A DNA stretch of 64,000 bases from Psilocybe cubensis. Lineage: Eukaryota. Both the position numbers and the translations under genes were made by a program. The notes beneath the pieces were generated by a model that did no database searches, was not told where the DNA came from, and saw only the letters and a program-made list of their open reading frames with translations. Location: positions 1,364,001-1,428,000 of the forward strand of contig CM039008.1 in NCBI GenBank assembly GCA_017499595.2, written 5' to 3'. Shown piece after piece: positions 1 through 64,000 of this stretch; the first letter of the stretch is position 1; every line of letters starts with the position of its first letter.

Positions 1-704
<704 letters not shown>

Positions 705-1260
705 GGTGTATATAAAGGGTGGAGGGTGGACCGTCGACGTGGACGAGTGACAAAAAGAAGTAAAGTTTAAGAATAAAGAAAGTCGGAAATTGGGTTTGGG
801 GAAAGATGTTAGTTCTGTATGTATATATTTCGGACGGAGTGTGCGATTAGATTTTATTTATTAGTCCGAACCGATCATCTTGTCTTTTCCGCTTATAGCA
901 GTCGTTAGTCCTTTGATTCCGAACGGCCGAAACCGAAAGTCGTCGCCTTGCTCTCGAGTGACAACAATCCAAAACCCCAAAGAACAAAATATGTAAAGAA
1001 AGTTGGTTTCGCAAGCTCCGATTCTACACTAGCAGATGTACCACAGAAGCACCGAGTAACCAAGTATCTGTAACCTTTCCCAAACCAATCAAGGTCAAAT
1101 ACTTCAAGCACATTTTATGAAAGTAAAAAAGCAAAACAAGACAAAAAAGATAGATATCAGAACCAAAAATTCGGTATACATAAAAAAAGAAAAGAAAAGA
1201 AAGGAAAGAAAAAACCAAAATAACTCTTGTCACTCCTCAATCGATAGGCCCAAGTCGTTT

Positions 1261-3483
1261 TTAATTTCCGGGGGCTTCTTCAGCTAATATCTGGTTCACC
1301 TGGCCGTCTTTCCACCGGACGGTGACCGAGCCGTCCTGTGCTTCCAGTCAGCCGGACCACTTCAATGCGAAAAATAAGAAAAGAAACAACTCACGGCGTT
1401 CCCAAAGTACGCAGCCTTCGCCATCTTGCAGAACAGCCCTACCTCCACCACACCCGTAAGCATCTTGATCTGTGCCATAATCTGTGAAGCATGACAAAAG
1501 GAAGAGGAGGTGGGAACGAAAGATACAAGAATCGTTAGCTACTAAACCCTTCAAACCTGAAATCTCGGCGCTTACAGTATACGGGTCAATCATCATATCG
1601 CGCTCAAACGGCGCGTCAATGACAAAGTTTCCATTATCCGAGACAACCGGGCCAGCTAAAAGTCCAATTACGTCGCATTAGCTCTTTTCATCAACGACAA
1701 GGAAGTAGGGATGTGGAATAGGGAAAGAAGAAAGGAGACGAGGGCGGTGGGTGGGGAACGGCGATACGAAAACAGCATAGAGGATGAATCGGAAAAGGTT
1801 AACGACATACCCTTCTTAACAGCCATCCTCAGCGTCGCCTTGGGCGATCCCAAAATATGATGCAAATTCTGCAACACCTTTGCATACGCGAACGGCACAA
1901 CCTCGATCGGCACACCTTGCGTGAACTACAAAGATCCAACCAAGGAGCAACTTAGCTTTCTCATCCTAGAAGAAAGCCCCAAGAGTAAGCAACACGCACA
2001 TTCGTCCCAAGATACTCCACATTCTTTCGATGGTCCGCAACAAGGATGAATCTATAATCATTTAAAAAAGAAAGCAAAAAGGAAGAAAAGAAACGCACGT
2101 CGTAGCAGCCTCCGCCAACACCTTTTCTCTCAAATGACACGCTCCTCCTCCTTTAACACAGTTCAACTGATGGTCGACTCTTCACAGTCACAACAACGGT
2201 TGGATTAATATCAACCCAAAGAAAGAAAAGAAAAACACGCACTCGTCCGCCCCATCAAGTGTAACATCGATCGTAGGGTACTGATCCACATCTCCAAGTC
2301 CTAATCCAGCATCGACGATGAGCTGTTTTGACTGAAATCCTGTTTGACAGGTCCGGGTTGAGGTTGAGGTTTAGGAAAGGTTGGCGGTACAGTCCAAACG
2401 CAATTAAAATCCAAAATGGAAGAGCAAGGAAGCAAGCAATTTAGATTAGATTAGATCATAAATTCGAAAAATCAGACACGTACCAGTCGGAATGAACACC
2501 CTCCCCTTATTCACAGCCGGGCCCTGCTGCACGATTCTCTCGACTACGTATGGTACCGTCGAACCTGCCGAGAATAAAAGTCTGTCAAGAGATGACATGC
2601 AGATACAAGACCATTTACAGTACATACCTGATCCAATTCCAATGACCTACACACCACATAAAGGGAATGAAACGATCATGAGCAGACCAATAACAATAAA
2701 GCAAGATCGACAGTAAAACCCAAAGAAAAACGAAAGCCCACACACCCGATGTTCCGGCAACACATGGTTATCCACCGCAGTATACGCTGCGAGACGTTTC
2801 GCCTGCTCGATCGCGTCCATGAGTCTCTTTGGTGGTACTATGTGCGCATATCGTTTAGGTTTAGAAGTTTATCCATCTAGTCGTTCAGATGTTGGGCGTA
2901 CCAGGTGTAGGACGAGTAACAATGCTCTCCGGCAAACCTAATCCAACAACAGGTCTAATCTGCGGTATCACAGGCGTCGTCCTGGAGCGGTAACACACAG
3001 TAATACGTGTAGGCGGGAAGCAAGAGATGTGTCGGGGGTTTCACCGTCGCAACAGGTGAGGTGCCGGGTGGGAGGACAATACGTATGGACAACAACCACA
3101 AAAAGGTTTAGGTTTCGGTTTCGGCGCCATCGGGTATAATATACGGGGCGCAGACGAGAGTTTTCCGTTCCCGTATGCGTCCGTGTGTCCGTGTATTCGT
3201 ATCCCGTATACCGTATACCGTGTGTCCATGTACCGTGTACCGTATCCGTGTGTCCGTGTGTCCGTTGTGTCCGTACCGTGTCCCCAGAACAAGTGAATAT
3301 GTCAAGCGTATGTGAAATGAAGATAGGTTAGGTTAGATGTTTGTGAGATGACATAGGGGCTTGGCTTGATAGTCATGATCAATGGTCGATGAACAACGAA
3401 GAGGAAGAGATGGCAGAAGAAAACACAACACCAGAAAGAAGCACGTACGGGACATCCGAATGAACCTGCGAAGGCAGCGGCAT
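1261..3483 (-). CDS. RKI1: Ribose-5-phosphate isomerase A, multi-exon; 5' end uncertain (ATG candidates 2820, 3483, 3672)
   Basis: Spliced motifs [59 protein letters not shown]; stop TAA at 1263-1261. Confidence 0.9.
3171..3283. repeat. Degenerate (CCGTRT/CCGTGT)n low-complexity minisatellite
   Basis: Repeated CCGTGT/CCGTAT units are visible, probably in the 5' intron or leader of RKI1. Confidence 0.7.
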
Positions 3484-3954
3484 CGTATCACTCTTAAACT
3501 TAAACTCAAGCTTGAACCTCCTCTGAGTCAGAACCAAGCCAGACGACTGTCGAAAATCCAACCGCGGTGCAAATCTCACAACAGAGCGAACGTGAACTGA
3601 AACTGGGTGCTGGTGAACTCGTTGTAGAAGGAGCGACGAGAATGGTGGATGCGCCACTGCGCAGAGCAGCATATATATAAAGTGTGTAATGAAGCGGATT
3701 CAGGCCAGAGCTAACTGCAACGCCCGGAGACCGGGATGGGAGCCGTCTGGGGCTGGGGGCTCAAGCGCACGGCTAGTCGCACCCTTTCTCCTAAGCAATG
3801 CCTCTCAGTTCCCCTTGACGCACTCCTCAACGCGATGTGTCGACGACGCAAGCACGTCGAGAGAGCGTGAGACCCGCGGTTTATTGGCGTGAGACGGACG
3901 ACTGGGAGTCTCTTTGTTCCCGAACCTCTTCCTCTTTCGCGTCGTGACGCAAAG

Positions 3955-4298
3955 ATGAGAGCAATCAAAGGTACTTTGTTTCATCCTCCATTGCACCCTA
4001 TATTAACCTTTCTCAGGTATCCTTCTCACCTGGTCAGCAACCACATTCTCCAGACACTACCATTAACCTGACACACCCCAGCGACCCCGCAGTGAAACAG
4101 ATCCTGCTCCTCATGAACGAGCGCGAGAGCTTCATCATCGAGGACCTCGACGAGAGCCACCTCGTCATCAAAGCCGAGCAGGAGTACCGCGTGCGCAAGG
4201 AGCTCGAGGCAGAGGTGCGTCACTCTCAAATGCCCGGGGGAATGCCACCTCACCCGTTTCTACAGTTGGAAAAAAACACATACAGCTTGGAGACATGA
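3955..4298 (+). CDS. TFB5: TFIIH subunit Tfb5/p8 (4 exons)
   Basis: Splicing three GT-AG introns gives MRAIKGILLTCDPAVKQILLLMNERESFIIEDLDESHLVIKAEQEYRVRKELEAELEKNTYSLET. Confidence 0.93.
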
Positions 4299-4575
4299 CG
4301 ATTATGCGTCAATTTACATCATGTATTCCCACCACCCAATGTCCCATATTCACTAGAACCCCTCCATTCACTATCTGCTGGTCCAGACACTGCGGTAGCC
4401 GACCTCTGTATGTTGACCAATGAGCAATTGTTCTACAAGTCTTATGAAAATTTGGCTCTATGTTTGACATACAGCAAACTATACATAATGCATGTATGAT
4501 AACTGCTTCATTAAAAACATACAGTAGTCGGTGCCTGCAGCGAGAGCGCAGTATCCACTTTTAAACAAGTTGTGG

Positions 4576-5196
4576 ATCGTTCTTTGGCGAGAACTATGCC
4601 TTCCCCGGTGGACTTATGATTGGAACGGACTCTCATACCTACGAGGACATGTCGCGCTCTGCTGCTCTCCTTAAGGAGGCCAAGGATGCTGGTCTCGAGC
4701 TCAAGTCCAAGTTCACCGGTACCCCGGATCAGAGCAAGTTCGTGCTACCATCGCCCGTGACGGACAGATTGAGGCTTTCGAGAACGTCGGAGGAGTTGTC
4801 CTTGCCAACGCTTGCGGACCTTGCATCGGACAATGGGACAGACAGGACGTTAAGAAGGGCGAAGCCAACACTAGTACGCTAAATTTATTTTGTTGACATC
4901 ATCGGTGTTGGGACCTTTGCTCCTGGTAAGAACTCGACTCTTGTCGCCAAGCACGCTGACGGCTCCGTCGACGTGAGTCTTTTTTCTTCTTTTCTTTTTT
5001 ATGGTTTCTGATGTTGGATGTACCACTTTTGTAGGAGATCCCTCTTGCTCACTCTTTCAACGAGGGTCAAATTGAGTGGTTCAAGGCTGGCTCTGCCCTC
5101 AACTTGGTACGTTCATGTTCTCATATCCAACATACCGTTTCTAACCCTTTTTTTTCAAAGATGGCTGCCAAGGCCAAGGCCGCTGGCTCTGCTTAA
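4576..5196 (+). pseudogene. ACO1: Internally deleted, frameshifted mitochondrial aconitase remnant
   Basis: ENYAFPGGLMIGTDSHT is fused directly to YEDMSR; frameshift near 4722; then [13 protein letters not shown]...[11 protein letters not shown]; then C-terminal exons ...HSFNEGQIEWFKAGSALNL|MAAKAKAAGSA*. Confidence 0.88.
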
Positions 5197-6908
5197 AAAC
5201 CGAGTAGATTTATCTCTACTGCTTTTTTTCTTGTTCTTTTTTTCCTTCGTGGTTCCAATCTCCTCGATGTGAAAGGACGGAAAAAAAATTAGATATCGCG
5301 AATACGATCAGATGAAGCGGGATACTTTTTTCAAATGTATTAGTTCCTGGAACATATTTTGTTGTATGAATTGCTTGGACGAGATTGGGATGGGTGGATG
5401 GATGGATTTAAACGAGTTCGGGCGTTAGAGGTTGGATGTGGTTTGTCCGAGTTGGAAAGTTCTGATTGGTGTATGTGGTTTAAATCTACCGCATGTACCC
5501 ATGAGGACGAAGGAGGTGTGTTGCAGTTGAACGCTATACGAGCTTTTGTTAGGTAGCCAGATAGCGGGAGACAAGGAACGGTGCAGATCGTTCCTGCTCT
5601 CTTTTTTTTCTTACTACTTACCTTGTACGCATTATGACAGTCTTTTTGTTTTTTTATAGATTTTTTCTTTTTTATCTCAAAATTTTTTTTGTCTTCTGGT
5701 TTGGTGTGCGGTTTTTGGTTTTTGGTTTGGGATTGTTATGTGGTTCGGGATGTTGTGCCGTCTGGTCGTTCAGCTTGTTTGGGGGGATGGGCAAGGGATG
5801 GGTTGAGGTTGATTGTTGATGATGTTGAGAAAGGTGGGTGAGGGTGTAGGAGAATGCGTGAGGTTTATAGAATGAACTGTGTCTCGGTGTAGAGATGGGA
5901 TTTGCCTGCTGGTGTTGGCATTGAGATCTGAGAGGCTACGACTGTACGAGATTACGAGGAGACGCGACACGACGCGACGCGATGTGGGATACTGTATGGC
6001 ACGTGCTTTTGATAGCCAATAGGAACGTTCGAAGTTGAAATGAAATTGCTTCATAGAGGGCGAATGGCAACCTTGATCGAACCAAACTTGAACTGGAACT
6101 TTGACGTTGCTTTTGAATTTTGTCCTTGGACGTTTTGGTCTGATGCACTCTTGCACTCTTTGCTTTGCTTTTGGATTTTGAAGGATTGGTGACTGCTGGC
6201 GAAATGGATGGGTTTTTTCGTGCTGCTTCTTGGTCTTCAACTTTGGATCTGGTGTCTGGTTCTAACAAGTGCTTCAATTGCCATTTGATTCTTCGATTTG
6301 AGTGTGTCGAGATCGGGGATTCGGAAGGGCAGATTTGTATACTTTGGTTGAGCTTTACTGTGTTGAATCTTCGTTTGCTGCGCTCTGCTTTCTATGCGAC
6401 TGGACGTGGACGTTTAGGATGCCTGCAAAAATACTACCGTGCTACTGGATAACTGGACTATGTTTTCCTTGGGTGCTGCTGTCTTTTTTTGCATTGGACT
6501 TGGCATCGTTTAATGAACTAAACACGACGACTCTTGCGATGTTGTTTGTGCTGTTCTGTGTTTTTCGCTGCTCCCGCTCCAGGAATTCCAATATTTCAAG
6601 GTGCCCGTTCTCTGGACCTAGGTGTTTTCCCCACTCGATCTTATTCTCGATCTTCTGACACTGTCTCAGGTATCTTCGTCGTCTCTGACATAACATTCTG
6701 GACGCGACGCGTATACGTTTGTGTGGGGATGTTAGTTCCCCCTCGATCGATCGTATACAAGCTCGCCCGGGCGTGGTGTATATAATCCTACCCTCTCTTT
6801 ACTTCCTCTCTTTCCTTCCTTCTCTTCAGTCTCTCACCGAAGGAAAGACTCTACTGTATACCCTCTTGTTATTTTCTGCGATACCTCTTTACGAATATCA
6901 CGAACATC

Positions 6909-9858
6909 ATGAAGCTCTTCAAGCGCAAGTCTACCAAAGGCGATGTCGTCGCCGAGGTTATGGGCATCTCGCCCGGCGCCGTTGGTTCTGCCAACGACGC
7001 GACCAAGCCCAAGAAGAAGAAGGGCAAGGCCCGCCGTGTCTGTATGTATCTCATCTCATCCTCGCCAAGGCTCTGGAGCGTGTTCGAGCGTGTTCTGACG
7101 CGTTCATTTTTAGTCCTCGGTATCTTGAAGAAGACCGTTCCCTGCGCGTCGGGAAGAGCCCACACGGTTGAGAACGTCGGCGAGGACGAAAGCTTCTACG
7201 ACCAAAAGCACAAGAGCGAAGTTACTGCCACGGGCGAGTTCATCTTCGAGCCCATGGGGCTCCCCGCCCAATCGGTTGCGGTGCCCATCGCTGCGCCAGC
7301 CCCTGCCCACGTCGCCGGGCGCAGGAACCGTCAGGCTCAGATCATTCAGCCCAAGGTTCAGGCCCCAGCTGCTATGGGCGAGGTCAATGGATCCGTCGAC
7401 ATCGTCCAGGAGGCCAGGGAACGCACTGAGAGGGTCGTTCCAGAGGCGATGAACCCCGCCAACGCCAACGCTGGCGGGAACAGGAACCGCACTGCTCGCG
7501 TTATTCAGCCCAAGATTCAAGATGGGTCGGTCGACAAGTTCAGCATCATCGAGCGGGCCTATCTTCATCAGCTCAAAACGCAAGGAGATCGTCCTCCTCC
7601 CAGCGACGCGCAGAACAAGGCCAAGCGCCAGGCGCGTATCATGTACCCTGGGGCCATCAACCCTGACCACAAGCCTGGTGCAGTCAAGGCCGCCGACGTC
7701 GAGAAGGAGGTTAGCACTCGTCCCAAGATCCCCTTGCCTCCTATGCCTATCGACCCGACTTTCGACCCAAACGCAAGGAGCGAAGTGAGGATCGCGCACC
7801 CCTTCGTCTACCCCCCGCGCCCACCACCCAAGCCCCTCGTCGAGCACGATGCCAGCTCTCCTCCGAACATTCCTCTGCCACCTGTGCCCACCTACCCCTA
7901 CGACAGGAAGTTTAGGCGTCAGGCGCGCATCGCTCAACCCAAGGCTGTCGATGCTCCCGCCGAGGTCGCCGACGCCCCCGTCGTCAAGGTCGAGGAGCCA
8001 GTCAAGCCCGTCGTTGTTGAAAGCTCGACCACTCCCGAGGCTGTCGATGTCGTCGAGGTCGCCGAGGTCGCACCTGCCAACACCGTTCAGAAATCCAGAC
8101 GTCATGCACGCATCGTCCAACCGATTGTTTTCGCCCCCGACAATGAGCCAGCTGCTGTGGACGACCTCGACAACGGCAAGGACGCTGCTGTGGCCACCAA
8201 CGTCCTTGAGGTTGCCGAGGTCGACACTGCGAACGTTGCTCAGAGGAAGAGGCGTCACGCACGATTTGTGCTTCCCGTCGATTATATCCCAGCTTGTGAA
8301 GCTGCGACGGGTGTTGAGGTTGAAGATGTTGTCAAGCCTGCCGTGGTCGAAGAACCTGTCGGTGTTGAGGAGCCTGCCGTCGTGGTCGTCGAGGAGCCTG
8401 TCGTCGAGGAGCCTGTCGCCGTCGAGGAGCCTGTCGTCGAGGAACCTGTCGTCGAGGAACCTGTTGTCGTCGAGGAGTCAGCTGTCGTCGATGTTCAGTC
8501 CAAGGTCGTCGATCACGTCGAGGTCGACGAAGAACGCCGCAAGCGTGCTTATACCTCTTTCGATGCAGTGCTTGTTGGCCTTAGCCTTCTCCGCGATGAC
8601 TCCAGCGAGGGCGAAAGCTACAAGGAACGCGACTTTTTTTCAGACGGTACGTCTTTTATCTTTGTTTCACTGATGTCTACCTTTGGTTGACTTTTGTACC
8701 CATAGAATCTTCGCATCCTGGTGATGTAGAAGATGTCGTCTCTGAGGTTGCCGCTGCTGTTGAGAATGAGGTAGCTGTTCGTTGTTCTCTTGAGGTGCGA
8801 GTGGCTGTTACCTCCAAAGTTGTTGCATATGGAACAATTCTTTTCGATGAAAATAACAGTGAGTAATGTCTCTTTCTTTCATACTACTTTTGTTGTTGAC
8901 GTTTCAATAGATAACACTGTCTCCGAGGTCGCTTCGTTTGAAGATGACCTCATCGTCCTTGGATCTTTCTCCAAGGATGCCGATTTCAAAGTTTGCACCT
9001 TCGGGTCCATTCCTCTTCTGGAGGATGATACCAGTGAGTACCCCTGTTATCACATTCTGTCTCTGTCTCTCTCCTCTTTCTTTTCATGCCTCCGCAACTT
9101 CAGCTGCTGATGTCTTGTGGCTTCTAGTCGGCAATTTCATCAAGACACAATATCTTACTCGTCGTGTTGCCGTTGGGAAGACCTCGGAAGTTGTTGGTTC
9201 GTCTGTTGTTGATTCTTCTACAGTCAGCGAGGTTGTCGATAGATCCTCGAATGGCGACTTGTCTCCTCTTGTGGATTCTATTCCTTCGGAGTACTCTTCC
9301 TCTCCTACTACTCCGGTCGAGGTTCAACAAGCTGGGGACCTGCCAAAGGAGGAGGTGAAGGAAGAAGTCAAAGAAATCGTTGATGTCATTGAAGAGGTAC
9401 CTGTTCTCGGTTCCCCTATCAAACTTGTGACTTCTTCACCCAAGCTTGCTGTGGTTCCAACCTCGCTTCCTTATGCCAAGGGAGTTCCTACTCGTCGGGT
9501 CGATATTCGTGGCACTCGTCAACGGGTCCAATGCGAGGGAACATCGACCAGCACTGGGGAACAACCTGGCGTTCTCGTGCGAAGTATTCTGAACTTGGAA
9601 GAGGCGTACTCTACGACCAATAAGCCTCGCATTGCTTCAGCTTCGCCTGTTGTCGAGACGGATGCACCGCTTTCCACTACCAGGAAAGTTCCACCTTCTC
9701 GAATTCCAGTACTGGCATCACGACGAGAAGCTCTTGCTCGCCGTCGCTTTGGTACGCTATACGAGTCGCGATCTACACCTGCACCTGGTATTCGACCTTT
9801 GTTACTGCCCTTGCATAAGAGCAATCGCGATGCATACGACTCGGAGCATGAGCGATGA
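6909..9858 (+). CDS. Orphan disordered Pro/Glu/Val-rich protein (FGSIPLL family), copy A, 5 exons
   Basis: TATA at ~6778 followed by a CT-rich leader; long ORFs; GT-AG introns at ~7042, 8647, 8859 and 9034 keep the frame; intact near-identical copy at 28027; diverged paralog at 38601. Confidence 0.8.
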
Positions 9859-10195
9859 ACACTATATTCTGCTGGCATCTTCGCTGGTATTTGCATATTA
9901 TTCTGGCTCTCTCTCTCTCTCTCTCTTTTTCTCTCTCTCATCTCTGGATTTGTATCGACTCTGGTTTCTGTCTCTCGTCTTTTTTTCTCGTCTCTGTCTC
10001 TCTCTGTCTCGTCTCTCGTCTCTTGTATCTCTTTTTGTCTCTTTTTTCTATCTCGATTTTTGTCTCGTTTATTGTGTCTTGTTTCTTTTTCTCTCTCTCT
10101 TTTTTCTCTTTTTATTTTGTATTTTTTCTTGATCTGTATCTTTTTCTTTTTCTGTCTCCCTTAATATGCCGTTCATCTTGGTGACGGTCATCATA

Positions 10196-10825
10196 TATCT
10201 GGTGAGTTTTCGCACACTGCAACTATATCTTGCAACCTTTCTGACTTTTATTTTTTTAGGATTTTCGCCCTTCATATATGGGCATAAGTTCAACAATCTA
10301 TATCAAATTTTAGACATATATCCTCTTAATATCTGGCGAGTTTCACACTGCAACTGTATTACACACCTGTCCTAACTCTTTTTCTTAGGATTTTTGCCCT
10401 TCATATATGGGCGTAAATCCGAATAATCTGCATCAAGTTTTAGACAAATATACTCGTAATATCTGGTGAGTTACACGTTGTATCTGTGCCTCACCTGTCC
10501 TAACTCTTTTTCTCAGGATTTTCGCCCTTCAAATATGGGCGTAAATCCAAACAATTTGCATCACATTTTAGACAAATATACTCGTAATATCTGGTGAGTT
10601 CCACGTTGTAACTGTGCCTCACCTGTTTTGACTCTCTTCTTAGGATTTTCGCCCTTCATATATGGGCGTCTTTATCAAATTTTAGACAAATATACTCGTA
10701 ATGTCTGGTGAGTTTCACACCGCCATTGTTCTCTACACCTGTTCTGACTCTTACCAGGATCTTCGCCCTTCATATCTGGGCGTAATCCGAATAATCTGCA
10801 TCAAATTTATACTCTATTAGATATG
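10196..10825 (+). repeat. Tandem array of 5 intron+exon units (~115-135 bp), copy A
   Basis: Each unit is ATCTG|GTGAGT...CTAAC/CTGAC...YAG|GATTTTCGCCCTTCATATATGGGCG...; donors at 10202, 10336 (GC), 10466, 10594, 10708, then 10826. Confidence 0.85.
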
Positions 10826-11295
10826 GTAAGCTTTGCACATCCCTTTTCGTCTACTCTCTCTCATCTCAATTGTCGCTGTTGACAGGTCCTTTATACATCT
10901 TTATGGAAGTGTCGTGTGCATTTGTCATGACTATTTCTCTTAATCTTTCGTACGATTTATGCGCATTTAAATCGTTTACTGTATCTAACTTCAGTTCTAA
11001 GGTCTTCTATACATTTCGACGATGTCCATTTATCGTCGTTCTTCATGGCCGATGACTTCATTACATCCTCGAAGTCGTTCGCCTGCTCAGTGACTCGCGT
11101 TCGGATTTCACTGACAAAGTTCTCGCTCCTTGGCACCATTGGTTAACAACGCTCGCAGTTTCAGCAGGTGAGTCCTAGTTATCTTCAACATTACTCTCCT
11201 TTCTGATCATACTTTTTCAGATTTCTCAGCTGAGGCTTCTTAGGCATACTCTACCCTGGGCACAGGCCATACCGCCCAGCACTGGAAACAATATC

Positions 11296-11530
11296 CGGGT
11301 TAGGGAACACACAGCCGACGGGCATCCTTGTGTTCCTCCTTTCATCAGGTGAAGGAGTTGTCTGACGGGACAATTTCTGAGCCACATCGCAGCCGCATAT
11401 GGAGTCGGGAGCGCTGACGAGTGCTCTCGTTTTCATTGTGTGGCTGCGGTGTCCGGTTGCATGGGATAGGGGGCGCAGTGCTGACGAGTGCTGTTTCCTT
11501 CTACTCTTGCGCCGGGATGATTGCCCGGAT
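11296..11530 (+). ncRNA. Putative structured RNA element with four GACG-tetraloop hairpins, copy A
   Basis: GACG loops at 11317, 11364, 11416 and 11483, each closed by a stem; compensatory changes relative to 49085-49320. Confidence 0.65.
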
Positions 11531-11730
11531 ACCTCCCAAACCAGTTGCCCATTCCGGATGCGCCAACCTCCAGCCTCGCCTTGCCTTTATATCTGCCGCT
11601 GCAAATTACTCGTTGCCATCATCATACGCCATTGGACCGAACACCTGGACGCTACCGTCCTTCTCCGTCCTTCTCCGGAGCCCTAGACAATCGCTGGCTC
11701 AAACTTCTCTGCAATGTTCGAGATAGACCT

Positions 11731-12070
11731 CTATCAACTTTCTCGGCATTTACGACCTTCACGACCTTTTACGACCTCCACGGTTTTACAACCGTCATGA
11801 CCTTTACGACATTTTACGACCTTCACGGTTTTACGACCGTCACGACCTTTTACGACCTCCACGGTTACACAACCGTCACGACCTTTACGACCTTTTACGA
11901 GCCTCACGGTTTCACAACCGTTACGACCTTTCACGACCTTTTACGACTTTTACGACCTCCACGGTTACACAACCGTCACGACATTTTACGACCCTCACGG
12001 TTGCACAACCGTTACGACCTTTTACGACCTCCACGGTTTTACAACCGTCATGACCACACCGTTACGACCA
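11731..12070 (+). repeat. Hairpin minisatellite (ACGGTT-NNAC-AACCGT with ACGACCTTT spacers), ~7 hairpins, copy A
   Basis: Repeats are directly visible. Confidence 0.9.
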
Positions 12071-13132
12071 ATCAAGAGCCAGGCTATTAGTCTTCTCGCC
12101 AATCATAGACGGCCACCTTTGACATGCCATCACACATCACTATACACTACCTTTACGATGCGCATACTGTCTACCCGCTCTGGCTCGCTCGTTGGCTTTT
12201 CGCCTGGCTTCCACAATCTATTGCCTCGGGGCTACTTCTGCTTTTGTTCTTGCTGTCTTCGTTCATTTTTTGTTATTCTCTCTTTGTTCAACAATTTCTT
12301 GTTTTCGATGTTACTCGTATTTCTTTGTTGTTGCTTTTATCTTGTTCTCTTCGTTCTCCTCTTCATGCTTCATCGGACAATTTTTGCATTTACATGCTAC
12401 TTTGCCATTTTCGTGCTTCATTGCTACACACTACCATTTCTTTCAAATATTTCTTCCATCTTTATTTCTTATTATCAACTCAATTTATTTCATATATCTT
12501 TATATATTTTCTTTTAGTCTCTTATTCTTATTATCTTCTAATTTATTTCCTTCAATTTAAACCATCACATATCTCTGCTTTACATTCATCTTTTTATCAT
12601 CTACTCGCTTCTAAATCTTCTTTTGAATCTTCACATATAATTTTTATATTTTATACCTATGTACCAACATATACTCTCCATCTTCTAATATATTCTGCTT
12701 TGAAAATCTAATAAATGTTTGAACCTAAGTTTGCTGCTAGAGGACAAGAACTCATTAGACTTTAACCCCTTTTAAAGCCGTGAGAACTAGGAAGGCCCCT
12801 GATCATGCTTTTGTACGCCCTTTCTGTCATCAAGTCGCACTGTTGGTTGTGCTCTTCGTGTTCTTCCACAATATGGATCATGATCGTTTCTATCGCCCAT
12901 TTTTATCAACTTGCTTCCAGTTAGCTGCATTATCATCGATTTTTAGAGTTCTGTTTAGATGATTCGGATTCCCTACCTGACTGTCACATTTTTTGCTTTT
13001 CGATCTCGATCGTTTTCTGGATGAGTGTGATCCCCAATTATTTTTCCCAATGCATTCATTCTTCTTCTTCCTATTAGTTTCATCTTCAGCGGGTTTTTCA
13101 TGGCAGATCTTCTATTCTCAATCCTTTCCACC

Positions 13133-14314
13133 ATGGGCACATCTTCGCTCTCGAAACTGTTCGCTCGTCCTTCAAAACGCCTGGGTGTTCATTCCATGAA
13201 AGGTAAAGAAGAGTCCAATTTCAGCAGTGAAATCTTCCAACTGCTGATGCTCAACAGCATGAGGAAAGTTCTTCCAGTGCGAGGTCAGAGCAAGATCTCC
13301 ATTCCGGTGTGTACTTCATAATAGCGTTATCGTAAGATGGACTCATCGGACACCTCTTCCATCTTCCACAGCTGTTGAAAAGCCTTCTCCACCAATGTCA
13401 AAAGAGGAGGCCTTCGAGGCGTTGTTGGCGATGTCTGAATCTGACGAGGATTCGAAGCGCTCTTCAGTTTTTACCATGAAAAGGACGAGTTCTGGCGAGT
13501 CATCACCATCAGAATACTCAAGCTCCCCTTCAACACCTTCTTCGTTCTCGCTCAGCGTACTTTCTGGAGACTCTGAAAAGAAGGATGGTGAAAGTATTAG
13601 ATTCCCCAAAAGCGACACGGAGTCTGATTTGGCGGTGCCTTCTGAGGAAAAGCTTGAACCTACTACCCTTGCGACTGAGGTAGGCTCAAAAGAAGACGTG
13701 GCGGAGGACCCTTGCTCTGGCGGGCATACACAAGATGATGATTACCTCGATATGCGCCTGGTCAATAAGCTCTTCGAGGACATTGTCAACCCGCGTGCGC
13801 GTCGCGTAGGTATGGTCCCCGGACCACGCACTGGACTTGGGAACGCTATTTTGGCCGCATATAAGCAGGAGTTACTAGAGACTGTTATTGCGCTTGAGGA
13901 TTCGTTTTCCTCACCGGTCCCCGCGTCGGGACTTTCACCGTACCCATGGGATAAGGTGCCTGAGGTATCGGGTGGCGACATAGATGCCGGGGACAGCTCG
14001 CCTGACGCCAGTTTCGACAGCGCTGTGGTTAGTCTGGATATCTTCAAAGAAAAGGACGAAGTCCCTTCCCAACCAACCACGGCGGTGCTTGATGGCGAAG
14101 GAATAAAAAAATGGCTTCGAGATTTTCTCTTCCACCTAATTTCAGGAAGGAAGAACCGGATCCCAATCCTCTGTTGACTGTGGTTCATATTCTCCTTCGA
14201 AGACAGCAAGACAAAGTGAGGGGAATTTTGCGCATTTCTGTGGACAGGGATATACATCCTCCCGACACGAAAGTGTTCAGGACCATTTCAACTCGCCCAT
14301 TCGCTAAGTTTTGA
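13133..14314 (+). pseudogene. Second orphan Ser/Glu-rich gene, frameshifted copy (intact copy at 61662-60479)
   Basis: Relative to copy C it lacks one C at ~13238 and one A at ~14105 (A7 vs A8); both are homopolymer sites. Confidence 0.65.
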
Positions 14315-15350
14315 TTCTCGGTCTTGGGTTCTGCGTCCTCTTCTGGTTAAGATTATCGCTTAGGTTTTTCCTTGTTCTTCTTTGCTAGCGACATTCTCTA
14401 TCGATTCTGCATTCTATTCCATGGAGCTCAGACAGCCCTTTTGCTGCATTCACGTGGTTGTTTTGCATAAATTTCTGCATTCCGTCTCGCTCGTGCTATC
14501 TCTATCGACAAGGAGGTCTACGACTTTTTGGCCACCGCCACCACCAAGCATGGCCTTGGCTTCTGGATGCCCGGCTATGGTATCATTCACCAGATTATCC
14601 TCTCTTTGGCCGGTTGTGGTGTTTGACCGTCGAGACCCAAGGACTCCAGTATCTCCAATCGGAGTCTTCTTTCACCCATGGAACGACTCGACTGAAATGA
14701 CAAAAAGGCAAACCACCCCATGTACCCAGACACCACACGCGTCATGCGTATGCATCCACCCACAACTGTTCTCAGCGTCCTTTCGGACAAGTCCACAGGG
14801 CCGTTATGTTATCAATCTAACATCTACTGACGGGTGTGGTGTCGTGTATCATGAGGACTCGGATTTGTTCGCAAACCTGAGTCACGTAGCTCCAGTTTTT
14901 GCGTTTTAACCAGATCGGATCCTCAAAAAGGTTGTGCCTAAAGAACTGAACAGATCTTGATTCACGTTCGATACGCGTCCTTGATTTTTTCAATCTGTGT
15001 GCAAAAACTGAAGCTTCCTGCAACTTATTTATCTAATGATCAACTACATTCCTGTCTTCCTTATCATGTGGTGTGATGCATGATGACTTGAGTTGTCAGC
15101 TATCAGCGCGCGATGACAGGCGCCTTTTCATAGTTCCTGATACGAGGACAATAGACGCCCAAATACAGTCTGACCGTCGTCGACGCATTGATGAGTGGGA
15201 GGTTTCCATCTAGCCCTATGGACGTGAAGGTGAAGTGGTGCAAGTTCAAGCAAGAGAAAGATCTGTAAACTCTGATTTTGAGGTACACATAGCATGCCCG
15301 TAGCATTTAATTTCAGAGATCTGTAACTAACTAACTAACTACCCAATATA

Positions 15351-16645
15351 TCAATAACAAGGTGCGCTCTCGAGCGCTTTAGTGGACTCGAGAACCAATT
15401 TTAGCGCCCACTGTTTAATTGTCTCATTTTCATTTTCACTTTCTTCGTTTTTGTCTTCATCTCCGCCTTCATCTTCCGTCCCTCTTTTCACACTTCCCTG
15501 AGCTGCACCAAAACACCACTCGCGCAGCACAACAAGACCCAAAAACAGGGAATACCATATACGCTTCGTGCGCTGGCGGGGGAATAGAAGAAGGTGTTTG
15601 CCGCCAGACGAAAGATACGCTTCATTTAGAGCTTGGGAGGGGCGATTGGGTGAAGGGAGAAAAAACGACTCAAGGAGCGGGTCGGCCCAGAGCGCATGGG
15701 TGAACATGGACGGGAGGATAGCTGCTATACTAACATTCATCTCTGCATCTGAATCTAGTGCGGCACGCGAAGTGAGTAACAGAATATCCTCTTCGAACCC
15801 GGAGAACCATACAAGCGAGGGTGTATCCGCGTCGTCGAAGAGAAAGAATCCGATGGCGCGCGAGAGGTGCGCGCGGATCTGGGTATATGGGATGTCGAGT
15901 GCCGACTCGGACTCGGACTCGGACTCGGACGCAAGTTCGAACGCGGATAAGAGAGACTCGAGGAGGTGCGTGAATGTTTCTTGCCAGCTGTACGTCTGCC
16001 CTGGCTCCGTCGGCTCTGGTATACTGGATGTAGTAGCAGCGTTGGCCTCAGGTGTAATGGTAACAGGCCCGAAAAAGTCGTTCTGCACGAGTGCATGTGC
16101 GCGGCCCAGCAACGCGCCTATCTGCAGATCTAGCAGAGTGTCTGCTTTGGTGTTGGCGTTGAGAACTGTTCTGCGTGCGTGTGCGAGGGTGGTGATGTTT
16201 TCAGAGGTGTATGTGCCGCTGGAAGTAGGAGGAGGAGGGGTAAGAATGAATGGGAAGGGGAGGGTGGTTAGAGTTGTGTCGAGAATGGGTATTGGGATGG
16301 GGAAGGGCAGCGAGGACGAGGCATCGTGTAGGAGTTTGAAGAGGTTGTGGATTGTGGGGAGCGAGTTGGAATCGGAATTAGAGGACGGGGAGACATCGAT
16401 GGTGAGGAAACAGCAGCATGTGGACTTTGCAGAGCCCGCTGGCGCGAGATCGAGGATATAGGTCCGTATGGAGCGCGTGTAGCTGTAGCGTAGATTAAAT
16501 TACAGTGCACAATCGTCGTCGACACGGACACGCACCTGTATCCGATGTTCTTGAGCTGTGTGAATCCCGTCACGGTGGTCTGGCTGTGTCCTGGCAGATG
16601 TGTCTGGACGATGCCCTCCAATTGGGAGAGTGTTGGATGGCGCAT
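15351..16645 (-). CDS. APH/protein-kinase-like-fold hypothetical protein (2 exons)
   Basis: MRHPTLSQL...IGYS, an intron, then a long ORF with H..QNDFFG, SWQETF, PSLVW, ADPLLE and RQRTKRIWY motifs. Family call is from memory of fungal APH-like proteins. Confidence 0.65.
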
Positions 16646-16997
16646 GGTGATGGTCAGGATCTGTTATCTTTCCGGAATGCCAGATTATTGACACTAATAG
16701 CCTATATAGATATGTCAAAGGAGGATATAGATATCTTGCTAACAGGAGTCCTTTTACAAATAGTCTTGAGCTTTGATGCTTCTAGTTTTTGCACACGAAT
16801 TGGAATCAAAGGCGTGTTTCGAACATGCGTTAGTTCGTTGGGCACGGCCTTTTTTGAGGATCGAAAACAAGGACTCGAGAAAACCTCAAGCCCTCACACC
16901 ACACGAAGTGCAGGACACTGAGAACAAGTTGCAGGTGGGGGCAATGTATGATTGATTTATCTCCAACTCTGCCTCAAGCTCAGCCAGTGATTGCGAC

Positions 16998-17130
16998 GCG
17001 GATACGCACCTGTATCCAATAACACGCTACAGTGGACTGGCGGTGTTCGGGAGGGGTGTCTGGACAATAGATTGCCAGTTCAAGAGCATTGGATGTCGCA
17101 TCTGATTCCGAGATACTGTTATCTAGCAAG
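16998..17130 (-). pseudogene. Degenerate duplicate of exon 1 and splice donor of the 16645 gene
   Basis: MRHPMLLNWQSIVQTPLP...*..IGYR|GTGCGT resembles MRHPTLSQLEGIVQTHLP...IGYR|GTGCGT. Confidence 0.7.
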
Positions 17131-17597
17131 TCATGTTATCTGATTAGATCGACAGCTATATCTGCAGCATTCGTTTCAAAGCTCCTGTTTGGGCATGCGC
17201 ATTTCAAATCTTTGTCCACCACTACCCTCACCGACTCCGAATATCCATACCTTGATAATTAAATAAACAAACAGTTGCTTATTACATGAGATACAGTCTG
17301 ACAAAAGTCGCAGACTTGAAAAAGGCTGATATAACGGCAAGAACACCGGGCGTCTAATTCTGCAAGAGCACATCCAAAACGTCCAATGGCTCCATTGATA
17401 TATCACCCAGTATCTTTCAAGTACCAAATCTCAAATTTTCAAAAGTTCAAATTCCAAGGTATAAATCACAATAACGGTCGATTATACGAGCTTTAAGCAC
17501 AACATCTCTTTCACCAAGAAAAATTATGTAACTCAAAAAAAGAAACAGGAATTAGGCTCGTCCTGCCAGGCTTATACATACTACACCTGCCTGCCTT

Positions 17598-19505
17598 TTA
17601 CGCAGAAGCAGCGGAAGCAGCAGCAGCAGCAGCCTCCTTAGCAGCCTTCCTCTCCGCTTTCGCCTTTGCCTTCTCCTCCTTCTTCGCATCATTAATCACC
17701 CGCGCACGCTCATCATACACCTAGTAGTAATGTACCACAGCCAATTCATCAGCATACCATTCAATAAATCTAGGAGCGGAAAAAAGGAAGGACGAAGACA
17801 ACGTACCGCTATCTCTTCAGCCGAAAGCGCGTTGTATTTCGCACGCAGGTCGCGCGTGACGTCCGCGAAAGTCGTACCCTCGAGCGACTTGGGGAAGTTA
17901 TCTTTGAAGAACCTGTGTATCGTCCAGCGTCCATCGTTTCGTCGTGTCGTCGTGTCGTTGTCGGTAAATACATCCCCACACGCAAAGTACCCATTCAAAC
18001 CCATCAAAATTCCGAAAAAAACCAAAAACCAAAAACCAAAAAGAACCAGTCAGCTAAATCCCACAAAACCACCCCCCCAGAAAAAATAAGAAAAATAAGA
18101 AAGGCGACGTACAAATTAACACCTCTAATCCCAGACGACTTCGACTTCGACTTAAGAATCTTACGTTCCTTATTCGTAAGCGTCGCGCGCCACGCGGCTA
18201 CTTTCTCATGGTACTCTTGGAATGACTTTGGGTCGACGGCGTATTTCTGTGTGTGGTTGGATTGGATATGAGAAAAGGGAGGGAAGAGAGGAGTGGAGTG
18301 GGGAGGGTCAGTGTCAAGTATCATTTCATACATATTAAATAAAATAAAATAAAAGAAACAAATTCCTCTCGCATCCTCGTCCAACCCAATTCAACCCAAG
18401 TGCAAGTGCAAAATACACCAACACAACCCCCCTCCCCCCAAAAAAAACATAAAAAGAAAAAAGAAAAAGGCAAACACACCTGCTTCTCCTCCTCACTCAT
18501 CGACGCCCACTTCTGCGCAACCTTGGCGAACTCGGTCCTCATATCCGAGCCAGCAGGGACAACATACTTGCCGCCTTCCGGAGTCGCGTCTTTGAACGCT
18601 TGCTGGAGGAAGTTGTTGAATGCGTTCATGGGCTTGCGGAATGGGTTTTTGGCGTTTTGTTTGGCCGCTAGATGGTTTTTTGGTTTTTGGTGTATGGTTT
18701 TGGGTGTATGGTTTTTGGTGTATGGTTTTTGGTGCATGGTTTTAGTTTTGACGTTTTGTTTGGGTTGGGTTGGGTGCAAAGAAGGATGGAGGGGAGAAGG
18801 AATGTTAGTATTTGTATGGTTTGCGGAGAAGTAGGGAAGGGCAATGAGGATAAGGTGTAAGAAAGACGAGGCCAACAGATAAGACCCACAACCAGCAAAA
18901 GCTGGTACAACTCGAAAATGCACGATGAACGGCGCCCCAAATCCCAAAGGATTAAACCAGAACCCAGTGCATATCCCAACAAACAAGCCCACAACCCACA
19001 ACCCACAACCCCCCAAAAAAAATCAAACCAACTGACCTTTCTCAGCAGCAGCCTTCTCTGCCTTCTTCTTCCTCTGCGCCTCCTTGCGCGCCTCCTTGCG
19101 CTCCCTCTGCGCCTCTGCGCGCTCCCGCTTCGCAGCTTTCGCTTTCTCCTTCGCCGCTTTAGCCTTCTCCTTCGCAGCTTTGGCTTTCTCCTTCGCAGCT
19201 TTCGCTTTCTCCTTCGCCTCTGCGGATTTAGCTTTAGCTTTCTCCTTCGCCTCAGCGGACTTGGCTTTGGGTTTCTCCTTTGCTGTTTTGTCCTTGCTGG
19301 TAGTGCGTGCAGACGAGGACTTCGAGGAGGACGAAGACGCCGGCGTGTCGACGCGGGCAGAAGTCAAGAATGTGCGGCGCGTCGCTGTAGCCGCAACACC
19401 AGCAAGCAACGACGAAACGCCCACAGGCCTTAGGAACGTCGTCGTCGTCGCAGCCAACGGACCCCGTGTCCGCGTCCACGACGTCCGAAGGACAGCGTAC
19501 AACAT
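17598..19505 (-). CDS. HMG-box protein (two boxes), likely mitochondrial presequence, with AKEKAKA repeats
   Basis: KPMNAFNNF...AKVAQKWASMSEEEKQ|KY and FFK...KYNALSAEEIA|VY; Arg/Thr/Ala-rich N-terminus; stop at 17600-17598. Confidence 0.82.
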
Positions 19506-19970
19506 TAGCGCGAAAGAAAAAACGAAAAGACGAAAAACGTAAAAAAAAAGACGGGATAAAAAAAGGTGGGGGTTAGTGTGTGTGTGAGGGTTGAGCTGGA
19601 GACGGTATGAGTTTGAACTTTTGGAATGGGGACCGGGCGGCGGTTGGTTACGCGCCACCTGCCAGTCCAAGAACCAGACTCCCGTCACTCGTTCCGCCTT
19701 GAAATTTCTATTTTTGGTAGTAAAACTTTGAAATTAAATATGTGCAAATAACGCGTGGTTTTTCTTATTTTTGCTTCCGCAGAGATACAAAACGAGAATT
19801 CTTGTTTCCTTGTTGGTAGAACAGTTGCTTCCGACTGTCTACTTTCATGATTTACAACCCAGTATAATAAAAAATTGCTTGAAAACATAACAAGTGAATG
19901 TTGAAAACGTGACAATTGGTGTTGGGTATTTGGGTATTCATTCAGTCAGCAGTAAAATGGTCAGTTTGAA

Positions 19971-21222
19971 TTAGCGCCTTTTGCCTCCGCCGCGAGAATG
20001 GCTGCCCGTCTTGCCTCGCTTTCTGTTTTGGCTATGGCAGCGTATCGCTATATGACGGAAAATTGTGAAAACGCGAGGAGTGAGGAAAAAGGGAGATGAC
20101 TTACCGCTTTCTCTTCTGCGCTCAGCTCCTTCCATAGTTTACTCGCCTGGATAAAGACGGAAGAACGGCCAGTTTGGGGATCGGGTTTGAGAGTTGGGCA
20201 TATCTCTCGAAGAAAACTACGGGCAAGGTTGAGTGGATGGGGTGGTAAAGAGAGCAAAGGGACATACACGCTCTGGGGCTTGATGGTGCCTTTACTGCCT
20301 TTACGTGCAACATTCTGTCTATGGGTTCTCCTCTCTGCGACGGTGAGAGACTTGTACCAGGCGCGCATCGCTTTTCTGTGTAATGGAAAGACCATGGGGT
20401 CGTTGCGGTATTGCTAGAGAGAGAAAGTGAGAAGAGAGAAGAAAAGAAAGAAGGGAGTGGACGGACCTCTTTCTCTTCCATGGACAACTCGTGCCATCTT
20501 TGAACGACGTCTATTGCTGGCGGCTCAGACTGTTCATGGAGATAGTTGGAAAACGGATTTCTAGGCGGTGCGCGTGGGCGTGACATTCTCATCCACTTTC
20601 TCCGCTCCTCCACCGCCTTATCCTGCTCATTCACCTTTCTTCTCGTAGCAGCCAGCCGCTTCTCGATTTTCTCCAGTTGTTTGCCGACCTTCTCCGCCAG
20701 CTTCGCCGCTTTCTTGCGCGTCCTCCGAAGCTCAGCCTCTACCATCTGCTTCTGCTTCCTCAGCGCTGTCTTTGTCTTCCGGTCCCGCGAAGCAGCTGCC
20801 CTCTCCTCCACCTTCACCACCGACTTTCTACGATGCTTCGCCGCCTCCGCCAACCTCTCCTCCTTCTGCGCCAGCCGCTCCTCCGCTTCACGACTGAACT
20901 TGTCCAGCTCCTCCTGCGCCGCAGCGCACTCGTCCTCAAGACGCTTAATCGCAGCGTCAAGTATCCCACTCTCTTCCTGCAGGCGCTCATACTCCATCGA
21001 TATGTTATTGAATTGCGCGTGCGTGCGATCTACGTCCATCTCACGTAGCGGCGTCGGGGGCGTGAGCGGCATCACGTACTTCTCTGTGTAATATGAGCCT
21101 CGAGACCTTCGCCTGTAGGTACGGCTTGCCCCTGCGCGCAGCGCATGTAGGATGAGCGCGCTGCCCAGAGCGCGACTGTTCCCCGAAAGAGCCCGGGTGC
21201 TGCTCAAGATGCTTAGGAGCAT
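19971..21222 (-). CDS. HMG-box protein (two boxes), tandem paralog with a coiled-coil
   Basis: PPRNPFSNY...RWHELSMEEKE|QY and ASKLWKELSAEEKA|RY; introns fall at positions equivalent to the neighbouring gene. Confidence 0.8.
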
Positions 21223-21841
21223 TGTTCAGTTTATATCTTCGACCTGTGAGCACAAAAGTCCCTGGTGTCTAGAGCAGGTGGGTGAGGAGCCGGAGGCTTG
21301 ATGGCAGAGCTATATTGGTGCACACCGACGGAGAATGTGGGCGATAGTGGTATAACATTGGGGGAACCAGACCATGGGAAAACGCACGTTGTCCTCGCAC
21401 CCGTGACACCCCGCCGTCGCGGACTTTAAATTTCGCATCCTCTTCAGCGGCAATTTATATGCGCATATACGATGTCTCATCTCTACGGCTGTTTCGCTGC
21501 CGCTCTCATCTGGAAATCCCTTGACTCTTGCAATCAAAGGAGATGCAATGACCATTGACGGTCAATTAACTAGTACTCCTTCTCCTCCTCGCAATATAGA
21601 AATTGTACAGTCATTGAATCTCACCGAGCATCTGCTTCTCGTATGGAACCTGTACAGAACGCTTCCGATACTACCTCGAAGGGCTGGGCTGATTCTGCGC
21701 AACTTCCTATCTCAATCTGGGTTATATGGCTCCTAATACGTCCTCCTCCACGAGGCTAGCTCCACTGGTACACCTACATAAAGTGTAAACGATTTCACTC
21801 TTCACCATACTGTCTGCCTGAGTCCACTTTGAACTCAAACC

Positions 21842-22420
21842 ATGCGCTTCGGAGCACTAGCTTTCACCCTCACCCTCACCACGGTGTCTCTCTGGACATG
21901 TGCAGCAGCAGCAGCAGCAGCGTGCGCCGTTTGCCCAGCTACAATCACGTACGATGGTACACTCAGGACCCTGACACTCGTGCAACAAAGCAGCGGGGAC
22001 ATCCTCGTCCAGTGCAAGTGCGTGTTTTAATTTACTTTTTAATATCTTAACGGGCGCTTCCGTGTTGCGTTCCTTGGATCGTATATGCCACTGCGAACTT
22101 GAATCTGAATCGAAATCAAACTTTGAATGTAACTGACCAAGATCTCTCCTTGTCCCCCCTCTGCCTACTTAGCTATGGTACACCTCCCATCCCAGGTTTC
22201 ACACCCGCATGTCTGTACAACGTAAGTTCCAAGTCCGTCCCGACCTTAGCCAAAGATGCAAAAGGGACTCAAAGAGCCTGCTCATGTTGATATTCGGTGG
22301 TAACTCTGTGGCATATTGAATTCCACACCGCAGAACTCTACAGGCGCGCTTGTACTTTCGAATATGGAGAAGGTGTGCCCGGGGAAAGTTCCTTTGGCTG
22401 TGAAGAGCTCGTGTTCGTGA
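21842..22420 (+). CDS. Small secreted 6-Cys protein, paralog 1
   Basis: Signal peptide, then CAVCPATI...VQCN|YGTPPIPGFTPACLYN|NSTGAL...CPGKVPLAVKSSCS*; two introns. Confidence 0.82.
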
Positions 22421-23472
22421 GCGTGATGGATTTATGCATGAATCCCGATGGGTCAAGTCATGGGTACTGGTACGTCGCTTCGCTCGCGCCTTGTCACGGT
22501 GAGGGAAGAAGTATTGACGATTTGTATACGCAGGTGCTCGCATGGACAAGATGCTGGTGTGATATCCAAGCGTCCGCCGTAGCCTTTGAACGATAGGAGA
22601 CGGTATAAAGTGCGAACTTGTCTAAATCAAAACCTGAACGTGATCCCTGAAGGCCTGAATGTTGAACAACGCTAAACACCGAACTCGCAAGATAAACTGA
22701 CAAACTTAGCTTCACATAAATCTGAGAGACGCAAGATTCAGCTGAGGAGATCTCAAGGCTCAAGTTCCGTTCCGCATATGCATGCATGCACATTCTACGT
22801 TCTACGTTCTATCCCACCCCTGTGTTCAACGTTGACGGTTGAAAACATATACATGATATGCGCATCTATCCCACGTCTCGCGTCTACATAGTACAATCCA
22901 ATGCCGTTTGCTATCCATCCACGCCTACGTACCCTCCCACGTATGGACATGGACATGGACATATGTCTTCGGAATCAAAGGAAATGCAATGGTAATGATA
23001 ATGATAATATGATCATCGACTAAAAATGACAACAAAAACGCCTCGGAACACATCTCTTTTGACAGCGAAGCCGAAGCGTCGACAAGATGGACGTGGACGT
23101 GGATGTGGACTGGTACCTGAGTCGGAAGTTTCCCGTTAGCTTACCCCAAACTTTCGAGATTGGACATTCGAACATGGATTTATTGATTATTGATTATTGA
23201 TTACTATCTGAATCTCGGTCTAGATGGATTTTCTAATTGTACGTTGACGCGTACATCTGAATCACCCATGTGCATCCTCGGAATCGCTCTGGATTTTGCG
23301 GTGCATGTACAGATATATAAAGGGTCTCATTCCACATATAATTGTCCAAGGCATCTGCAGTCCAGATACCTAGTAACCTGCTCATTTCTCAGCTTCAGCT
23401 TCATCACTCAACTCAACTCATCTCAGTCTCAGCTAGAATTAGCTATCAAACTCAAACTCAAACACCGTAATA

Positions 23473-23930
23473 ATGCAGTTCCGAACTACAACCGCCGCCG
23501 CCGCCCTCCTCACCGCGCTCTCGCTAGCCACAGGCGCCGCAGCCGTCACATGCGCCGTCTGTGCGCCCACAATCACGTTCAGCGGTGTCGTGCGCACGCT
23601 CACGCTCGTCCGCCAGGAGAGCGGGAACACCGTGCAGTGCAAGTGCGTTTTTCTTTCTTTCTTTTTTCGTCTTTGATTCGACAGAATGATCTTGTCGTTG
23701 GAATGTAAACTAACCATTTTTTGAACAGCTACGACACCCCTGCGATCCCGGGATTTTCTCCTGGATGTTTATATGGCGTGAGTACCCGCTTGCTGAAGAT
23801 GTTTGGTAATGGGACTGGAAAAGTAAATGTTTATTTGGATTTGCAGAACGTTAATGGCGCGCTCATCTTTACGAACGCGGGCACGGCGTGCCCGAGCACG
23901 ATTCCGCTAGTCACGAAGACTTCGTGTTGA
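23473..23930 (+). CDS. Small secreted 6-Cys protein, paralog 2
   Basis: TATATAAA at ~23313; signal peptide, then CAVCAPTI...VQCN|YDTPAIPGFSPGCLYG|NVNGAL...CPSTIPLVTKTSC*; same intron positions as paralog 1. Confidence 0.85.
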
Positions 23931-24860
23931 GTGATGATAGTTAGTTGGGATGATATCCTGGTTTGTGAGTACTTTACAGCGGAATGAGTCAGAGAGGTTA
24001 GAGTACTTACCTTTTGTTTTTGTTTTTGCTATAGAGCAAGGACTCAGTTAGTGGGAAGAGGATACTACAAGAAATGTACATTCAAAACGATGAAAATATA
24101 TACTCATTTCGCAGGAAACATGGATGTTGATTGGATGAAATAAAAGGCACTTGAGCCTCATTTTCAACTGAATAAAAGTCTAAAAGCTTACGTTCAAAGT
24201 CCAAAATTCAATCTGTAAGTGCCAATTCATTGGACAATCCGGTGGCTAAAAATAGACGGCAACTTAATGAGGGAAAGGCGGGCGTTGGAAATGTGATCCG
24301 GTGATAGTCCCGTCTCGAAGAGCATTTGCCAATACTTATCACTGGAATGTATATCTGATCACAATATCTTGTTGAACACATCAGATGTTCTCCGCATTTT
24401 CTGGTGTTTCTTGGTGGCAGGTGCTATGCACTGGCAGGCTCTTCAATGAGCACTTCATCTGCGCTCCTATCACATGATCAACAGGCTAACTCAACACAGC
24501 CTGACTAAAACGCGCTTACACTAAATTGAATAATCTCCTCCCTAAGTGTCTCTCAAAACACTAGAAGAATGCACATTCTCTCACTTTCTCGTCCCATGAC
24601 CCCTATTTGCGCTATTCTTGGCGCCTCCCCGCATCATTAATAGTAAACAGCCTCGGGGACGCAAGCTGCCGAGCCGGATGGTGTCCTGACCCACCCACCA
24701 AATTCCGTTATGCATCCTTTGGATTTTAACCCGCAACCCCTCTTGCTTCCCTTTGCTACCCTACGCCGACCTGGACGCGGTGCTGATTGCCTGCACGTTG
24801 GTTCTGTACATTGAACGTTGATACCTGCTGAGAAGAAGCGAAATATCTATTGGTAACATA

Positions 24861-26370
24861 ATGGGAAGCACTATCACCGTCGACATCTCGGACCGCATCG
24901 CGACTATCACCCTCAACCGACCTGCGAGCCTTAACGCCATCACCACTGACGGTGCGTTTGTAGTTGGTGTCTCTACCCAGTTATTTAATAGGGTTATCTG
25001 ACGTTCGGTGCTTTCGTGGTGCGCCATTTCGTGCACGTAGACTACGACGCGTTCGCGAATGCGTTGAGAGAGATTGACAAGAATGAGGATGTGCTCATCA
25101 CAGTGTGGCAAGGTGCGCTTTCCAATCTCGTGCATTCATGCTCTCTTTAACTAATACATATCCCTGTATTGTTATTGTTAGCTACTGGCAAATGGTTCTG
25201 CGCGTACGTCTATCTCTTTCTGCGTGTACTTGCGCAACACCCTGCGGTTCAACTGTCGCTGAACGGTGAATTGTCAATTTGTAGCGGCACAGATGTCAAG
25301 CGCTCGGGAAACAATCCTGCAGACTCCATCGGGAGCGTGCGCAAGGCGCTGAAGAATAATGTCGTGAGCACGACGACGGACTGCGGCAAGGCGGTAAGCA
25401 GTATTACCTCAACCTTCTACACGCGTATCCAGTGATTGACATTGCGATAGCTCTACTCCCATAGCAAGATTCTGGTAGCGGCTCTCAATGGGCCTGTGAT
25501 GGGTACGTCAACTTGTGCAATTTCTGGAGCGCGGTGCGGGCATTGACGGGGTCGCTAGGTATAACTGCTGGTATGGGGTTTAATGTTGTCAGATGATGTT
25601 ATGTGCGGAAGACGAACTGTTGTGGTACTACAGCCTTCCTCGGCTACTTCGATTTCATCTACGCCCTCCCGAGCGTATGGCTGGCTGTTCCTTTCACTTT
25701 CCTTGGTGCGTTAAAGTGCCAACCAATGACGCCTGCGCTCATTTTCCCTGTAATTTTCTTTTGATTAGGTATTGTTGCTGAAGGAGGAGCTAGCGTCAGC
25801 TTCGTCAATCGAAGTGAGCACACCTATTTTGTTTTCTCTATGCTGTGGCCAGGCTAAAACACATGCGCAGTGGGAGTAGCAGTTGCCAACGAGGTTCTGA
25901 TCTGGGGCAAGAAAAAGACAGCCGACGAGCTCCTAGCTTGCGGTTTCCTCAAGTAAATCCTCTCACCTTTTTTTCCAACATCACTTACACATGCTTATTA
26001 TTCGTGCTCAATGATCACAGTAAAATATTCCCAAACCAAAGCGCCGAGTCCTTCCACGCAGAAGTGCGGAAACTGCTCCTCGATGAGCTGTCCGGACTCG
26101 ACCCAACCGCACTGTTGGTGATGCGGAGTCTTATCCGCCGAGGGCTGCACGAGAAAAACGACCCGGACGCTGTGAATCTGCGCGAGAGCTACGGTGCGTA
26201 TCTGGTTCAAATATTCCATCTGCTACCCTATTGTGTGCAACGTTTCGAAGAACTGATGTGTTCTCTCTCTTGGATGTGTGCGAACAGCTCAAGCGGAACG
26301 GTTTGCGAGTGGAATACCTGCGCTCCAGTTCTCGAGAATCGCGCGCAAGGAGATTAAGCACAAACTATGA
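24861..26370 (+). CDS. Crotonase-family peroxisomal delta3,delta2-enoyl-CoA isomerase-like protein
   Basis: ITLNRPASLNA, FCAGTD, VAALNGPVMG, PFTFLGIVAEGG; C-terminal PTS1-like HKL; ~10 introns. Confidence 0.88.
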
Positions 26371-28026
26371 TGGTAGTTTTGTTTCGCCGATTTTCAACAT
26401 GTTGATCTGTAGTATTTTGAGAAATATAATGTATAGGCTAGGAGCGGTTGCACTTCGTCAGCGATATTTTTATTATTATTCAAATTCTTGTTTTGAGGGC
26501 ACGGTTACCCTGGAAGACGCAAGTTGCAAACCTGTGTCATGTAAAGACCATGGGAAAGTAGGAAGGCTGGTATCGCATGCGCTACGAAGGCTACTAAAGT
26601 GGAGTTCCACGGGCAGCAGTATAGGCCAGTCGCGAATGGGAGAACACCACTGAGTCCCGGGAGCAGGCGTTTCCTCGATGCCTTCAACAAGCCCTGGGCC
26701 ATTCAACGATTCACATACGAAGCTCTTCAGGTAAAACGGGATATTGGGTCAAGAGAGCGTCAATACCTATATTCCTGTCTATCCAAATGATTGCAGGTTT
26801 TCCAGTGCCTATGGGCGAGTTTGCATGAACCCTGGCGTGGATATCATTTTTCGGTAGAGGTTGAGCATAGTACGGAGTCGGATTAGGTGAAGTTCTGCTA
26901 ATGGTGGGAGATGTCTCCATTCTAGTAGTAATTGCTTGGTTTTTTGGGATGGGCAAGGGATGGGGTGGGTGTAGGAGGATGAGTGAGGTTTTATGATGAA
27001 CTGTGTTTCGGTGTAGAGGGGAGATTTGCCTGCTGTTGTAGTGAGACCTCGAGATCTGAGAGGCTATGACTGTACGACTACGAGGAGACGCGACACGACA
27101 TGACATGACGCGACGCGACGCGATTTTGGGACACGAATGGCACGTGCATTTGATAGCCAATAGGAGTGACATTCGAAGGTTGTAGAGAGTGAATGGTAAC
27201 CTTGAACTTGAACTCGAACTCTGATGTTGCTTTTGCATTTTGTTCTTGGACGTCTCGGTCTGATGCACTCTTGTACTCTTTGCTTTGCATTGTGAAGAAT
27301 TGGTGTCTGTCTGGCGAAACGGATGGGTTTTCGTGCTGCTTCTCGGTCTTCAACTTTGGACCTGGTGTCTGGTTCTAACAGGCGCTTCAATTGCGATTTG
27401 GTTCTTCGATTTGCCTGTGTCGAGGTCGGGGATTTGGAAAGGCAGGTCTGTATACTTTGGTCGGGGGTTGAGCTTTACTGTGTTGAATCTTCGTTTGTTG
27501 CTCTCTGCTTTCTATGCGACTGGACGTTTAGGATGCCTGCAAAAATACTATTGTGCTACTGGACAACTGGGCTACGTTTTTCCTTGGGTACTACTGCTGG
27601 CTTTTTTCTCATTGGACGCGGTAGCATTTCAATAAGCTAAACACGACGACTCTTGCGATGTTGTTTGTTCTGTTCTGTTTTTTTCCTGCTCCCGCTTCAT
27701 GAATTCCAAGATTTCAAGGTGCCCGTCCTCTGGACCTAGGTGTTTTCCCCACTCGATCTTATTCTCGATCTTCTGACACTGTCTCAGGTATCTTCGTCGT
27801 CTCTGACATAACATTCTGGACGCGACGCGTATACGTTTGTGTGGGGATGTTAGTTCCCCCTCGATCGATCGTATACAAGCTCGCCCGGGCGTGGTGTATA
27901 TAATCCTACCCTCTCTTTACTTCCTCTCTTTCCTTCCTTCTCTTCAGTCTCTCACCGAAGGAAAGACTCTACTGTATACCCTCTTGTTATTTTCTGCGAT
28001 ACCTCTTTACGAATATCACGAACATC

Positions 28027-31018
28027 ATGCAGCTCTTCAAGCGCAAGTCTACCAAAGGCGATGTCGTCGCTGAGGTTATGGGCATCTCGCCCGGCGCCGT
28101 TGGTTCTGCCAACGACGCGACTAAGCCAAAGAAGAAGAAGGGCAAGGCCCGCCGTGTCTGTATGTATCTCATTTCATCCTCCCCAAGGCTCTTGAGCGTG
28201 TTCGAGCGTGTTCTGACGCGTTCTGTTCTTTTTAGTCCTCGGTATCTTGAAGAAGACCGTTCCCTGCGCGTCGGGAAGAGCCCACGCGGTTGAGAACGTC
28301 GGCGAGGACGAAAGCTTCTACGACCAAAAGCACAAGAGCGAGATCACTACCACCGGCGAGTTCATCTTCGAGCCCAAGGGGCTCCCCGCCCAATCGGTTG
28401 CGGTGCCCATCGCTGCGCCAGCCCCTGCCCACGTCGCCGGGCGCAGGAACCGTCAGGCTCAGATCATTCAGCCCAAGGTTCAGGCCCCAGCTGCTATGGG
28501 CGAGGTCAATGGATCCGTCGACATCGTCCAGGAGGCCAGGGAACGCCCTGAGAGGGTCGTTCCAGAGGCGATGAACAACGCCAACGCCAACGCTGGCGGG
28601 AACAGGAACCGCACTGCTCGCGTCATTCAGCCCAAGATTCAGGATGGGTCGGTCGACAAGTTCAGCATCATCGAGCGGGCCTATCTTCATCAGCTCAAAA
28701 CGCAAGGAGATCGTCCTCCTCCCAGCGACGCGCAGAACAAGGCCAAGCGCCAGGCGCGTATCATGTACCCTGGGGCCATCAACCCTGACCACAAGCCTGG
28801 TGCAGTCAAGGCCGCCGACGTCGAGAAGGAGGTTAGGGCTCGTCCCAAGACCCCCTTGCCTCCTATGCCTATCGACCCGACTTTCGACCCAAACGCGAGG
28901 AGCGAAGTGAGGATCGCGCACCCCTTCGTCTACCCCCCGCGCCCACCACCCAAGCCCCTCGTCGAGCACGATGCTAGCTCTCCTCCGAACATTCCTCTGC
29001 CACCTGTGCCCACCTACCCCTACGACAGGAAGTTTAGGCGTCAGGCGCGCATCGCTCAACCCAAGGCCGTCGATGCTCCCGCCGAGGTCGCCCCCGCCCC
29101 CGTCGTCAAGGTCGAGGAGCCAGTCAAGCCCGTCGTTGTTGAAAGCTCGACCACTCCCGAGGCTGTCGATGTCGTCGAGGTCGCCGAGGTCGCACCTGCC
29201 AACACCGTTCAGAAATCCAGACGTCATGCACGCATCGTCCAACCGATTGTTTTCGCCCCCGACAATGAGCCAGCTGCTGTGGACGACCTCGACAACGGCA
29301 AGGACGCTGCTGTGGCCACCAACGTCCTTGAGGTTGCCGAGGTCGACACTGTGAACGTTGCTCAGAGGAAGAGGCGTCACGCACGATTTGTGCTTCCCGT
29401 CGATTATATCCCAGCTTATGAAGCTGCGACGGGTGTTGAGGTTGAAGATGATGTCAAGCCTGCTGTGGTCGAAGAACCTGTCGGTGTTGAGGAGCCTGCC
29501 GTCGTGGTCGTCGAGGAGCCTGTCGCCGTCGAGGAGCCTGTCGCCGTCGAGGAGCCTGTCGCCGTCGAGGAGCCTGTCGCCGTCGAGGAGCCTGTCGCCG
29601 TCGAGGAGCCTGTCGTCGAGGAACCTGTCGTCGAGGAACCTGTTGTCGTCGAGGAGTCAGCTGTCGTCGATGTTCAGTCCAAGGTCGTCGATCACGTCGA
29701 GGTCGATGAAGAACCCCGCAAGCGTGCTTATACCTCTTTCGATGCAGTACTTGTTGGCCTTAGCCTTCTCCGCGATGACTCGAGCGAGGACGAAAGCTAC
29801 AAGGAACGCGACTTTTCTTCAGACGGTAGGTCATTTATCTTTGTTTCACTGATGTCTACCTTTGGTTGACTTTTGTACCCATAGAATCTTCGCATCCTGG
29901 TGATGTAGAAGATGTCTCTAAGGTTGCCGCTGTTGTTGAGAATGAGGTAGCTGTTCGTTGTTCTGTTGAGGTGCGAGTGGCTGTTACCTCCAAAGTTGTT
30001 GTATATGGAACAATTCTTTTCGATGAAAATAACAGTGAGTAATGTCTCTTCTTTCATACTACTTTGTTGACGTTTCAATAGATAACACTGTCTCCGAGGT
30101 CGCTTCGTATGAAGATGACCTCATCGTCCTTGGATCTTTCTCCAAGGATGCCGATTTCAAAGTTTGCACCTTCGGGTCCATTCCTCTTCTGGAGGATGAT
30201 ACCAGTGAGTACCCCTGGTTCTCTCTCTCTCTCCTCTTTCTTTCCATGCCTCCGCAACTTCAGCTGCTGATGTCTTGTGGCTTCTAGTCGGCAACTTCAT
30301 CAAGACACGATATCTTACTCGTCGTGTTGCCGTTGGGAAGACCTCGGAAGTTGTTGGTTCGTCTGTTGTTGATTCTTCTACAGTCAGCGAGGTTGTCGAT
30401 AGATCCTCGAATGGCGACTTGTCTCCTCTTGTGGATTCTATTCCTTCGGAGTACTCTTCCTCTCCTACTACTCCGGTCGAGGTTCAACAAGCTGGGGACC
30501 TGCCAAAGGAGGAGGTGAAGGAAGAAGTCAAAGAAATCGTTGATGTCATTGAAGAGGTACCTGTTCTCGGTTCCCCTATCAAACTTGTGACTTCTTCACC
30601 CAAGCTTGCTGTGGTTCCAACCTCGCTTCCTTATGCCAAGGGAGTTCCTACTCGTCGGGTCGATATTCGTGGCACTCGTCAACGGGTCCAATGCGAGGGA
30701 ACATCGACCAGCACTGGGGAACAACCTGGCGTTCTCGTGCGAAGTATTCTGAACTTGGAAGAGGCGTACTCTACGACCAATAAGCCTCGCAATGCTTCAG
30801 CTTCGCCTGTCGTCGAGACGGATGCACCGCTTTCAAGTACCAGGAAAGTTCCACCTTCTCGAATTCCAGTACTGGCATCACGACGAGAAGCTCTTGCTCG
30901 CCGTCGCTTTGGTACGCTATACGAGTCGCGATCTACACCTGCACCTGGTATTCGACCTTTGTTACTGCCCTTGCATAAGAGCAATCGCGATGCATACGAC
31001 TCGGAGCATGAGCGATGA
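28027..31018 (+). CDS. Orphan FGSIPLL-family protein, copy B
   Basis: Near-identical to 6909-9858; the coding indels seen are in-frame (extra EEPVAV units, one codon deletion). Confidence 0.8.
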
Positions 31019-31066
31019 ACACTATATTCTGCTGGCATCTTCGCTGGTATTTGCATATTATTCTGG

Positions 31067-31101
<35 letters not shown>

Positions 31102-31354
31102 ATCTCTGGATTTGTATCGACTCTGGTTTCTGTCTCTCGTCTTTTTTCTCGTCTCTGTCTCTCTCTGTCTCGTCTCTCGTCTCTTGTATCTCTTTTTGTC
31201 TCTTTTTTCTCTCTCGATTTTTGTCTTGTTTATTGTGTCTTGTTTCTTTTTTTCTCTCTATTTTCTCTTTTTATTTTGTATTTTTTCTTGATATGTATCT
31301 TTTTCTTTTTTGGTCTCCCTTAATATGCCGTTCATCTTGGTGACGGTCATCATA

Positions 31355-31857
31355 TATCTGGTGAGTTTTCGCACACTGCAACTATATCTTGCAACCTTTC
31401 TCACTTTTATTTTTTTAGGATTTTCGCCCTTCATATATGGGCGTAAGTTCAACAATCTATATCAAATTTTAGACATATATCCTCTTAATATCTGGCGAGT
31501 TTCACACTGCAACTGTATTACACACCTGTCCTAACTCTTTTTCTTAGGATTTTTGCCCTTCATATATGGGCGTATATCCGAATAATCTGTATCGAATTTT
31601 AAACAAATATACTCGTAATATCTGGTGAGTTCCACATTGTAACTGTGCCTCGCCTGTTCTAATTCTTTTCATAGGATTTTCGCCCTTCATATATGGGCAT
31701 CTTTATCAAATTTTAGACGAATGTACTCGTAATGTCTGGTGAGTTTCACACCGTCATTGTTCTCTACACCTGTTCTGACTCTTACCAGGATCTTCGCCCT
31801 TCATATCTGGGCGTAAATCTGAATAATCTGCATCAAATTTATACTCTATTTCATATG
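31355..31857 (+). repeat. Intron+hairpin-exon array, copy B (4 units)
   Basis: Donors at 31361, 31495 (GC), 31625, 31739, then 31858. Confidence 0.85.
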
Positions 31858-32329
31858 GTAAGCTTTGCACATCCCTTTTCGTCTACTCTCTCTCATCTCA
31901 ATTGTCGCTGTTGACAGGTCCTTTATACATCTTTATGGAAGTGTCGTGTGCATTTGTCATGACTATTTCTCTTAATCTTTCGTACGATTTATGCGCATTT
32001 ATTTCGTTTACTGTATCTAACTTCAGTTCTAAGGTCTTTTATACATTTCGACGATGTCCATTTATCGTCGTTCTTCTTGGCCGATGACTTCTTGACATCC
32101 TCGAAGTCGTTCGCCTGCTCAGTGACTCGCGTTCGGAATGCACTGGCAAAATTCTCGCTCCTTGGCACCGTTGGTCAACAACGTTTCGCAGTTTTCAGCA
32201 GGTGAGTTCTAGTTATCTTCAAAATTACTCTCCTTTCTTATCATACTTCTTCAGATTTCTCAGATGAGGCTTCTTAGGCATACTCTACCTTGGGCACAGG
32301 CCATACCGCCCAGCACTGGCAACAATATC

Positions 32330-32565
32330 CGGGTTAGGGAACACACAGCCGACGGGCTTCCTTGTGTTCCTCCTTTTATCAGGTGAAGGAGTTGTCTGAC
32401 GGGACAATTTCTGAGCCACATCGCAGCTGCATATGGAGTCGGGAGCGCTGACGAGTGCTCTCGTTTTCATTGTGTGGCTGCGGTGTCCGGTTGCATGGGA
32501 TAGGGGGCGCAGTGCTGCCGAGTGCTGTTTCCTTCTACTCTTGCGCCGGGATGATTGCCCGGATA
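32330..32565 (+). ncRNA. GACG-hairpin structured element, copy B (4th loop mutated to GCCG)
   Basis: Near-identical to 11296-11530. Confidence 0.6.
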
Positions 32566-32772
32566 CCTCAAGACCAGTTGCCCATTCCGGATGCGCCAAC
32601 CTCCAGCCTCGCCTTGCCTTTATATCTGCCGCTGCAAATTACTCGTTGCCATCATCATACGCCATTGGACCGAACACCTGGACGCTACCGTCCTTCTCCG
32701 GAGCCCTAGACAATCGCTGGCTCAAACTTCTCTGCAATGTTCGAGATAGACCTCTATCAACTTTCTCGGCAT

Positions 32773-33266
32773 TTACGACCTTCACGACCTTCACGACCTT
32801 TTACGACCTTTTACGACCTCCACGGTTTTACAACCGTCACGATCTTTTACGACCTTCACGACCTTTTACGACCTTTTACGACCTCCACGGTTACACAACC
32901 GTCATGACCTTTACGACATTTTACGACCTTCACGGTTTTACGACCGTCACGACCTTTTACGACCTCCACGGTTACACAACCGTCACGACCTTTACGACCT
33001 TTTACGACCTCCACGGTTTAACACCGTCATGACCTTTACGACATTTTACGACCTTCACGGTTACACAACCGTCACGACTTTTACGACATTTTACGAGCCT
33101 CACGGTTTCACAACCGTTACGACCTTTCACGACCCTTTACGACTTTTACGACCTCCACGGTTATACAACCCTCACAACCTTTTACGACCCTCACGGTTGC
33201 ACAACCGTTACGACCTTTTACGACCTCCACGGTTTTACAACCGTCATGACCACACCGTTACGACCA
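32773..33266 (+). repeat. Hairpin minisatellite, copy B (~10 hairpins)
   Basis: Repeats are directly visible. Confidence 0.9.
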
Positions 33267-34719
33267 ATCAAGAGCCAGGCTATTAGTCTTCTCGCCAATC
33301 ATAGACGGCCACCTTTGACATGCCATCACACATCACTATACACTACCTTTACGATGCGCATACTGTCTACCCGCTCTGGCTCGCTCGTTGGCTTTTCGCC
33401 TGGCTTCCACAATCTATTGCCTCTGGGCTACTTCTGCTTTTGTTCTTGCTGTCTTCGTTCATTTTTTGTTATTCGCTCTTTGTTCAACAATTTCTTGTTT
33501 TCGATGTTACTCGTATTTCTTTGTTGTTGCTTTTATCTTGTTCTCTTCGTTCTCCCTTTCATGCTTCATCGGACAATTTTTGCATTTACATGCTATTTTG
33601 CCATTTTTATGCTTCATTGCTGCACACTACCATTTCTTTCAAATATTTCTTCCATCTTTATATCTTATTATCAACTCTATTTATTTCATCTATCTTCATA
33701 TATTTTCTTTCAATCTCTTATTCTTATTATCTTCTAATTTATTTCCTTTAATTTAAACCATCACATATCTCTGCTTTGCATTCATCTTTTTATCATCTAT
33801 TCGCTTCTAAATCTTCTTTTGAATCTTCAGATATAATTTTTATATCTTATACCTATATACCAACATATACTCTCCATCTTCTAATATATATTGCTTTGAA
33901 AATCTAATAATTGTTCAAACCTAAGTTTGCTGCTAGAGGACAAGAACTCATTAGACTTTAACCCCTTTTAAAGCCGTGAGAACTAGGAAGGCCCCTGATC
34001 ATGCTTTTGTACGCCCTTTCTGTCATCGCTGTTTCTGTCTTAACATTGCTCAGTCGCACTGTTGGTTGTGCTCATCGTGTTCTTCCACAATATGGATCAT
34101 GATCGTTTCTATCGCCCATTTTTATCAACTTGCTTCCAGTTAACTGCATTATCAGCTTTTTCTTAGGATATTCTCATAGTACATGAATGTTTTCGAGTAC
34201 ATATTAACCAAAATAAGAAAACTCCAACGATAGTATTTTATGTCTGCGTCATGAGAGTGTCTAAAGGTGGTACATGTATATGGGTTAAACTGAGAGAATC
34301 AACGTCGAACGTCAACCATGTTGTCTTATAAGCCGATAGAGCCGTTAATGATCGGAGTTCATATTTTAAACTCGGGCCCCTCAGGGACAAACATAAATGT
34401 GGAATTTATTTTACAAACCTACTACTCTTTCATGCTCAGAGAAGCATCACAGAACCTCTACGACAGAACGCTCTCGTGTACTAGAATTTGTGGCACTTGT
34501 GTAAACCACGTTTAATTTTGAGGGCTTCCTGAGTAATTCAATCGGCGATTAGAATATGATTTCCGTTTACCCACGCCGCCTGGCACCTTGCCATTAACCA
34601 TCTATCACCGTTCCCACTGTGCTCTGCTCAAATCGTGAATATCCTTTGCTCTGACTGGCAACACATTCTTTAACTATTTGTCGTATATTAGTTAAAGCAT
34701 ACACATTTTTGGAAGCCCA

Positions 34720-36177
34720 ATGGAAGCCCAAAACGTACTTCACTATCCTCAGGCCATTAACAGCTCCGTTGCAATTGGCAATGGCGCAGCCGCATATATT
34801 CATATCTTATCTGGTTCCTTCAAATCACTGTCGCTCTTTTTGCTCGCCTTCTCACCTTCGAAAAGGTCCCTTGCGCACCTGGCAACTATACCTGCCTACG
34901 GACCCCATCAATATTTGTGCACCAACAGAGAGAAAGATCATGTGTACACGACGAGCTGGGCACTTCCTCCTTCTCTATCCAGCTGGCATATAGAGCGGAG
35001 TGAAACAGAACCCTGGAAGGTGAAGCACATAAATACAGTGCCAATCAGTATGTCTGGACTCTCATCTCTAAAGTGATGGGAATCCGACTTCATACATATA
35101 GCGGCTACCTCTTCGTATATCACAATTCCCCAACCTTATACTCATGCATATTCTGTGGGAGGGCCTACTGGAGAATCCCACAGTATTGACGCTACAACTG
35201 GAGCTCTTATCAACAAGACGCAGGAGATACTTTTCGTACCAGAAGATCAGCTAGAAGCAGCCGATAAGACAAGGGTGGCTCTGGTGCGTCCTCGAGCGAT
35301 CCACACGCCATCAAAGTATTAACATGCACTAGCGTTATGGGTCCCATGGGATCGAGTTTACGCCCTCCGGTCAATATGCGTTTGTCCCTGTACTTGGAAC
35401 CAATTCTATCGAAATGTACACCCGAGATCCAGCAAGTGGACAGTTAGAGCATATAACCTCTGTACCATCTCCTCGCGGGTTAGCTTATAAGGATGGTCCG
35501 AGGCATGTCAAAATTCATCCCAACGGCAAGGTGCTATACTCAATCACTGAGCATTGTAAGTATATGCACTTTGTTTAATGGGTTTCCGTACCGACATTTT
35601 GCTAGCAAACTTGGTCGATGCATATCGTATTTTGCCTAATGATCTTGAGCATATGAGCTCCCGCTCTCTTTTACCCACAGATGCACCTGTTATCCCGACC
35701 ACACATTCAGAGGACCACTTCCGTGGAGATACACTGATGTTCCCTCCATCAACGCCTTCCAAACCTGCCCCGACAGTTTTGATCACTACCACACGAGGGT
35801 CTAATTCTCGGTTGCGCGGCTGGCTAAGCGTGTTTCCTCTCGATGCTGATGGAGATTTTACGTCCGTCCCAGAAGATGTGTCCAGCGAAAACGCACGCCA
35901 AGCAGAACGGTTCCAAACCCCGACGTCAGGTGGAAGAGCCAATGCAATTGATATTATTTCGAAGGACAATAATGACCCTAACTCAGGCCTGTGGATTCTT
36001 CTAACGGACGAAGACGACTTCACAGTGTCTCCTTCAGGAACTGGTGCAGTTAGAGTTCTTGAGTGGGATGGGTGGGGCAAGGGTGGCATCAAGATTGTTG
36101 ATGAATGGCCTACCGCTAAAGATGCTGATGGTGAATATAGAATAAAAGGGGCGAGCCATGCTATATGGTTGGATTAG
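34720..36177 (+). CDS. Lactonase / carboxy-cis,cis-muconate cyclase-like 7-bladed beta-propeller
   Basis: RYGSHGIEFTP, DGPRHVKIHPNGK.LYSITEH, TPTSGGRANAI, ASHAIWLD*; three introns. Confidence 0.8.
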
Positions 36178-36433
36178 ACAATAGATGTTAATGTACAACC
36201 TGTAGTCGATGTTTTTCAAAATGTTGGCGAATGGGGTGCAAGCGTAAACCCTAACCTAATTATAGGATCCCGCCACGCTCCAGATCCGTGCGATCCTATC
36301 GGGCGGGTCTTCCTTGGGTCTTCCTCAAACCCAATTGAACTCAATTCTCATGCAAGAACAAGCGCACGATATGGTGGGACTGTTCTATATAAGCAACCCC
36401 GATTCTCTCGTCTACCTCTAGCCTCCCTCCGCC

Positions 36434-37796
36434 ATGCATTTTGCGCACAATCTCTTTGTAATTGCACTGCTGAGCGCTATTCATGCTCAAGCCCACCATG
36501 AACCTAAAACGGATCATGAAATAGAGGTTCAGAGAGCACTGCAGGTCGCTGCATGCCATGTGAGTTGTCTAAGGATCTGATAGCAACAGTATAGCTGACC
36601 ACGCTGTTATTAAGTGCGCCCCCGCTGTAGAGTCATTCACAGCATCGCGCAAGAGGGCTTGGGCGCAGCGCGTGCTTGCAGGCAACCCTCACCTAGTGGA
36701 TCAGCAACATCTCTTCTCCAGCGATGCCTATGCAGACCTTCCCGACTCACACCATTCCGAACACTCTTCTTCCCCTCATGAGAATGAAGACGAAACATTC
36801 ATGAAGTGCACGCCCATATCCGATACCCACATTCAGAACAACACCTGTGTGCTAGCCCCTGAAGTCACAGAAGGGCCATATTACCACACAGAGGGTCATC
36901 CAATCAGGCAAAACATTGCAGAGTACCAAGATGGTCTTCTTTTGGTACGTTTCTTTGCCAAACTTTGATTGTACGTGTGGGACCAACATGTGCCATGCAG
37001 CTTTTGGATATTGGAGTTATCGATGTTGAGACTTGCCAGCCCCTTCCTAATGTGCTGGTAGATATTTGGCAGGCAAACGCGACGGGATCGTACGCAGGTT
37101 CGCAGGCATTTTTATTTAGCAGAGATGAGCGCTTTGTTAACAGGAGCAGGTCACCCGGTTCCCCATCCCCACCTCGCCGATGAGCAGCCCGCCACGGAAG
37201 GTAGAAGAAGAGGCCTACTCACCGCGTTTCCCCGCACGATTCAGGAAGAGACATGGCTTCGTGGGGCATGGCCAACAGACAAGAATGGGGTCGTCCAGTT
37301 CACCAGTACGTCAATTTTTCTATCTATTCTGTTTTCATCTTGTAAACCATGGCCAAGGTATCTATCCTGGATACTACACCGGCCGTGCTACGCATATTCA
37401 CACCAAGGTATTCCCTGAGTGGACACCTTTACCCAACAACGAGGGTTTCCAAGCCGGCCGACTTGCACATACCGGTCAATGGTTCTTTGACGAGGAGCTA
37501 AACATGGTGGTTGACAAGATGTATCCTTACATCACGAATCCGATCAAGGATATCCGTGGCCGCACACGTAACTCACAAGACTCCTTGAATATCTTCCAGG
37601 ATAGCCATGGACCGGAGGGTAAATACAATCCTGTATTCAAGACCCATCTTCTTGGTGGTGTGGTGTCGCAGGGTCTGATTGCGTACATCACCATGGTATG
37701 TTCTCTTCAATGTTGTGTGCTTTAGTTATCTTCATCTAATATGCTTTGTAGGGTGTCAACGCAAGTGCCTCATATGACAACTTTTGGAAGGGTTAA
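36434..37796 (+). CDS. Secreted intradiol ring-cleavage dioxygenase-like protein
   Basis: Signal peptide; LAPEVTEGPYY, VDIWQANATGSY, LRG..PTD..G, PGYYTGRATHIH (Fe-ligand Tyr/His pattern). Confidence 0.9.
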
Positions 37797-38860
37797 TACC
37801 ATTTTACCTGTAGTATACATTGTCATGGAATTAAATATGTTATGCAATATCCATCCGCCCCTGTTTCTCCCCTGATGGTCATGTCGCGGTTGGCCTGGCG
37901 CGTCTGAGTTTGGCAACACGTGATACTCTGTGTACCCTGGAATCCTGTTAGCGTGGTATCCGAGGATTGCTATTTTGAACCTTGACCACAGTCGACGTCG
38001 TCGCAAAATGTTACTCTGCGAAGCCATATCTCGCTCATTACTATGCAGCGACTACGCATATAATTGTATTTCTATCTCAGACTATGGATATTGCTTCCTC
38101 CAGATTCCAGACCGTTTCGCTAAACTGTGCAATTAGTATCATAGCACTTGCCCGTTTCACGCCAATTCAGCCTGGCAGTCGTATTCGTGGCTTCAAAATA
38201 GCTCGATAGGAAAGGGATTACACCTTTGCATGTACTTCAAATACTTTACATGTTCTCCGCACGGTAATCCCAGGTATGTCCGACTTTGTCATCTATAGTA
38301 CGGTGCGCTGAACAATTTTGCAGGTTTTTACACTTGCACTGGTCATTGTAATGAAGCATGGCTTAAGCAGGGTGTATTAGGAGCTACGCCATCCTAATCA
38401 ATACGTTTCAGATATCTGAATCGTCATGATCACTTGTCTGCGTCAGATTTCTCTGGCGCCTGTGAAGATCTGTACTAGTCTCGATTGCGTCCACTCAACC
38501 CTACGACACTTTTAATGCGAACCCCTACAATCTTTGTCTTCCTCATCTACTCTCATCTGAACCATTGCTTAAGCGATACTTTCTCAATATTCTATACATC
38601 ATGCCCAAACTTTCGATCTCCAAACTTTTTTCTCGCCCTACCTCTCGTAAACCTTTTGGCAAAATCGCCAAAGTCGCGATTGCACCTCAAGGTGCGTCCG
38701 AGGTAGAAAGTGATAAGAAGAAAGGGAAAACTCGCCGTACATGTGAGTTTACATCGACTCATGGCCACTTGACGCATTTGACTCATCGTCCTCTTTCTAT
38801 TTCTCTAGTGACGGGTTTGCTCAAGAAGGGTGCTCCTTGGAAGAAGTGCAAGGAGCACAC

Positions 38861-39146
38861 TGTAGGGATTTGGATACGCGTGCGCGCGACGCGACTCACA
38901 ACAAACACGTCACATGACGCTTGCGGACACACTCACTTGGCATCGTCGACGCCATATGGCCACAGCATAGACGCGTAGTCAGTAGTTAGCACCTTACCGG
39001 AGACGTCGTTACACACCGAAGGACGTATCGAATCATATTTCCTATTTTTTTCCCATCTCTTTCCGTGCTAAACACATAAATATCTACAAAACTCTGTCCG
39101 TACTCAGGCTACTTTGTCCTCTCTCGAACTCGCCCCCTTCCCTACA
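38861..39146 (+). repeat. 5' LTR
   Basis: Identical by eye to 46661-46946. Confidence 0.97.
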
Positions 39147-39328
39147 TCTGGAGCCCACCGCGAGGGGACAAAACCAGTAAAACCGGTTTTGCCCGCCCCC
39201 TTGTCCGTTAAACCCCGTGTCACTGAGGAACTGTCAATATTGCCTCAAACAGCGGAAGTTCGACATCCCAACCGGTTCGAGGCTCCTTTCTCAAGAAGGG
39301 CTCGGGAATTCGATCTTCTTCTGGGAAA

Positions 39329-42300
39329 GTGATACCCAAGTTAGCTCCAAGGAAAGGGAAGAAAAAGGACGACGAATCTGAGTACAAACCATCGTCGAAA
39401 GCCAGCAGTTCTAACTCGTTATTACCCACCTCGGAAGCACCTCGAAATCGCCGCAACATTGCACCTGTCAGTTATAGGGAGCGATCTGCGTCTGTTAGTC
39501 CACAGGACGCTAACGAGCTCACTGTCAACGCACCAAATACTGACCCTATCACACCTACGCCAACCCAATTTTCGTTTCGACACGCACCACCACCGTTATT
39601 CAATCGGTTCTCATTTCCACAAGGTACATTCCCAGGAGCGTGGTCTGTTGCAACACCACCAAGTGTACCACGACTAGCGTCGATTGAAGAGCCGGTTGAC
39701 GAACCTCGTGAAGACGAATTTGATAGCGCCAAAGAGTGGCAAACATCGGACGGCGATTTCTTACCAGAACTCGATTTCAACGAGGAATCAGATCCACCAC
39801 CAAGATCTATCAGATCTGAGTCGCCGGAGGCAAGGTCAGAATCAGGAGAAGAAGACAAAGAAGACGTTAACAAGGAACAGCAAGTAGGAGAAGAAACGAA
39901 GCAAGACGAAGAAGATCAGCAACAGCAAGACGAGTTCAAAGCAACCGACGTACCAGCTCCAGCTAAACAAGACAGCCAGACATCCAACAAAGAAGAACCA
40001 AAGTCGTTACAAGTCCCTATACCCGAATCCCAATCAGGAGAATTGAAGAAAGAAGAATCGAAAGAAGAGAAGGACGCACCAAAGACAAATAACAACATGG
40101 TTCAACCAGGAGGATCGACGACAACCTTTTTGAAGGAGATGCCAGCGCCGGGCTCGAGTAAAGCACCTAGCTGGTCAGGAGATGTAGATGAGCTGGAGGA
40201 CTTTCTGGGGAAGTTCGAAAGGTTAGCAAAGACGGCGGGGTTAAATGACGAGATGATGGCAGAGGCAGTGGTGGACTATTTGAGGAAAGAGTCAGATGTG
40301 AAGTTCTGGAAAACTTTCAAGGGTTACCGATTGGACCGACCACGGAGCTTCAAGGCAATGAAGGAGAAGTTAAAGGAGGAATATCCGTGGATGACAAAGG
40401 GTGGGAGTTACACGGTGGACGACTTGACGAGAGTGATTGCCAAAGCGACAAAGGGCAGTGGCATCAGGACCAGTGTCGAGCTCACCGAGTACAATAAAAA
40501 CTTTGAACCAATTGGTCTCTGGCTAGTCAAACAAGGCGAGATCACTGAAGACGAATTGAACGAGTACTTCTGGATGGGCTTACCGCCTCGCCTTCAAGAC
40601 CGGGTGGAAGTGCAGATGGGGGGGAAGAAAATAGGGTTGACGGGAAGGATGGCAGCTCCAGCGGTGGAGGATGTGTTGAAAACGGCGAGGCTGTTATTAG
40701 ACGAGGATGTAGGGAAAGGGAAGAGAGCTGAGCGAGAGGAGAAGTTGAGGAGGGCACAGAAGAAGCTGAAGAAGAAGGAAAAGCGGCGGAAGAAGAAACA
40801 TGAGAGCAGCTCATCGGATTCATCATTGGATTCAGAAACCGAGTCAGAAACCGAGTCTGTGTCATCGGACACATCAGAATCATACACTGAATCGTCAGAT
40901 AGTGAGGACGAGAGGAGGAAGAGGAGGAGAAAGGAGAAGCGACGGGATGCAAAGGAGAAGAAGAAGAAAAAGAGAGAAAAAGAGAGGGAGAGGGAGAGGG
41001 AGAAGGATAGAGAGCTGGCGGAGTTGAGGGCAAGATCAGAGAGGCGGAAGGAAGAGGAGATTGCAAAGGTGAAAGAGGAGGAGGATGTGGTGCGAACTCG
41101 ACGAGTCTCATTTGGCGAACCAAAGAAGAAGACTCGAGAAGAGGATATTGGTGACTTGACACGCAAGCTAGCAGGATTGAAAGTTGGCGACGCAAATTAT
41201 GCTGCAACCTACGGTCAACTCTGTGCTATGGACCCAAACGCGCATATCTGGATACCAACACTACTGGCAACAACTCAGCAGGCGGCAGCAACAAACATGG
41301 CAGTACACGCACCCTATCAGCCACAATTTGCACCAACGTATCAAACTCAGGCTTATCATACGCAGGCACAAACATTCGCCGCTCCGCAAATGCAAATCCC
41401 ACCACCAATACAATACGCCCAGGCGGGTATGTCAGGCCCAAGTTCAAACAGCTGCTATTTCTGCAAAAAAGGACAACATCGCATACGTGACTGTGTAGCC
41501 GCAGCCGAATACGTTAAAGTTGGCCGCATCATGTGGTTTGGAACTCCAGCTCGATTGACATATGCAAACGGAGAGCCTATCCGTTTTGAATATGGGCAGA
41601 GTTTGAAGGACGCTGTTGATAAGCGGTTCGGGTCAGCAGTTCCAACCCCAGGTCAAGAAGGGTGGCAGAGGGATCAACCACCACATGTCAATGTTGCAAC
41701 AAGCGGTTATTATACGCAGACTACCAGAAACGCTAAGACATACACCACAGGGCGCAATGGAGAACAAGTGAAAGTGGAAGCAAGTAGCGGGCGGAAGAAA
41801 ACAGTGGAGGAAGTGCGAAACGAGTGGAAGGAGATCCCATGGGAGAACGGGTACGAAAGCGAGGGCAAAGTGGAGTGGATGGCATGGCAAGAGGTGGCCA
41901 CAGCGGAGGCATTGCTGCAGACACGAAGCGGGAAGAAGACGGGTGATGATGATGAGGAGAGCGGGAGGAAGGAGCAGGAAAAGAGGATAGAGAGAGAGAT
42001 GAAGGAGAGAAAAGGAAAGGCAAGGGCGGAGGAGGGAGAAGGACACCACACTGACATCAAACACATCCGTTTCGATCCCAATGCCATTCAGCGAGGAGGA
42101 CACGAGAAAGCATACACATACGAGTCCAGCATATCTGATCCAAAAGCGGCTTTGAAGATGGCAGAGAAAATCTTCAAAACTATTATACCTGAGGTTACGG
42201 TCGGCGATATTTACGCACTCAGCGGGGACGTACGAAAAACAATGGTTGAGAAACTCAAGGTTGTGCGAGTACCTAACGAGGCATTCCCCAAAACCTCACT

Positions 42301-45300
42301 ATTGGATACAGAAAAGAAGTCAGCAACGACAGCAACAACAGGAGCGGCTACCTTCAAGATGCCAACACTCGAATACTGTACACCACTTCGGGAAATTGAT
42401 GTCGTTGTATGCGGGACGGTTGCATCGGTCGGGTTGTTAGATGAAGGGTCAGAGATTGTGGTGATAAGGAAAGACTTGTGGGAGAGAACAGGGCACAGCG
42501 TCAACAAAGAGCAACAAATGACAATGGAAACAGCGACCGGCGAAAAGGAGGAGATGGGAGGATGTGCCGAGTTTATGGAGATTGAGGTCGGAGGCATTGC
42601 ATCAATGGTACACGCTTTCATCGCACCTCTCGATGCCCCATTCGAGTTGCTGTTGGGACGACCGTGGCAAAAGTACGTGAGGCTAGGGAAGGTTGAGCAT
42701 AACGATGGGCGGGTAGATGTGATTGTGCACGATCCTAAAGACCAACGTCAAGCAAAGGTTATACCAACAAGAGAGCGAGCGAGGAAGGTTGTGAAGAAGG
42801 TGTTGATGTACAGGGAGGCAAGAGCAGAGCAACCAAGAGAGGAGGTGGTGGAATTGAGTGTGGAGGAGGTGGTAATGATGGCGCACAGTCAAGCTCGTAC
42901 AAAACTCGCAAATGAGCTTCTAGGATCAACATTCACCTATGATCAAGTTCAGCACACATTGTTGTATAAGCCAGCAGCAAAGAAAACTCACCCGGTTGCA
43001 ACAACAATGCCAGAATATGCGAATGTTCAACGTCGCTTTCCAGAGGACCCGCTGTTGACGTTACCGACAATACCAATGACGCCAGGGCCATTTAAGCCAG
43101 GAGAAAGGTTGACAGAAGAGAGGTGGAAGATGCTTGGAGTGGAGGAGAATGATTTTTTGTGGGAGGAAGAGAAGAAAGTGGTGGCGGCGGTGTTACGAGC
43201 AAACGAGAAAGGTTTGGCATGGGTGGAAGCTGAGAAAGGAAGATTTCGAAGTGACTACTTCTCGGATGTCGTCATACCGGTCGTCGAACATGAACCTTGG
43301 GTAAAGCGCTCGTTTCCAGTTCCACCAGCATTGCGAGAGCGGTTCAACAAGCTCATCGACGAAAAGTTAAAAGCTGGTGTCATAGAACCTACGACAAGTG
43401 CATATCGGCATGCAACAATCACGTTCGAGAAGAAAGGATCAAAAGACTTACGCATTGTGCACAACCTTGTCCCGCTTAATGAAGTCACTATCAAAGACTC
43501 TGCGCAACCACCATTGATTGATTTGTATGCTGAGCAATGCGCCGGCCGCTCGATCTATACAACAATTGACCTTTTCGTGGGTTACGATCACCACACGCTG
43601 GACAAACGGTCGAGAGAGTTAACAGCCTTTGAAACACCAACGGGAACATACCAGCTTACTGTGTTGCCTCAAGGTTGGACAAACTCGCTGCAAATCTTCC
43701 ATCGTGATGTAGCATTCATCCTACAACACGAAACAGAAGTTGCACCGAATTTTTCCGATGACATAGCGGTCCTGGGTCCAATGACGAGGTATGAGTTGGC
43801 GGGCGGAGGTTATGAGGTGATGGAGGAGAATCCGGGAGTGAGGAGGTTTGTGTGGGAGCACCTGATGGACGTGAATCGAGTTCTTCACAGACTAGCACAC
43901 GCTGGCGCCACAGCATCTGCGAAGAAACTGATTTTGTGTCAGCCGGAAGCAAAGATAGTGGGACAGATATCGACATACGAAGGGCGTAAACCGGATAAGT
44001 CGAGCGTGATAAAAATTGAGAACTGGCCACCATGCGAAAACGCGACCGACGTGCGAAGCTTTCTAGGAGTGGCGGGTGTGGTGAGGAAGTGGGTGAAGGA
44101 CTTTGCGGCGATTGCAATCCCATTGGTCAACCTAACGAAGAAGCAAGTTCAGTTTAAATGGGACAAGGAACATCAAAACGCAATGAATTCACTGAAGACT
44201 GCGGTCACGACATGCCCAGCAATCCGCCCCATCGATTACAAGAGTGGCTTTACGGTCATTCTTCAAGTTGACTCCTCAAACATTGCAGTTGGTTTCATTC
44301 TCATGCAGTTGGATGCAAACGGCGCACGTATAATTGCACGGTTCGGTTCTATACCATGGAACCCACGAGAAGCTCGCTACTCGCAGGCAAAGCTGGAATT
44401 ATACGGCCTGTTTCGAGCAATTCATTCAGTCAAAATTTGGATTGTTGGGGTGCAAAATCTTACCATCGAAGTGGACGCAAAATATATCAAGGGTATGATC
44501 AATAACCCTGATACGCATCCAAACGCAGCTATGAACCGATGGATTGCTGCCATTCTGATGTTCGATTTCAAGCTGGTCCACGTCCCTGGGAAGAACTTCA
44601 AGGGTCCAGATGGGTTGTCACGGAGGCGGAAGGTTGAAGGCGAGGAGGACGAGACAGAGGAGGATGCAGAACAGTGGGTGGAGGAGTTGTATCAATGTGG
44701 GGTGTGGATAGTGGCAGGAATGGGATGGAAGAAGGGAGATCAATGGCCGAGGATAGGAAAGCGAGGTTTAAAAGGGAAGAACAAGAGAAGCGAGGGGAAG
44801 GGTGCAGTAGGAATGGATGTGAAGGTGAAGGAACCAGGGGTTAAAATTAGCGAGGGAGCGAAAGAGGGAGAAGTGATGAGTGTGGAGGAGGCAGTGGTAG
44901 CAGCATTCAAGAGAAAGATGGCGGAAGCGACAGAAAAGGGAGGGTTACCAGACACAGAGGAAGTCAGACAACTCGACGACGAGCTCATGCAAATCAAGAC
45001 TTACCTGGAGACACTGAAACCACCACCAAATCTCGATAGGGTTGCACTGAAGAGATTTGTGAAGAAGGCCAGTCGGTTCTTTGTCCAGGCGAACAGATTA
45101 TGGCGTCGAGATAGCGGCATACGTCACAAGCTCGTGCTATTTGGAGAAGACCGGCTTGAGGTTCTAGTCGAAGGACATGACATGTTAGGTCATCGAGGGT
45201 ACTTTGCGACTCGCCATAACGTTGCCGATCGCTACTGGTGGCCAAAAATTGATAAGGATATTCGATGGTTCATCGACACCTGTCACCAATGTCAATTGAT

Positions 45301-46285
45301 GTCGCTCGAGAAAGTTGTAATCCCACCTACCGTAATGATACCCGAAAGGCTGTTCTGCAGATGCCATATCGACACAATGCACATGCCACCCTCAAACGGG
45401 TACAAATATATTGTCCAAGCAAGATGTGGGATGTCGACATGGCCAGAATGGGATAAGTTGAAGACGGAGACGGCGGCGGTGATAGGCAATTTCATTCTAA
45501 TGAAGTTGATGTTGAGGTGGGGAGTAGTATTTGAGATGATAACGGATAACGGACCTCCATTCGTGGCGGCACTAGAATGGCTGGCCGAGCGATACAACGT
45601 GAGCCATATTCGAATTTCTGGCTATAATTCGAGAGCGAACGGTGTCGTCGAAACAACGCACACCCCAATTCGTACAGCGCTGATCAAGTCGGGTGACGGG
45701 TCCTTGAAAAAGTGGGACGAGAGGGTAGCATTCATGTACTGGGCTGAGCGAATTACAATCAGGAAATCAATCGGGTACTCACCATTCTATGTTGTGCACG
45801 GAATCGAGCCGCTCCTACCATTTGACCTCACTCACGCAACATTCCTACTCCCGGACATCGACCGTTCGCTTTCAACCGCTGAACTCCTCGGTATGCGCGC
45901 AAGACAACTTGAGCGACGCGACGACGACCTAGCCCTGGTCCACGAACGTGTTCTAAAGCGAAGATATCAGTCCATTGCCGAATTTGAAGAGAAAAACAAA
46001 CATAAGATCATTGATTATAATTTTCAACCCGGAGAACTAGTGCTCGTCTTGAACAAGAAGGTCGAGGCTGAAGTGGGAAGGAAGGGCAAGCCGAGATACA
46101 TGGGACCACTTGTCGTCGTACGCCGCTCCGAAGGAGGTTCATACCGTCTGGCAGAACTCGATGGAGCTGAATCAAAGCTGAAATACGCAGCATTTCGTTT
46201 AATTCCCTATTATCCGCGGAATCGACAGGTCATCGAGGTCACGGAGGTCCTAAACAGCGAGGAGTTCGACGGCGACGAGGAATAG
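39329..46285 (+). CDS. Gag-Pol polyprotein (Gag, CCHC, protease, RT, RNase H, integrase)
   Basis: CYFC...HRIRDC; LLDEGSE; LPQG and FSDD; VDSS...ELYG...VDAK...DGLSRR; H..H/C..C, ITDNG, NG.VE; order PR-RT-RH-IN. First ATG at 40097. Confidence 0.96.
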   Translation: MIPKLAPRKGKKKDDESEYKPSSKASSSNSLLPTSEAPRNRRNIAPVSYRERSASVSPQDANELTVNAPNTDPITPTPTQFSFRHAPPPLFNRFSFPQGTFPGAWSVATPPSVPRLASIEEPVDEPREDEFDSAKEWQTSDGDFLPELDFNEESDPPPRSIRSESPEARSESGEEDKEDVNKEQQVGEETKQDEEDQQQQDEFKATDVPAPAKQDSQTSNKEEPKSLQVPIPESQSGELKKEESKEEKDAPKTNNNMVQPGGSTTTFLKEMPAPGSSKAPSWSGDVDELEDFLGKFERLAKTAGLNDEMMAEAVVDYLRKESDVKFWKTFKGYRLDRPRSFKAMKEKLKEEYPWMTKGGSYTVDDLTRVIAKATKGSGIRTSVELTEYNKNFEPIGLWLVKQGEITEDELNEYFWMGLPPRLQDRVEVQMGGKKIGLTGRMAAPAVEDVLKTARLLLDEDVGKGKRAEREEKLRRAQKKLKKKEKRRKKKHESSSSDSSLDSETESETESVSSDTSESYTESSDSEDERRKRRRKEKRRDAKEKKKKKREKEREREREKDRELAELRARSERRKEEEIAKVKEEEDVVRTRRVSFGEPKKKTREEDIGDLTRKLAGLKVGDANYAATYGQLCAMDPNAHIWIPTLLATTQQAAATNMAVHAPYQPQFAPTYQTQAYHTQAQTFAAPQMQIPPPIQYAQAGMSGPSSNSCYFCKKGQHRIRDCVAAAEYVKVGRIMWFGTPARLTYANGEPIRFEYGQSLKDAVDKRFGSAVPTPGQEGWQRDQPPHVNVATSGYYTQTTRNAKTYTTGRNGEQVKVEASSGRKKTVEEVRNEWKEIPWENGYESEGKVEWMAWQEVATAEALLQTRSGKKTGDDDEESGRKEQEKRIEREMKERKGKARAEEGEGHHTDIKHIRFDPNAIQRGGHEKAYTYESSISDPKAALKMAEKIFKTIIPEVTVGDIYALSGDVRKTMVEKLKVVRVPNEAFPKTSLLDTEKKSATTATTGAATFKMPTLEYCTPLREIDVVVCGTVASVGLLDEGSEIVVIRKDLWERTGHSVNKEQQMTMETATGEKEEMGGCAEFMEIEVGGIASMVHAFIAPLDAPFELLLGRPWQKYVRLGKVEHNDGRVDVIVHDPKDQRQAKVIPTRERARKVVKKVLMYREARAEQPREEVVELSVEEVVMMAHSQARTKLANELLGSTFTYDQVQHTLLYKPAAKKTHPVATTMPEYANVQRRFPEDPLLTLPTIPMTPGPFKPGERLTEERWKMLGVEENDFLWEEEKKVVAAVLRANEKGLAWVEAEKGRFRSDYFSDVVIPVVEHEPWVKRSFPVPPALRERFNKLIDEKLKAGVIEPTTSAYRHATITFEKKGSKDLRIVHNLVPLNEVTIKDSAQPPLIDLYAEQCAGRSIYTTIDLFVGYDHHTLDKRSRELTAFETPTGTYQLTVLPQGWTNSLQIFHRDVAFILQHETEVAPNFSDDIAVLGPMTRYELAGGGYEVMEENPGVRRFVWEHLMDVNRVLHRLAHAGATASAKKLILCQPEAKIVGQISTYEGRKPDKSSVIKIENWPPCENATDVRSFLGVAGVVRKWVKDFAAIAIPLVNLTKKQVQFKWDKEHQNAMNSLKTAVTTCPAIRPIDYKSGFTVILQVDSSNIAVGFILMQLDANGARIIARFGSIPWNPREARYSQAKLELYGLFRAIHSVKIWIVGVQNLTIEVDAKYIKGMINNPDTHPNAAMNRWIAAILMFDFKLVHVPGKNFKGPDGLSRRRKVEGEEDETEEDAEQWVEELYQCGVWIVAGMGWKKGDQWPRIGKRGLKGKNKRSEGKGAVGMDVKVKEPGVKISEGAKEGEVMSVEEAVVAAFKRKMAEATEKGGLPDTEEVRQLDDELMQIKTYLETLKPPPNLDRVALKRFVKKASRFFVQANRLWRRDSGIRHKLVLFGEDRLEVLVEGHDMLGHRGYFATRHNVADRYWWPKIDKDIRWFIDTCHQCQLMSLEKVVIPPTVMIPERLFCRCHIDTMHMPPSNGYKYIVQARCGMSTWPEWDKLKTETAAVIGNFILMKLMLRWGVVFEMITDNGPPFVAALEWLAERYNVSHIRISGYNSRANGVVETTHTPIRTALIKSGDGSLKKWDERVAFMYWAERITIRKSIGYSPFYVVHGIEPLLPFDLTHATFLLPDIDRSLSTAELLGMRARQLERRDDDLALVHERVLKRRYQSIAEFEEKNKHKIIDYNFQPGELVLVLNKKVEAEVGRKGKPRYMGPLVVVRRSEGGSYRLAELDGAESKLKYAAFRLIPYYPRNRQVIEVTEVLNSEEFDGDEE

Positions 46286-46660
46286 CGAGCGGGCGATGGT
46301 GCAAAAGAGGGGGGAGGAGGTGTGAAAGAGGGGGGAGGAGGGAAAGAGAAATTTGGAAGAGAAAAGATATTGAGTGAGATCGGAGACGAGAGACGACGAG
46401 CGAGGGCATATAGACAATGGAGAGAGCTAGTTAGAGAGTTAGAAGGAAGAATGAATGGCGAGGGGAGGAGGACTGACCGAATAGAGAGGAAAGGAGGTGA
46501 TAGAGGCCACTTGAGACTGGGTCTTGAGCAGGCCACATATCAGGTCGTGACTGGATGGATCCATATCACGAATAGCACTAGGGAGTGGGCCGCAGGATGT
46601 AGACTCGAAACCGAAACCGAAATTTCAGCCAGGAGCCTGAAATTTAAAGTGGGGGGGAGA

Positions 46661-46946
46661 TGTAGGGATTTGGATACGCGTGCGCGCGACGCGACTCACA
46701 ACAAACACGTCACATGACGCTTGCGGACACACTCACTTGGCATCGTCGACGCCATATGGCCACAGCATAGACGCGTAGTCAGTAGTTAGCACCTTACCGG
46801 AGACGTCGTTACACACCGAAGGACGTATCGAATCATATTTCCTATTTTTTTCCCATCTCTTTCCGTGCTAAACACATAAATATCTACAAAACTCTGTCCG
46901 TACTCAGGCTACTTTGTCCTCTCTCGAACTCGCCCCCTTCCCTACA
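46661..46946 (+). repeat. 3' LTR
   Basis: Identical by eye to the 5' LTR. Confidence 0.97.
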
Positions 46947-49084
46947 ACACCATCAAAATAAACCACCCTGCTCCAGAGGAAGACTGTGCCGATGACATCA
47001 GCGCCATAGTTTTCCGCGATGCATACGAAGATGGTTCGCTCGACTACGATCATTCTTCGCTCGCATCTATTCCGGACCACATCTCTCGAGATGTGGTCGA
47101 ATATATCCATACCCCCATCGTCGACCATAGCTCTCCTATTGTCGACCTCGTTGGCTCTGTCCTCGATTTCGTCGGTGACGTGGAGGTGACACAATTCTTT
47201 GGCCCCATCAATCGCCAAAACGAAGTCGTTGCCCCCACGATCGATCTGGTTGAAGAGCCCACTGTAGTCTTTCCCGCTGCTGCTCCTGTTGAAGCCGTCG
47301 AAGTCGGTCGGGCAGCAGAAGAAGATATTACTGGACATCCCAGCGCATCGCCCATCGAGTCCAAGTCGTATGAAGAAGACGACAGCGACCTGGGAGACAT
47401 CATCGATGGATACTACTCTACGTCGTTGGCTGATAAGAAGGGATGCCTATACGGTATGTCTGGACATCATTTGTTCCTTTTTTTATAAAGTCATATTTAC
47501 CCTCTGCTTCTCAGTGTCTCTTCCGTACAAAGTAGCCAATGTCATCTCCGAGCCGGAACCAGTCAAGGTTCAAATCGCCAAACCAGCTGCCTTTAAGCTT
47601 GCAGCTTTTGGCTCTATCCCGTTATTAGACCAGAACCTTAGTGAGTGGTTTCAGACTTTTAAGCACAATATCCCCCTAACCTTTTTTTACAGTCGACGAA
47701 TTCATCCAGACGCAAGGAGCACCTCGTCGCAAACAGCGCGCTGACGATGTCGGCGTTCGATGCAATGGATGCCACAGCGACATCGTCAAGGAGGTTATCG
47801 AAGAATACCTCAAGGTCCTATCCAAGCACAACCTCGAAAACCGCATCGACGAAATCGATATCGCTGGGGTGTTGTCGGAGGATTGCAAATGTTCAGTCAT
47901 AGATTCTTCGTCATCGGGATTGGTGTGTTCAGCTATCGGTTCGTCATCTTCAGAGTCTGGTTGTTCTGTCATGGGTGTTTCGCATTCAGACAACTCCAGC
48001 TCTCCCACCACCCCCAATCATATCCAAGCTGCTTGTATCTCTGCTGACGCTGAACCCGACAAGCACCACAAAGTCATTGCCGCCACCTCTGCTAATTCTA
48101 CCCCTGTTACGGCCTTTCACACCTCTCCTACCATCGCTACTCCCAAGTGTCAAACCCCAACATTGCTCATCCGTTACAGGTTAAACTCCGAATACCGTCG
48201 CTTTTATACTTCCTCTCGGCCATCAGGCATCCCTGTGAGGCAGAGGACCCAGTCTCAAGCACTCTCCCAATCATCTTCTCAATCCACACCTCCTCGCCCT
48301 CCCTTTGCACCTGCTCACTTTGTCATGCGATGGCTTAACGGCATGCCTCATGGCTCTATTTCTAGCCCAACCAACATCCGTGCCAATTCCCATTCTCCAA
48401 TTCCAGGATCGCCTCCCTCTTCGCTGCGTTCTATCGGAAAGATATAACGTCCCTACGTGTTTGTCGGTCTTCTTCTCTTTTTCTCTCGCTGGCTTCCCTA
48501 TCTTCTTCCATCTTCTCGTCTCTGGCTTCTCTCTCTCTCTCTCTCTCCTTCCTCTTCACCCGCTCGTAAATATAGTTGGACATAGCCAAGCTTCAAGTTT
48601 TATTTGAAGAAGGAAACACCTGGCATTCTCCATTCTGGATACTTTTCTGACTACTCCGCCTCGCCTTACCGTGGACTCGATTCTGTAGAATCGTCCTTCG
48701 GAGCTCGCGAATGTTGTCCTTTATCATCTTAGGTCTTCAGGCTTGTGTTTTCCGACTCCGTCTTGTTTCTATTGCCTCTCTATCTTGGTGTTTGCCTAGT
48801 TCCGTCTTTTTCTACTGCGATCTGATGCTTGGCTTTTGGTCTGTTCTATTCTCCTGGAGCTTCAACCTGGCTTGCATCACATTTGGCGGCCTTAATCATA
48901 TTTCTTACCATCTGTTCAGCGGGATAGACCCATACCAAACGACTCTCACCACTGTGCGGCTTACGTATGTTATGTTGAGGGGCAATCATCAGGTATGTTC
49001 ACTTCCGCTACGGATTCATGACTTTTTTTTCTAATACCCATTGGCTTAGATTCATCATTGTATTGCGCATATATGTGTCCTCGA

Positions 49085-49320
49085 CTGGGTTCTAGAGCGC
49101 TACGAGGTCGACGGACTTCCTGCTGCTCTCCTTCGTCAGGTGAAGGATGGCCCGACGGGGCTATCTTTTCACCGCATCGTTGGCATGCTGTGTCGGTCGG
49201 AGTGCTGACGAGCACCTCTGCCTTCATTGCATAGTCTTGATGCCCGATTTCATTGAAGAAGGAAGCATCGCTGACGAGTGATGTTTCTTTCTTTCTATGT
49301 ATCGGAGACGAAGATCTGAA
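49085..49320 (+). ncRNA. GACG-hairpin structured element, diverged copy D
   Basis: GACG loops at 49110, 49154, 49207 and 49273; stems are re-paired with different sequence; preceded by a putative intron 48993-49049. Confidence 0.62.
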
Positions 49321-49856
49321 CCGTCAACCTCACACTGGATCTCTTCCGCTTGCTCAGGCTAGCTCAGGCTAGCTCTCATCTGTCCGCCAAACTATTAGCA
49401 CACCCTTACTGGCTCGATGACGTTATCCATTTATTTCACTCGCAAGTTGGATCGCCCTTGACGTTTTAAATTTTCATCATGACTCAGGCTATTGCCAACA
49501 TTTTCTCTATGTCTTTGCTTGCTCCATGCTTTTCCTCGAACATACATCTTTTCTGCGTTACTTTACTATCATGCTTTTGTGCTTCTTTTGATTTTTGTAG
49601 TTTCAAGTGTTCCGTTTCTATCATTTTATCTCATTATCTGCGTCCTTTTTCTTTAGTTTTCTTTAGTATTCAAAATTAAACCTGGATCTTGTCCCAAGCT
49701 ACGCGTGATACTTAATCCTTGAATCGTTGCAAAGTAACTTCATACCATTCATAATGATTTTAATATTCGCCATGATTTCCGTGTCATGAACAAACAAAGT
49801 TTACGGTATATTAACTAGAACAGGAGAAATGAAATCAAAAAGAAATGGAAAAAGAG

Positions 49857-49962
49857 TGACCGAGGTAGGGGTCGAACCTACAATCTCCTGATTGCGAGAT
49901 CACGTGATCAGAAGTGCACGTACTGATCGTAGTCAGACGCGATGCCATTTCGCCACACGGCC
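49857..49962 (-). tRNA. tRNA-Arg(ACG) with a ~34-nt intron
   Basis: GGCCGTGTGGCGAAATGGCATCGCG TCTGA CT-ACG-A [intron] ATCAGG...GGTTCGACCCC...CTCGGTCA; A and B boxes; downstream T-run. Confidence 0.92.
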
Positions 49963-50338
49963 ATATCTATCATTATAAAATTACGTTACTACACATGAAA
50001 ATAACTGTTTTCAGTTTTCCTGCAAGCCATACTTTTCTTATTTCTTCCAAGTTCAACACATCGGTGCAGGTATTATCATGTCACCGTCTGCCAACCATCA
50101 GAGGACCCGTAAATCCTGATGCTCAGAAACTTACTTCATTTTCCTATATTTCACCTTTCAAACATCCACAGCAATAGTGCACGGACTGACGCCGAGAGTC
50201 GCAAGAGCGGTGCAATACAAACTCAAGAGGGGAAAAGTGTATATTCTATAAGCCACAAACTATCGATCAGTTACAATATTGGTAATAATACAGATGTCGA
50301 AGAGCACGAGTTCAGAGGCATAAAAGCAAAGTGTTCGG

Positions 50339-53300
50339 CTAATTAAAGAAGCCAGTTGACTTCCAATATTTAACCCATAGTTGGGCGTCCCCATTACTTA
50401 GGGAAGGGATGTTGCGCATGGTTGTACTGACATTTTGCGATTTGGTTGTCAAAAATTCTGCTATGCCGCCACTTTCCGTGCCCTTGATCTGGCCGGACCT
50501 CAGCGCCGAGTCCACTGTGGCAGCTCCTCTGAAAAAATCGAGGAGCTTGATGGCAGGCTTCCAGAAATTTAACATTCAGAAAAGTGGTATGAGACAGGAC
50601 AGATATTGCTTACAATAGCCTTGTGATCTTCAGGGTTTGCACGCTTTGCGCGTTTTTCCAGAAGCGAGTACCAGTCTTGGATAGGCAATACAGGGATTTG
50701 CGTAGTTGTGACGCCTTCCTGGACGAGAGCGTTATTTATCGCACTGACGATATCGTCAAAAGGTATTGGTCTAGGATGCACCAGATTGAGAGCAGGAGGA
50801 AGATCCGAATTGTGCAATGCAACATCGATTATGCTCTGGGCAACCCCATCCATGGGCAACCACGATGCAAACTTGACGTTATAATGAAAAATCAGGCTCT
50901 AGGTTACTAATACAACGGAAAGAAATACCCACCCCGAACATAGAGGGAAGAGCATTAAGCTCAATGCTCGACTTTACAAGAATCGGCACCCAGTCGGTCG
51001 TGGCCCATGCTCCTTTAGGTTGCCCACCAGAAATTTGGCCTACTCGGAACGAGGTACCATTAACACCGCTTTGAGTGATGAGCTAGATCCATGAAAAATT
51101 ACTTCGGGTAGCTTTGGGTATTGCAAATATCAGAACTTACTCTTTCAGCCACATACTTCGATTCACCGTACCCGTTCCCGATGGCATATTTTGGATCTAG
51201 GAGAACTTCCTCTGCGTAGGGGCCACGAGACCTATCCCAAGAAAATGCGGAAGCCACAGATGAAGTAAAGAGCAGCTTGGTTGACGAACCAGCAGACGTT
51301 GATTGTGCAAGGTCGATCAGGTTGCGAGTTCCACGGACCATGGGCTCAAAAGATACCAATTGCAGGTTGAAGTCAACCCTCCATGCAGCGTGGATGATGA
51401 CGTTGACATTGTCGAGTAACTGCGAAATAACTGTTCAGAATATCCAAGCAAAAATATATCGGCGCATATACCAACCTCTTGATAGCGTCCTTGCTCCAAT
51501 CCAATATGCTTTTTCGTGATGTCTCCGTCCAGTAAAACCAATTTATCGTCCGATAATAACCCAACATCAAATCCTCTATCCTCAAATCGCGCAACATGCC
51601 TTGCGCGAGCATCTTTCGAAGGACGGTTTAGAGCATAGATCTTCTTGACAGCTTCATTCTTCAGGAGACCTGCCAAAATTTCAGAGCCAAGGTTGCCCGT
51701 AGTGCCGGTGAGAAGCACGGTTGCAGAGTTTTCTGGAGTGCCGGATAGCAATGGCTTCTGAAATCCGACATTGTATTTCGAAATCATTTCCTCGATGGCA
51801 TCAACTCTGCTTGTGGTCACAAGGTTACTGTCAGGGTCCCTGATGAGACCCAAGAGGAATGTGGAAAGTTTCTCGATAGATGGATAGTTATAGACTAGAC
51901 TCTGAGCAATCATTTCCGAAGCCTTAAGAGTTTCCTTGTTCGATTGCAAGGCTCCGACGATACGGCGGCGAAGGATAGTCGAGCTCAAGCTGAATGAAAA
52001 CACGTTAGATGACGGAGACTATCGGCAGGGTGAAACTCACCTGTCGACACCTTGTTCAAACAAATCGACGGAGATGCAGGAAACCTTGCCTGATGTTATA
52101 TCAGCGACTTGATGCATCAACCATTTTCTTGTTGCCTCTTCTGTCCATTCTGGAGGAGGAGAAACTGTTTCGGCACTGACGGTTGATTCGATGGAAGCGT
52201 ATCTATATTCTATGTTTAATCTCAAGCATGTTAAGTGTAGGTTGAAAATTTAAAGCATACAGGGCTTCAATCTCCTCGTGATATAGCGCCAATGAGGCTT
52301 TTCGCATGACGGTGCCCTTGCCAGCACGAGGAAGAGGTTTGTTCGGAGAAGTAAAGATAATGAGTTCTTTGAAAATCCTGCTGAACGCTGGTGCAACTCG
52401 GTTTGCTTCTTCGATGACAGGCCTGTTGAATGCATCAGTGAGTGATAAATATGATAAATGTGATGCGCATATACCTACCACATGAGGTTTCTTCCTTGAA
52501 TAACGTTAACTTCGATCGACGGATCAAAATTATACGTGGGCTTAAGCTCGATGAGCACGCCAGCTTGATCATGTTCCCGTCCAAAAATCACGACCCCCAT
52601 GGTGCTTTCGACGACAACATATTAATTTACAACCGAACACACGTTAGAACGTATGCTCACAATGGACTATTCAAGATGATGTTTTCCATTGGCGCAGGAA
52701 CCGTTTTCTCTCCGGACGAATGTATAATAACGTCATCTTTTCGGCCAACACTGGAGTATCTTCAGAAAAAGACGACGCGCCAACGGAAAGTAGCTCACAT
52801 CTTCCAAAAATTCGGCACTGTAGGGTGTGGGATAAAGAGGTCGGCACTAGCATATCCCTTAATGTCAGGCATATTCTCAACTGATAGCTGGTGGTCAGGA
52901 GAAGTCTGGTATACGCCATTAGAAAAATCAGAGACTTGTGCGGAGGCAAACGCACTAAAAACTGGCACTCATAAGTGCCGTCACCTTGAGGGTCCCATCT
53001 GATCCTCACGCACTCGTCCATAGAAATCCATTCCCAATCACCGTAACCCCCTGACCTGCGCTTGAGATAGGTCGGCGCACCAAACTCGGTACCACCAAAT
53101 ATTGGGCTTAATTTTACTCCTGAATCTGTCATAAAATTACCGAGTTTGGTAGGAACAGAACCTCCAGACCACGTCTAGGATAGAGTTGAAAAGAAACGTC
53201 CACATCAATGTCATATAGACTTACCACCATATCCAGTTTGGCTAGAAACTCGACATGCTTTCTATTTTGGGCCCAGCTTTGCAAAAGGGTCGGGATGGAA

Positions 53301-54279
53301 ATCAGAACGTTGCAGTTGGTCCTGCGCGTATGATCGATGATGTTGTCCGGAGTAGGTATAGGTGGAAGTGATGCTGGTGACGTCGCGGACGGAGGGTACA
53401 ATGCGACAATACTCATCCCATACATGGAATATAATAGCGTACAAATGATTCCCAGCGTGTGGAATGTTGGAAGAGCCATACATCCAAGGGTCATCAGAGC
53501 CAAGTCATCCGTCGGTGCTGTGGTCAAATTGAATAAGTATATGCAATGGGCTAAGTATTGAACATTGACGCACGAAATGATGCCCAATGAACCATGATTC
53601 TAAAGGTTTCTGCGATAGATTTGGGGAAACCTGTACTTCCAGACGAATGAAGGTACAACATCACGTTGTCCAGTGGTGGGCGAACAAGTGGCATAGGATA
53701 TTCTTCAAAAGGATCATCTTGAGACTCGCACCCTAACTTTGGATAAATATCATAGAACGCAGGCATCTCTTCAATGGATAACTCGAATCCGGGGCTTGTC
53801 GATGCTAACTCGGACCTGATGCCGGCCAGTAGTGGTTTTAAAGTCTGTTGCGTAGAGAGTAATCTGTGGCAGTCTGTCTCTTTCAGCATTTTGATAATAG
53901 CAGCAGCAGTATTTCTTGGAGACATCAAGAAAGGCTAAGATTAACACTGATGTCAAACACTCAATTTGTAGATGCAAGATCTCGTCCTTACCACCATCCC
54001 TGCCCGTATCAAGCCAACAGAAACCGCGTTATACAACAAATTGTCCGAAAAGGCAACAATAGCGATCAACTCTCCTTCAGGTCCTCTACGTCCTGGACGC
54101 ATCTTATGCGCTACACGATGACATGCGCGTCCGTACTCCAAGTATGTGACTTTTGTTATGTCTGATTGACCATCTTCGTTGAAAATCCATACAGGGTAGT
54201 CAGGATTGTTCTTGATGTGGAAGTCAACGACTTCTGGAAGAGTTACTGAGCAGTCTCTTGGTGGTGCAGTAGGAGACAT
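50339..54279 (-). CDS. NRPS-like carboxylic acid reductase (A-T-R)
   Basis: LHSSGSTGFPK, FGGTEFG, GRKDD..SSGEKT.P, PRAGKG, DLFEQGVDSL, LTGTTGNLG, GYGESKY; many introns. Confidence 0.93.
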
Positions 54280-56238
54280 TGTGAAAACAGCGACCTGAGT
54301 TGACCCCTTTCTATCATTGGCATTTTATATAGTTGTCTAATGGCAATCCAAATCGAACAGTTCCTGATGTGGTAACCCATATTCGCGTGAGATCGGAAGA
54401 GAATATTTGCACGCTCGTATTGTCATAGATGGCATTGACTTGTGTCTTCCGCCAGGTGAAGGGTGTGCGAGAGAGAGGTGTGTCGGTGACTTTGCCTCGG
54501 GAAGTGGCGCAACGCCACAGCTATTTTTTGTCTTGACTTATTTTAATTTAGTCCAAAGTCAGACGAATCAGGAAATAACTTCCATTTTTAATACTGAATC
54601 TGGTAAAATGCTGAGCCAGTGACAAAAAACTTCATTGAATTTAATGGTGGGTAAGCTGAGTCGGCACTAGGAGGGGTGCAAACGAGAAGAAAAAACAGTT
54701 GTATGCTATCAGCTATAGCATTTCTCTACGGCAGTGTGGGCAATTGTCTTCAGCGGCATCCAAACGGCACCTGGTTGTAGGCTTCGGAACTTCCGTGCCA
54801 TCCACAACACATCCTGTTCTATCTGCTAAAACCTACGGTCTTAAGCCATACTTGTAGATATGGTAATTGCAAATGAACTCGGCTGGGTATGACTATCTCT
54901 CAGCAGCCTGTTGTTGTCTGTTACCGCTGGGCTACAAAAATCAAAATTTTAATCATATTTATTGTCAAACCACGTCAGATACATATCCATCAACTCGTCT
55001 CATCGGTATGAACAGATTGGTATGCTATGAGTTATATGCACACATTTACTCGGTATGTAACATGCAAAGATAGATTCTGATGCCTCAAATAATTCTTCAG
55101 AGATAGCACATAAGCATGCATACAACTTGATGTGCACCCTAGCGGTATCGTTTTAGAAGCGGGCTTCCGTTCTCTTGGAGATCATATTTAATTTGGGGTA
55201 ACAACTCTCCTTTTCTTTGTGATGCCTCGCATTTTCCCGTTATAAACGTTTATAGAGGAGCTCAAATGATCAACGGCATATATCCCGACGTCGACAGGGC
55301 TTCAAGCAGGGCTCTAAGTCTAACTGCTAGCTTAAACCATAAAAGCATTCATGATGCATTCAATCACTTTCCTAACGCATAAAAGCTAGTAATTATTCAG
55401 GTTGAGTGTAATCTAAAGAGCCGTTAATATATATAAATGCTATTTCCGTTCCTTCAAGGTAAGTAACATAACACTCTTTGAATTGCAAGGGATAAAGGTT
55501 TCGTGCATTGAAGTAACGCAGCTCATCCGGCGATTGTTAGAACGTGATGACTTCATTGGGGCACTTAGCGCGACGCATAAATGCCATCTATAGTGCCATC
55601 AGTTGCAATGTCGAGATTAAATCTCCATACTGGTATTACAACTGTTTAGTAGATGTCTTGAAGGTGCCAGAGGAACTTCAGATTGAAATGATACGGTACT
55701 ACAGGTATTTAATTCATCACCAATATTCTGTATGATTGTAATGCAAAATAGAGAATATGTGGTCACATTTGCTCTGATTTGGAAAATCGCGCTCGTTTGA
55801 TCCCTTCCCTATAAGTAATATAAGTTGGAAGCCTGCCAAGAAAACGAAGCTAGTAGGTCGCGCCGTGCTATTTTAAGCACACATCTATTTTTAGAATTGA
55901 GGAAATGATAAAAGTTGAAGCACTTCAAGTGCTTGGCTTTTCAGTTTCATCCTCCATCCGAGGAATCAGCCGAAGTGTGTTACCAGAAAATACGCGTATG
56001 GTAACGAGAGAAGGTATAAAATATTTACATCGTTGCACTTTGACAATTGAGGTTACGCCGCTGTTCCGATTTGAATGTACCCGCCGTCCACCTGGACGAG
56101 GCGAGGTCGGCCTTATGATCCCTGAACATGCACTCTATAGCGCCAAAAACGTTCAAAATTGAACAAGTGTTTTACTGTCTTCTATATTACATTGTTCGTA
56201 TATCAAAATGCCACGCACACAGAGAACTCTAACCTGCA

Positions 56239-58202
56239 TCAATTCGCCTTGCTCTCCTCCTCGCTTAATTTATCCTGTTCCGCCGGATCCCATCCTTTTG
56301 CTTTGATCTCTTCCATTACAGATTCCTTCAACTCACGCACTGCCTTCCCTTCCTTGTTCTTGTAAAATACAATATCACCTTCATCTTCAATGAAGAGACA
56401 TTGTGTAAATGAGCGGTAGAGGGCATAGAAAGAGGGCTGTATGCATCACCAACAATCTCGTAAGCCTTTTTAGGCACGGAAAATAAGGAAAAAAGTACTC
56501 ACCGTTGAGTCGTAATTGTAATCCTCCTTCAAGACAGACTTCACCGCTTTGGTGATTTCCGGCCCGTTATCTATAAATTATATTTCTCATTCAGTCTAGT
56601 TCGCTACAAAGGAAGCAACAAAAGACTTACAGAATGGAGCGCGAAGGAAGAAGTCTGAAAGGTAGAAGAACTTAGTCAAAATCTTCTGAACTAGCCAATC
56701 ATACTTACGATGCGCGACATGGTCGTGACTGATGTTGTGGAAGAAGAACCTGCCCATCCACCCGAGTAGCGGTCTGTCAACGGTGCCAACGGCGCCTCGG
56801 AGGAAGGACCATTCTCCCTTGCGATAATGGGGGATAGTGGGATCTGAGTGATGAAGGAAGGTGAACATCACAATCCAGTGGTTGACGAGCTTGACAATGA
56901 TATAGTTTAGTACAAAGCTGTGTCTATGTGCGGCATGCTGGTACTCACGACATATGGCGCCAAATAATACCACAAGAAGAATTCCCTTCCAAGTTTGTAC
57001 AGTATGAAGGACATGGCGCCGAGGCCGACATTGGACATGAAAATTGAAAAGCCTGGTAAAAATTAGGAACAAAGTCACAGAGGACTTTCACAAATACGTA
57101 CGTTGCTCCTTTTTAAAGAGTGGCGAATATGGACTAAAATGGTTGGTGCCGGGGGGGTACATTGGAGACCCCATGGTGTTACGCCTAATTTCAAGGTTAA
57201 TACGTTCACAAAAGAGATATCTCTGGAATAACATACGCAAGGTAAACCCACCACCCGCTATGATGGATTACGTTAATCAATTATATGTGTAGCAAAACTA
57301 TTTAATATAATAACGTACAAGCCCTGCATGATGAACATCCTGTAGAGGGTGTACAATGGTGTCTCCTCGAAGATTTCAGAATAATCTGTGCTCTTGGCCA
57401 ATTTTTCGGATGGAAGGTTGAATTGACTGCGGGTATATGGAACATAGTTTTCGTCTCGCTCCATAGAACCTGTTGCTTTCTATATAAAACCTAGGTGAGC
57501 CCATATTTACCAGAATAATCCTAAAGAATTCTAACATGATGAGCGTGATGGGTTGAGCGCCACGAGAAGTATGGGATCAGCAAGTACTGTACGCAGCGTC
57601 AGCTATTTATTTAAATTGTCAAATTTTCAAAGCAGGACTTACAGAATGGAGGAGGAAACCAACTGTGTTGTTAATTTTATTGCTTTCGAAAAGGGAAGTG
57701 TGTCCGGCATCATGGCCTTCATTCGAATACTCTTAGTTAGAACTCCAACGCGGAATAGTTGATAAACATACCAAGACAGAAAATCCCAGCAAATACGAGT
57801 CCCTGGAACCACCAATAAAATCCCCACATCGACGCTTTCAAAAGGGTCTTCTGCCATCCTTCCGTCACATATCCCCCGAAATCACTCGCCGCCCAAGGTG
57901 TGATCGAATATGCGAATTTATATAGGAGCGAGGTGAATACGATATCGCGAATGACATATAGAGCTGCCTTTCGTTGATTTTCTGCGATAAAGTAAATTAG
58001 CATCGTTTTATTGCATTGGTGCAAAGCTGCATACTCCTGAGCAAATGCTTGGGCACGGCATCATGCACTTCCTTTAGTGTAAACGTGGGAGGAACGAATG
58101 GTCGCTTGAGTCTTACGAGATAATCATTAGCCCTGAATACTACTATACAGCACTAAGCTGGACACACCGTTCCTCGTATTCTGGACCATTTTTAAAAAAC
58201 AT
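56239..58202 (-). CDS. FAD2-like (delta12/omega-6 family) fatty acid desaturase
   Basis: PPTFTLKEVHDAVPKH; His boxes HDAGH, HHAHH and HVAHH; TFLHHSDP; GTVDR. Confidence 0.92.
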
Positions 58203-60478
58203 GACTGGAAAATCTGAGAGGAGGTCACCAGTAGGGAGGATTTCCACTGGGCCGGAATCAAGAAGGGGTCTTCTCAAGCGAAACCACCGCGAGGTCTAAG
58301 TATAAGTAAAAGATGCTTCACGATAATGGCACAGACCGCAATCTAACCGATTGGCAATACCTGAGAAATGAGAGATCGGTATCAAGACTCGAGAACCAGG
58401 GCTCGAGGTAAATACATGCTTTGAACGGCTGTCAACACGGAGTGTTACGCTTTTGGCAGTGTGGATAGTTGGGCGTATACATCCATCTGCATCAGTCGTG
58501 GGAACCGAAGTTTCTTCGTTCAAGTTGAAAGCTGCCTGCGCTGTTGTGTGACGACTATCATTCTATGACAGCTCGGGCAGCATGGACTGGCCGATGGAAC
58601 TGATTGAGGGCGTCCTATGTTCATTTGTCATGATATTTTTGGTATCTAATATAGTCCATGCCCACACAGCCAACTATACTTGCTTTGACCGACAAATATC
58701 TTTGAATGATGAACACGACATAGAATGAGGCAGAAATCTGTACGGAGAGAACGAATCTTCTGGGCTCACAACTGAGCGGTCCATAAAACCCCGCGTGATT
58801 ATCGATCTGTGAGAGAGCAGCTTGATTTTCAGAAGACTTGCGGAAAAGTGTCATTAACACTCGGATCCTTGTCCACAGAATGTTGTTCAAACTCAAGTGC
58901 GGATATCTTTAGTTACCGTTGTTCCGGTGGTTGTTTACACTTCTTTGTGTGCTTCCACACTCTCAAAGCAGCCTCGTAATCGCCTGAAAAATATGCTTCT
59001 TTGTCGCATTATCGGTGGCACAATTCTTAGAATATCTCAGCGACAACCCGACGCCAGCTTTAACTACCCATGATTCAAGTGTAATTGCGCGAGGTACACT
59101 ATCACTTTTCTGCCTCGTGGCATCATCAGTGCAACTTTATCACTTCGACTGGCTTCGACAATGATTCTACCCCTATCGTAGGCAAGATATGTTCCAATAG
59201 CTTACAATGAACAGTTCCCGGAGTAACTACAGCAACATCACTAAGTCCGATATCTTCAGTCACAAAACAATATCATATGCATAAGTATCCTTGCCAGTAC
59301 TCACGCAGTAATTCGGAAATCACTCTGAAATTCCAGTAGTACTGTCAACTAAGCCCATCTATACCTATGCGTAAACAACGGTGTTTATTTTTCGAGCAGA
59401 AAAAGACACGTCAATGGTTGGCATGTCCTGATACCCGACAAGGATCTACAGAATTTAAACGTCTAGACGTTGAAGGTGGAGATAGGTCGTATTACTATCG
59501 AATTCACGCGATAGTTCGTGGACTATCTGACAACAATCAGCGGTCGACCATTAGTATTCCCCAAAGATTATGCGGATGGGGCAAGATAACATCCAGCACT
59601 TGACAAAGTATGAGAGAGCTGGGGTTGATATGTTTGTAGTTTTACCATATGTCCAGGACAGGGACCTCGCAAAAACGATAGATTATGTAGCTGGGAACTT
59701 CATATCGCAGACAGTCGGAAAATTTGCGAGATTAACACAGCAGCTTAGTGAATGCGCAGTATATTATTAACAATAAGCGATATTTTCCGAACCCACCTTT
59801 GGCCGCAAATGACCCCTTATAAGATGAGCGGCGTTCTCGTAGGCGAGGGTTTTAACCGTATGTTCTCAAGGTAACAGTTGATACTTACCGAACATATTTG
59901 CGAATAATGCTTAGGTGAATGTTCCGATAAAGTATTGGTAAGAGCCTTCAGAGAAGTACAAGTACCATGATAAAAGTGTTCTAATCTGAATATACTATAA
60001 ATAGAACAAGAAACCCTCATCGAGAATCCGAGTCGAGATAAGATAATAACATGAAAACGGAACTTGGGAAAAACACCAGACAGAATCTTATCAAAATGAA
60101 TTCATTTATACAAGCCAAAAAGGGGACATATACAAAGTTACAGCTCAAAGAAAACATACAAAGATGAAGAACAAATCTAATAGTAAAAAGGAGATTCAGA
60201 GTAGCCTAGTCGGACGTCGTCCAGGAGGTTGAACTGTCCAAATGCGATAAAAATGGATCCGGTCATGAATACATAATCCAGGAAGAAAATATAAAACGAG
60301 ATAGAAGGATGGACGAGAAATTCCCCTGGGAGGCGAGACGCAGACAACTTGGTAGGTGTGTCTAAGCTCCATGGAATAGAATGCAGGGTCGATATAGAAT
60401 GTCGCTAGCAAGAAAGAACGAGAGAAAACCTAACCGATAACCTTAACCAGAAGAGGATGGAGAACCCAAGACCGAGAA

Positions 60479-61662
60479 TCAAAACTTAGCGAATGGGCGA
60501 ATTGAAATGGTCCTGAACACTCTCGTGTCGGGAGGATGTATATCCCCGTCCACAGAAATGCGCACAATTCCCCTCGCCTTGTCTTGCTCTCTTCGAAGGA
60601 GAATATGAGCCACAGTCAACAGAGGATTGGGATCCGGTTCTTCCTTCCTGAAATTAGGCGGAAGAGAAAATCTCGAAGCCATTTTTTTTATGCCTTCGCC
60701 ATCAAGCACCGCCGTGGTTGGTTGAGAAGGGACTTCGTCCTTTTCTTTGAAGATATCCAGGCTAACCACAGCGCTGTCAAAACTGGCGTCAGGCGAGCTG
60801 TCCCCGGCGTCTATGTCGCCACCCGATACCTCGGGCGACTTATCCCATGGGTACGGTGAAAGTCCCGACGCGGGTACCGGGGAAGAAAACGAATCCTCAA
60901 GCGCAATAACAGTCTCTAATAACTCCTGCTTATATGCGGCCAAAATAGCGTTTCCAAGTCCAGTGCGTGGTCCGGGGACCATACCTACGCGACGCGCACG
61001 CGGGTTGACAATGTCCTCGAAGAGCTTATTGACCAGGCGCATATCGAGGTAATCATCATCTTGTGTATGCCCGCCAGAGCAAGGGTCCTCCGCTACGTCT
61101 TCTTTTGAGCCTACCTCAGTCGCAAGGGTAGTAGGTTCAAGCTTTTCCTCAGAAGGCACCGCCAAATCAGACTCCGTGTCACTTTGGGGGAATCTAATAT
61201 TTTCACCATCCTTCTTCTCAGAGTCTCCAGAAAGTTCGCTGAGCGAGAACGAAGAAGGTGTTGAAGGGGAGCTTGAGTATTCTGATGGTGATGACTCGCC
61301 AGAACTTGTCCTTTTCGTGGTAAAAACTGAAGAGCGCTTTGAATCCTCGTCAGATTCTGACATCGCCAACAACGCCTCGAAGGCCTCCTCTTTTGACATC
61401 GGTGGAGAAGGTTTCTCAGCAACTGTGGAAGATGGAAGAGGTGTCCAATGAGTCCATCTTACGATAACGCTATTATGAAGTACACACCGGAATGGAGATC
61501 TTGCTCTGACCTCGCACTGGAAGAACTTTCCTCATGCTGTTGAGCATCGGCAGTTGGGAAGATTTCACTGCTGAAATTCGACTCTTCGTTACCCTTCATG
61601 GGATGAACACCCAGGCGTTTTGAAGGACGAGCGAACAGTTTCGAGAGCGAAGACGTGCCCAT
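60479..61662 (-). CDS. Second orphan Ser/Glu-rich protein, intact copy (2 exons)
   Basis: MGTSSLSKLFARPSKR...DLHS|VAEKPSPPMSKEEAF...RPFAKF*; one GT-AG intron joins the two ORFs in frame. Confidence 0.72.
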
Positions 61663-62732
61663 GGTGGAAAGGATTGAGAATGGAAGATCTGCCATGAAAA
61701 ACCCGCTGAAGATGAAACTAATAGGAAGAAGAAGAATGAATGCATTGGGGAAAAAAATTGGGGATTGGTACTCATCCAGAAAACGATCGAGATCGAAAAG
61801 CAAAAATGTGACAGTCAGGTAGAAAATCCGATTCATCTAAACAGAAGTCTGAAATCTGATGAAATGCAATTCCCTGGAAGCAAGCCATGAAGAGTACAAC
61901 CAACAGAGGGACTGGTAACTGAGTAGGTCAGATAGCCAATGCTAAGACAGGTGACAGCGATGTACAAAAGTATGATCAGGGCCCTTCCATTTCAAGGTAA
62001 AGAAGCTGCTAGTAGTTCTCACGGTTTTGAAAGGGGTTAAAGTCTAATGAGTTCTTGTCCTCTAGCAGCAAACTTAGGTTCGAACAATTATTAGATTTTC
62101 AAAGCAATATATATTAGAAGATGGAGAGTATATGTTGGTATATAGGTATAAGATATAAAAATTATATGTGAAGATTCAAAAGAAGATTTAGAGGCGAATG
62201 GATGATAAAAAGATGAATGCAAAGCAGAGATATGTGATGGTTTAAATTAAAGGAAATAAATTAGAAGATAATAAGATTAAGAGATTGAAGAAAATATATG
62301 AAGATAGATGAAATAAATTGAGTTGATAATAAGTTATAAAGATGGAAGAAATATTTGAAAGAAATGGTAGTGTGCAGCAATGAAGCACGAAAATGGCAAA
62401 GTAGCATGTAAATGCAAAAATTGTCCGATGAAGCATAAAAAGGAGAACGAAGAGAACAAGATAAAAGCAACAACAAAGAAATACGAGTAACATCGAAAAC
62501 AAGAAATTGTTGAACAAAGAGCGAATAGCAAAAAAACAAACGAAGACAGCAAGAACAAAAGCAGAAGTAGCCCAGAGGCAATAGATCGTGGAAGCCAGGC
62601 GAAAAGCCAACTAGCGAGCCAGAGCGGGTAGACTGTATGCGCATCGTAAAGGTAGTGTATAGTGATGTGTGATGGCATGTCAAAGGTGGCCGTCTATGAT
62701 TGGCGAGAAGACTAATAGCCTGGCTCTTGATT

Positions 62733-63235
62733 GGTCGTAACGGTGCGGTCATGACGGTTGTGCAACCGTGAGGGTCGTAAAAGGTCGTCATGGTTGTGTA
62801 ACCGTGGAGGTCGTAAAAGTCGTAAAAGTCGTAAAAGTCGTAAAAGGTCGTAAAAGGTCGTAACGGTTAAGAAACCATGAGGCTCGTAAAATGTCGTGAA
62901 GGTCGTGACGGTGTTAAACCGTGGGGGTCGTAAAAGGTCGTAAAGGTCGTGACGGTTGTGTAACCGTGGAGGTTGTAAAAGGTCGTGAAGGTTGTAAAAC
63001 CTTGAAGGTCGTAAAAGGTTGTGACGGTCGTAAAACCGTGAAGGTCGTAAAAGGTCGTAAAAGATCATGACGGTTGTAAAACCGTGGAGGTCGTAAAGGT
63101 CGTGACGGTCATAAAACCGTGAAGGTCGTAAAAGGTCGTGACGGTTGTAAAACCGCGGAGGTCGTAAAAGGTCGTGACGGTCGTAAAAGGTCGTAAAAGG
63201 TCGTAAAAGATCGTAAAAGGTCGTGAAGGTTGTAA
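62733..63235 (-). repeat. Hairpin minisatellite, copy C (~10 hairpins)
   Basis: Repeats are directly visible. Confidence 0.9.
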
Positions 63236-63477
63236 ATGCCGAGAAAGTTGATAGAGGTCTATCTCGAACATTGCAGAGAAGTTTGAGCCAGCGAATGTCT
63301 AGGGCTCCGGAGACGGACGGTAGCGTCCAGGTGTTCGGTCCAATGGCGTATGATGATGGCAGCGAGTAATTTGCAGCGGCAGATATAAAGGCAAGGCGAG
63401 GCTGGAGGTTGGCGCATCCGGAATCAAGGCGAGGCTGGAGGTTGGCGCATCCGGAATGGGCAACTGGTCTTGAGGTA

Positions 63478-63712
63478 TCCGGGCAATCATCCCGGCGCAA
63501 GAGTAGAAGGAAACAGCACTCGTCAGCACTGCGCCCCCTATCCCATGCGACCGGACACCGCAGCCACACCATGAAACCGAGAGCACTCGTCAGCGCTCCC
63601 AACTCCATATGCAGCTGCGATGTGGCTCAGAAATTGTCCCGTCAGACAACTCCTTCACCTGATGAAAGGAGGAACACAAGGAAGCCCGTCGGCTGTGTGT
63701 TCCCTAACCCGG
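63478..63712 (-). ncRNA. GACG-hairpin structured element, copy C
   Basis: Reverse complement of 11296-11530 with all four loops intact. Confidence 0.6.
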
Positions 63713-64000
63713 ATATTGTTGCCAGTGCTGGGCGGTATGGCCTGTGCCCAAGGTAGAGTATGCCTAAGAAGCCTCAGCTGAGAAATCTGAAGAAGTATGA
63801 TAAGAAAGGAGAGTAATTTTGAAGATAACTAGAACTCACCTGCTGAAAACTGCGAAACGTTGTTGACCAATGGTGCCAAGGAGCGAGAATTTTGCCAGTG
63901 AATTCCGAACGCGAGTCACTGAGCGGGCGAACGACTTCGAGGATGTCAAGAAGTCATCGGCCATGGAGAACGACGATAAATGGACATCGTCGAAATGTAT

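Follow-up and report, generated by a model that had tools for sequence, protein, structure and literature searches.

A Four-Hairpin GACG RNA Domain in Segmentally Duplicated Copies of an Orphan Gene Family of Psilocybe cubensis

The 64,000-nt stretch of Psilocybe cubensis DNA analyzed here (the window) contains four copies of a module with a common order: first an orphan gene, next a CT tract, then short introns (as predicted) and finally an element of 234 nt. The element folds on the sense strand into four hairpins, each with a GACG cap. Comparison of the copies indicates that this fold is kept by compensatory change, on the strand of the gene, and offers a clear case of a non-coding element that has changed much less than the orphan protein beside it.

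Copies of the Module and Their Origin

Three of the copies are young (A, B and the inverted C, at 96-98% identity; 0.957-0.979 pairwise in the common non-satellite parts) and one, D, is old. In self-BLAST and a repeat search, A 5835-12935 corresponds to B 26961-34154, and A 11009-14434 to C 64000-60359 in inverted orientation, C being cut off by the window end. Inspection of the boundaries puts the left edge of A and B at about 5775 and 26930, in agreement with position 5777 given in the initial annotation. Module A thus covers 5775-12935 on the plus strand in the part common to B, with homology to C extending to 14434. Module B (26930-34154, plus strand) has an intact coding sequence for 909 amino acids, four tandem units and a satellite at 32754-33285. 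Of module C, only the downstream half is visible (60359-64000, minus strand), including a gene 2' (~60479-61700) and a satellite at 62735-63240. Whichever segment is compared between A and B (promoter, exon, intron or intergenic DNA), identity is 92-99%. The right-hand ends differ, as B stops at 34154 (equivalent to A 12935), while C reaches the equivalent of A 14434.

The initial annotation had described the order of gene, CT tract, intron and element in A, B and D, with C showing the downstream half; BLAST, the gene models and a covariance model confirm this order, and with it a module with a structured RNA that has spread locally in copies of different ages. The same annotation had considered a non-autonomous mobile element or a selfish, drive-like unit. 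Nothing supports the latter, and the former is not supported by the copies themselves: no common termini, TIRs, LTRs, target site duplications (TSDs) or terminal motifs were found at the module copies by repeat search, self-BLAST and boundary inspection. Nor do the copies have the paired ends of a transposable element of any kind (TIR, LTR, Helitron or a non-autonomous derivative): A and B have a common left edge without terminal motifs, and the right-hand ends of B and C differ. The retained introns and promoter also indicate that the copies were not made through RNA. A and B display the collinear homology and intact paralogues of a segmentally duplicated gene family. Judging from these retained introns and the lack of common ends, the copies arose through segmental duplication, not transposition.

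An LTR retrotransposon of the Ty3/gypsy type, which is not part of the module, interrupts D at 38861-46946 (plus strand). It has identical LTRs of 286 nt, a 4-bp ACAC duplication and reverse transcriptase, RNase H and integrase domains, and is young, intact and apparently active. The initial annotation had missed it: the statement that no reverse transcriptase or TSD was seen in 5777-64000 is wrong for that range. The retrotransposon (38861-46946) is free of GACG hairpins whose stem reaches 5 bp.

A Fast-Evolving Protein Family

The coding sequence of gene A (6909-9858, plus strand) specifies 891 amino acids in five exons: 6909-7041, 7114-8646, 8706-8858, 8911-9033, which encodes the FGSIPLL motif, and 9128-9858. 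It corresponds to the public protein P0006 (898 amino acids), which, to judge from the two sequences, appears to use another acceptor for intron 4. Gene B (28027-31018, plus strand; 909 amino acids) is intact and differs from A by 17 synonymous and 25 non-synonymous changes in 891 codons. Gene D is split within its second exon by the retrotransposon, which places its first exon at 38602-38741; 38602-38860 holds exon 1, its intron and the first part of exon 2, and 46947-48447 the remaining coding sequence, both on the plus strand. This second part is 100% identical to the public protein P0008. The proteins of D and A have only short islands in common (tblastn E-values 1e-5 and 9e-4), with 29% identity (alignment A4), and are barely alignable, as had been noted initially.

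A short divergent paralogue, gene 2, with SKLF.RPS and EYSSSPSTP motifs, is located downstream in A (13100-14177, plus strand; exon structure approximate) and, as gene 2', in C. This paralogue had been overlooked, and a covariance-model search of the window found no GACG element behind gene 2. One more paralogue, also missed earlier, is located on another P. cubensis contig, and JR316_0010898 is an example of a family gene elsewhere in the genome.

A motif scan identified six arginine-rich repeats (R-R-x-A-R-I-x-Q-P) each in A and B. None was detected in D, where they are nearly absent, and the paralogue P0001 has one clear repeat, to which a reading of the alignment adds possibly one or two degenerate ones. 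The predicted structure of the 898-residue protein, for which the input alignment held three sequences, has a mean pLDDT of 36, and none of the 898 residues reaches 70. The family is one of Psilocybe-restricted, fast-evolving orphan proteins that, as modeled, are largely disordered.

A Non-Coding Unit Downstream of the Gene

Directly 3' of each large gene copy, a unit of 1.2-2.9 kb is non-coding, rich in pyrimidines and, as predicted, interrupted by introns. In A, a CT-rich tract (9907-10170, plus strand), preceded by TATA-like strings, lies behind the stop codon; the tract of D is at 48460-48560 (plus strand). A TATA box and a CT box also precede the ATG in A and B, in a similar arrangement. 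Possibly, the CT tract of A serves the downstream unit as its promoter. A first mini-exon and tandem units of 114-129 nt follow (10167-10886, plus strand), each unit consisting of an exon of 64-77 nt and an intron of 50-53 nt. The introns predicted in this region of A are 10202-10259, 10336-10388 (with a GC donor), 10466-10516, 10594-10643, 10708-10757 and 10826-10886, and the splice signals are intact in all seven tandem units compared. A further predicted intron lies just upstream of the element in A (11168-11220, GTGAGT..CAG) and in D (48993-49049, GTATGT..TAG), both on the plus strand. Its position is conserved between the two lineages, and the initial coordinates of both introns proved exact.

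Behind the element of A, a satellite with 9-, 36- and 45-nt periods (11749-12060, plus strand) contains TTTTACGACC and ACGGTT..AACCGT mini-hairpins; its length differs among A, B and C. The unit closes with a pyrimidine-rich tail that ends at an AATAAA (12710) in A (12061-12715, plus strand) and at an ATTAAA (49675) in D (49321-49680, plus strand). In the tail of A, all three frames are open and codon-position bias is absent. The whole would be a 3'UTR of unusual length or, more likely, a spliced lncRNA in tandem with the gene, begun at the CT tract. A 3'UTR with seven introns, as predicted behind the stop codon here, would be out of the ordinary.

An RNA Domain with Four GACG Loops

The covariance-model search of the window returned four matches and no others: A at 11297-11530, B at 32331-32564 and D at 49089-49320 on the plus strand, and C at 63477-63710 on the minus strand. 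The sequence GCTGACGAG occurs seven times in the window, against 0.55 expected, and all seven occurrences are inside the elements. The window has 14 GACG-capped hairpins with a stem of at least 5 bp, and the four elements account for 12 of them. Over the four copies, the loop is GACG in 15 of 16 hairpins. The exception is the fourth hairpin of B, mutated to GCCG, which means that one loop or more can be spared or that copy B is in decay. The D element may be under selection no longer, because the coding sequence of this copy is broken by the retrotransposon. Hairpins 3 and 4 have 26 to 31 model pairs, and the longest unbroken runs below loops reach 18 bp.

The sense strand of A folds with -157.8 kcal/mol (z = -6.5 vs. 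shuffles) and that of D with -126.1 kcal/mol (z = -7.4); on the opposite strand, z is -0.36 (A) and -3.6 (D). RNAalifold predicted 89 pairs, of which 12 have both partners changed when the A lineage is compared with D. Pairing is preserved in 94.8% of the 347 pair cells, compared to 44-52% when the partners are slid. None of 500 shuffles reached the 12 compensatory pairs, although this statistic overstates the support, as the covariation comes from two independent lineages only (A/B/C as one, plus D). Between A and D, the tetraloop letters are identical at 16 of 16 positions, whereas the paired positions agree at 96 of 165 (58%). Coding is excluded by indels of 1-2 nt between the two elements.

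With cmscan (4227 families, E-values up to 10), no Rfam match was obtained for 9800-13000, and 48400-50100 gave chance-level matches and one tRNA only. The retroviral encapsidation families in Rfam did not match the element at E-values up to 10.

Proposed Function and Alternative Explanations

We propose that local segmental duplication expanded the family and took the downstream non-coding unit along with each large copy, and that selection would have preserved the 234-nt sense-strand domain, with the GACG loops as its working parts. These loops could pair loop-to-loop via their self-complementary CG, like the gammaretroviral pair, or dock a loop-specific protein. If transcribed, the RNA would form a four-valent platform, joining paralogue transcripts or recruiting factors, and would thereby act on their assembly, localization or stability. 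Whether this explanation, built by analogy, holds as a whole is an even call. It is distinctly unlikely that such a fungal RNA, with a fourfold GACG kissing-loop domain of the type with which retroviruses dimerize and package genomes, lets transcripts of the rapidly duplicating orphan family pair or enter retrotransposon particles. Such an RNA-RNA assembly module would form a class of its own, and its consequences for the spread of the family might be selfish. A literature search found no cellular, non-viral GACG kissing hairpin; the titles and abstracts among the matches listed concern retroviruses or DNA-repeat hairpins, and none is fungal. Nothing relevant was found on long non-coding RNAs of P. 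cubensis. Should the unit be transcribed and the loops work as proposed, the GACG kissing hairpin would have a role in a cell, outside viruses, and a new structured-RNA family could be curated; the regulation of young gene families and mRNA-mRNA pairing in fungi would become testable in a culturable mushroom.

The initial annotation had favored co-evolution of protein and RNA. The family protein would then use the arginine-rich repeats to bind its own transcript at the GACG hairpins, for autoregulation or co-assembly. Arginine-rich peptides are known to bind hairpins (phage N/boxB, lentiviral Tat/TAR), A and B have six repeats each, the lack of a predicted folded domain would be typical of peptide-type RNA binders, and gene and element are adjacent in the old and young lineages alike. 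This adjacency is, however, the default result of segmental duplication and does not need a functional link. As D retains the full fold and four loops with no repeats in the motif scan, P0001 has a single clear repeat and gene 2 lacks the element, such a pair is unlikely. The domain could also derive from, or mimic, the leader of an LTR retroelement, the transcript being dimerized and packaged into Gag particles and the module being a hitchhiker or non-autonomous. Elsewhere, pairs of GACG hairpins are described for dimer-linkage and packaging regions of retroviruses and for co-packaged non-autonomous RNAs, and an apparently active Ty3/gypsy element is present at the same locus. Nevertheless, a packaging signal is very unlikely here: no copy is flanked by an LTR, PBS, PPT or gag, introns and promoter are retained, the LTR element of the window is itself devoid of GACG hairpins with the minimal stem, and no match was found in Rfam or among viral contigs.

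It is highly improbable that the element works as DNA, its palindromes and TGACG cores being transcription-factor sites in a promoter or enhancer of the neighboring genes. bZIP sites indeed have TGACG as their core, CGG-N8-CCG inverted repeats in the satellite close by resemble zinc-cluster factor sites, and in A and C the element has tandem family genes on either side. Yet protein-bound DNA palindromes keep their bases and not their complementarity, whereas here the stem sequences vary from hairpin to hairpin, and from A to D, with the pairing kept. Moreover, the many G-U pairs are C-A mismatches on the other strand, so that in A only the sense strand far outfolds its shuffles. Precursors of microRNA-like RNAs or siRNAs, processed from a spliced non-coding host transcript, would agree with the long stems and with hairpins inside a predicted intron-containing non-coding unit. 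The pattern expected of them is reversed, though, as loops and closing pairs are invariant and the stems drift (100% vs. 58% identical), and no complementary target of at least 15 nt was found in the window, which makes this origin extremely improbable. Finally, the divergence of 2-4% would fit the range expected between the nuclei of a dikaryon, as if A, B and C were haplotype or assembly duplicates rather than three loci. This is exceedingly unlikely for copies on one contig with different unique flanks, of which one is inverted and whose right-hand ends and repeat copy numbers differ; D is unaffected by it.

Comparison with Known Systems

In MLV, the GACG loops of partner RNAs pair CG to CG, and dimer stability and packaging benefit from these hairpins (PMC3265304, PMC5874298, PMC516450). 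Gammaretroviruses of the MLV type have the pair as SL-C/SL-D in the packaging and dimer-linkage region, and it is also reported in alpharetroviruses, maedi-visna virus and RD-114. As in the gammaretroviral pair, the fungal element has adjacent stem-loops with an invariant GACG tetraloop and variable stems, several loops per RNA, and a non-coding position within a Pol II transcript that is spliced, here a predicted one. The gammaretroviral signal is recognized by at least two neighboring GACG stem-loops, and each copy of the element has four, where retroviruses have two, downstream of a cellular fungal gene. Unlike the viral signal, the element has no retroviral palindromic stem-loops, conserved UCUG motifs or Rfam match, and no retroelement leader setting (LTR-flanked, from PBS to gag), as no LTR or terminal repeat flanks A, B or D. 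Kissing is proposed by analogy.

The oskar and bicoid mRNAs of Drosophila have kissing-loop dimerization elements in their 3'UTRs. As in these, loops in the 3' region of a cellular mRNA would pair in trans and co-assemble transcripts, but loop sequences, organism and loop number differ.

Hammerhead ribozymes combine a CUGANGA core, GAAA and a cleavage site at a three-way junction. The CUGANGA core is present in the element, but the corresponding CUGACGAG is the loop with the closing pairs of plain hairpins, and no Rfam hammerhead match was obtained at E-values up to 10. A telomerase RNA was also rejected: the structured strand has no telomere template, and CCCTAACCC is found on the minus strand of A, B and C only, and is absent from D. 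The telomerase RNA of another basidiomycete, Ustilago maydis, is processed from the 3'UTR of the Emi1 mRNA (PMC9564094). The place of the GACG element downstream of a coding sequence, with predicted introns, would fit such an intron-containing mRNA-type precursor; unlike the U. maydis RNA, the element is multi-copy. A study on Agaricomycetes describes polycistronic and read-through transcripts, so there are earlier examples of mushroom genes that share one long transcript with the neighbor behind them; those cases join protein-coding genes, whereas the downstream unit here is non-coding (PMC4503453).

The GACG Element: Fold and Conservation

The initial annotation had proposed, from sequence reading alone, a recurrent module consisting of an orphan gene and an RNA element. 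This module is confirmed, and its RNA part is now defined more sharply: a four-hairpin domain of 234 nt, located at 11297-11530 in module A, 32331-32564 in B, 63477-63710 (-) in C, and 49089-49320 in D. A, B, and the inverted C, which is cut by the window end, are young copies; D is an old, diverged one. A covariance model was built from all four elements, and its only matches in the window are these same four. In every copy, the predicted fold has four hairpins with GACG as the cap.

The sense strand folds with -157.8 kcal/mol in A (z = -6.5) and -126.1 kcal/mol in D (z = -7.4), vs. z values of only -0.36 (A) and -3.6 (D) for the antisense strand, a gap explained by the many G-U pairs. In fold and covariation statistics that draw on only two independent lineages, the consensus fold comprises 89 pairs, of which 12 have both partners changed when the A lineage is compared with D, a number of compensatory pairs reached in 0 of 500 shuffles; 94.8% of the pair cells are paired, vs. 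44-52% with the partners slid. Between A and D, the loop letters are all identical (16/16), vs. 96 of 165 paired positions. The element contains one- and two-base indels; hence, it is not coding. Among the 16 loops, a single change is found: tetraloop 4 of copy B (~32517-32520) reads GCCG.

Between hairpins 1 and 2 sits a 12-mer, TCAGGTGAAGGA, invariant in all four copies (11345-11356 in A, 32379-32390 in B, 49136-49147 in D, and 63651-63662 in C). It resembles a weak 5' splice site (CAG/GTGAAG) and, together with the preceding CCTT, could form an alternative small hairpin.

Origin of the Copies

In a self-comparison of the window, A (5835-12935) pairs with B (26961-34154), and 11009-14434 of A pairs with the inverted C (64000-60359); a boundary view places the left limit of the A/B homology nearer 5775/26930. 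The pairwise identity of the three young copies is 0.957-0.979 in shared non-satellite DNA, with B and C the closest pair by a slight margin. Segment-wise identity between A and B amounts to 92% upstream, 97-99% in the exons, and 92-100% in the introns. Introns and promoter were thus copied along at high identity, which indicates duplication at the DNA level. No terminal repeats were found at the copies, and the right-hand ends are not common to them. A, B, and C arose by segmental duplication, not transposition, and the linkage between gene and element results from this duplication.

The Orphan Gene Family

The coding sequence of gene A, upstream of the element of module A, extends over 6909-9858 in five exons and encodes 891 amino acids. 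Its product matches the public protein P0006 (898 aa), which apparently uses another intron 4 acceptor. Gene B is intact (909 aa) and differs from gene A by 17 synonymous and 25 non-synonymous codons in 891. The 18-residue difference in length is mostly due to a coding 15/18-nt minisatellite (EEPVV/EEPVA), which is longer at 29465-29666 in B than at 8358-8487 in A.

No Pfam domain was found in the proteins of this family, and AlphaFold2, run on an alignment of three sequences, gave no confident fold for the gene A protein (mean pLDDT of 36, none of 898 residues at 70 or above). A motif scan revealed six arginine-rich R-R-x-A-R-I-x-Q-P repeats, and the protein also carries the variable EEPV minisatellite; FGSIPLL and EYSSSPTTP are among its conserved islands. 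When 1.84 billion representative proteins were searched in full with HMMER, only two true relatives emerged: gene A itself and JR316_0010898, a paralogue with 40-44% identity, encoded on a contig other than that of the D protein. A third match, a bacterial repeat protein, was taken as spurious. Judged by such comparisons, the gene A family is an orphan family.

A short divergent paralogue, gene 2, follows module A at 13100-14177 (+), and its twin follows C at ~60479-61700 (-). It has only the N-terminal SKLF.RPS and EYSSSPSTP motifs in common with the family, and the covariance-model search of the window detected no GACG element downstream of it. The module had been read as a co-evolving protein-RNA system, perhaps selfish or drive-like. 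This reading is supported in part only: gene and element do form a module, but co-evolution of the protein with the RNA is not supported, as D, which lacks the arginine-rich repeats, still has the fold, and gene 2 lacks the element.

Gene D is interrupted by a Ty3/gypsy LTR retrotransposon (38861-46946), inserted in exon 2. Upstream of the insertion, 38602-38860 covers exon 1 and the first part of exon 2, and the gene continues from 46947. The retrotransposon has two LTRs of 286 nt, 100% identical, an ACAC duplication on either side, and an uninterrupted gag-pol frame of 2352 aa with protease, RT, RNase H, and integrase domains; the insertion is young. The initial annotation had overlooked both gene 2 and this element, with its RT domain and ACAC duplication. 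The last exon of D is 100% identical to the hypothetical protein JR316_0011568 of Psilocybe cubensis, whose public model starts within the 3' LTR; hence, that gene model is chimeric.

The window is eukaryotic and features short GT..AG introns, promoters with TATA and CT boxes, and one intron-containing tRNA. The latter (49857-49962 (-), intron of ~38 nt, 47.5 bits with Rfam) was missed by ARAGORN in its bacterial setting and is the sole Rfam match at the gathering and E-value thresholds.

The Downstream Non-Coding Unit

Beyond the stop codon, TATA-like strings are followed by a 260-nt CT tract and a predicted first mini-exon. Next comes a tandem array of four to five units (114-129 nt), each predicted to consist of a 64-77-nt exon and a 50-53-nt intron; GTGAGT, a CTRAY branch site, and YAG are kept in the introns of all seven units compared. 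Two more predicted introns precede the element. On its 3' side lie a 9/36/45-nt satellite, in A, B, and C only, and a pyrimidine-rich tail terminating at AATAAA (A) or ATTAAA (D). Among the units aligned, a 128-nt exon-intron unit is present four times in A (10260-10757) vs. three times in B (31419-31788). The satellite measures ~310 nt in A (11749-12060), ~530 nt in B (32754-33285), and ~500 nt in C (62735-63240); as a structured RNA, it was rejected (sense-strand z of -0.57).

The sense strand of this unit is 64% pyrimidine in every copy, and the ORFs in the unit are compositional. None of them matches a protein in the protein database. A small hydrophobic protein from the T-rich tail (ORF 12124-12708) was rejected: all three frames are open, and the substitutions (13/9/11 over the three codon positions) show no codon-position bias. 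In the promoter of gene A, a TATA box is followed by a CT box; for this reason, a separate start is preferred, and the downstream unit would have its own transcription start behind the CT tract. Among the listed sequencing runs with part of 6900-11750 (ten runs, four studies), none is an RNA dataset.

Comparison with Known RNAs and Putative Function

No Rfam family was identified for the element at E-values up to 10. Hammerhead, 5S-like, and snoRNA identities were ruled out, as no Rfam match supports them. Within the window, no complementarity to the element of 15 nt or more occurs elsewhere, and a scan of viral contigs for the hairpin-4 motif gave no match. In metagenomes, a pattern scan yielded at least 120 loci, of which 22 have at least one downstream TGACGAG or four GACG; all 22 are chance-like, in unrelated sequence, and none has paired TGACGAG hairpins. 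A literature search for the 8-letter loop motif gave nothing relevant by title or abstract among the matches listed.

Among ten papers retrieved for GACG tetraloops, six deal with retroviral RNA dimerization or packaging. Passages of PMC3265304, PMC5874298, and PMC516450 describe a pair of GACG-loop stem-loops in the leader of all gammaretroviruses, and similar loops in alpharetroviruses, maedi-visna virus, and RD-114; upon dimerization, the CG of each loop is stated to pair with that of the partner RNA, the hairpins adding to dimer stability and packaging. The fungal domain is likewise defined by a constant loop on variable stems. However, it has none of the retroelement context and, hence, is not classed as a member of the retroviral motif, which may serve as the best guide to its mechanism, no more. 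By this analogy, the element most likely functions as a multivalent platform for loop-mediated contacts. Such a platform would act via RNA-RNA kissing or via a loop-specific protein, and would sit within a long 3'UTR or a tandem lncRNA.

For a functional RNA produced from the 3' region of an mRNA, the Ustilago telomerase RNA is a basidiomycete precedent (PMC9564094). Unlike this RNA, the GACG element has no telomere template, and a telomerase RNA was ruled out for lack of one. On the sense strand, the 5' edge of the domain carries GGGTTAGGG, one and a half telomere-type repeats (11297-11305 in A, 32331-32339 in B, and 63702-63710 in C; absent from D), probably by chance.

Follow-up and report, generated by a model that had tools for sequence, protein, structure and literature searches.

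A probably selected RNA domain with four GACG-tetraloop hairpins in a duplicated fungal locus

Does a stretch of fungal DNA with four GACG-capped hairpins encode a functional RNA, and if so, what would read its loops? The question was raised by an initial annotation of a 64,000-nt window (the whole stretch of DNA that was analysed), which had proposed that two copies, here called A and D, are a functional fungal RNA domain. Fungal-type traits are present in the window, namely introns of 52-65 nt in which the branch sites read CTAAC/CTGAC, a domain of 3-dehydroquinate synthase and an element of the Ty3/Gypsy order. Copies were detected by motif searches and by a covariance model, R1, over the whole 64,000-nt window. 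A and D proved real as placed, but the count of two fell short, since two more copies, B and C, were recovered (Table 1). Model R1 found no copy in the window beyond these four and returned only weak reverse-strand echoes of A/B. A, B and C are approximately 97% identical to one another, and D is the sole diverged copy, matching A at 66% of positions over 188 nt. The three similar copies are each part of a larger duplicated unit, several kb long, that includes ordinary-looking genes: positions 5835-12935 at A are co-linear with 26961-34154 at B, and positions 11009-14434 at A with 64000-60359, inverted, at C.

Table 1. Coordinates in the 64,000-nt window of the four copies, of the parts of the folds of A and D, and of neighbouring features.
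Feature	Position	Strand	Basis or remark
Structured RNA, copy A	11296-11530	+	MFE -129.6 kcal/mol, z -9.3; model R1 286 bits
Copy B, near-identical to A	32330-32564	+	model R1 283 bits; MFE -126.0
Copy C, near-identical to A, inverted orientation	63477-63711	-	model R1 280 bits; MFE -129.8
Copy D, diverged paralogue	49085-49320	+	MFE -116.4, z -8.0; model R1 177 bits
A hairpin H1 (35 nt)	11303-11337	+	GACG loop 11317-11320
A stem P0, 5' strand	11342-11346, pairs with 11516-11520	+	fold of A
A hairpin H2 (36 nt)	11348-11383	+	loop 11364-11367; 5' strand GGUGAAGGA same in D
A hairpin H3 (69 nt)	11384-11452	+	loop 11416-11419, top GCU-GACG-AGU; native -48.9 kcal/mol
A hairpin H4 (63 nt)	11453-11515	+	loop 11483-11486, top GCU-GACG-AGU
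D hairpins	H1 49094-49129, H2 49139-49173, H3 49174-49243, H4 49244-49305	+	fold of D
D stem P0	49131-49137 with 49307-49313	+	fold of D
CT-rich block	9900-10160; D-locus counterpart about 48460-48580	+	downstream of orphan gene stop
GT-AG interval (53 nt) upstream of A	11168-11220	+	sequence; run X1 joint
Second GT-AG interval upstream of A (52 nt)	10950-11001	+	sequence; run X1 joint
Predicted GT-AG intron (57 nt) upstream of D	48993-49049	+	sequence and alignment with A intron (11168-11220) only

Folded separately, A and D adopted the same architecture, in which a 5' hairpin, H1, is followed by a four-way junction with hairpins H2, H3 and H4. The three-hairpin junction is closed by stem P0, which opens it with almost no unpaired bases and has five pairs in A, and is thereby nearly gap-free. 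The element measures approximately 220 nt and folds on one strand; D lacks the outermost stem seen in A (11296-11300 with 11523-11527). Hairpin lengths in A and D agreed within 1 nt (H1 35/36, H2 36/35, H3 69/70 and H4 63/62 nt). The positions of the GACG loops given by the initial annotation were reproduced in the sequence, with loop starts spaced 47, 52 and 67 nt apart in A (Table 1) and 44, 53 and 66 nt apart in D (49110, 49154, 49207 and 49273). Each stem that it had quoted was present in the sequence and also in the independent minimum-energy folds of A and D. On the + strand, none of 200 dinucleotide shuffles reached the folding energy of A or D. When 120-nt windows were slid along the sequence, the top + strand signals fell within 11340-11520 (z to -10.3) and 49070-49340 (z to -6.2), and a weaker patch with z of about -3 was observed upstream of A, at 10860-11130.

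All four hairpins are tipped by GACG in A, C and D, and three of four in B, where the fourth loop is GCCG. Either copy B is decaying or not every loop is essential. A count over both strands of the whole window gave 14 GACG-capped hairpins of at least five uninterrupted pairs, 12 of which belong to the four copies; the mean across all 256 tetraloop sequences was 4.1 hairpins. The loops fall into two classes, Y-GACG-G on the short H1 and H2 and GCU-GACG-AGY on the long H3 and H4. The invariant letters are those of each loop and of the top two or three pairs of its stem, and the stems otherwise vary; UCAGGUGAAGGA, which comprises the junction and the 5' side of H2, is identical across all copies. 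The pentamer CCGTC, complement of the H1/H2 loop GACGG, occurs downstream of the element at 11655 and 11665 in A (twice, in a 10-nt duplication), once in B at 32688 and in D at 49321, directly after the domain. For a 5-mer this may be coincidence, or else the pentamer could serve in loop-to-tail pairing.

The compensatory changes claimed for the stems of A and D were borne out by pair counts, arm swaps and a drift simulation, in a comparison between two independent lineages (A/B/C and D) from one window of one genome. In a MAFFT alignment, 13 of 93 pairs had changed on both sides and were still paired, a count that uses the structure of copy A and in that way favours structure. Shuffled controls gave a mean of 3.7 and reached 13 in none of 500 cases, six slid controls gave 0-5, and RNAalifold returned the same 13 both-side changes. 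The independent folds of A and D, compared in a structure-weighted alignment, had 46 pairs in common, 30 of them identical, 7 changed on one side and 9 changed on both. Moreover, the summed hairpin energy was -115.1 kcal/mol for native A and -102.2 for native D, compared to -59.0 and -70.9 kcal/mol for the arm-swapped chimeras, and H3 of A gave -21.0 and -28.5 kcal/mol after its arms were swapped with those of D. Random drift of A to the distance of D was simulated in 300 versions, with 64 substitutions per 220 aligned columns placed randomly in A according to the observed spectrum. The drifted versions folded at -76.2 +/- 7.7 kcal/mol, the best at -96.3, compared to -116.4 for the real D.

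The closing stem P0 co-varies as well (CAUC/GAUG in A and CGUC/GACG in D), with A-U in A replaced by G-C in D, and the near-loop pair of H1 is C-G in A and U-A in D. Stem substitutions among A, B and C amount to three, numbers too small for significance, and all are C-to-U changes opposite G that keep the pairing; one substitution in C replaces a U-U mismatch in H3 by a U-G pair. At the nucleotide level, the 8.6-kb A locus and the 11.8-kb D locus matched best in the element itself (64.6 bits, E 3.6e-12). This match was detected with a 1/-1 scoring scheme and missed by default blastn between the loci. The next and only other nucleotide matches were CT-rich, low-complexity blocks (9900-10100 and 48470-48565), at no more than 34.7 bits. 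Thus, the shape was kept while the surrounding DNA, genes included, diverged almost beyond recognition, which argues that the fold itself is under selection. We consider it very probable that the element is a real, selected structured RNA.

The folds also indicate which strand is at work. Of the 93 pairs of A, 20 are G-U, as are 11 of the 88 pairs of D, and the - strand folded far more poorly (z of -1.6 for A and -4.5 for D). This asymmetry between the strands stems from the G-U pairs and rules out a palindrome at the DNA level, in line with the initial annotation, which had placed the RNA on the + strand. The annotation had also stated that the + frames it checked are broken in at least one copy; this holds and extends further, since stops occur inside the element in all three + frames of A, B, C and D alike. 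The conserved blocks CAGGTGAAGGA and GACGGG lie 7 nt apart in A and 6 nt apart in D, a 1-nt indel, and just downstream of the element A differs from B/C by indels of 1 nt and 10 nt. A protein-coding exon was accordingly rejected, the shared open frame being missing and the 1-nt indel between conserved blocks being frame-breaking.

We compared the element with known RNA families. With Rfam 15 at gathering scores, the whole window yielded only a tRNA, and permissive scans of 11000-11800 and 48800-49600 gave 3 and 6 matches, all at E of at least 2.3, which scored 10.6-17.5 bits compared to gathering scores of 38-88. These scans agree with the earlier statement that the element belongs to no recognised family, and the reading as a new structured RNA is supported. 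As to a functional fungal RNA domain, the structured domain under selection stands, by fold, covariation and the Rfam result; the jobs that had been proposed for it (dimerisation, localisation or protein binding) were drawn by analogy. The tRNA match (49857-49962, - strand, 47.5 bits) spans 106 nt, which implies an intron, and ARAGORN as run reported none in the window. Two look-alikes were discarded. A 5S-like GGCCATACC upstream of A had no Rfam 5S match and is absent from D. One and a half telomere-type repeats, GGGTTAGGG, lie at the 5' edge of A (11298-11306), B and C; they are absent from D and hence taken as coincidence, and a telomerase template was rejected on the same absence and on the location of the reverse strand of GGGTTAGGG on the unstructured strand.

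In a further step, the genomic setting of the copies was investigated. Upstream of A, an orphan gene (6909-9858) encodes a lineage-restricted protein that is long and disordered; the stop codon 9856-9858 closes the last large open frame of the gene. The protein has about six arginine-motif repeats (R-R-x-A-R-I-x-Q-P) and long V/E/P-rich tracts. The gene has no Pfam family and one homologue in a large protein collection: Pfam gave 0 families in 9 ORFs of the duplicated units, and the 315-aa ORF had only 1 homologue (216 aa) among 8000 scored candidates. The protein atlas gave no usable match for the neighbouring proteins, and ORFs 8911-9858 and 13263-14177 showed no detectable relationship to each other. 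A diverged paralogue of the orphan gene was found upstream of D from weak, co-linear tblastx matches in short patches; relaxed tblastx between the regions upstream of B and D gave low-complexity matches only. The D-locus paralogue is split by a Ty3/Gypsy-order LTR element (38861-46946) situated 2.1 kb upstream of D. This element has LTRs of 286 nt with 100% identity to each other and TG...CA ends, ACAC flanking both sides and one uninterrupted 2352-codon frame with protease, RT, RNase H and integrase domains. Identical LTRs, an intact frame and a position inside the gene indicate a recent insertion, and the D locus may be out of use, its neighbouring gene being split by a young LTR element.

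The gene at 13263-14177 that follows A, and its counterpart after C, are missing at B and D, and thus the structured element either goes with the upstream sequence or is a unit of its own. Downstream of the orphan gene stop, the CT-rich block is a possible promoter of the element-carrying transcript. Between this stop codon and A, a 128-nt unit is repeated 4.5 times (10251-10808); each unit consists of an apparent exon of ~77 nt and a GT-AG intron of ~52 nt with a CTAAC/CTGAC branch site. Exon-intron modules would thereby have been duplicated in tandem where the DNA is apparently non-coding. More short GT-AG intervals come after the repeats. Tandem repeats are present on both sides of A, B and C. 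Just downstream, a minisatellite (11749-12055, 32772-33251 and 62747-63236, respectively) has periods of ~9, 36, 45 and 81 nt, with units that contain repeated ACGACC and small perfect hairpins of the ACGGUU-NNNN-AACCGU type. D has no such minisatellite, which was thus placed outside the conserved core.

We then investigated whether the A locus is transcribed, using contigs over 9500-13500 from five runs of one organism containing the stretch, none of them recorded as RNA. Runs X3-X5 covered 9500-13500 evenly, as DNA would, and the cover of X1, which was only guessed to be RNA, was patchy. Contigs of X1 showed joints from 10948 to 11001, from 11151 to 11221 with four other letters between, and from 13306 to 13376. 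These match + strand GT-AG intervals at 10950-11001, about 11168-11220 and 13307-13371 (52, 53 and 65 nt), and no such joints were observed in X3-X5. Thus, X1 behaves as RNA, given its patchy cover and its joints at GT-AG intervals that X3-X5 do not have. Two X1 contigs bear on the element, one made of 11001-11151 plus 11221-11284 (spliced) and one at 11344-11777; none of the X1 contigs listed spans 11285-11343, which contains H1. The X1 gaps at 9902-10839 and 12582-12715 were not counted as evidence, and contigs cannot give transcript ends, strand or level. Most of element A is therefore present in RNA-like contigs of a locus spliced in + orientation, and the element is probably a domain in an exon of a spliced, non-coding transcript without a conserved reading frame. 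The carrier could be a non-coding gene of its own, the 3' UTR of the orphan gene or the leader of the gene that follows.

Relatives elsewhere were sought by pattern. A strict pattern gave 1 stretch in a metagenome collection, a chance match in a GC-rich bacterial coding region, and 0 stretches in viral contigs; such exact patterns are a weak test, from which absence elsewhere does not follow. A looser two-loop pattern gave at least 120 viral stretches, and model R1 had 0 matches at E up to 1 on 80 listed loci plus L001 (652,593 bases). The papers found on GACG tetraloops are mostly retroviral, the rest concerning DNA-repeat hairpins and none of them fungi, and no printed description of the four-hairpin element was found in the literature searched, the main texts of two fungal surveys included.

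What, then, is the domain for? Four copies of one small feature, arm lengths fixed to 1 nt and a tight junction give it the look of a rigid display scaffold. Our preferred reading, to which we give a probability of roughly 0.5, is that of a new selected structured RNA domain that displays four loops, as a rigid scaffold, to a loop-specific partner in a spliced transcript. The scaffold would hold four copies of one recognition element at fixed distances, this element presumably being the tetraloop with the top two or three pairs of its stem. The partner would be specific for the loop, a protein or protein oligomer being the most likely candidate. By binding multivalently, it would govern how stable the carrier RNA is, where it is located or how it is translated. 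The carrier transcript would sit downstream of paralogous copies of the lineage-restricted disordered-protein gene. That the loops are displayed multivalently to a protein in particular is a tentative reading, held at somewhat less than even odds. Nothing in the present data separates protein, RNA and nuclease partners.

By analogy with retroviruses, the partner could also be RNA: GACG loops would kiss via their self-complementary CG step and form dimers or networks that serve co-transport or granule assembly. Four identical GACG loops were retained in both lineages, and arm lengths fixed within 1 nt would fit a geometric requirement. The review PMC516450 describes GACG tetraloops that act in retroviral packaging and dimers, with heterodimers between RNAs that share such loops. 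Yet the top two or three pairs of H3 and H4 (GCU/AGY) are conserved in sequence too, which a two-base-pair kiss would not require; copy B tolerates GCCG; and the element fits neither the retroviral Rfam model nor any other and lies outside a retroelement leader. We thus regard RNA-RNA multimerisation as unlikely. Less likely again is the more specific proposal that a cellular, non-viral RNA uses retrovirus-style GACG kissing loops, spaced at fixed distances by a rigid four-armed domain, to link transcripts into defined multimers or condensates. Assemblies of this kind might involve the arginine-motif disordered protein of the adjacent gene or other GACG-bearing RNAs.

A nuclease as reader is quite improbable in our view. 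An RNase III-type enzyme (Rnt1- or Dicer-like) would read the loop and adjacent pairs of H3 and H4 and cut at a fixed distance, either destroying the carrier RNA or releasing small RNAs, as a processing or decay signal. H3 and H4 are long (about 30 pairs), nearly perfect duplexes with conserved loop-proximal pairs, and yeast Rnt1p picks its substrates by the tetraloop plus neighbouring pairs. Rnt1p substrates are defined by an AGNN (or AAGU) tetraloop, however, and the loop of the element is GACG, not AGNN. An Rnt1p-type substrate was rejected for this reason, all loops being GACG, with GCCG in one copy. Moreover, the stem sequences are not conserved, which leaves no conserved small RNA, and the retention of H1, H2 and the four-way junction would stay unexplained.

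Very improbable is a mobile or repeat element (SINE-like, a non-autonomous retroelement or a foldback), the structure of which would serve its own propagation. Four copies in 64 kb, the tandem repeats flanking A, B and C, and the Ty3/Gypsy-order element near D could be taken in its favour. However, A, B and C lie within several-kb co-linear duplications together with ordinary-looking genes, and D occupies the corresponding position in a diverged paralogue of the locus, where an intron aligns upstream. In a search for features of a transposon terminus in the window, the copies were found inside these larger duplications, and the unit has neither terminal repeats nor transposon protein domains (0 Pfam families in 9 ORFs). 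The initial annotation had named a TE terminus as a possible refutation, and the copies lie outside the only recognisable transposon of the window (38861-46946). This transposon, also its only LTR element, contains 0 GACG hairpins of at least five pairs, and the G-U asymmetry speaks against a foldback at the DNA level. Finally, it is hardly credible that the element has no function, its fold having arisen by chance or being in decay, or that it is a short coding exon: one copy has a mutated loop and partial open frames of about 50-60 codons reach into the element in D, but these frames are not common to A, and the z-scores, arm-swap test and drift simulation lie far outside chance.

Fungi have so far yielded few structured RNAs of unknown class, and four identical tetraloops on fixed-length arms are an unusual and easily mutated design, so that what reads a GACG loop in the cell becomes directly testable. 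If the partner were another GACG loop, the mechanism of retroviral genome dimerisation would enter cellular RNA biology, and the multimers would represent a new class of eukaryotic RNA self-assembly module.

Among known systems, several with similar letters or stems could be set aside. The string CUGACGA of H3/H4 (CUGACGG in H2 of A) recalls a hammerhead ribozyme, in which CUGANGA and GAAA core strands surround a three-helix junction that has a cleavage site; in the element it forms a hairpin tip and lacks a GAAA core strand, and hammerhead models gave no match at E up to 10 in 11000-11800 and 48800-49600. A microRNA-like cluster was rejected on the reverse pattern, loops and loop-proximal pairs being invariant and the arms different and co-varying. 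Hairpins of the Ire1 (HAC1/XBP1) type carry a seven-nucleotide loop, CNGNNGN. Among the 8 loops of A and D, 7 agree with the letters C-N-G-A-C-G-R, the exception being H1 of D, which starts with U. An Ire1 site was rejected, the outer letters lying in two strong closing pairs that leave a four-base loop (eight bases when opened). Rnt1p substrates are similar to the element in having a tetraloop and adjacent pairs as the conserved feature on variable long stems, and differ from it in loop sequence (GACG here) and in that the element has four hairpins in a fixed architecture. In the localised mRNAs of bicoid and oskar, the dimerisation loops of the 3' UTRs have complementary or palindromic stretches of greater length. 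By analogy, both they and the element could link molecules through hairpin loops in a non-coding part of a cellular RNA, whereas only the CG step is self-complementary in the element.

According to PMC516450, GACG tetraloops of alpha- and gammaretroviruses take part in packaging and help dimers to form and to remain stable, and similar loops are placed in alpharetroviruses and small-ruminant lentiviruses. The gammaretroviral (MLV-type) packaging region similarly has neighbouring GACG-capped hairpins on a long RNA, with conserved loops and variable stems. It has two such hairpins, whereas the fungal element has four, three of them on a four-way junction. The viral hairpins are set in a retroelement 5' leader, between the LTR/primer site and gag, and the fungal element probably in a cellular spliced transcript. 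Likeness to a retroviral packaging signal is limited to the loop sequence. The main texts of two surveys (Gao, Jones and Rivas 2021, PMC8216456; Li and Breaker 2017, PMC5640933), which contain 0 occurrences each of "GACG", describe multi-stem structures in fungal UTRs and intergenic regions that are supported by covariation and have no known function. The query genomes of the 2021 screen, as given in its main text (PMC8216456), include no basidiomycete, and one of its structures, in the GLY1 3' UTR, has four stems around a junction. Compared to the structures described in these texts, the present element differs in being multi-copy and linked to an orphan gene family.
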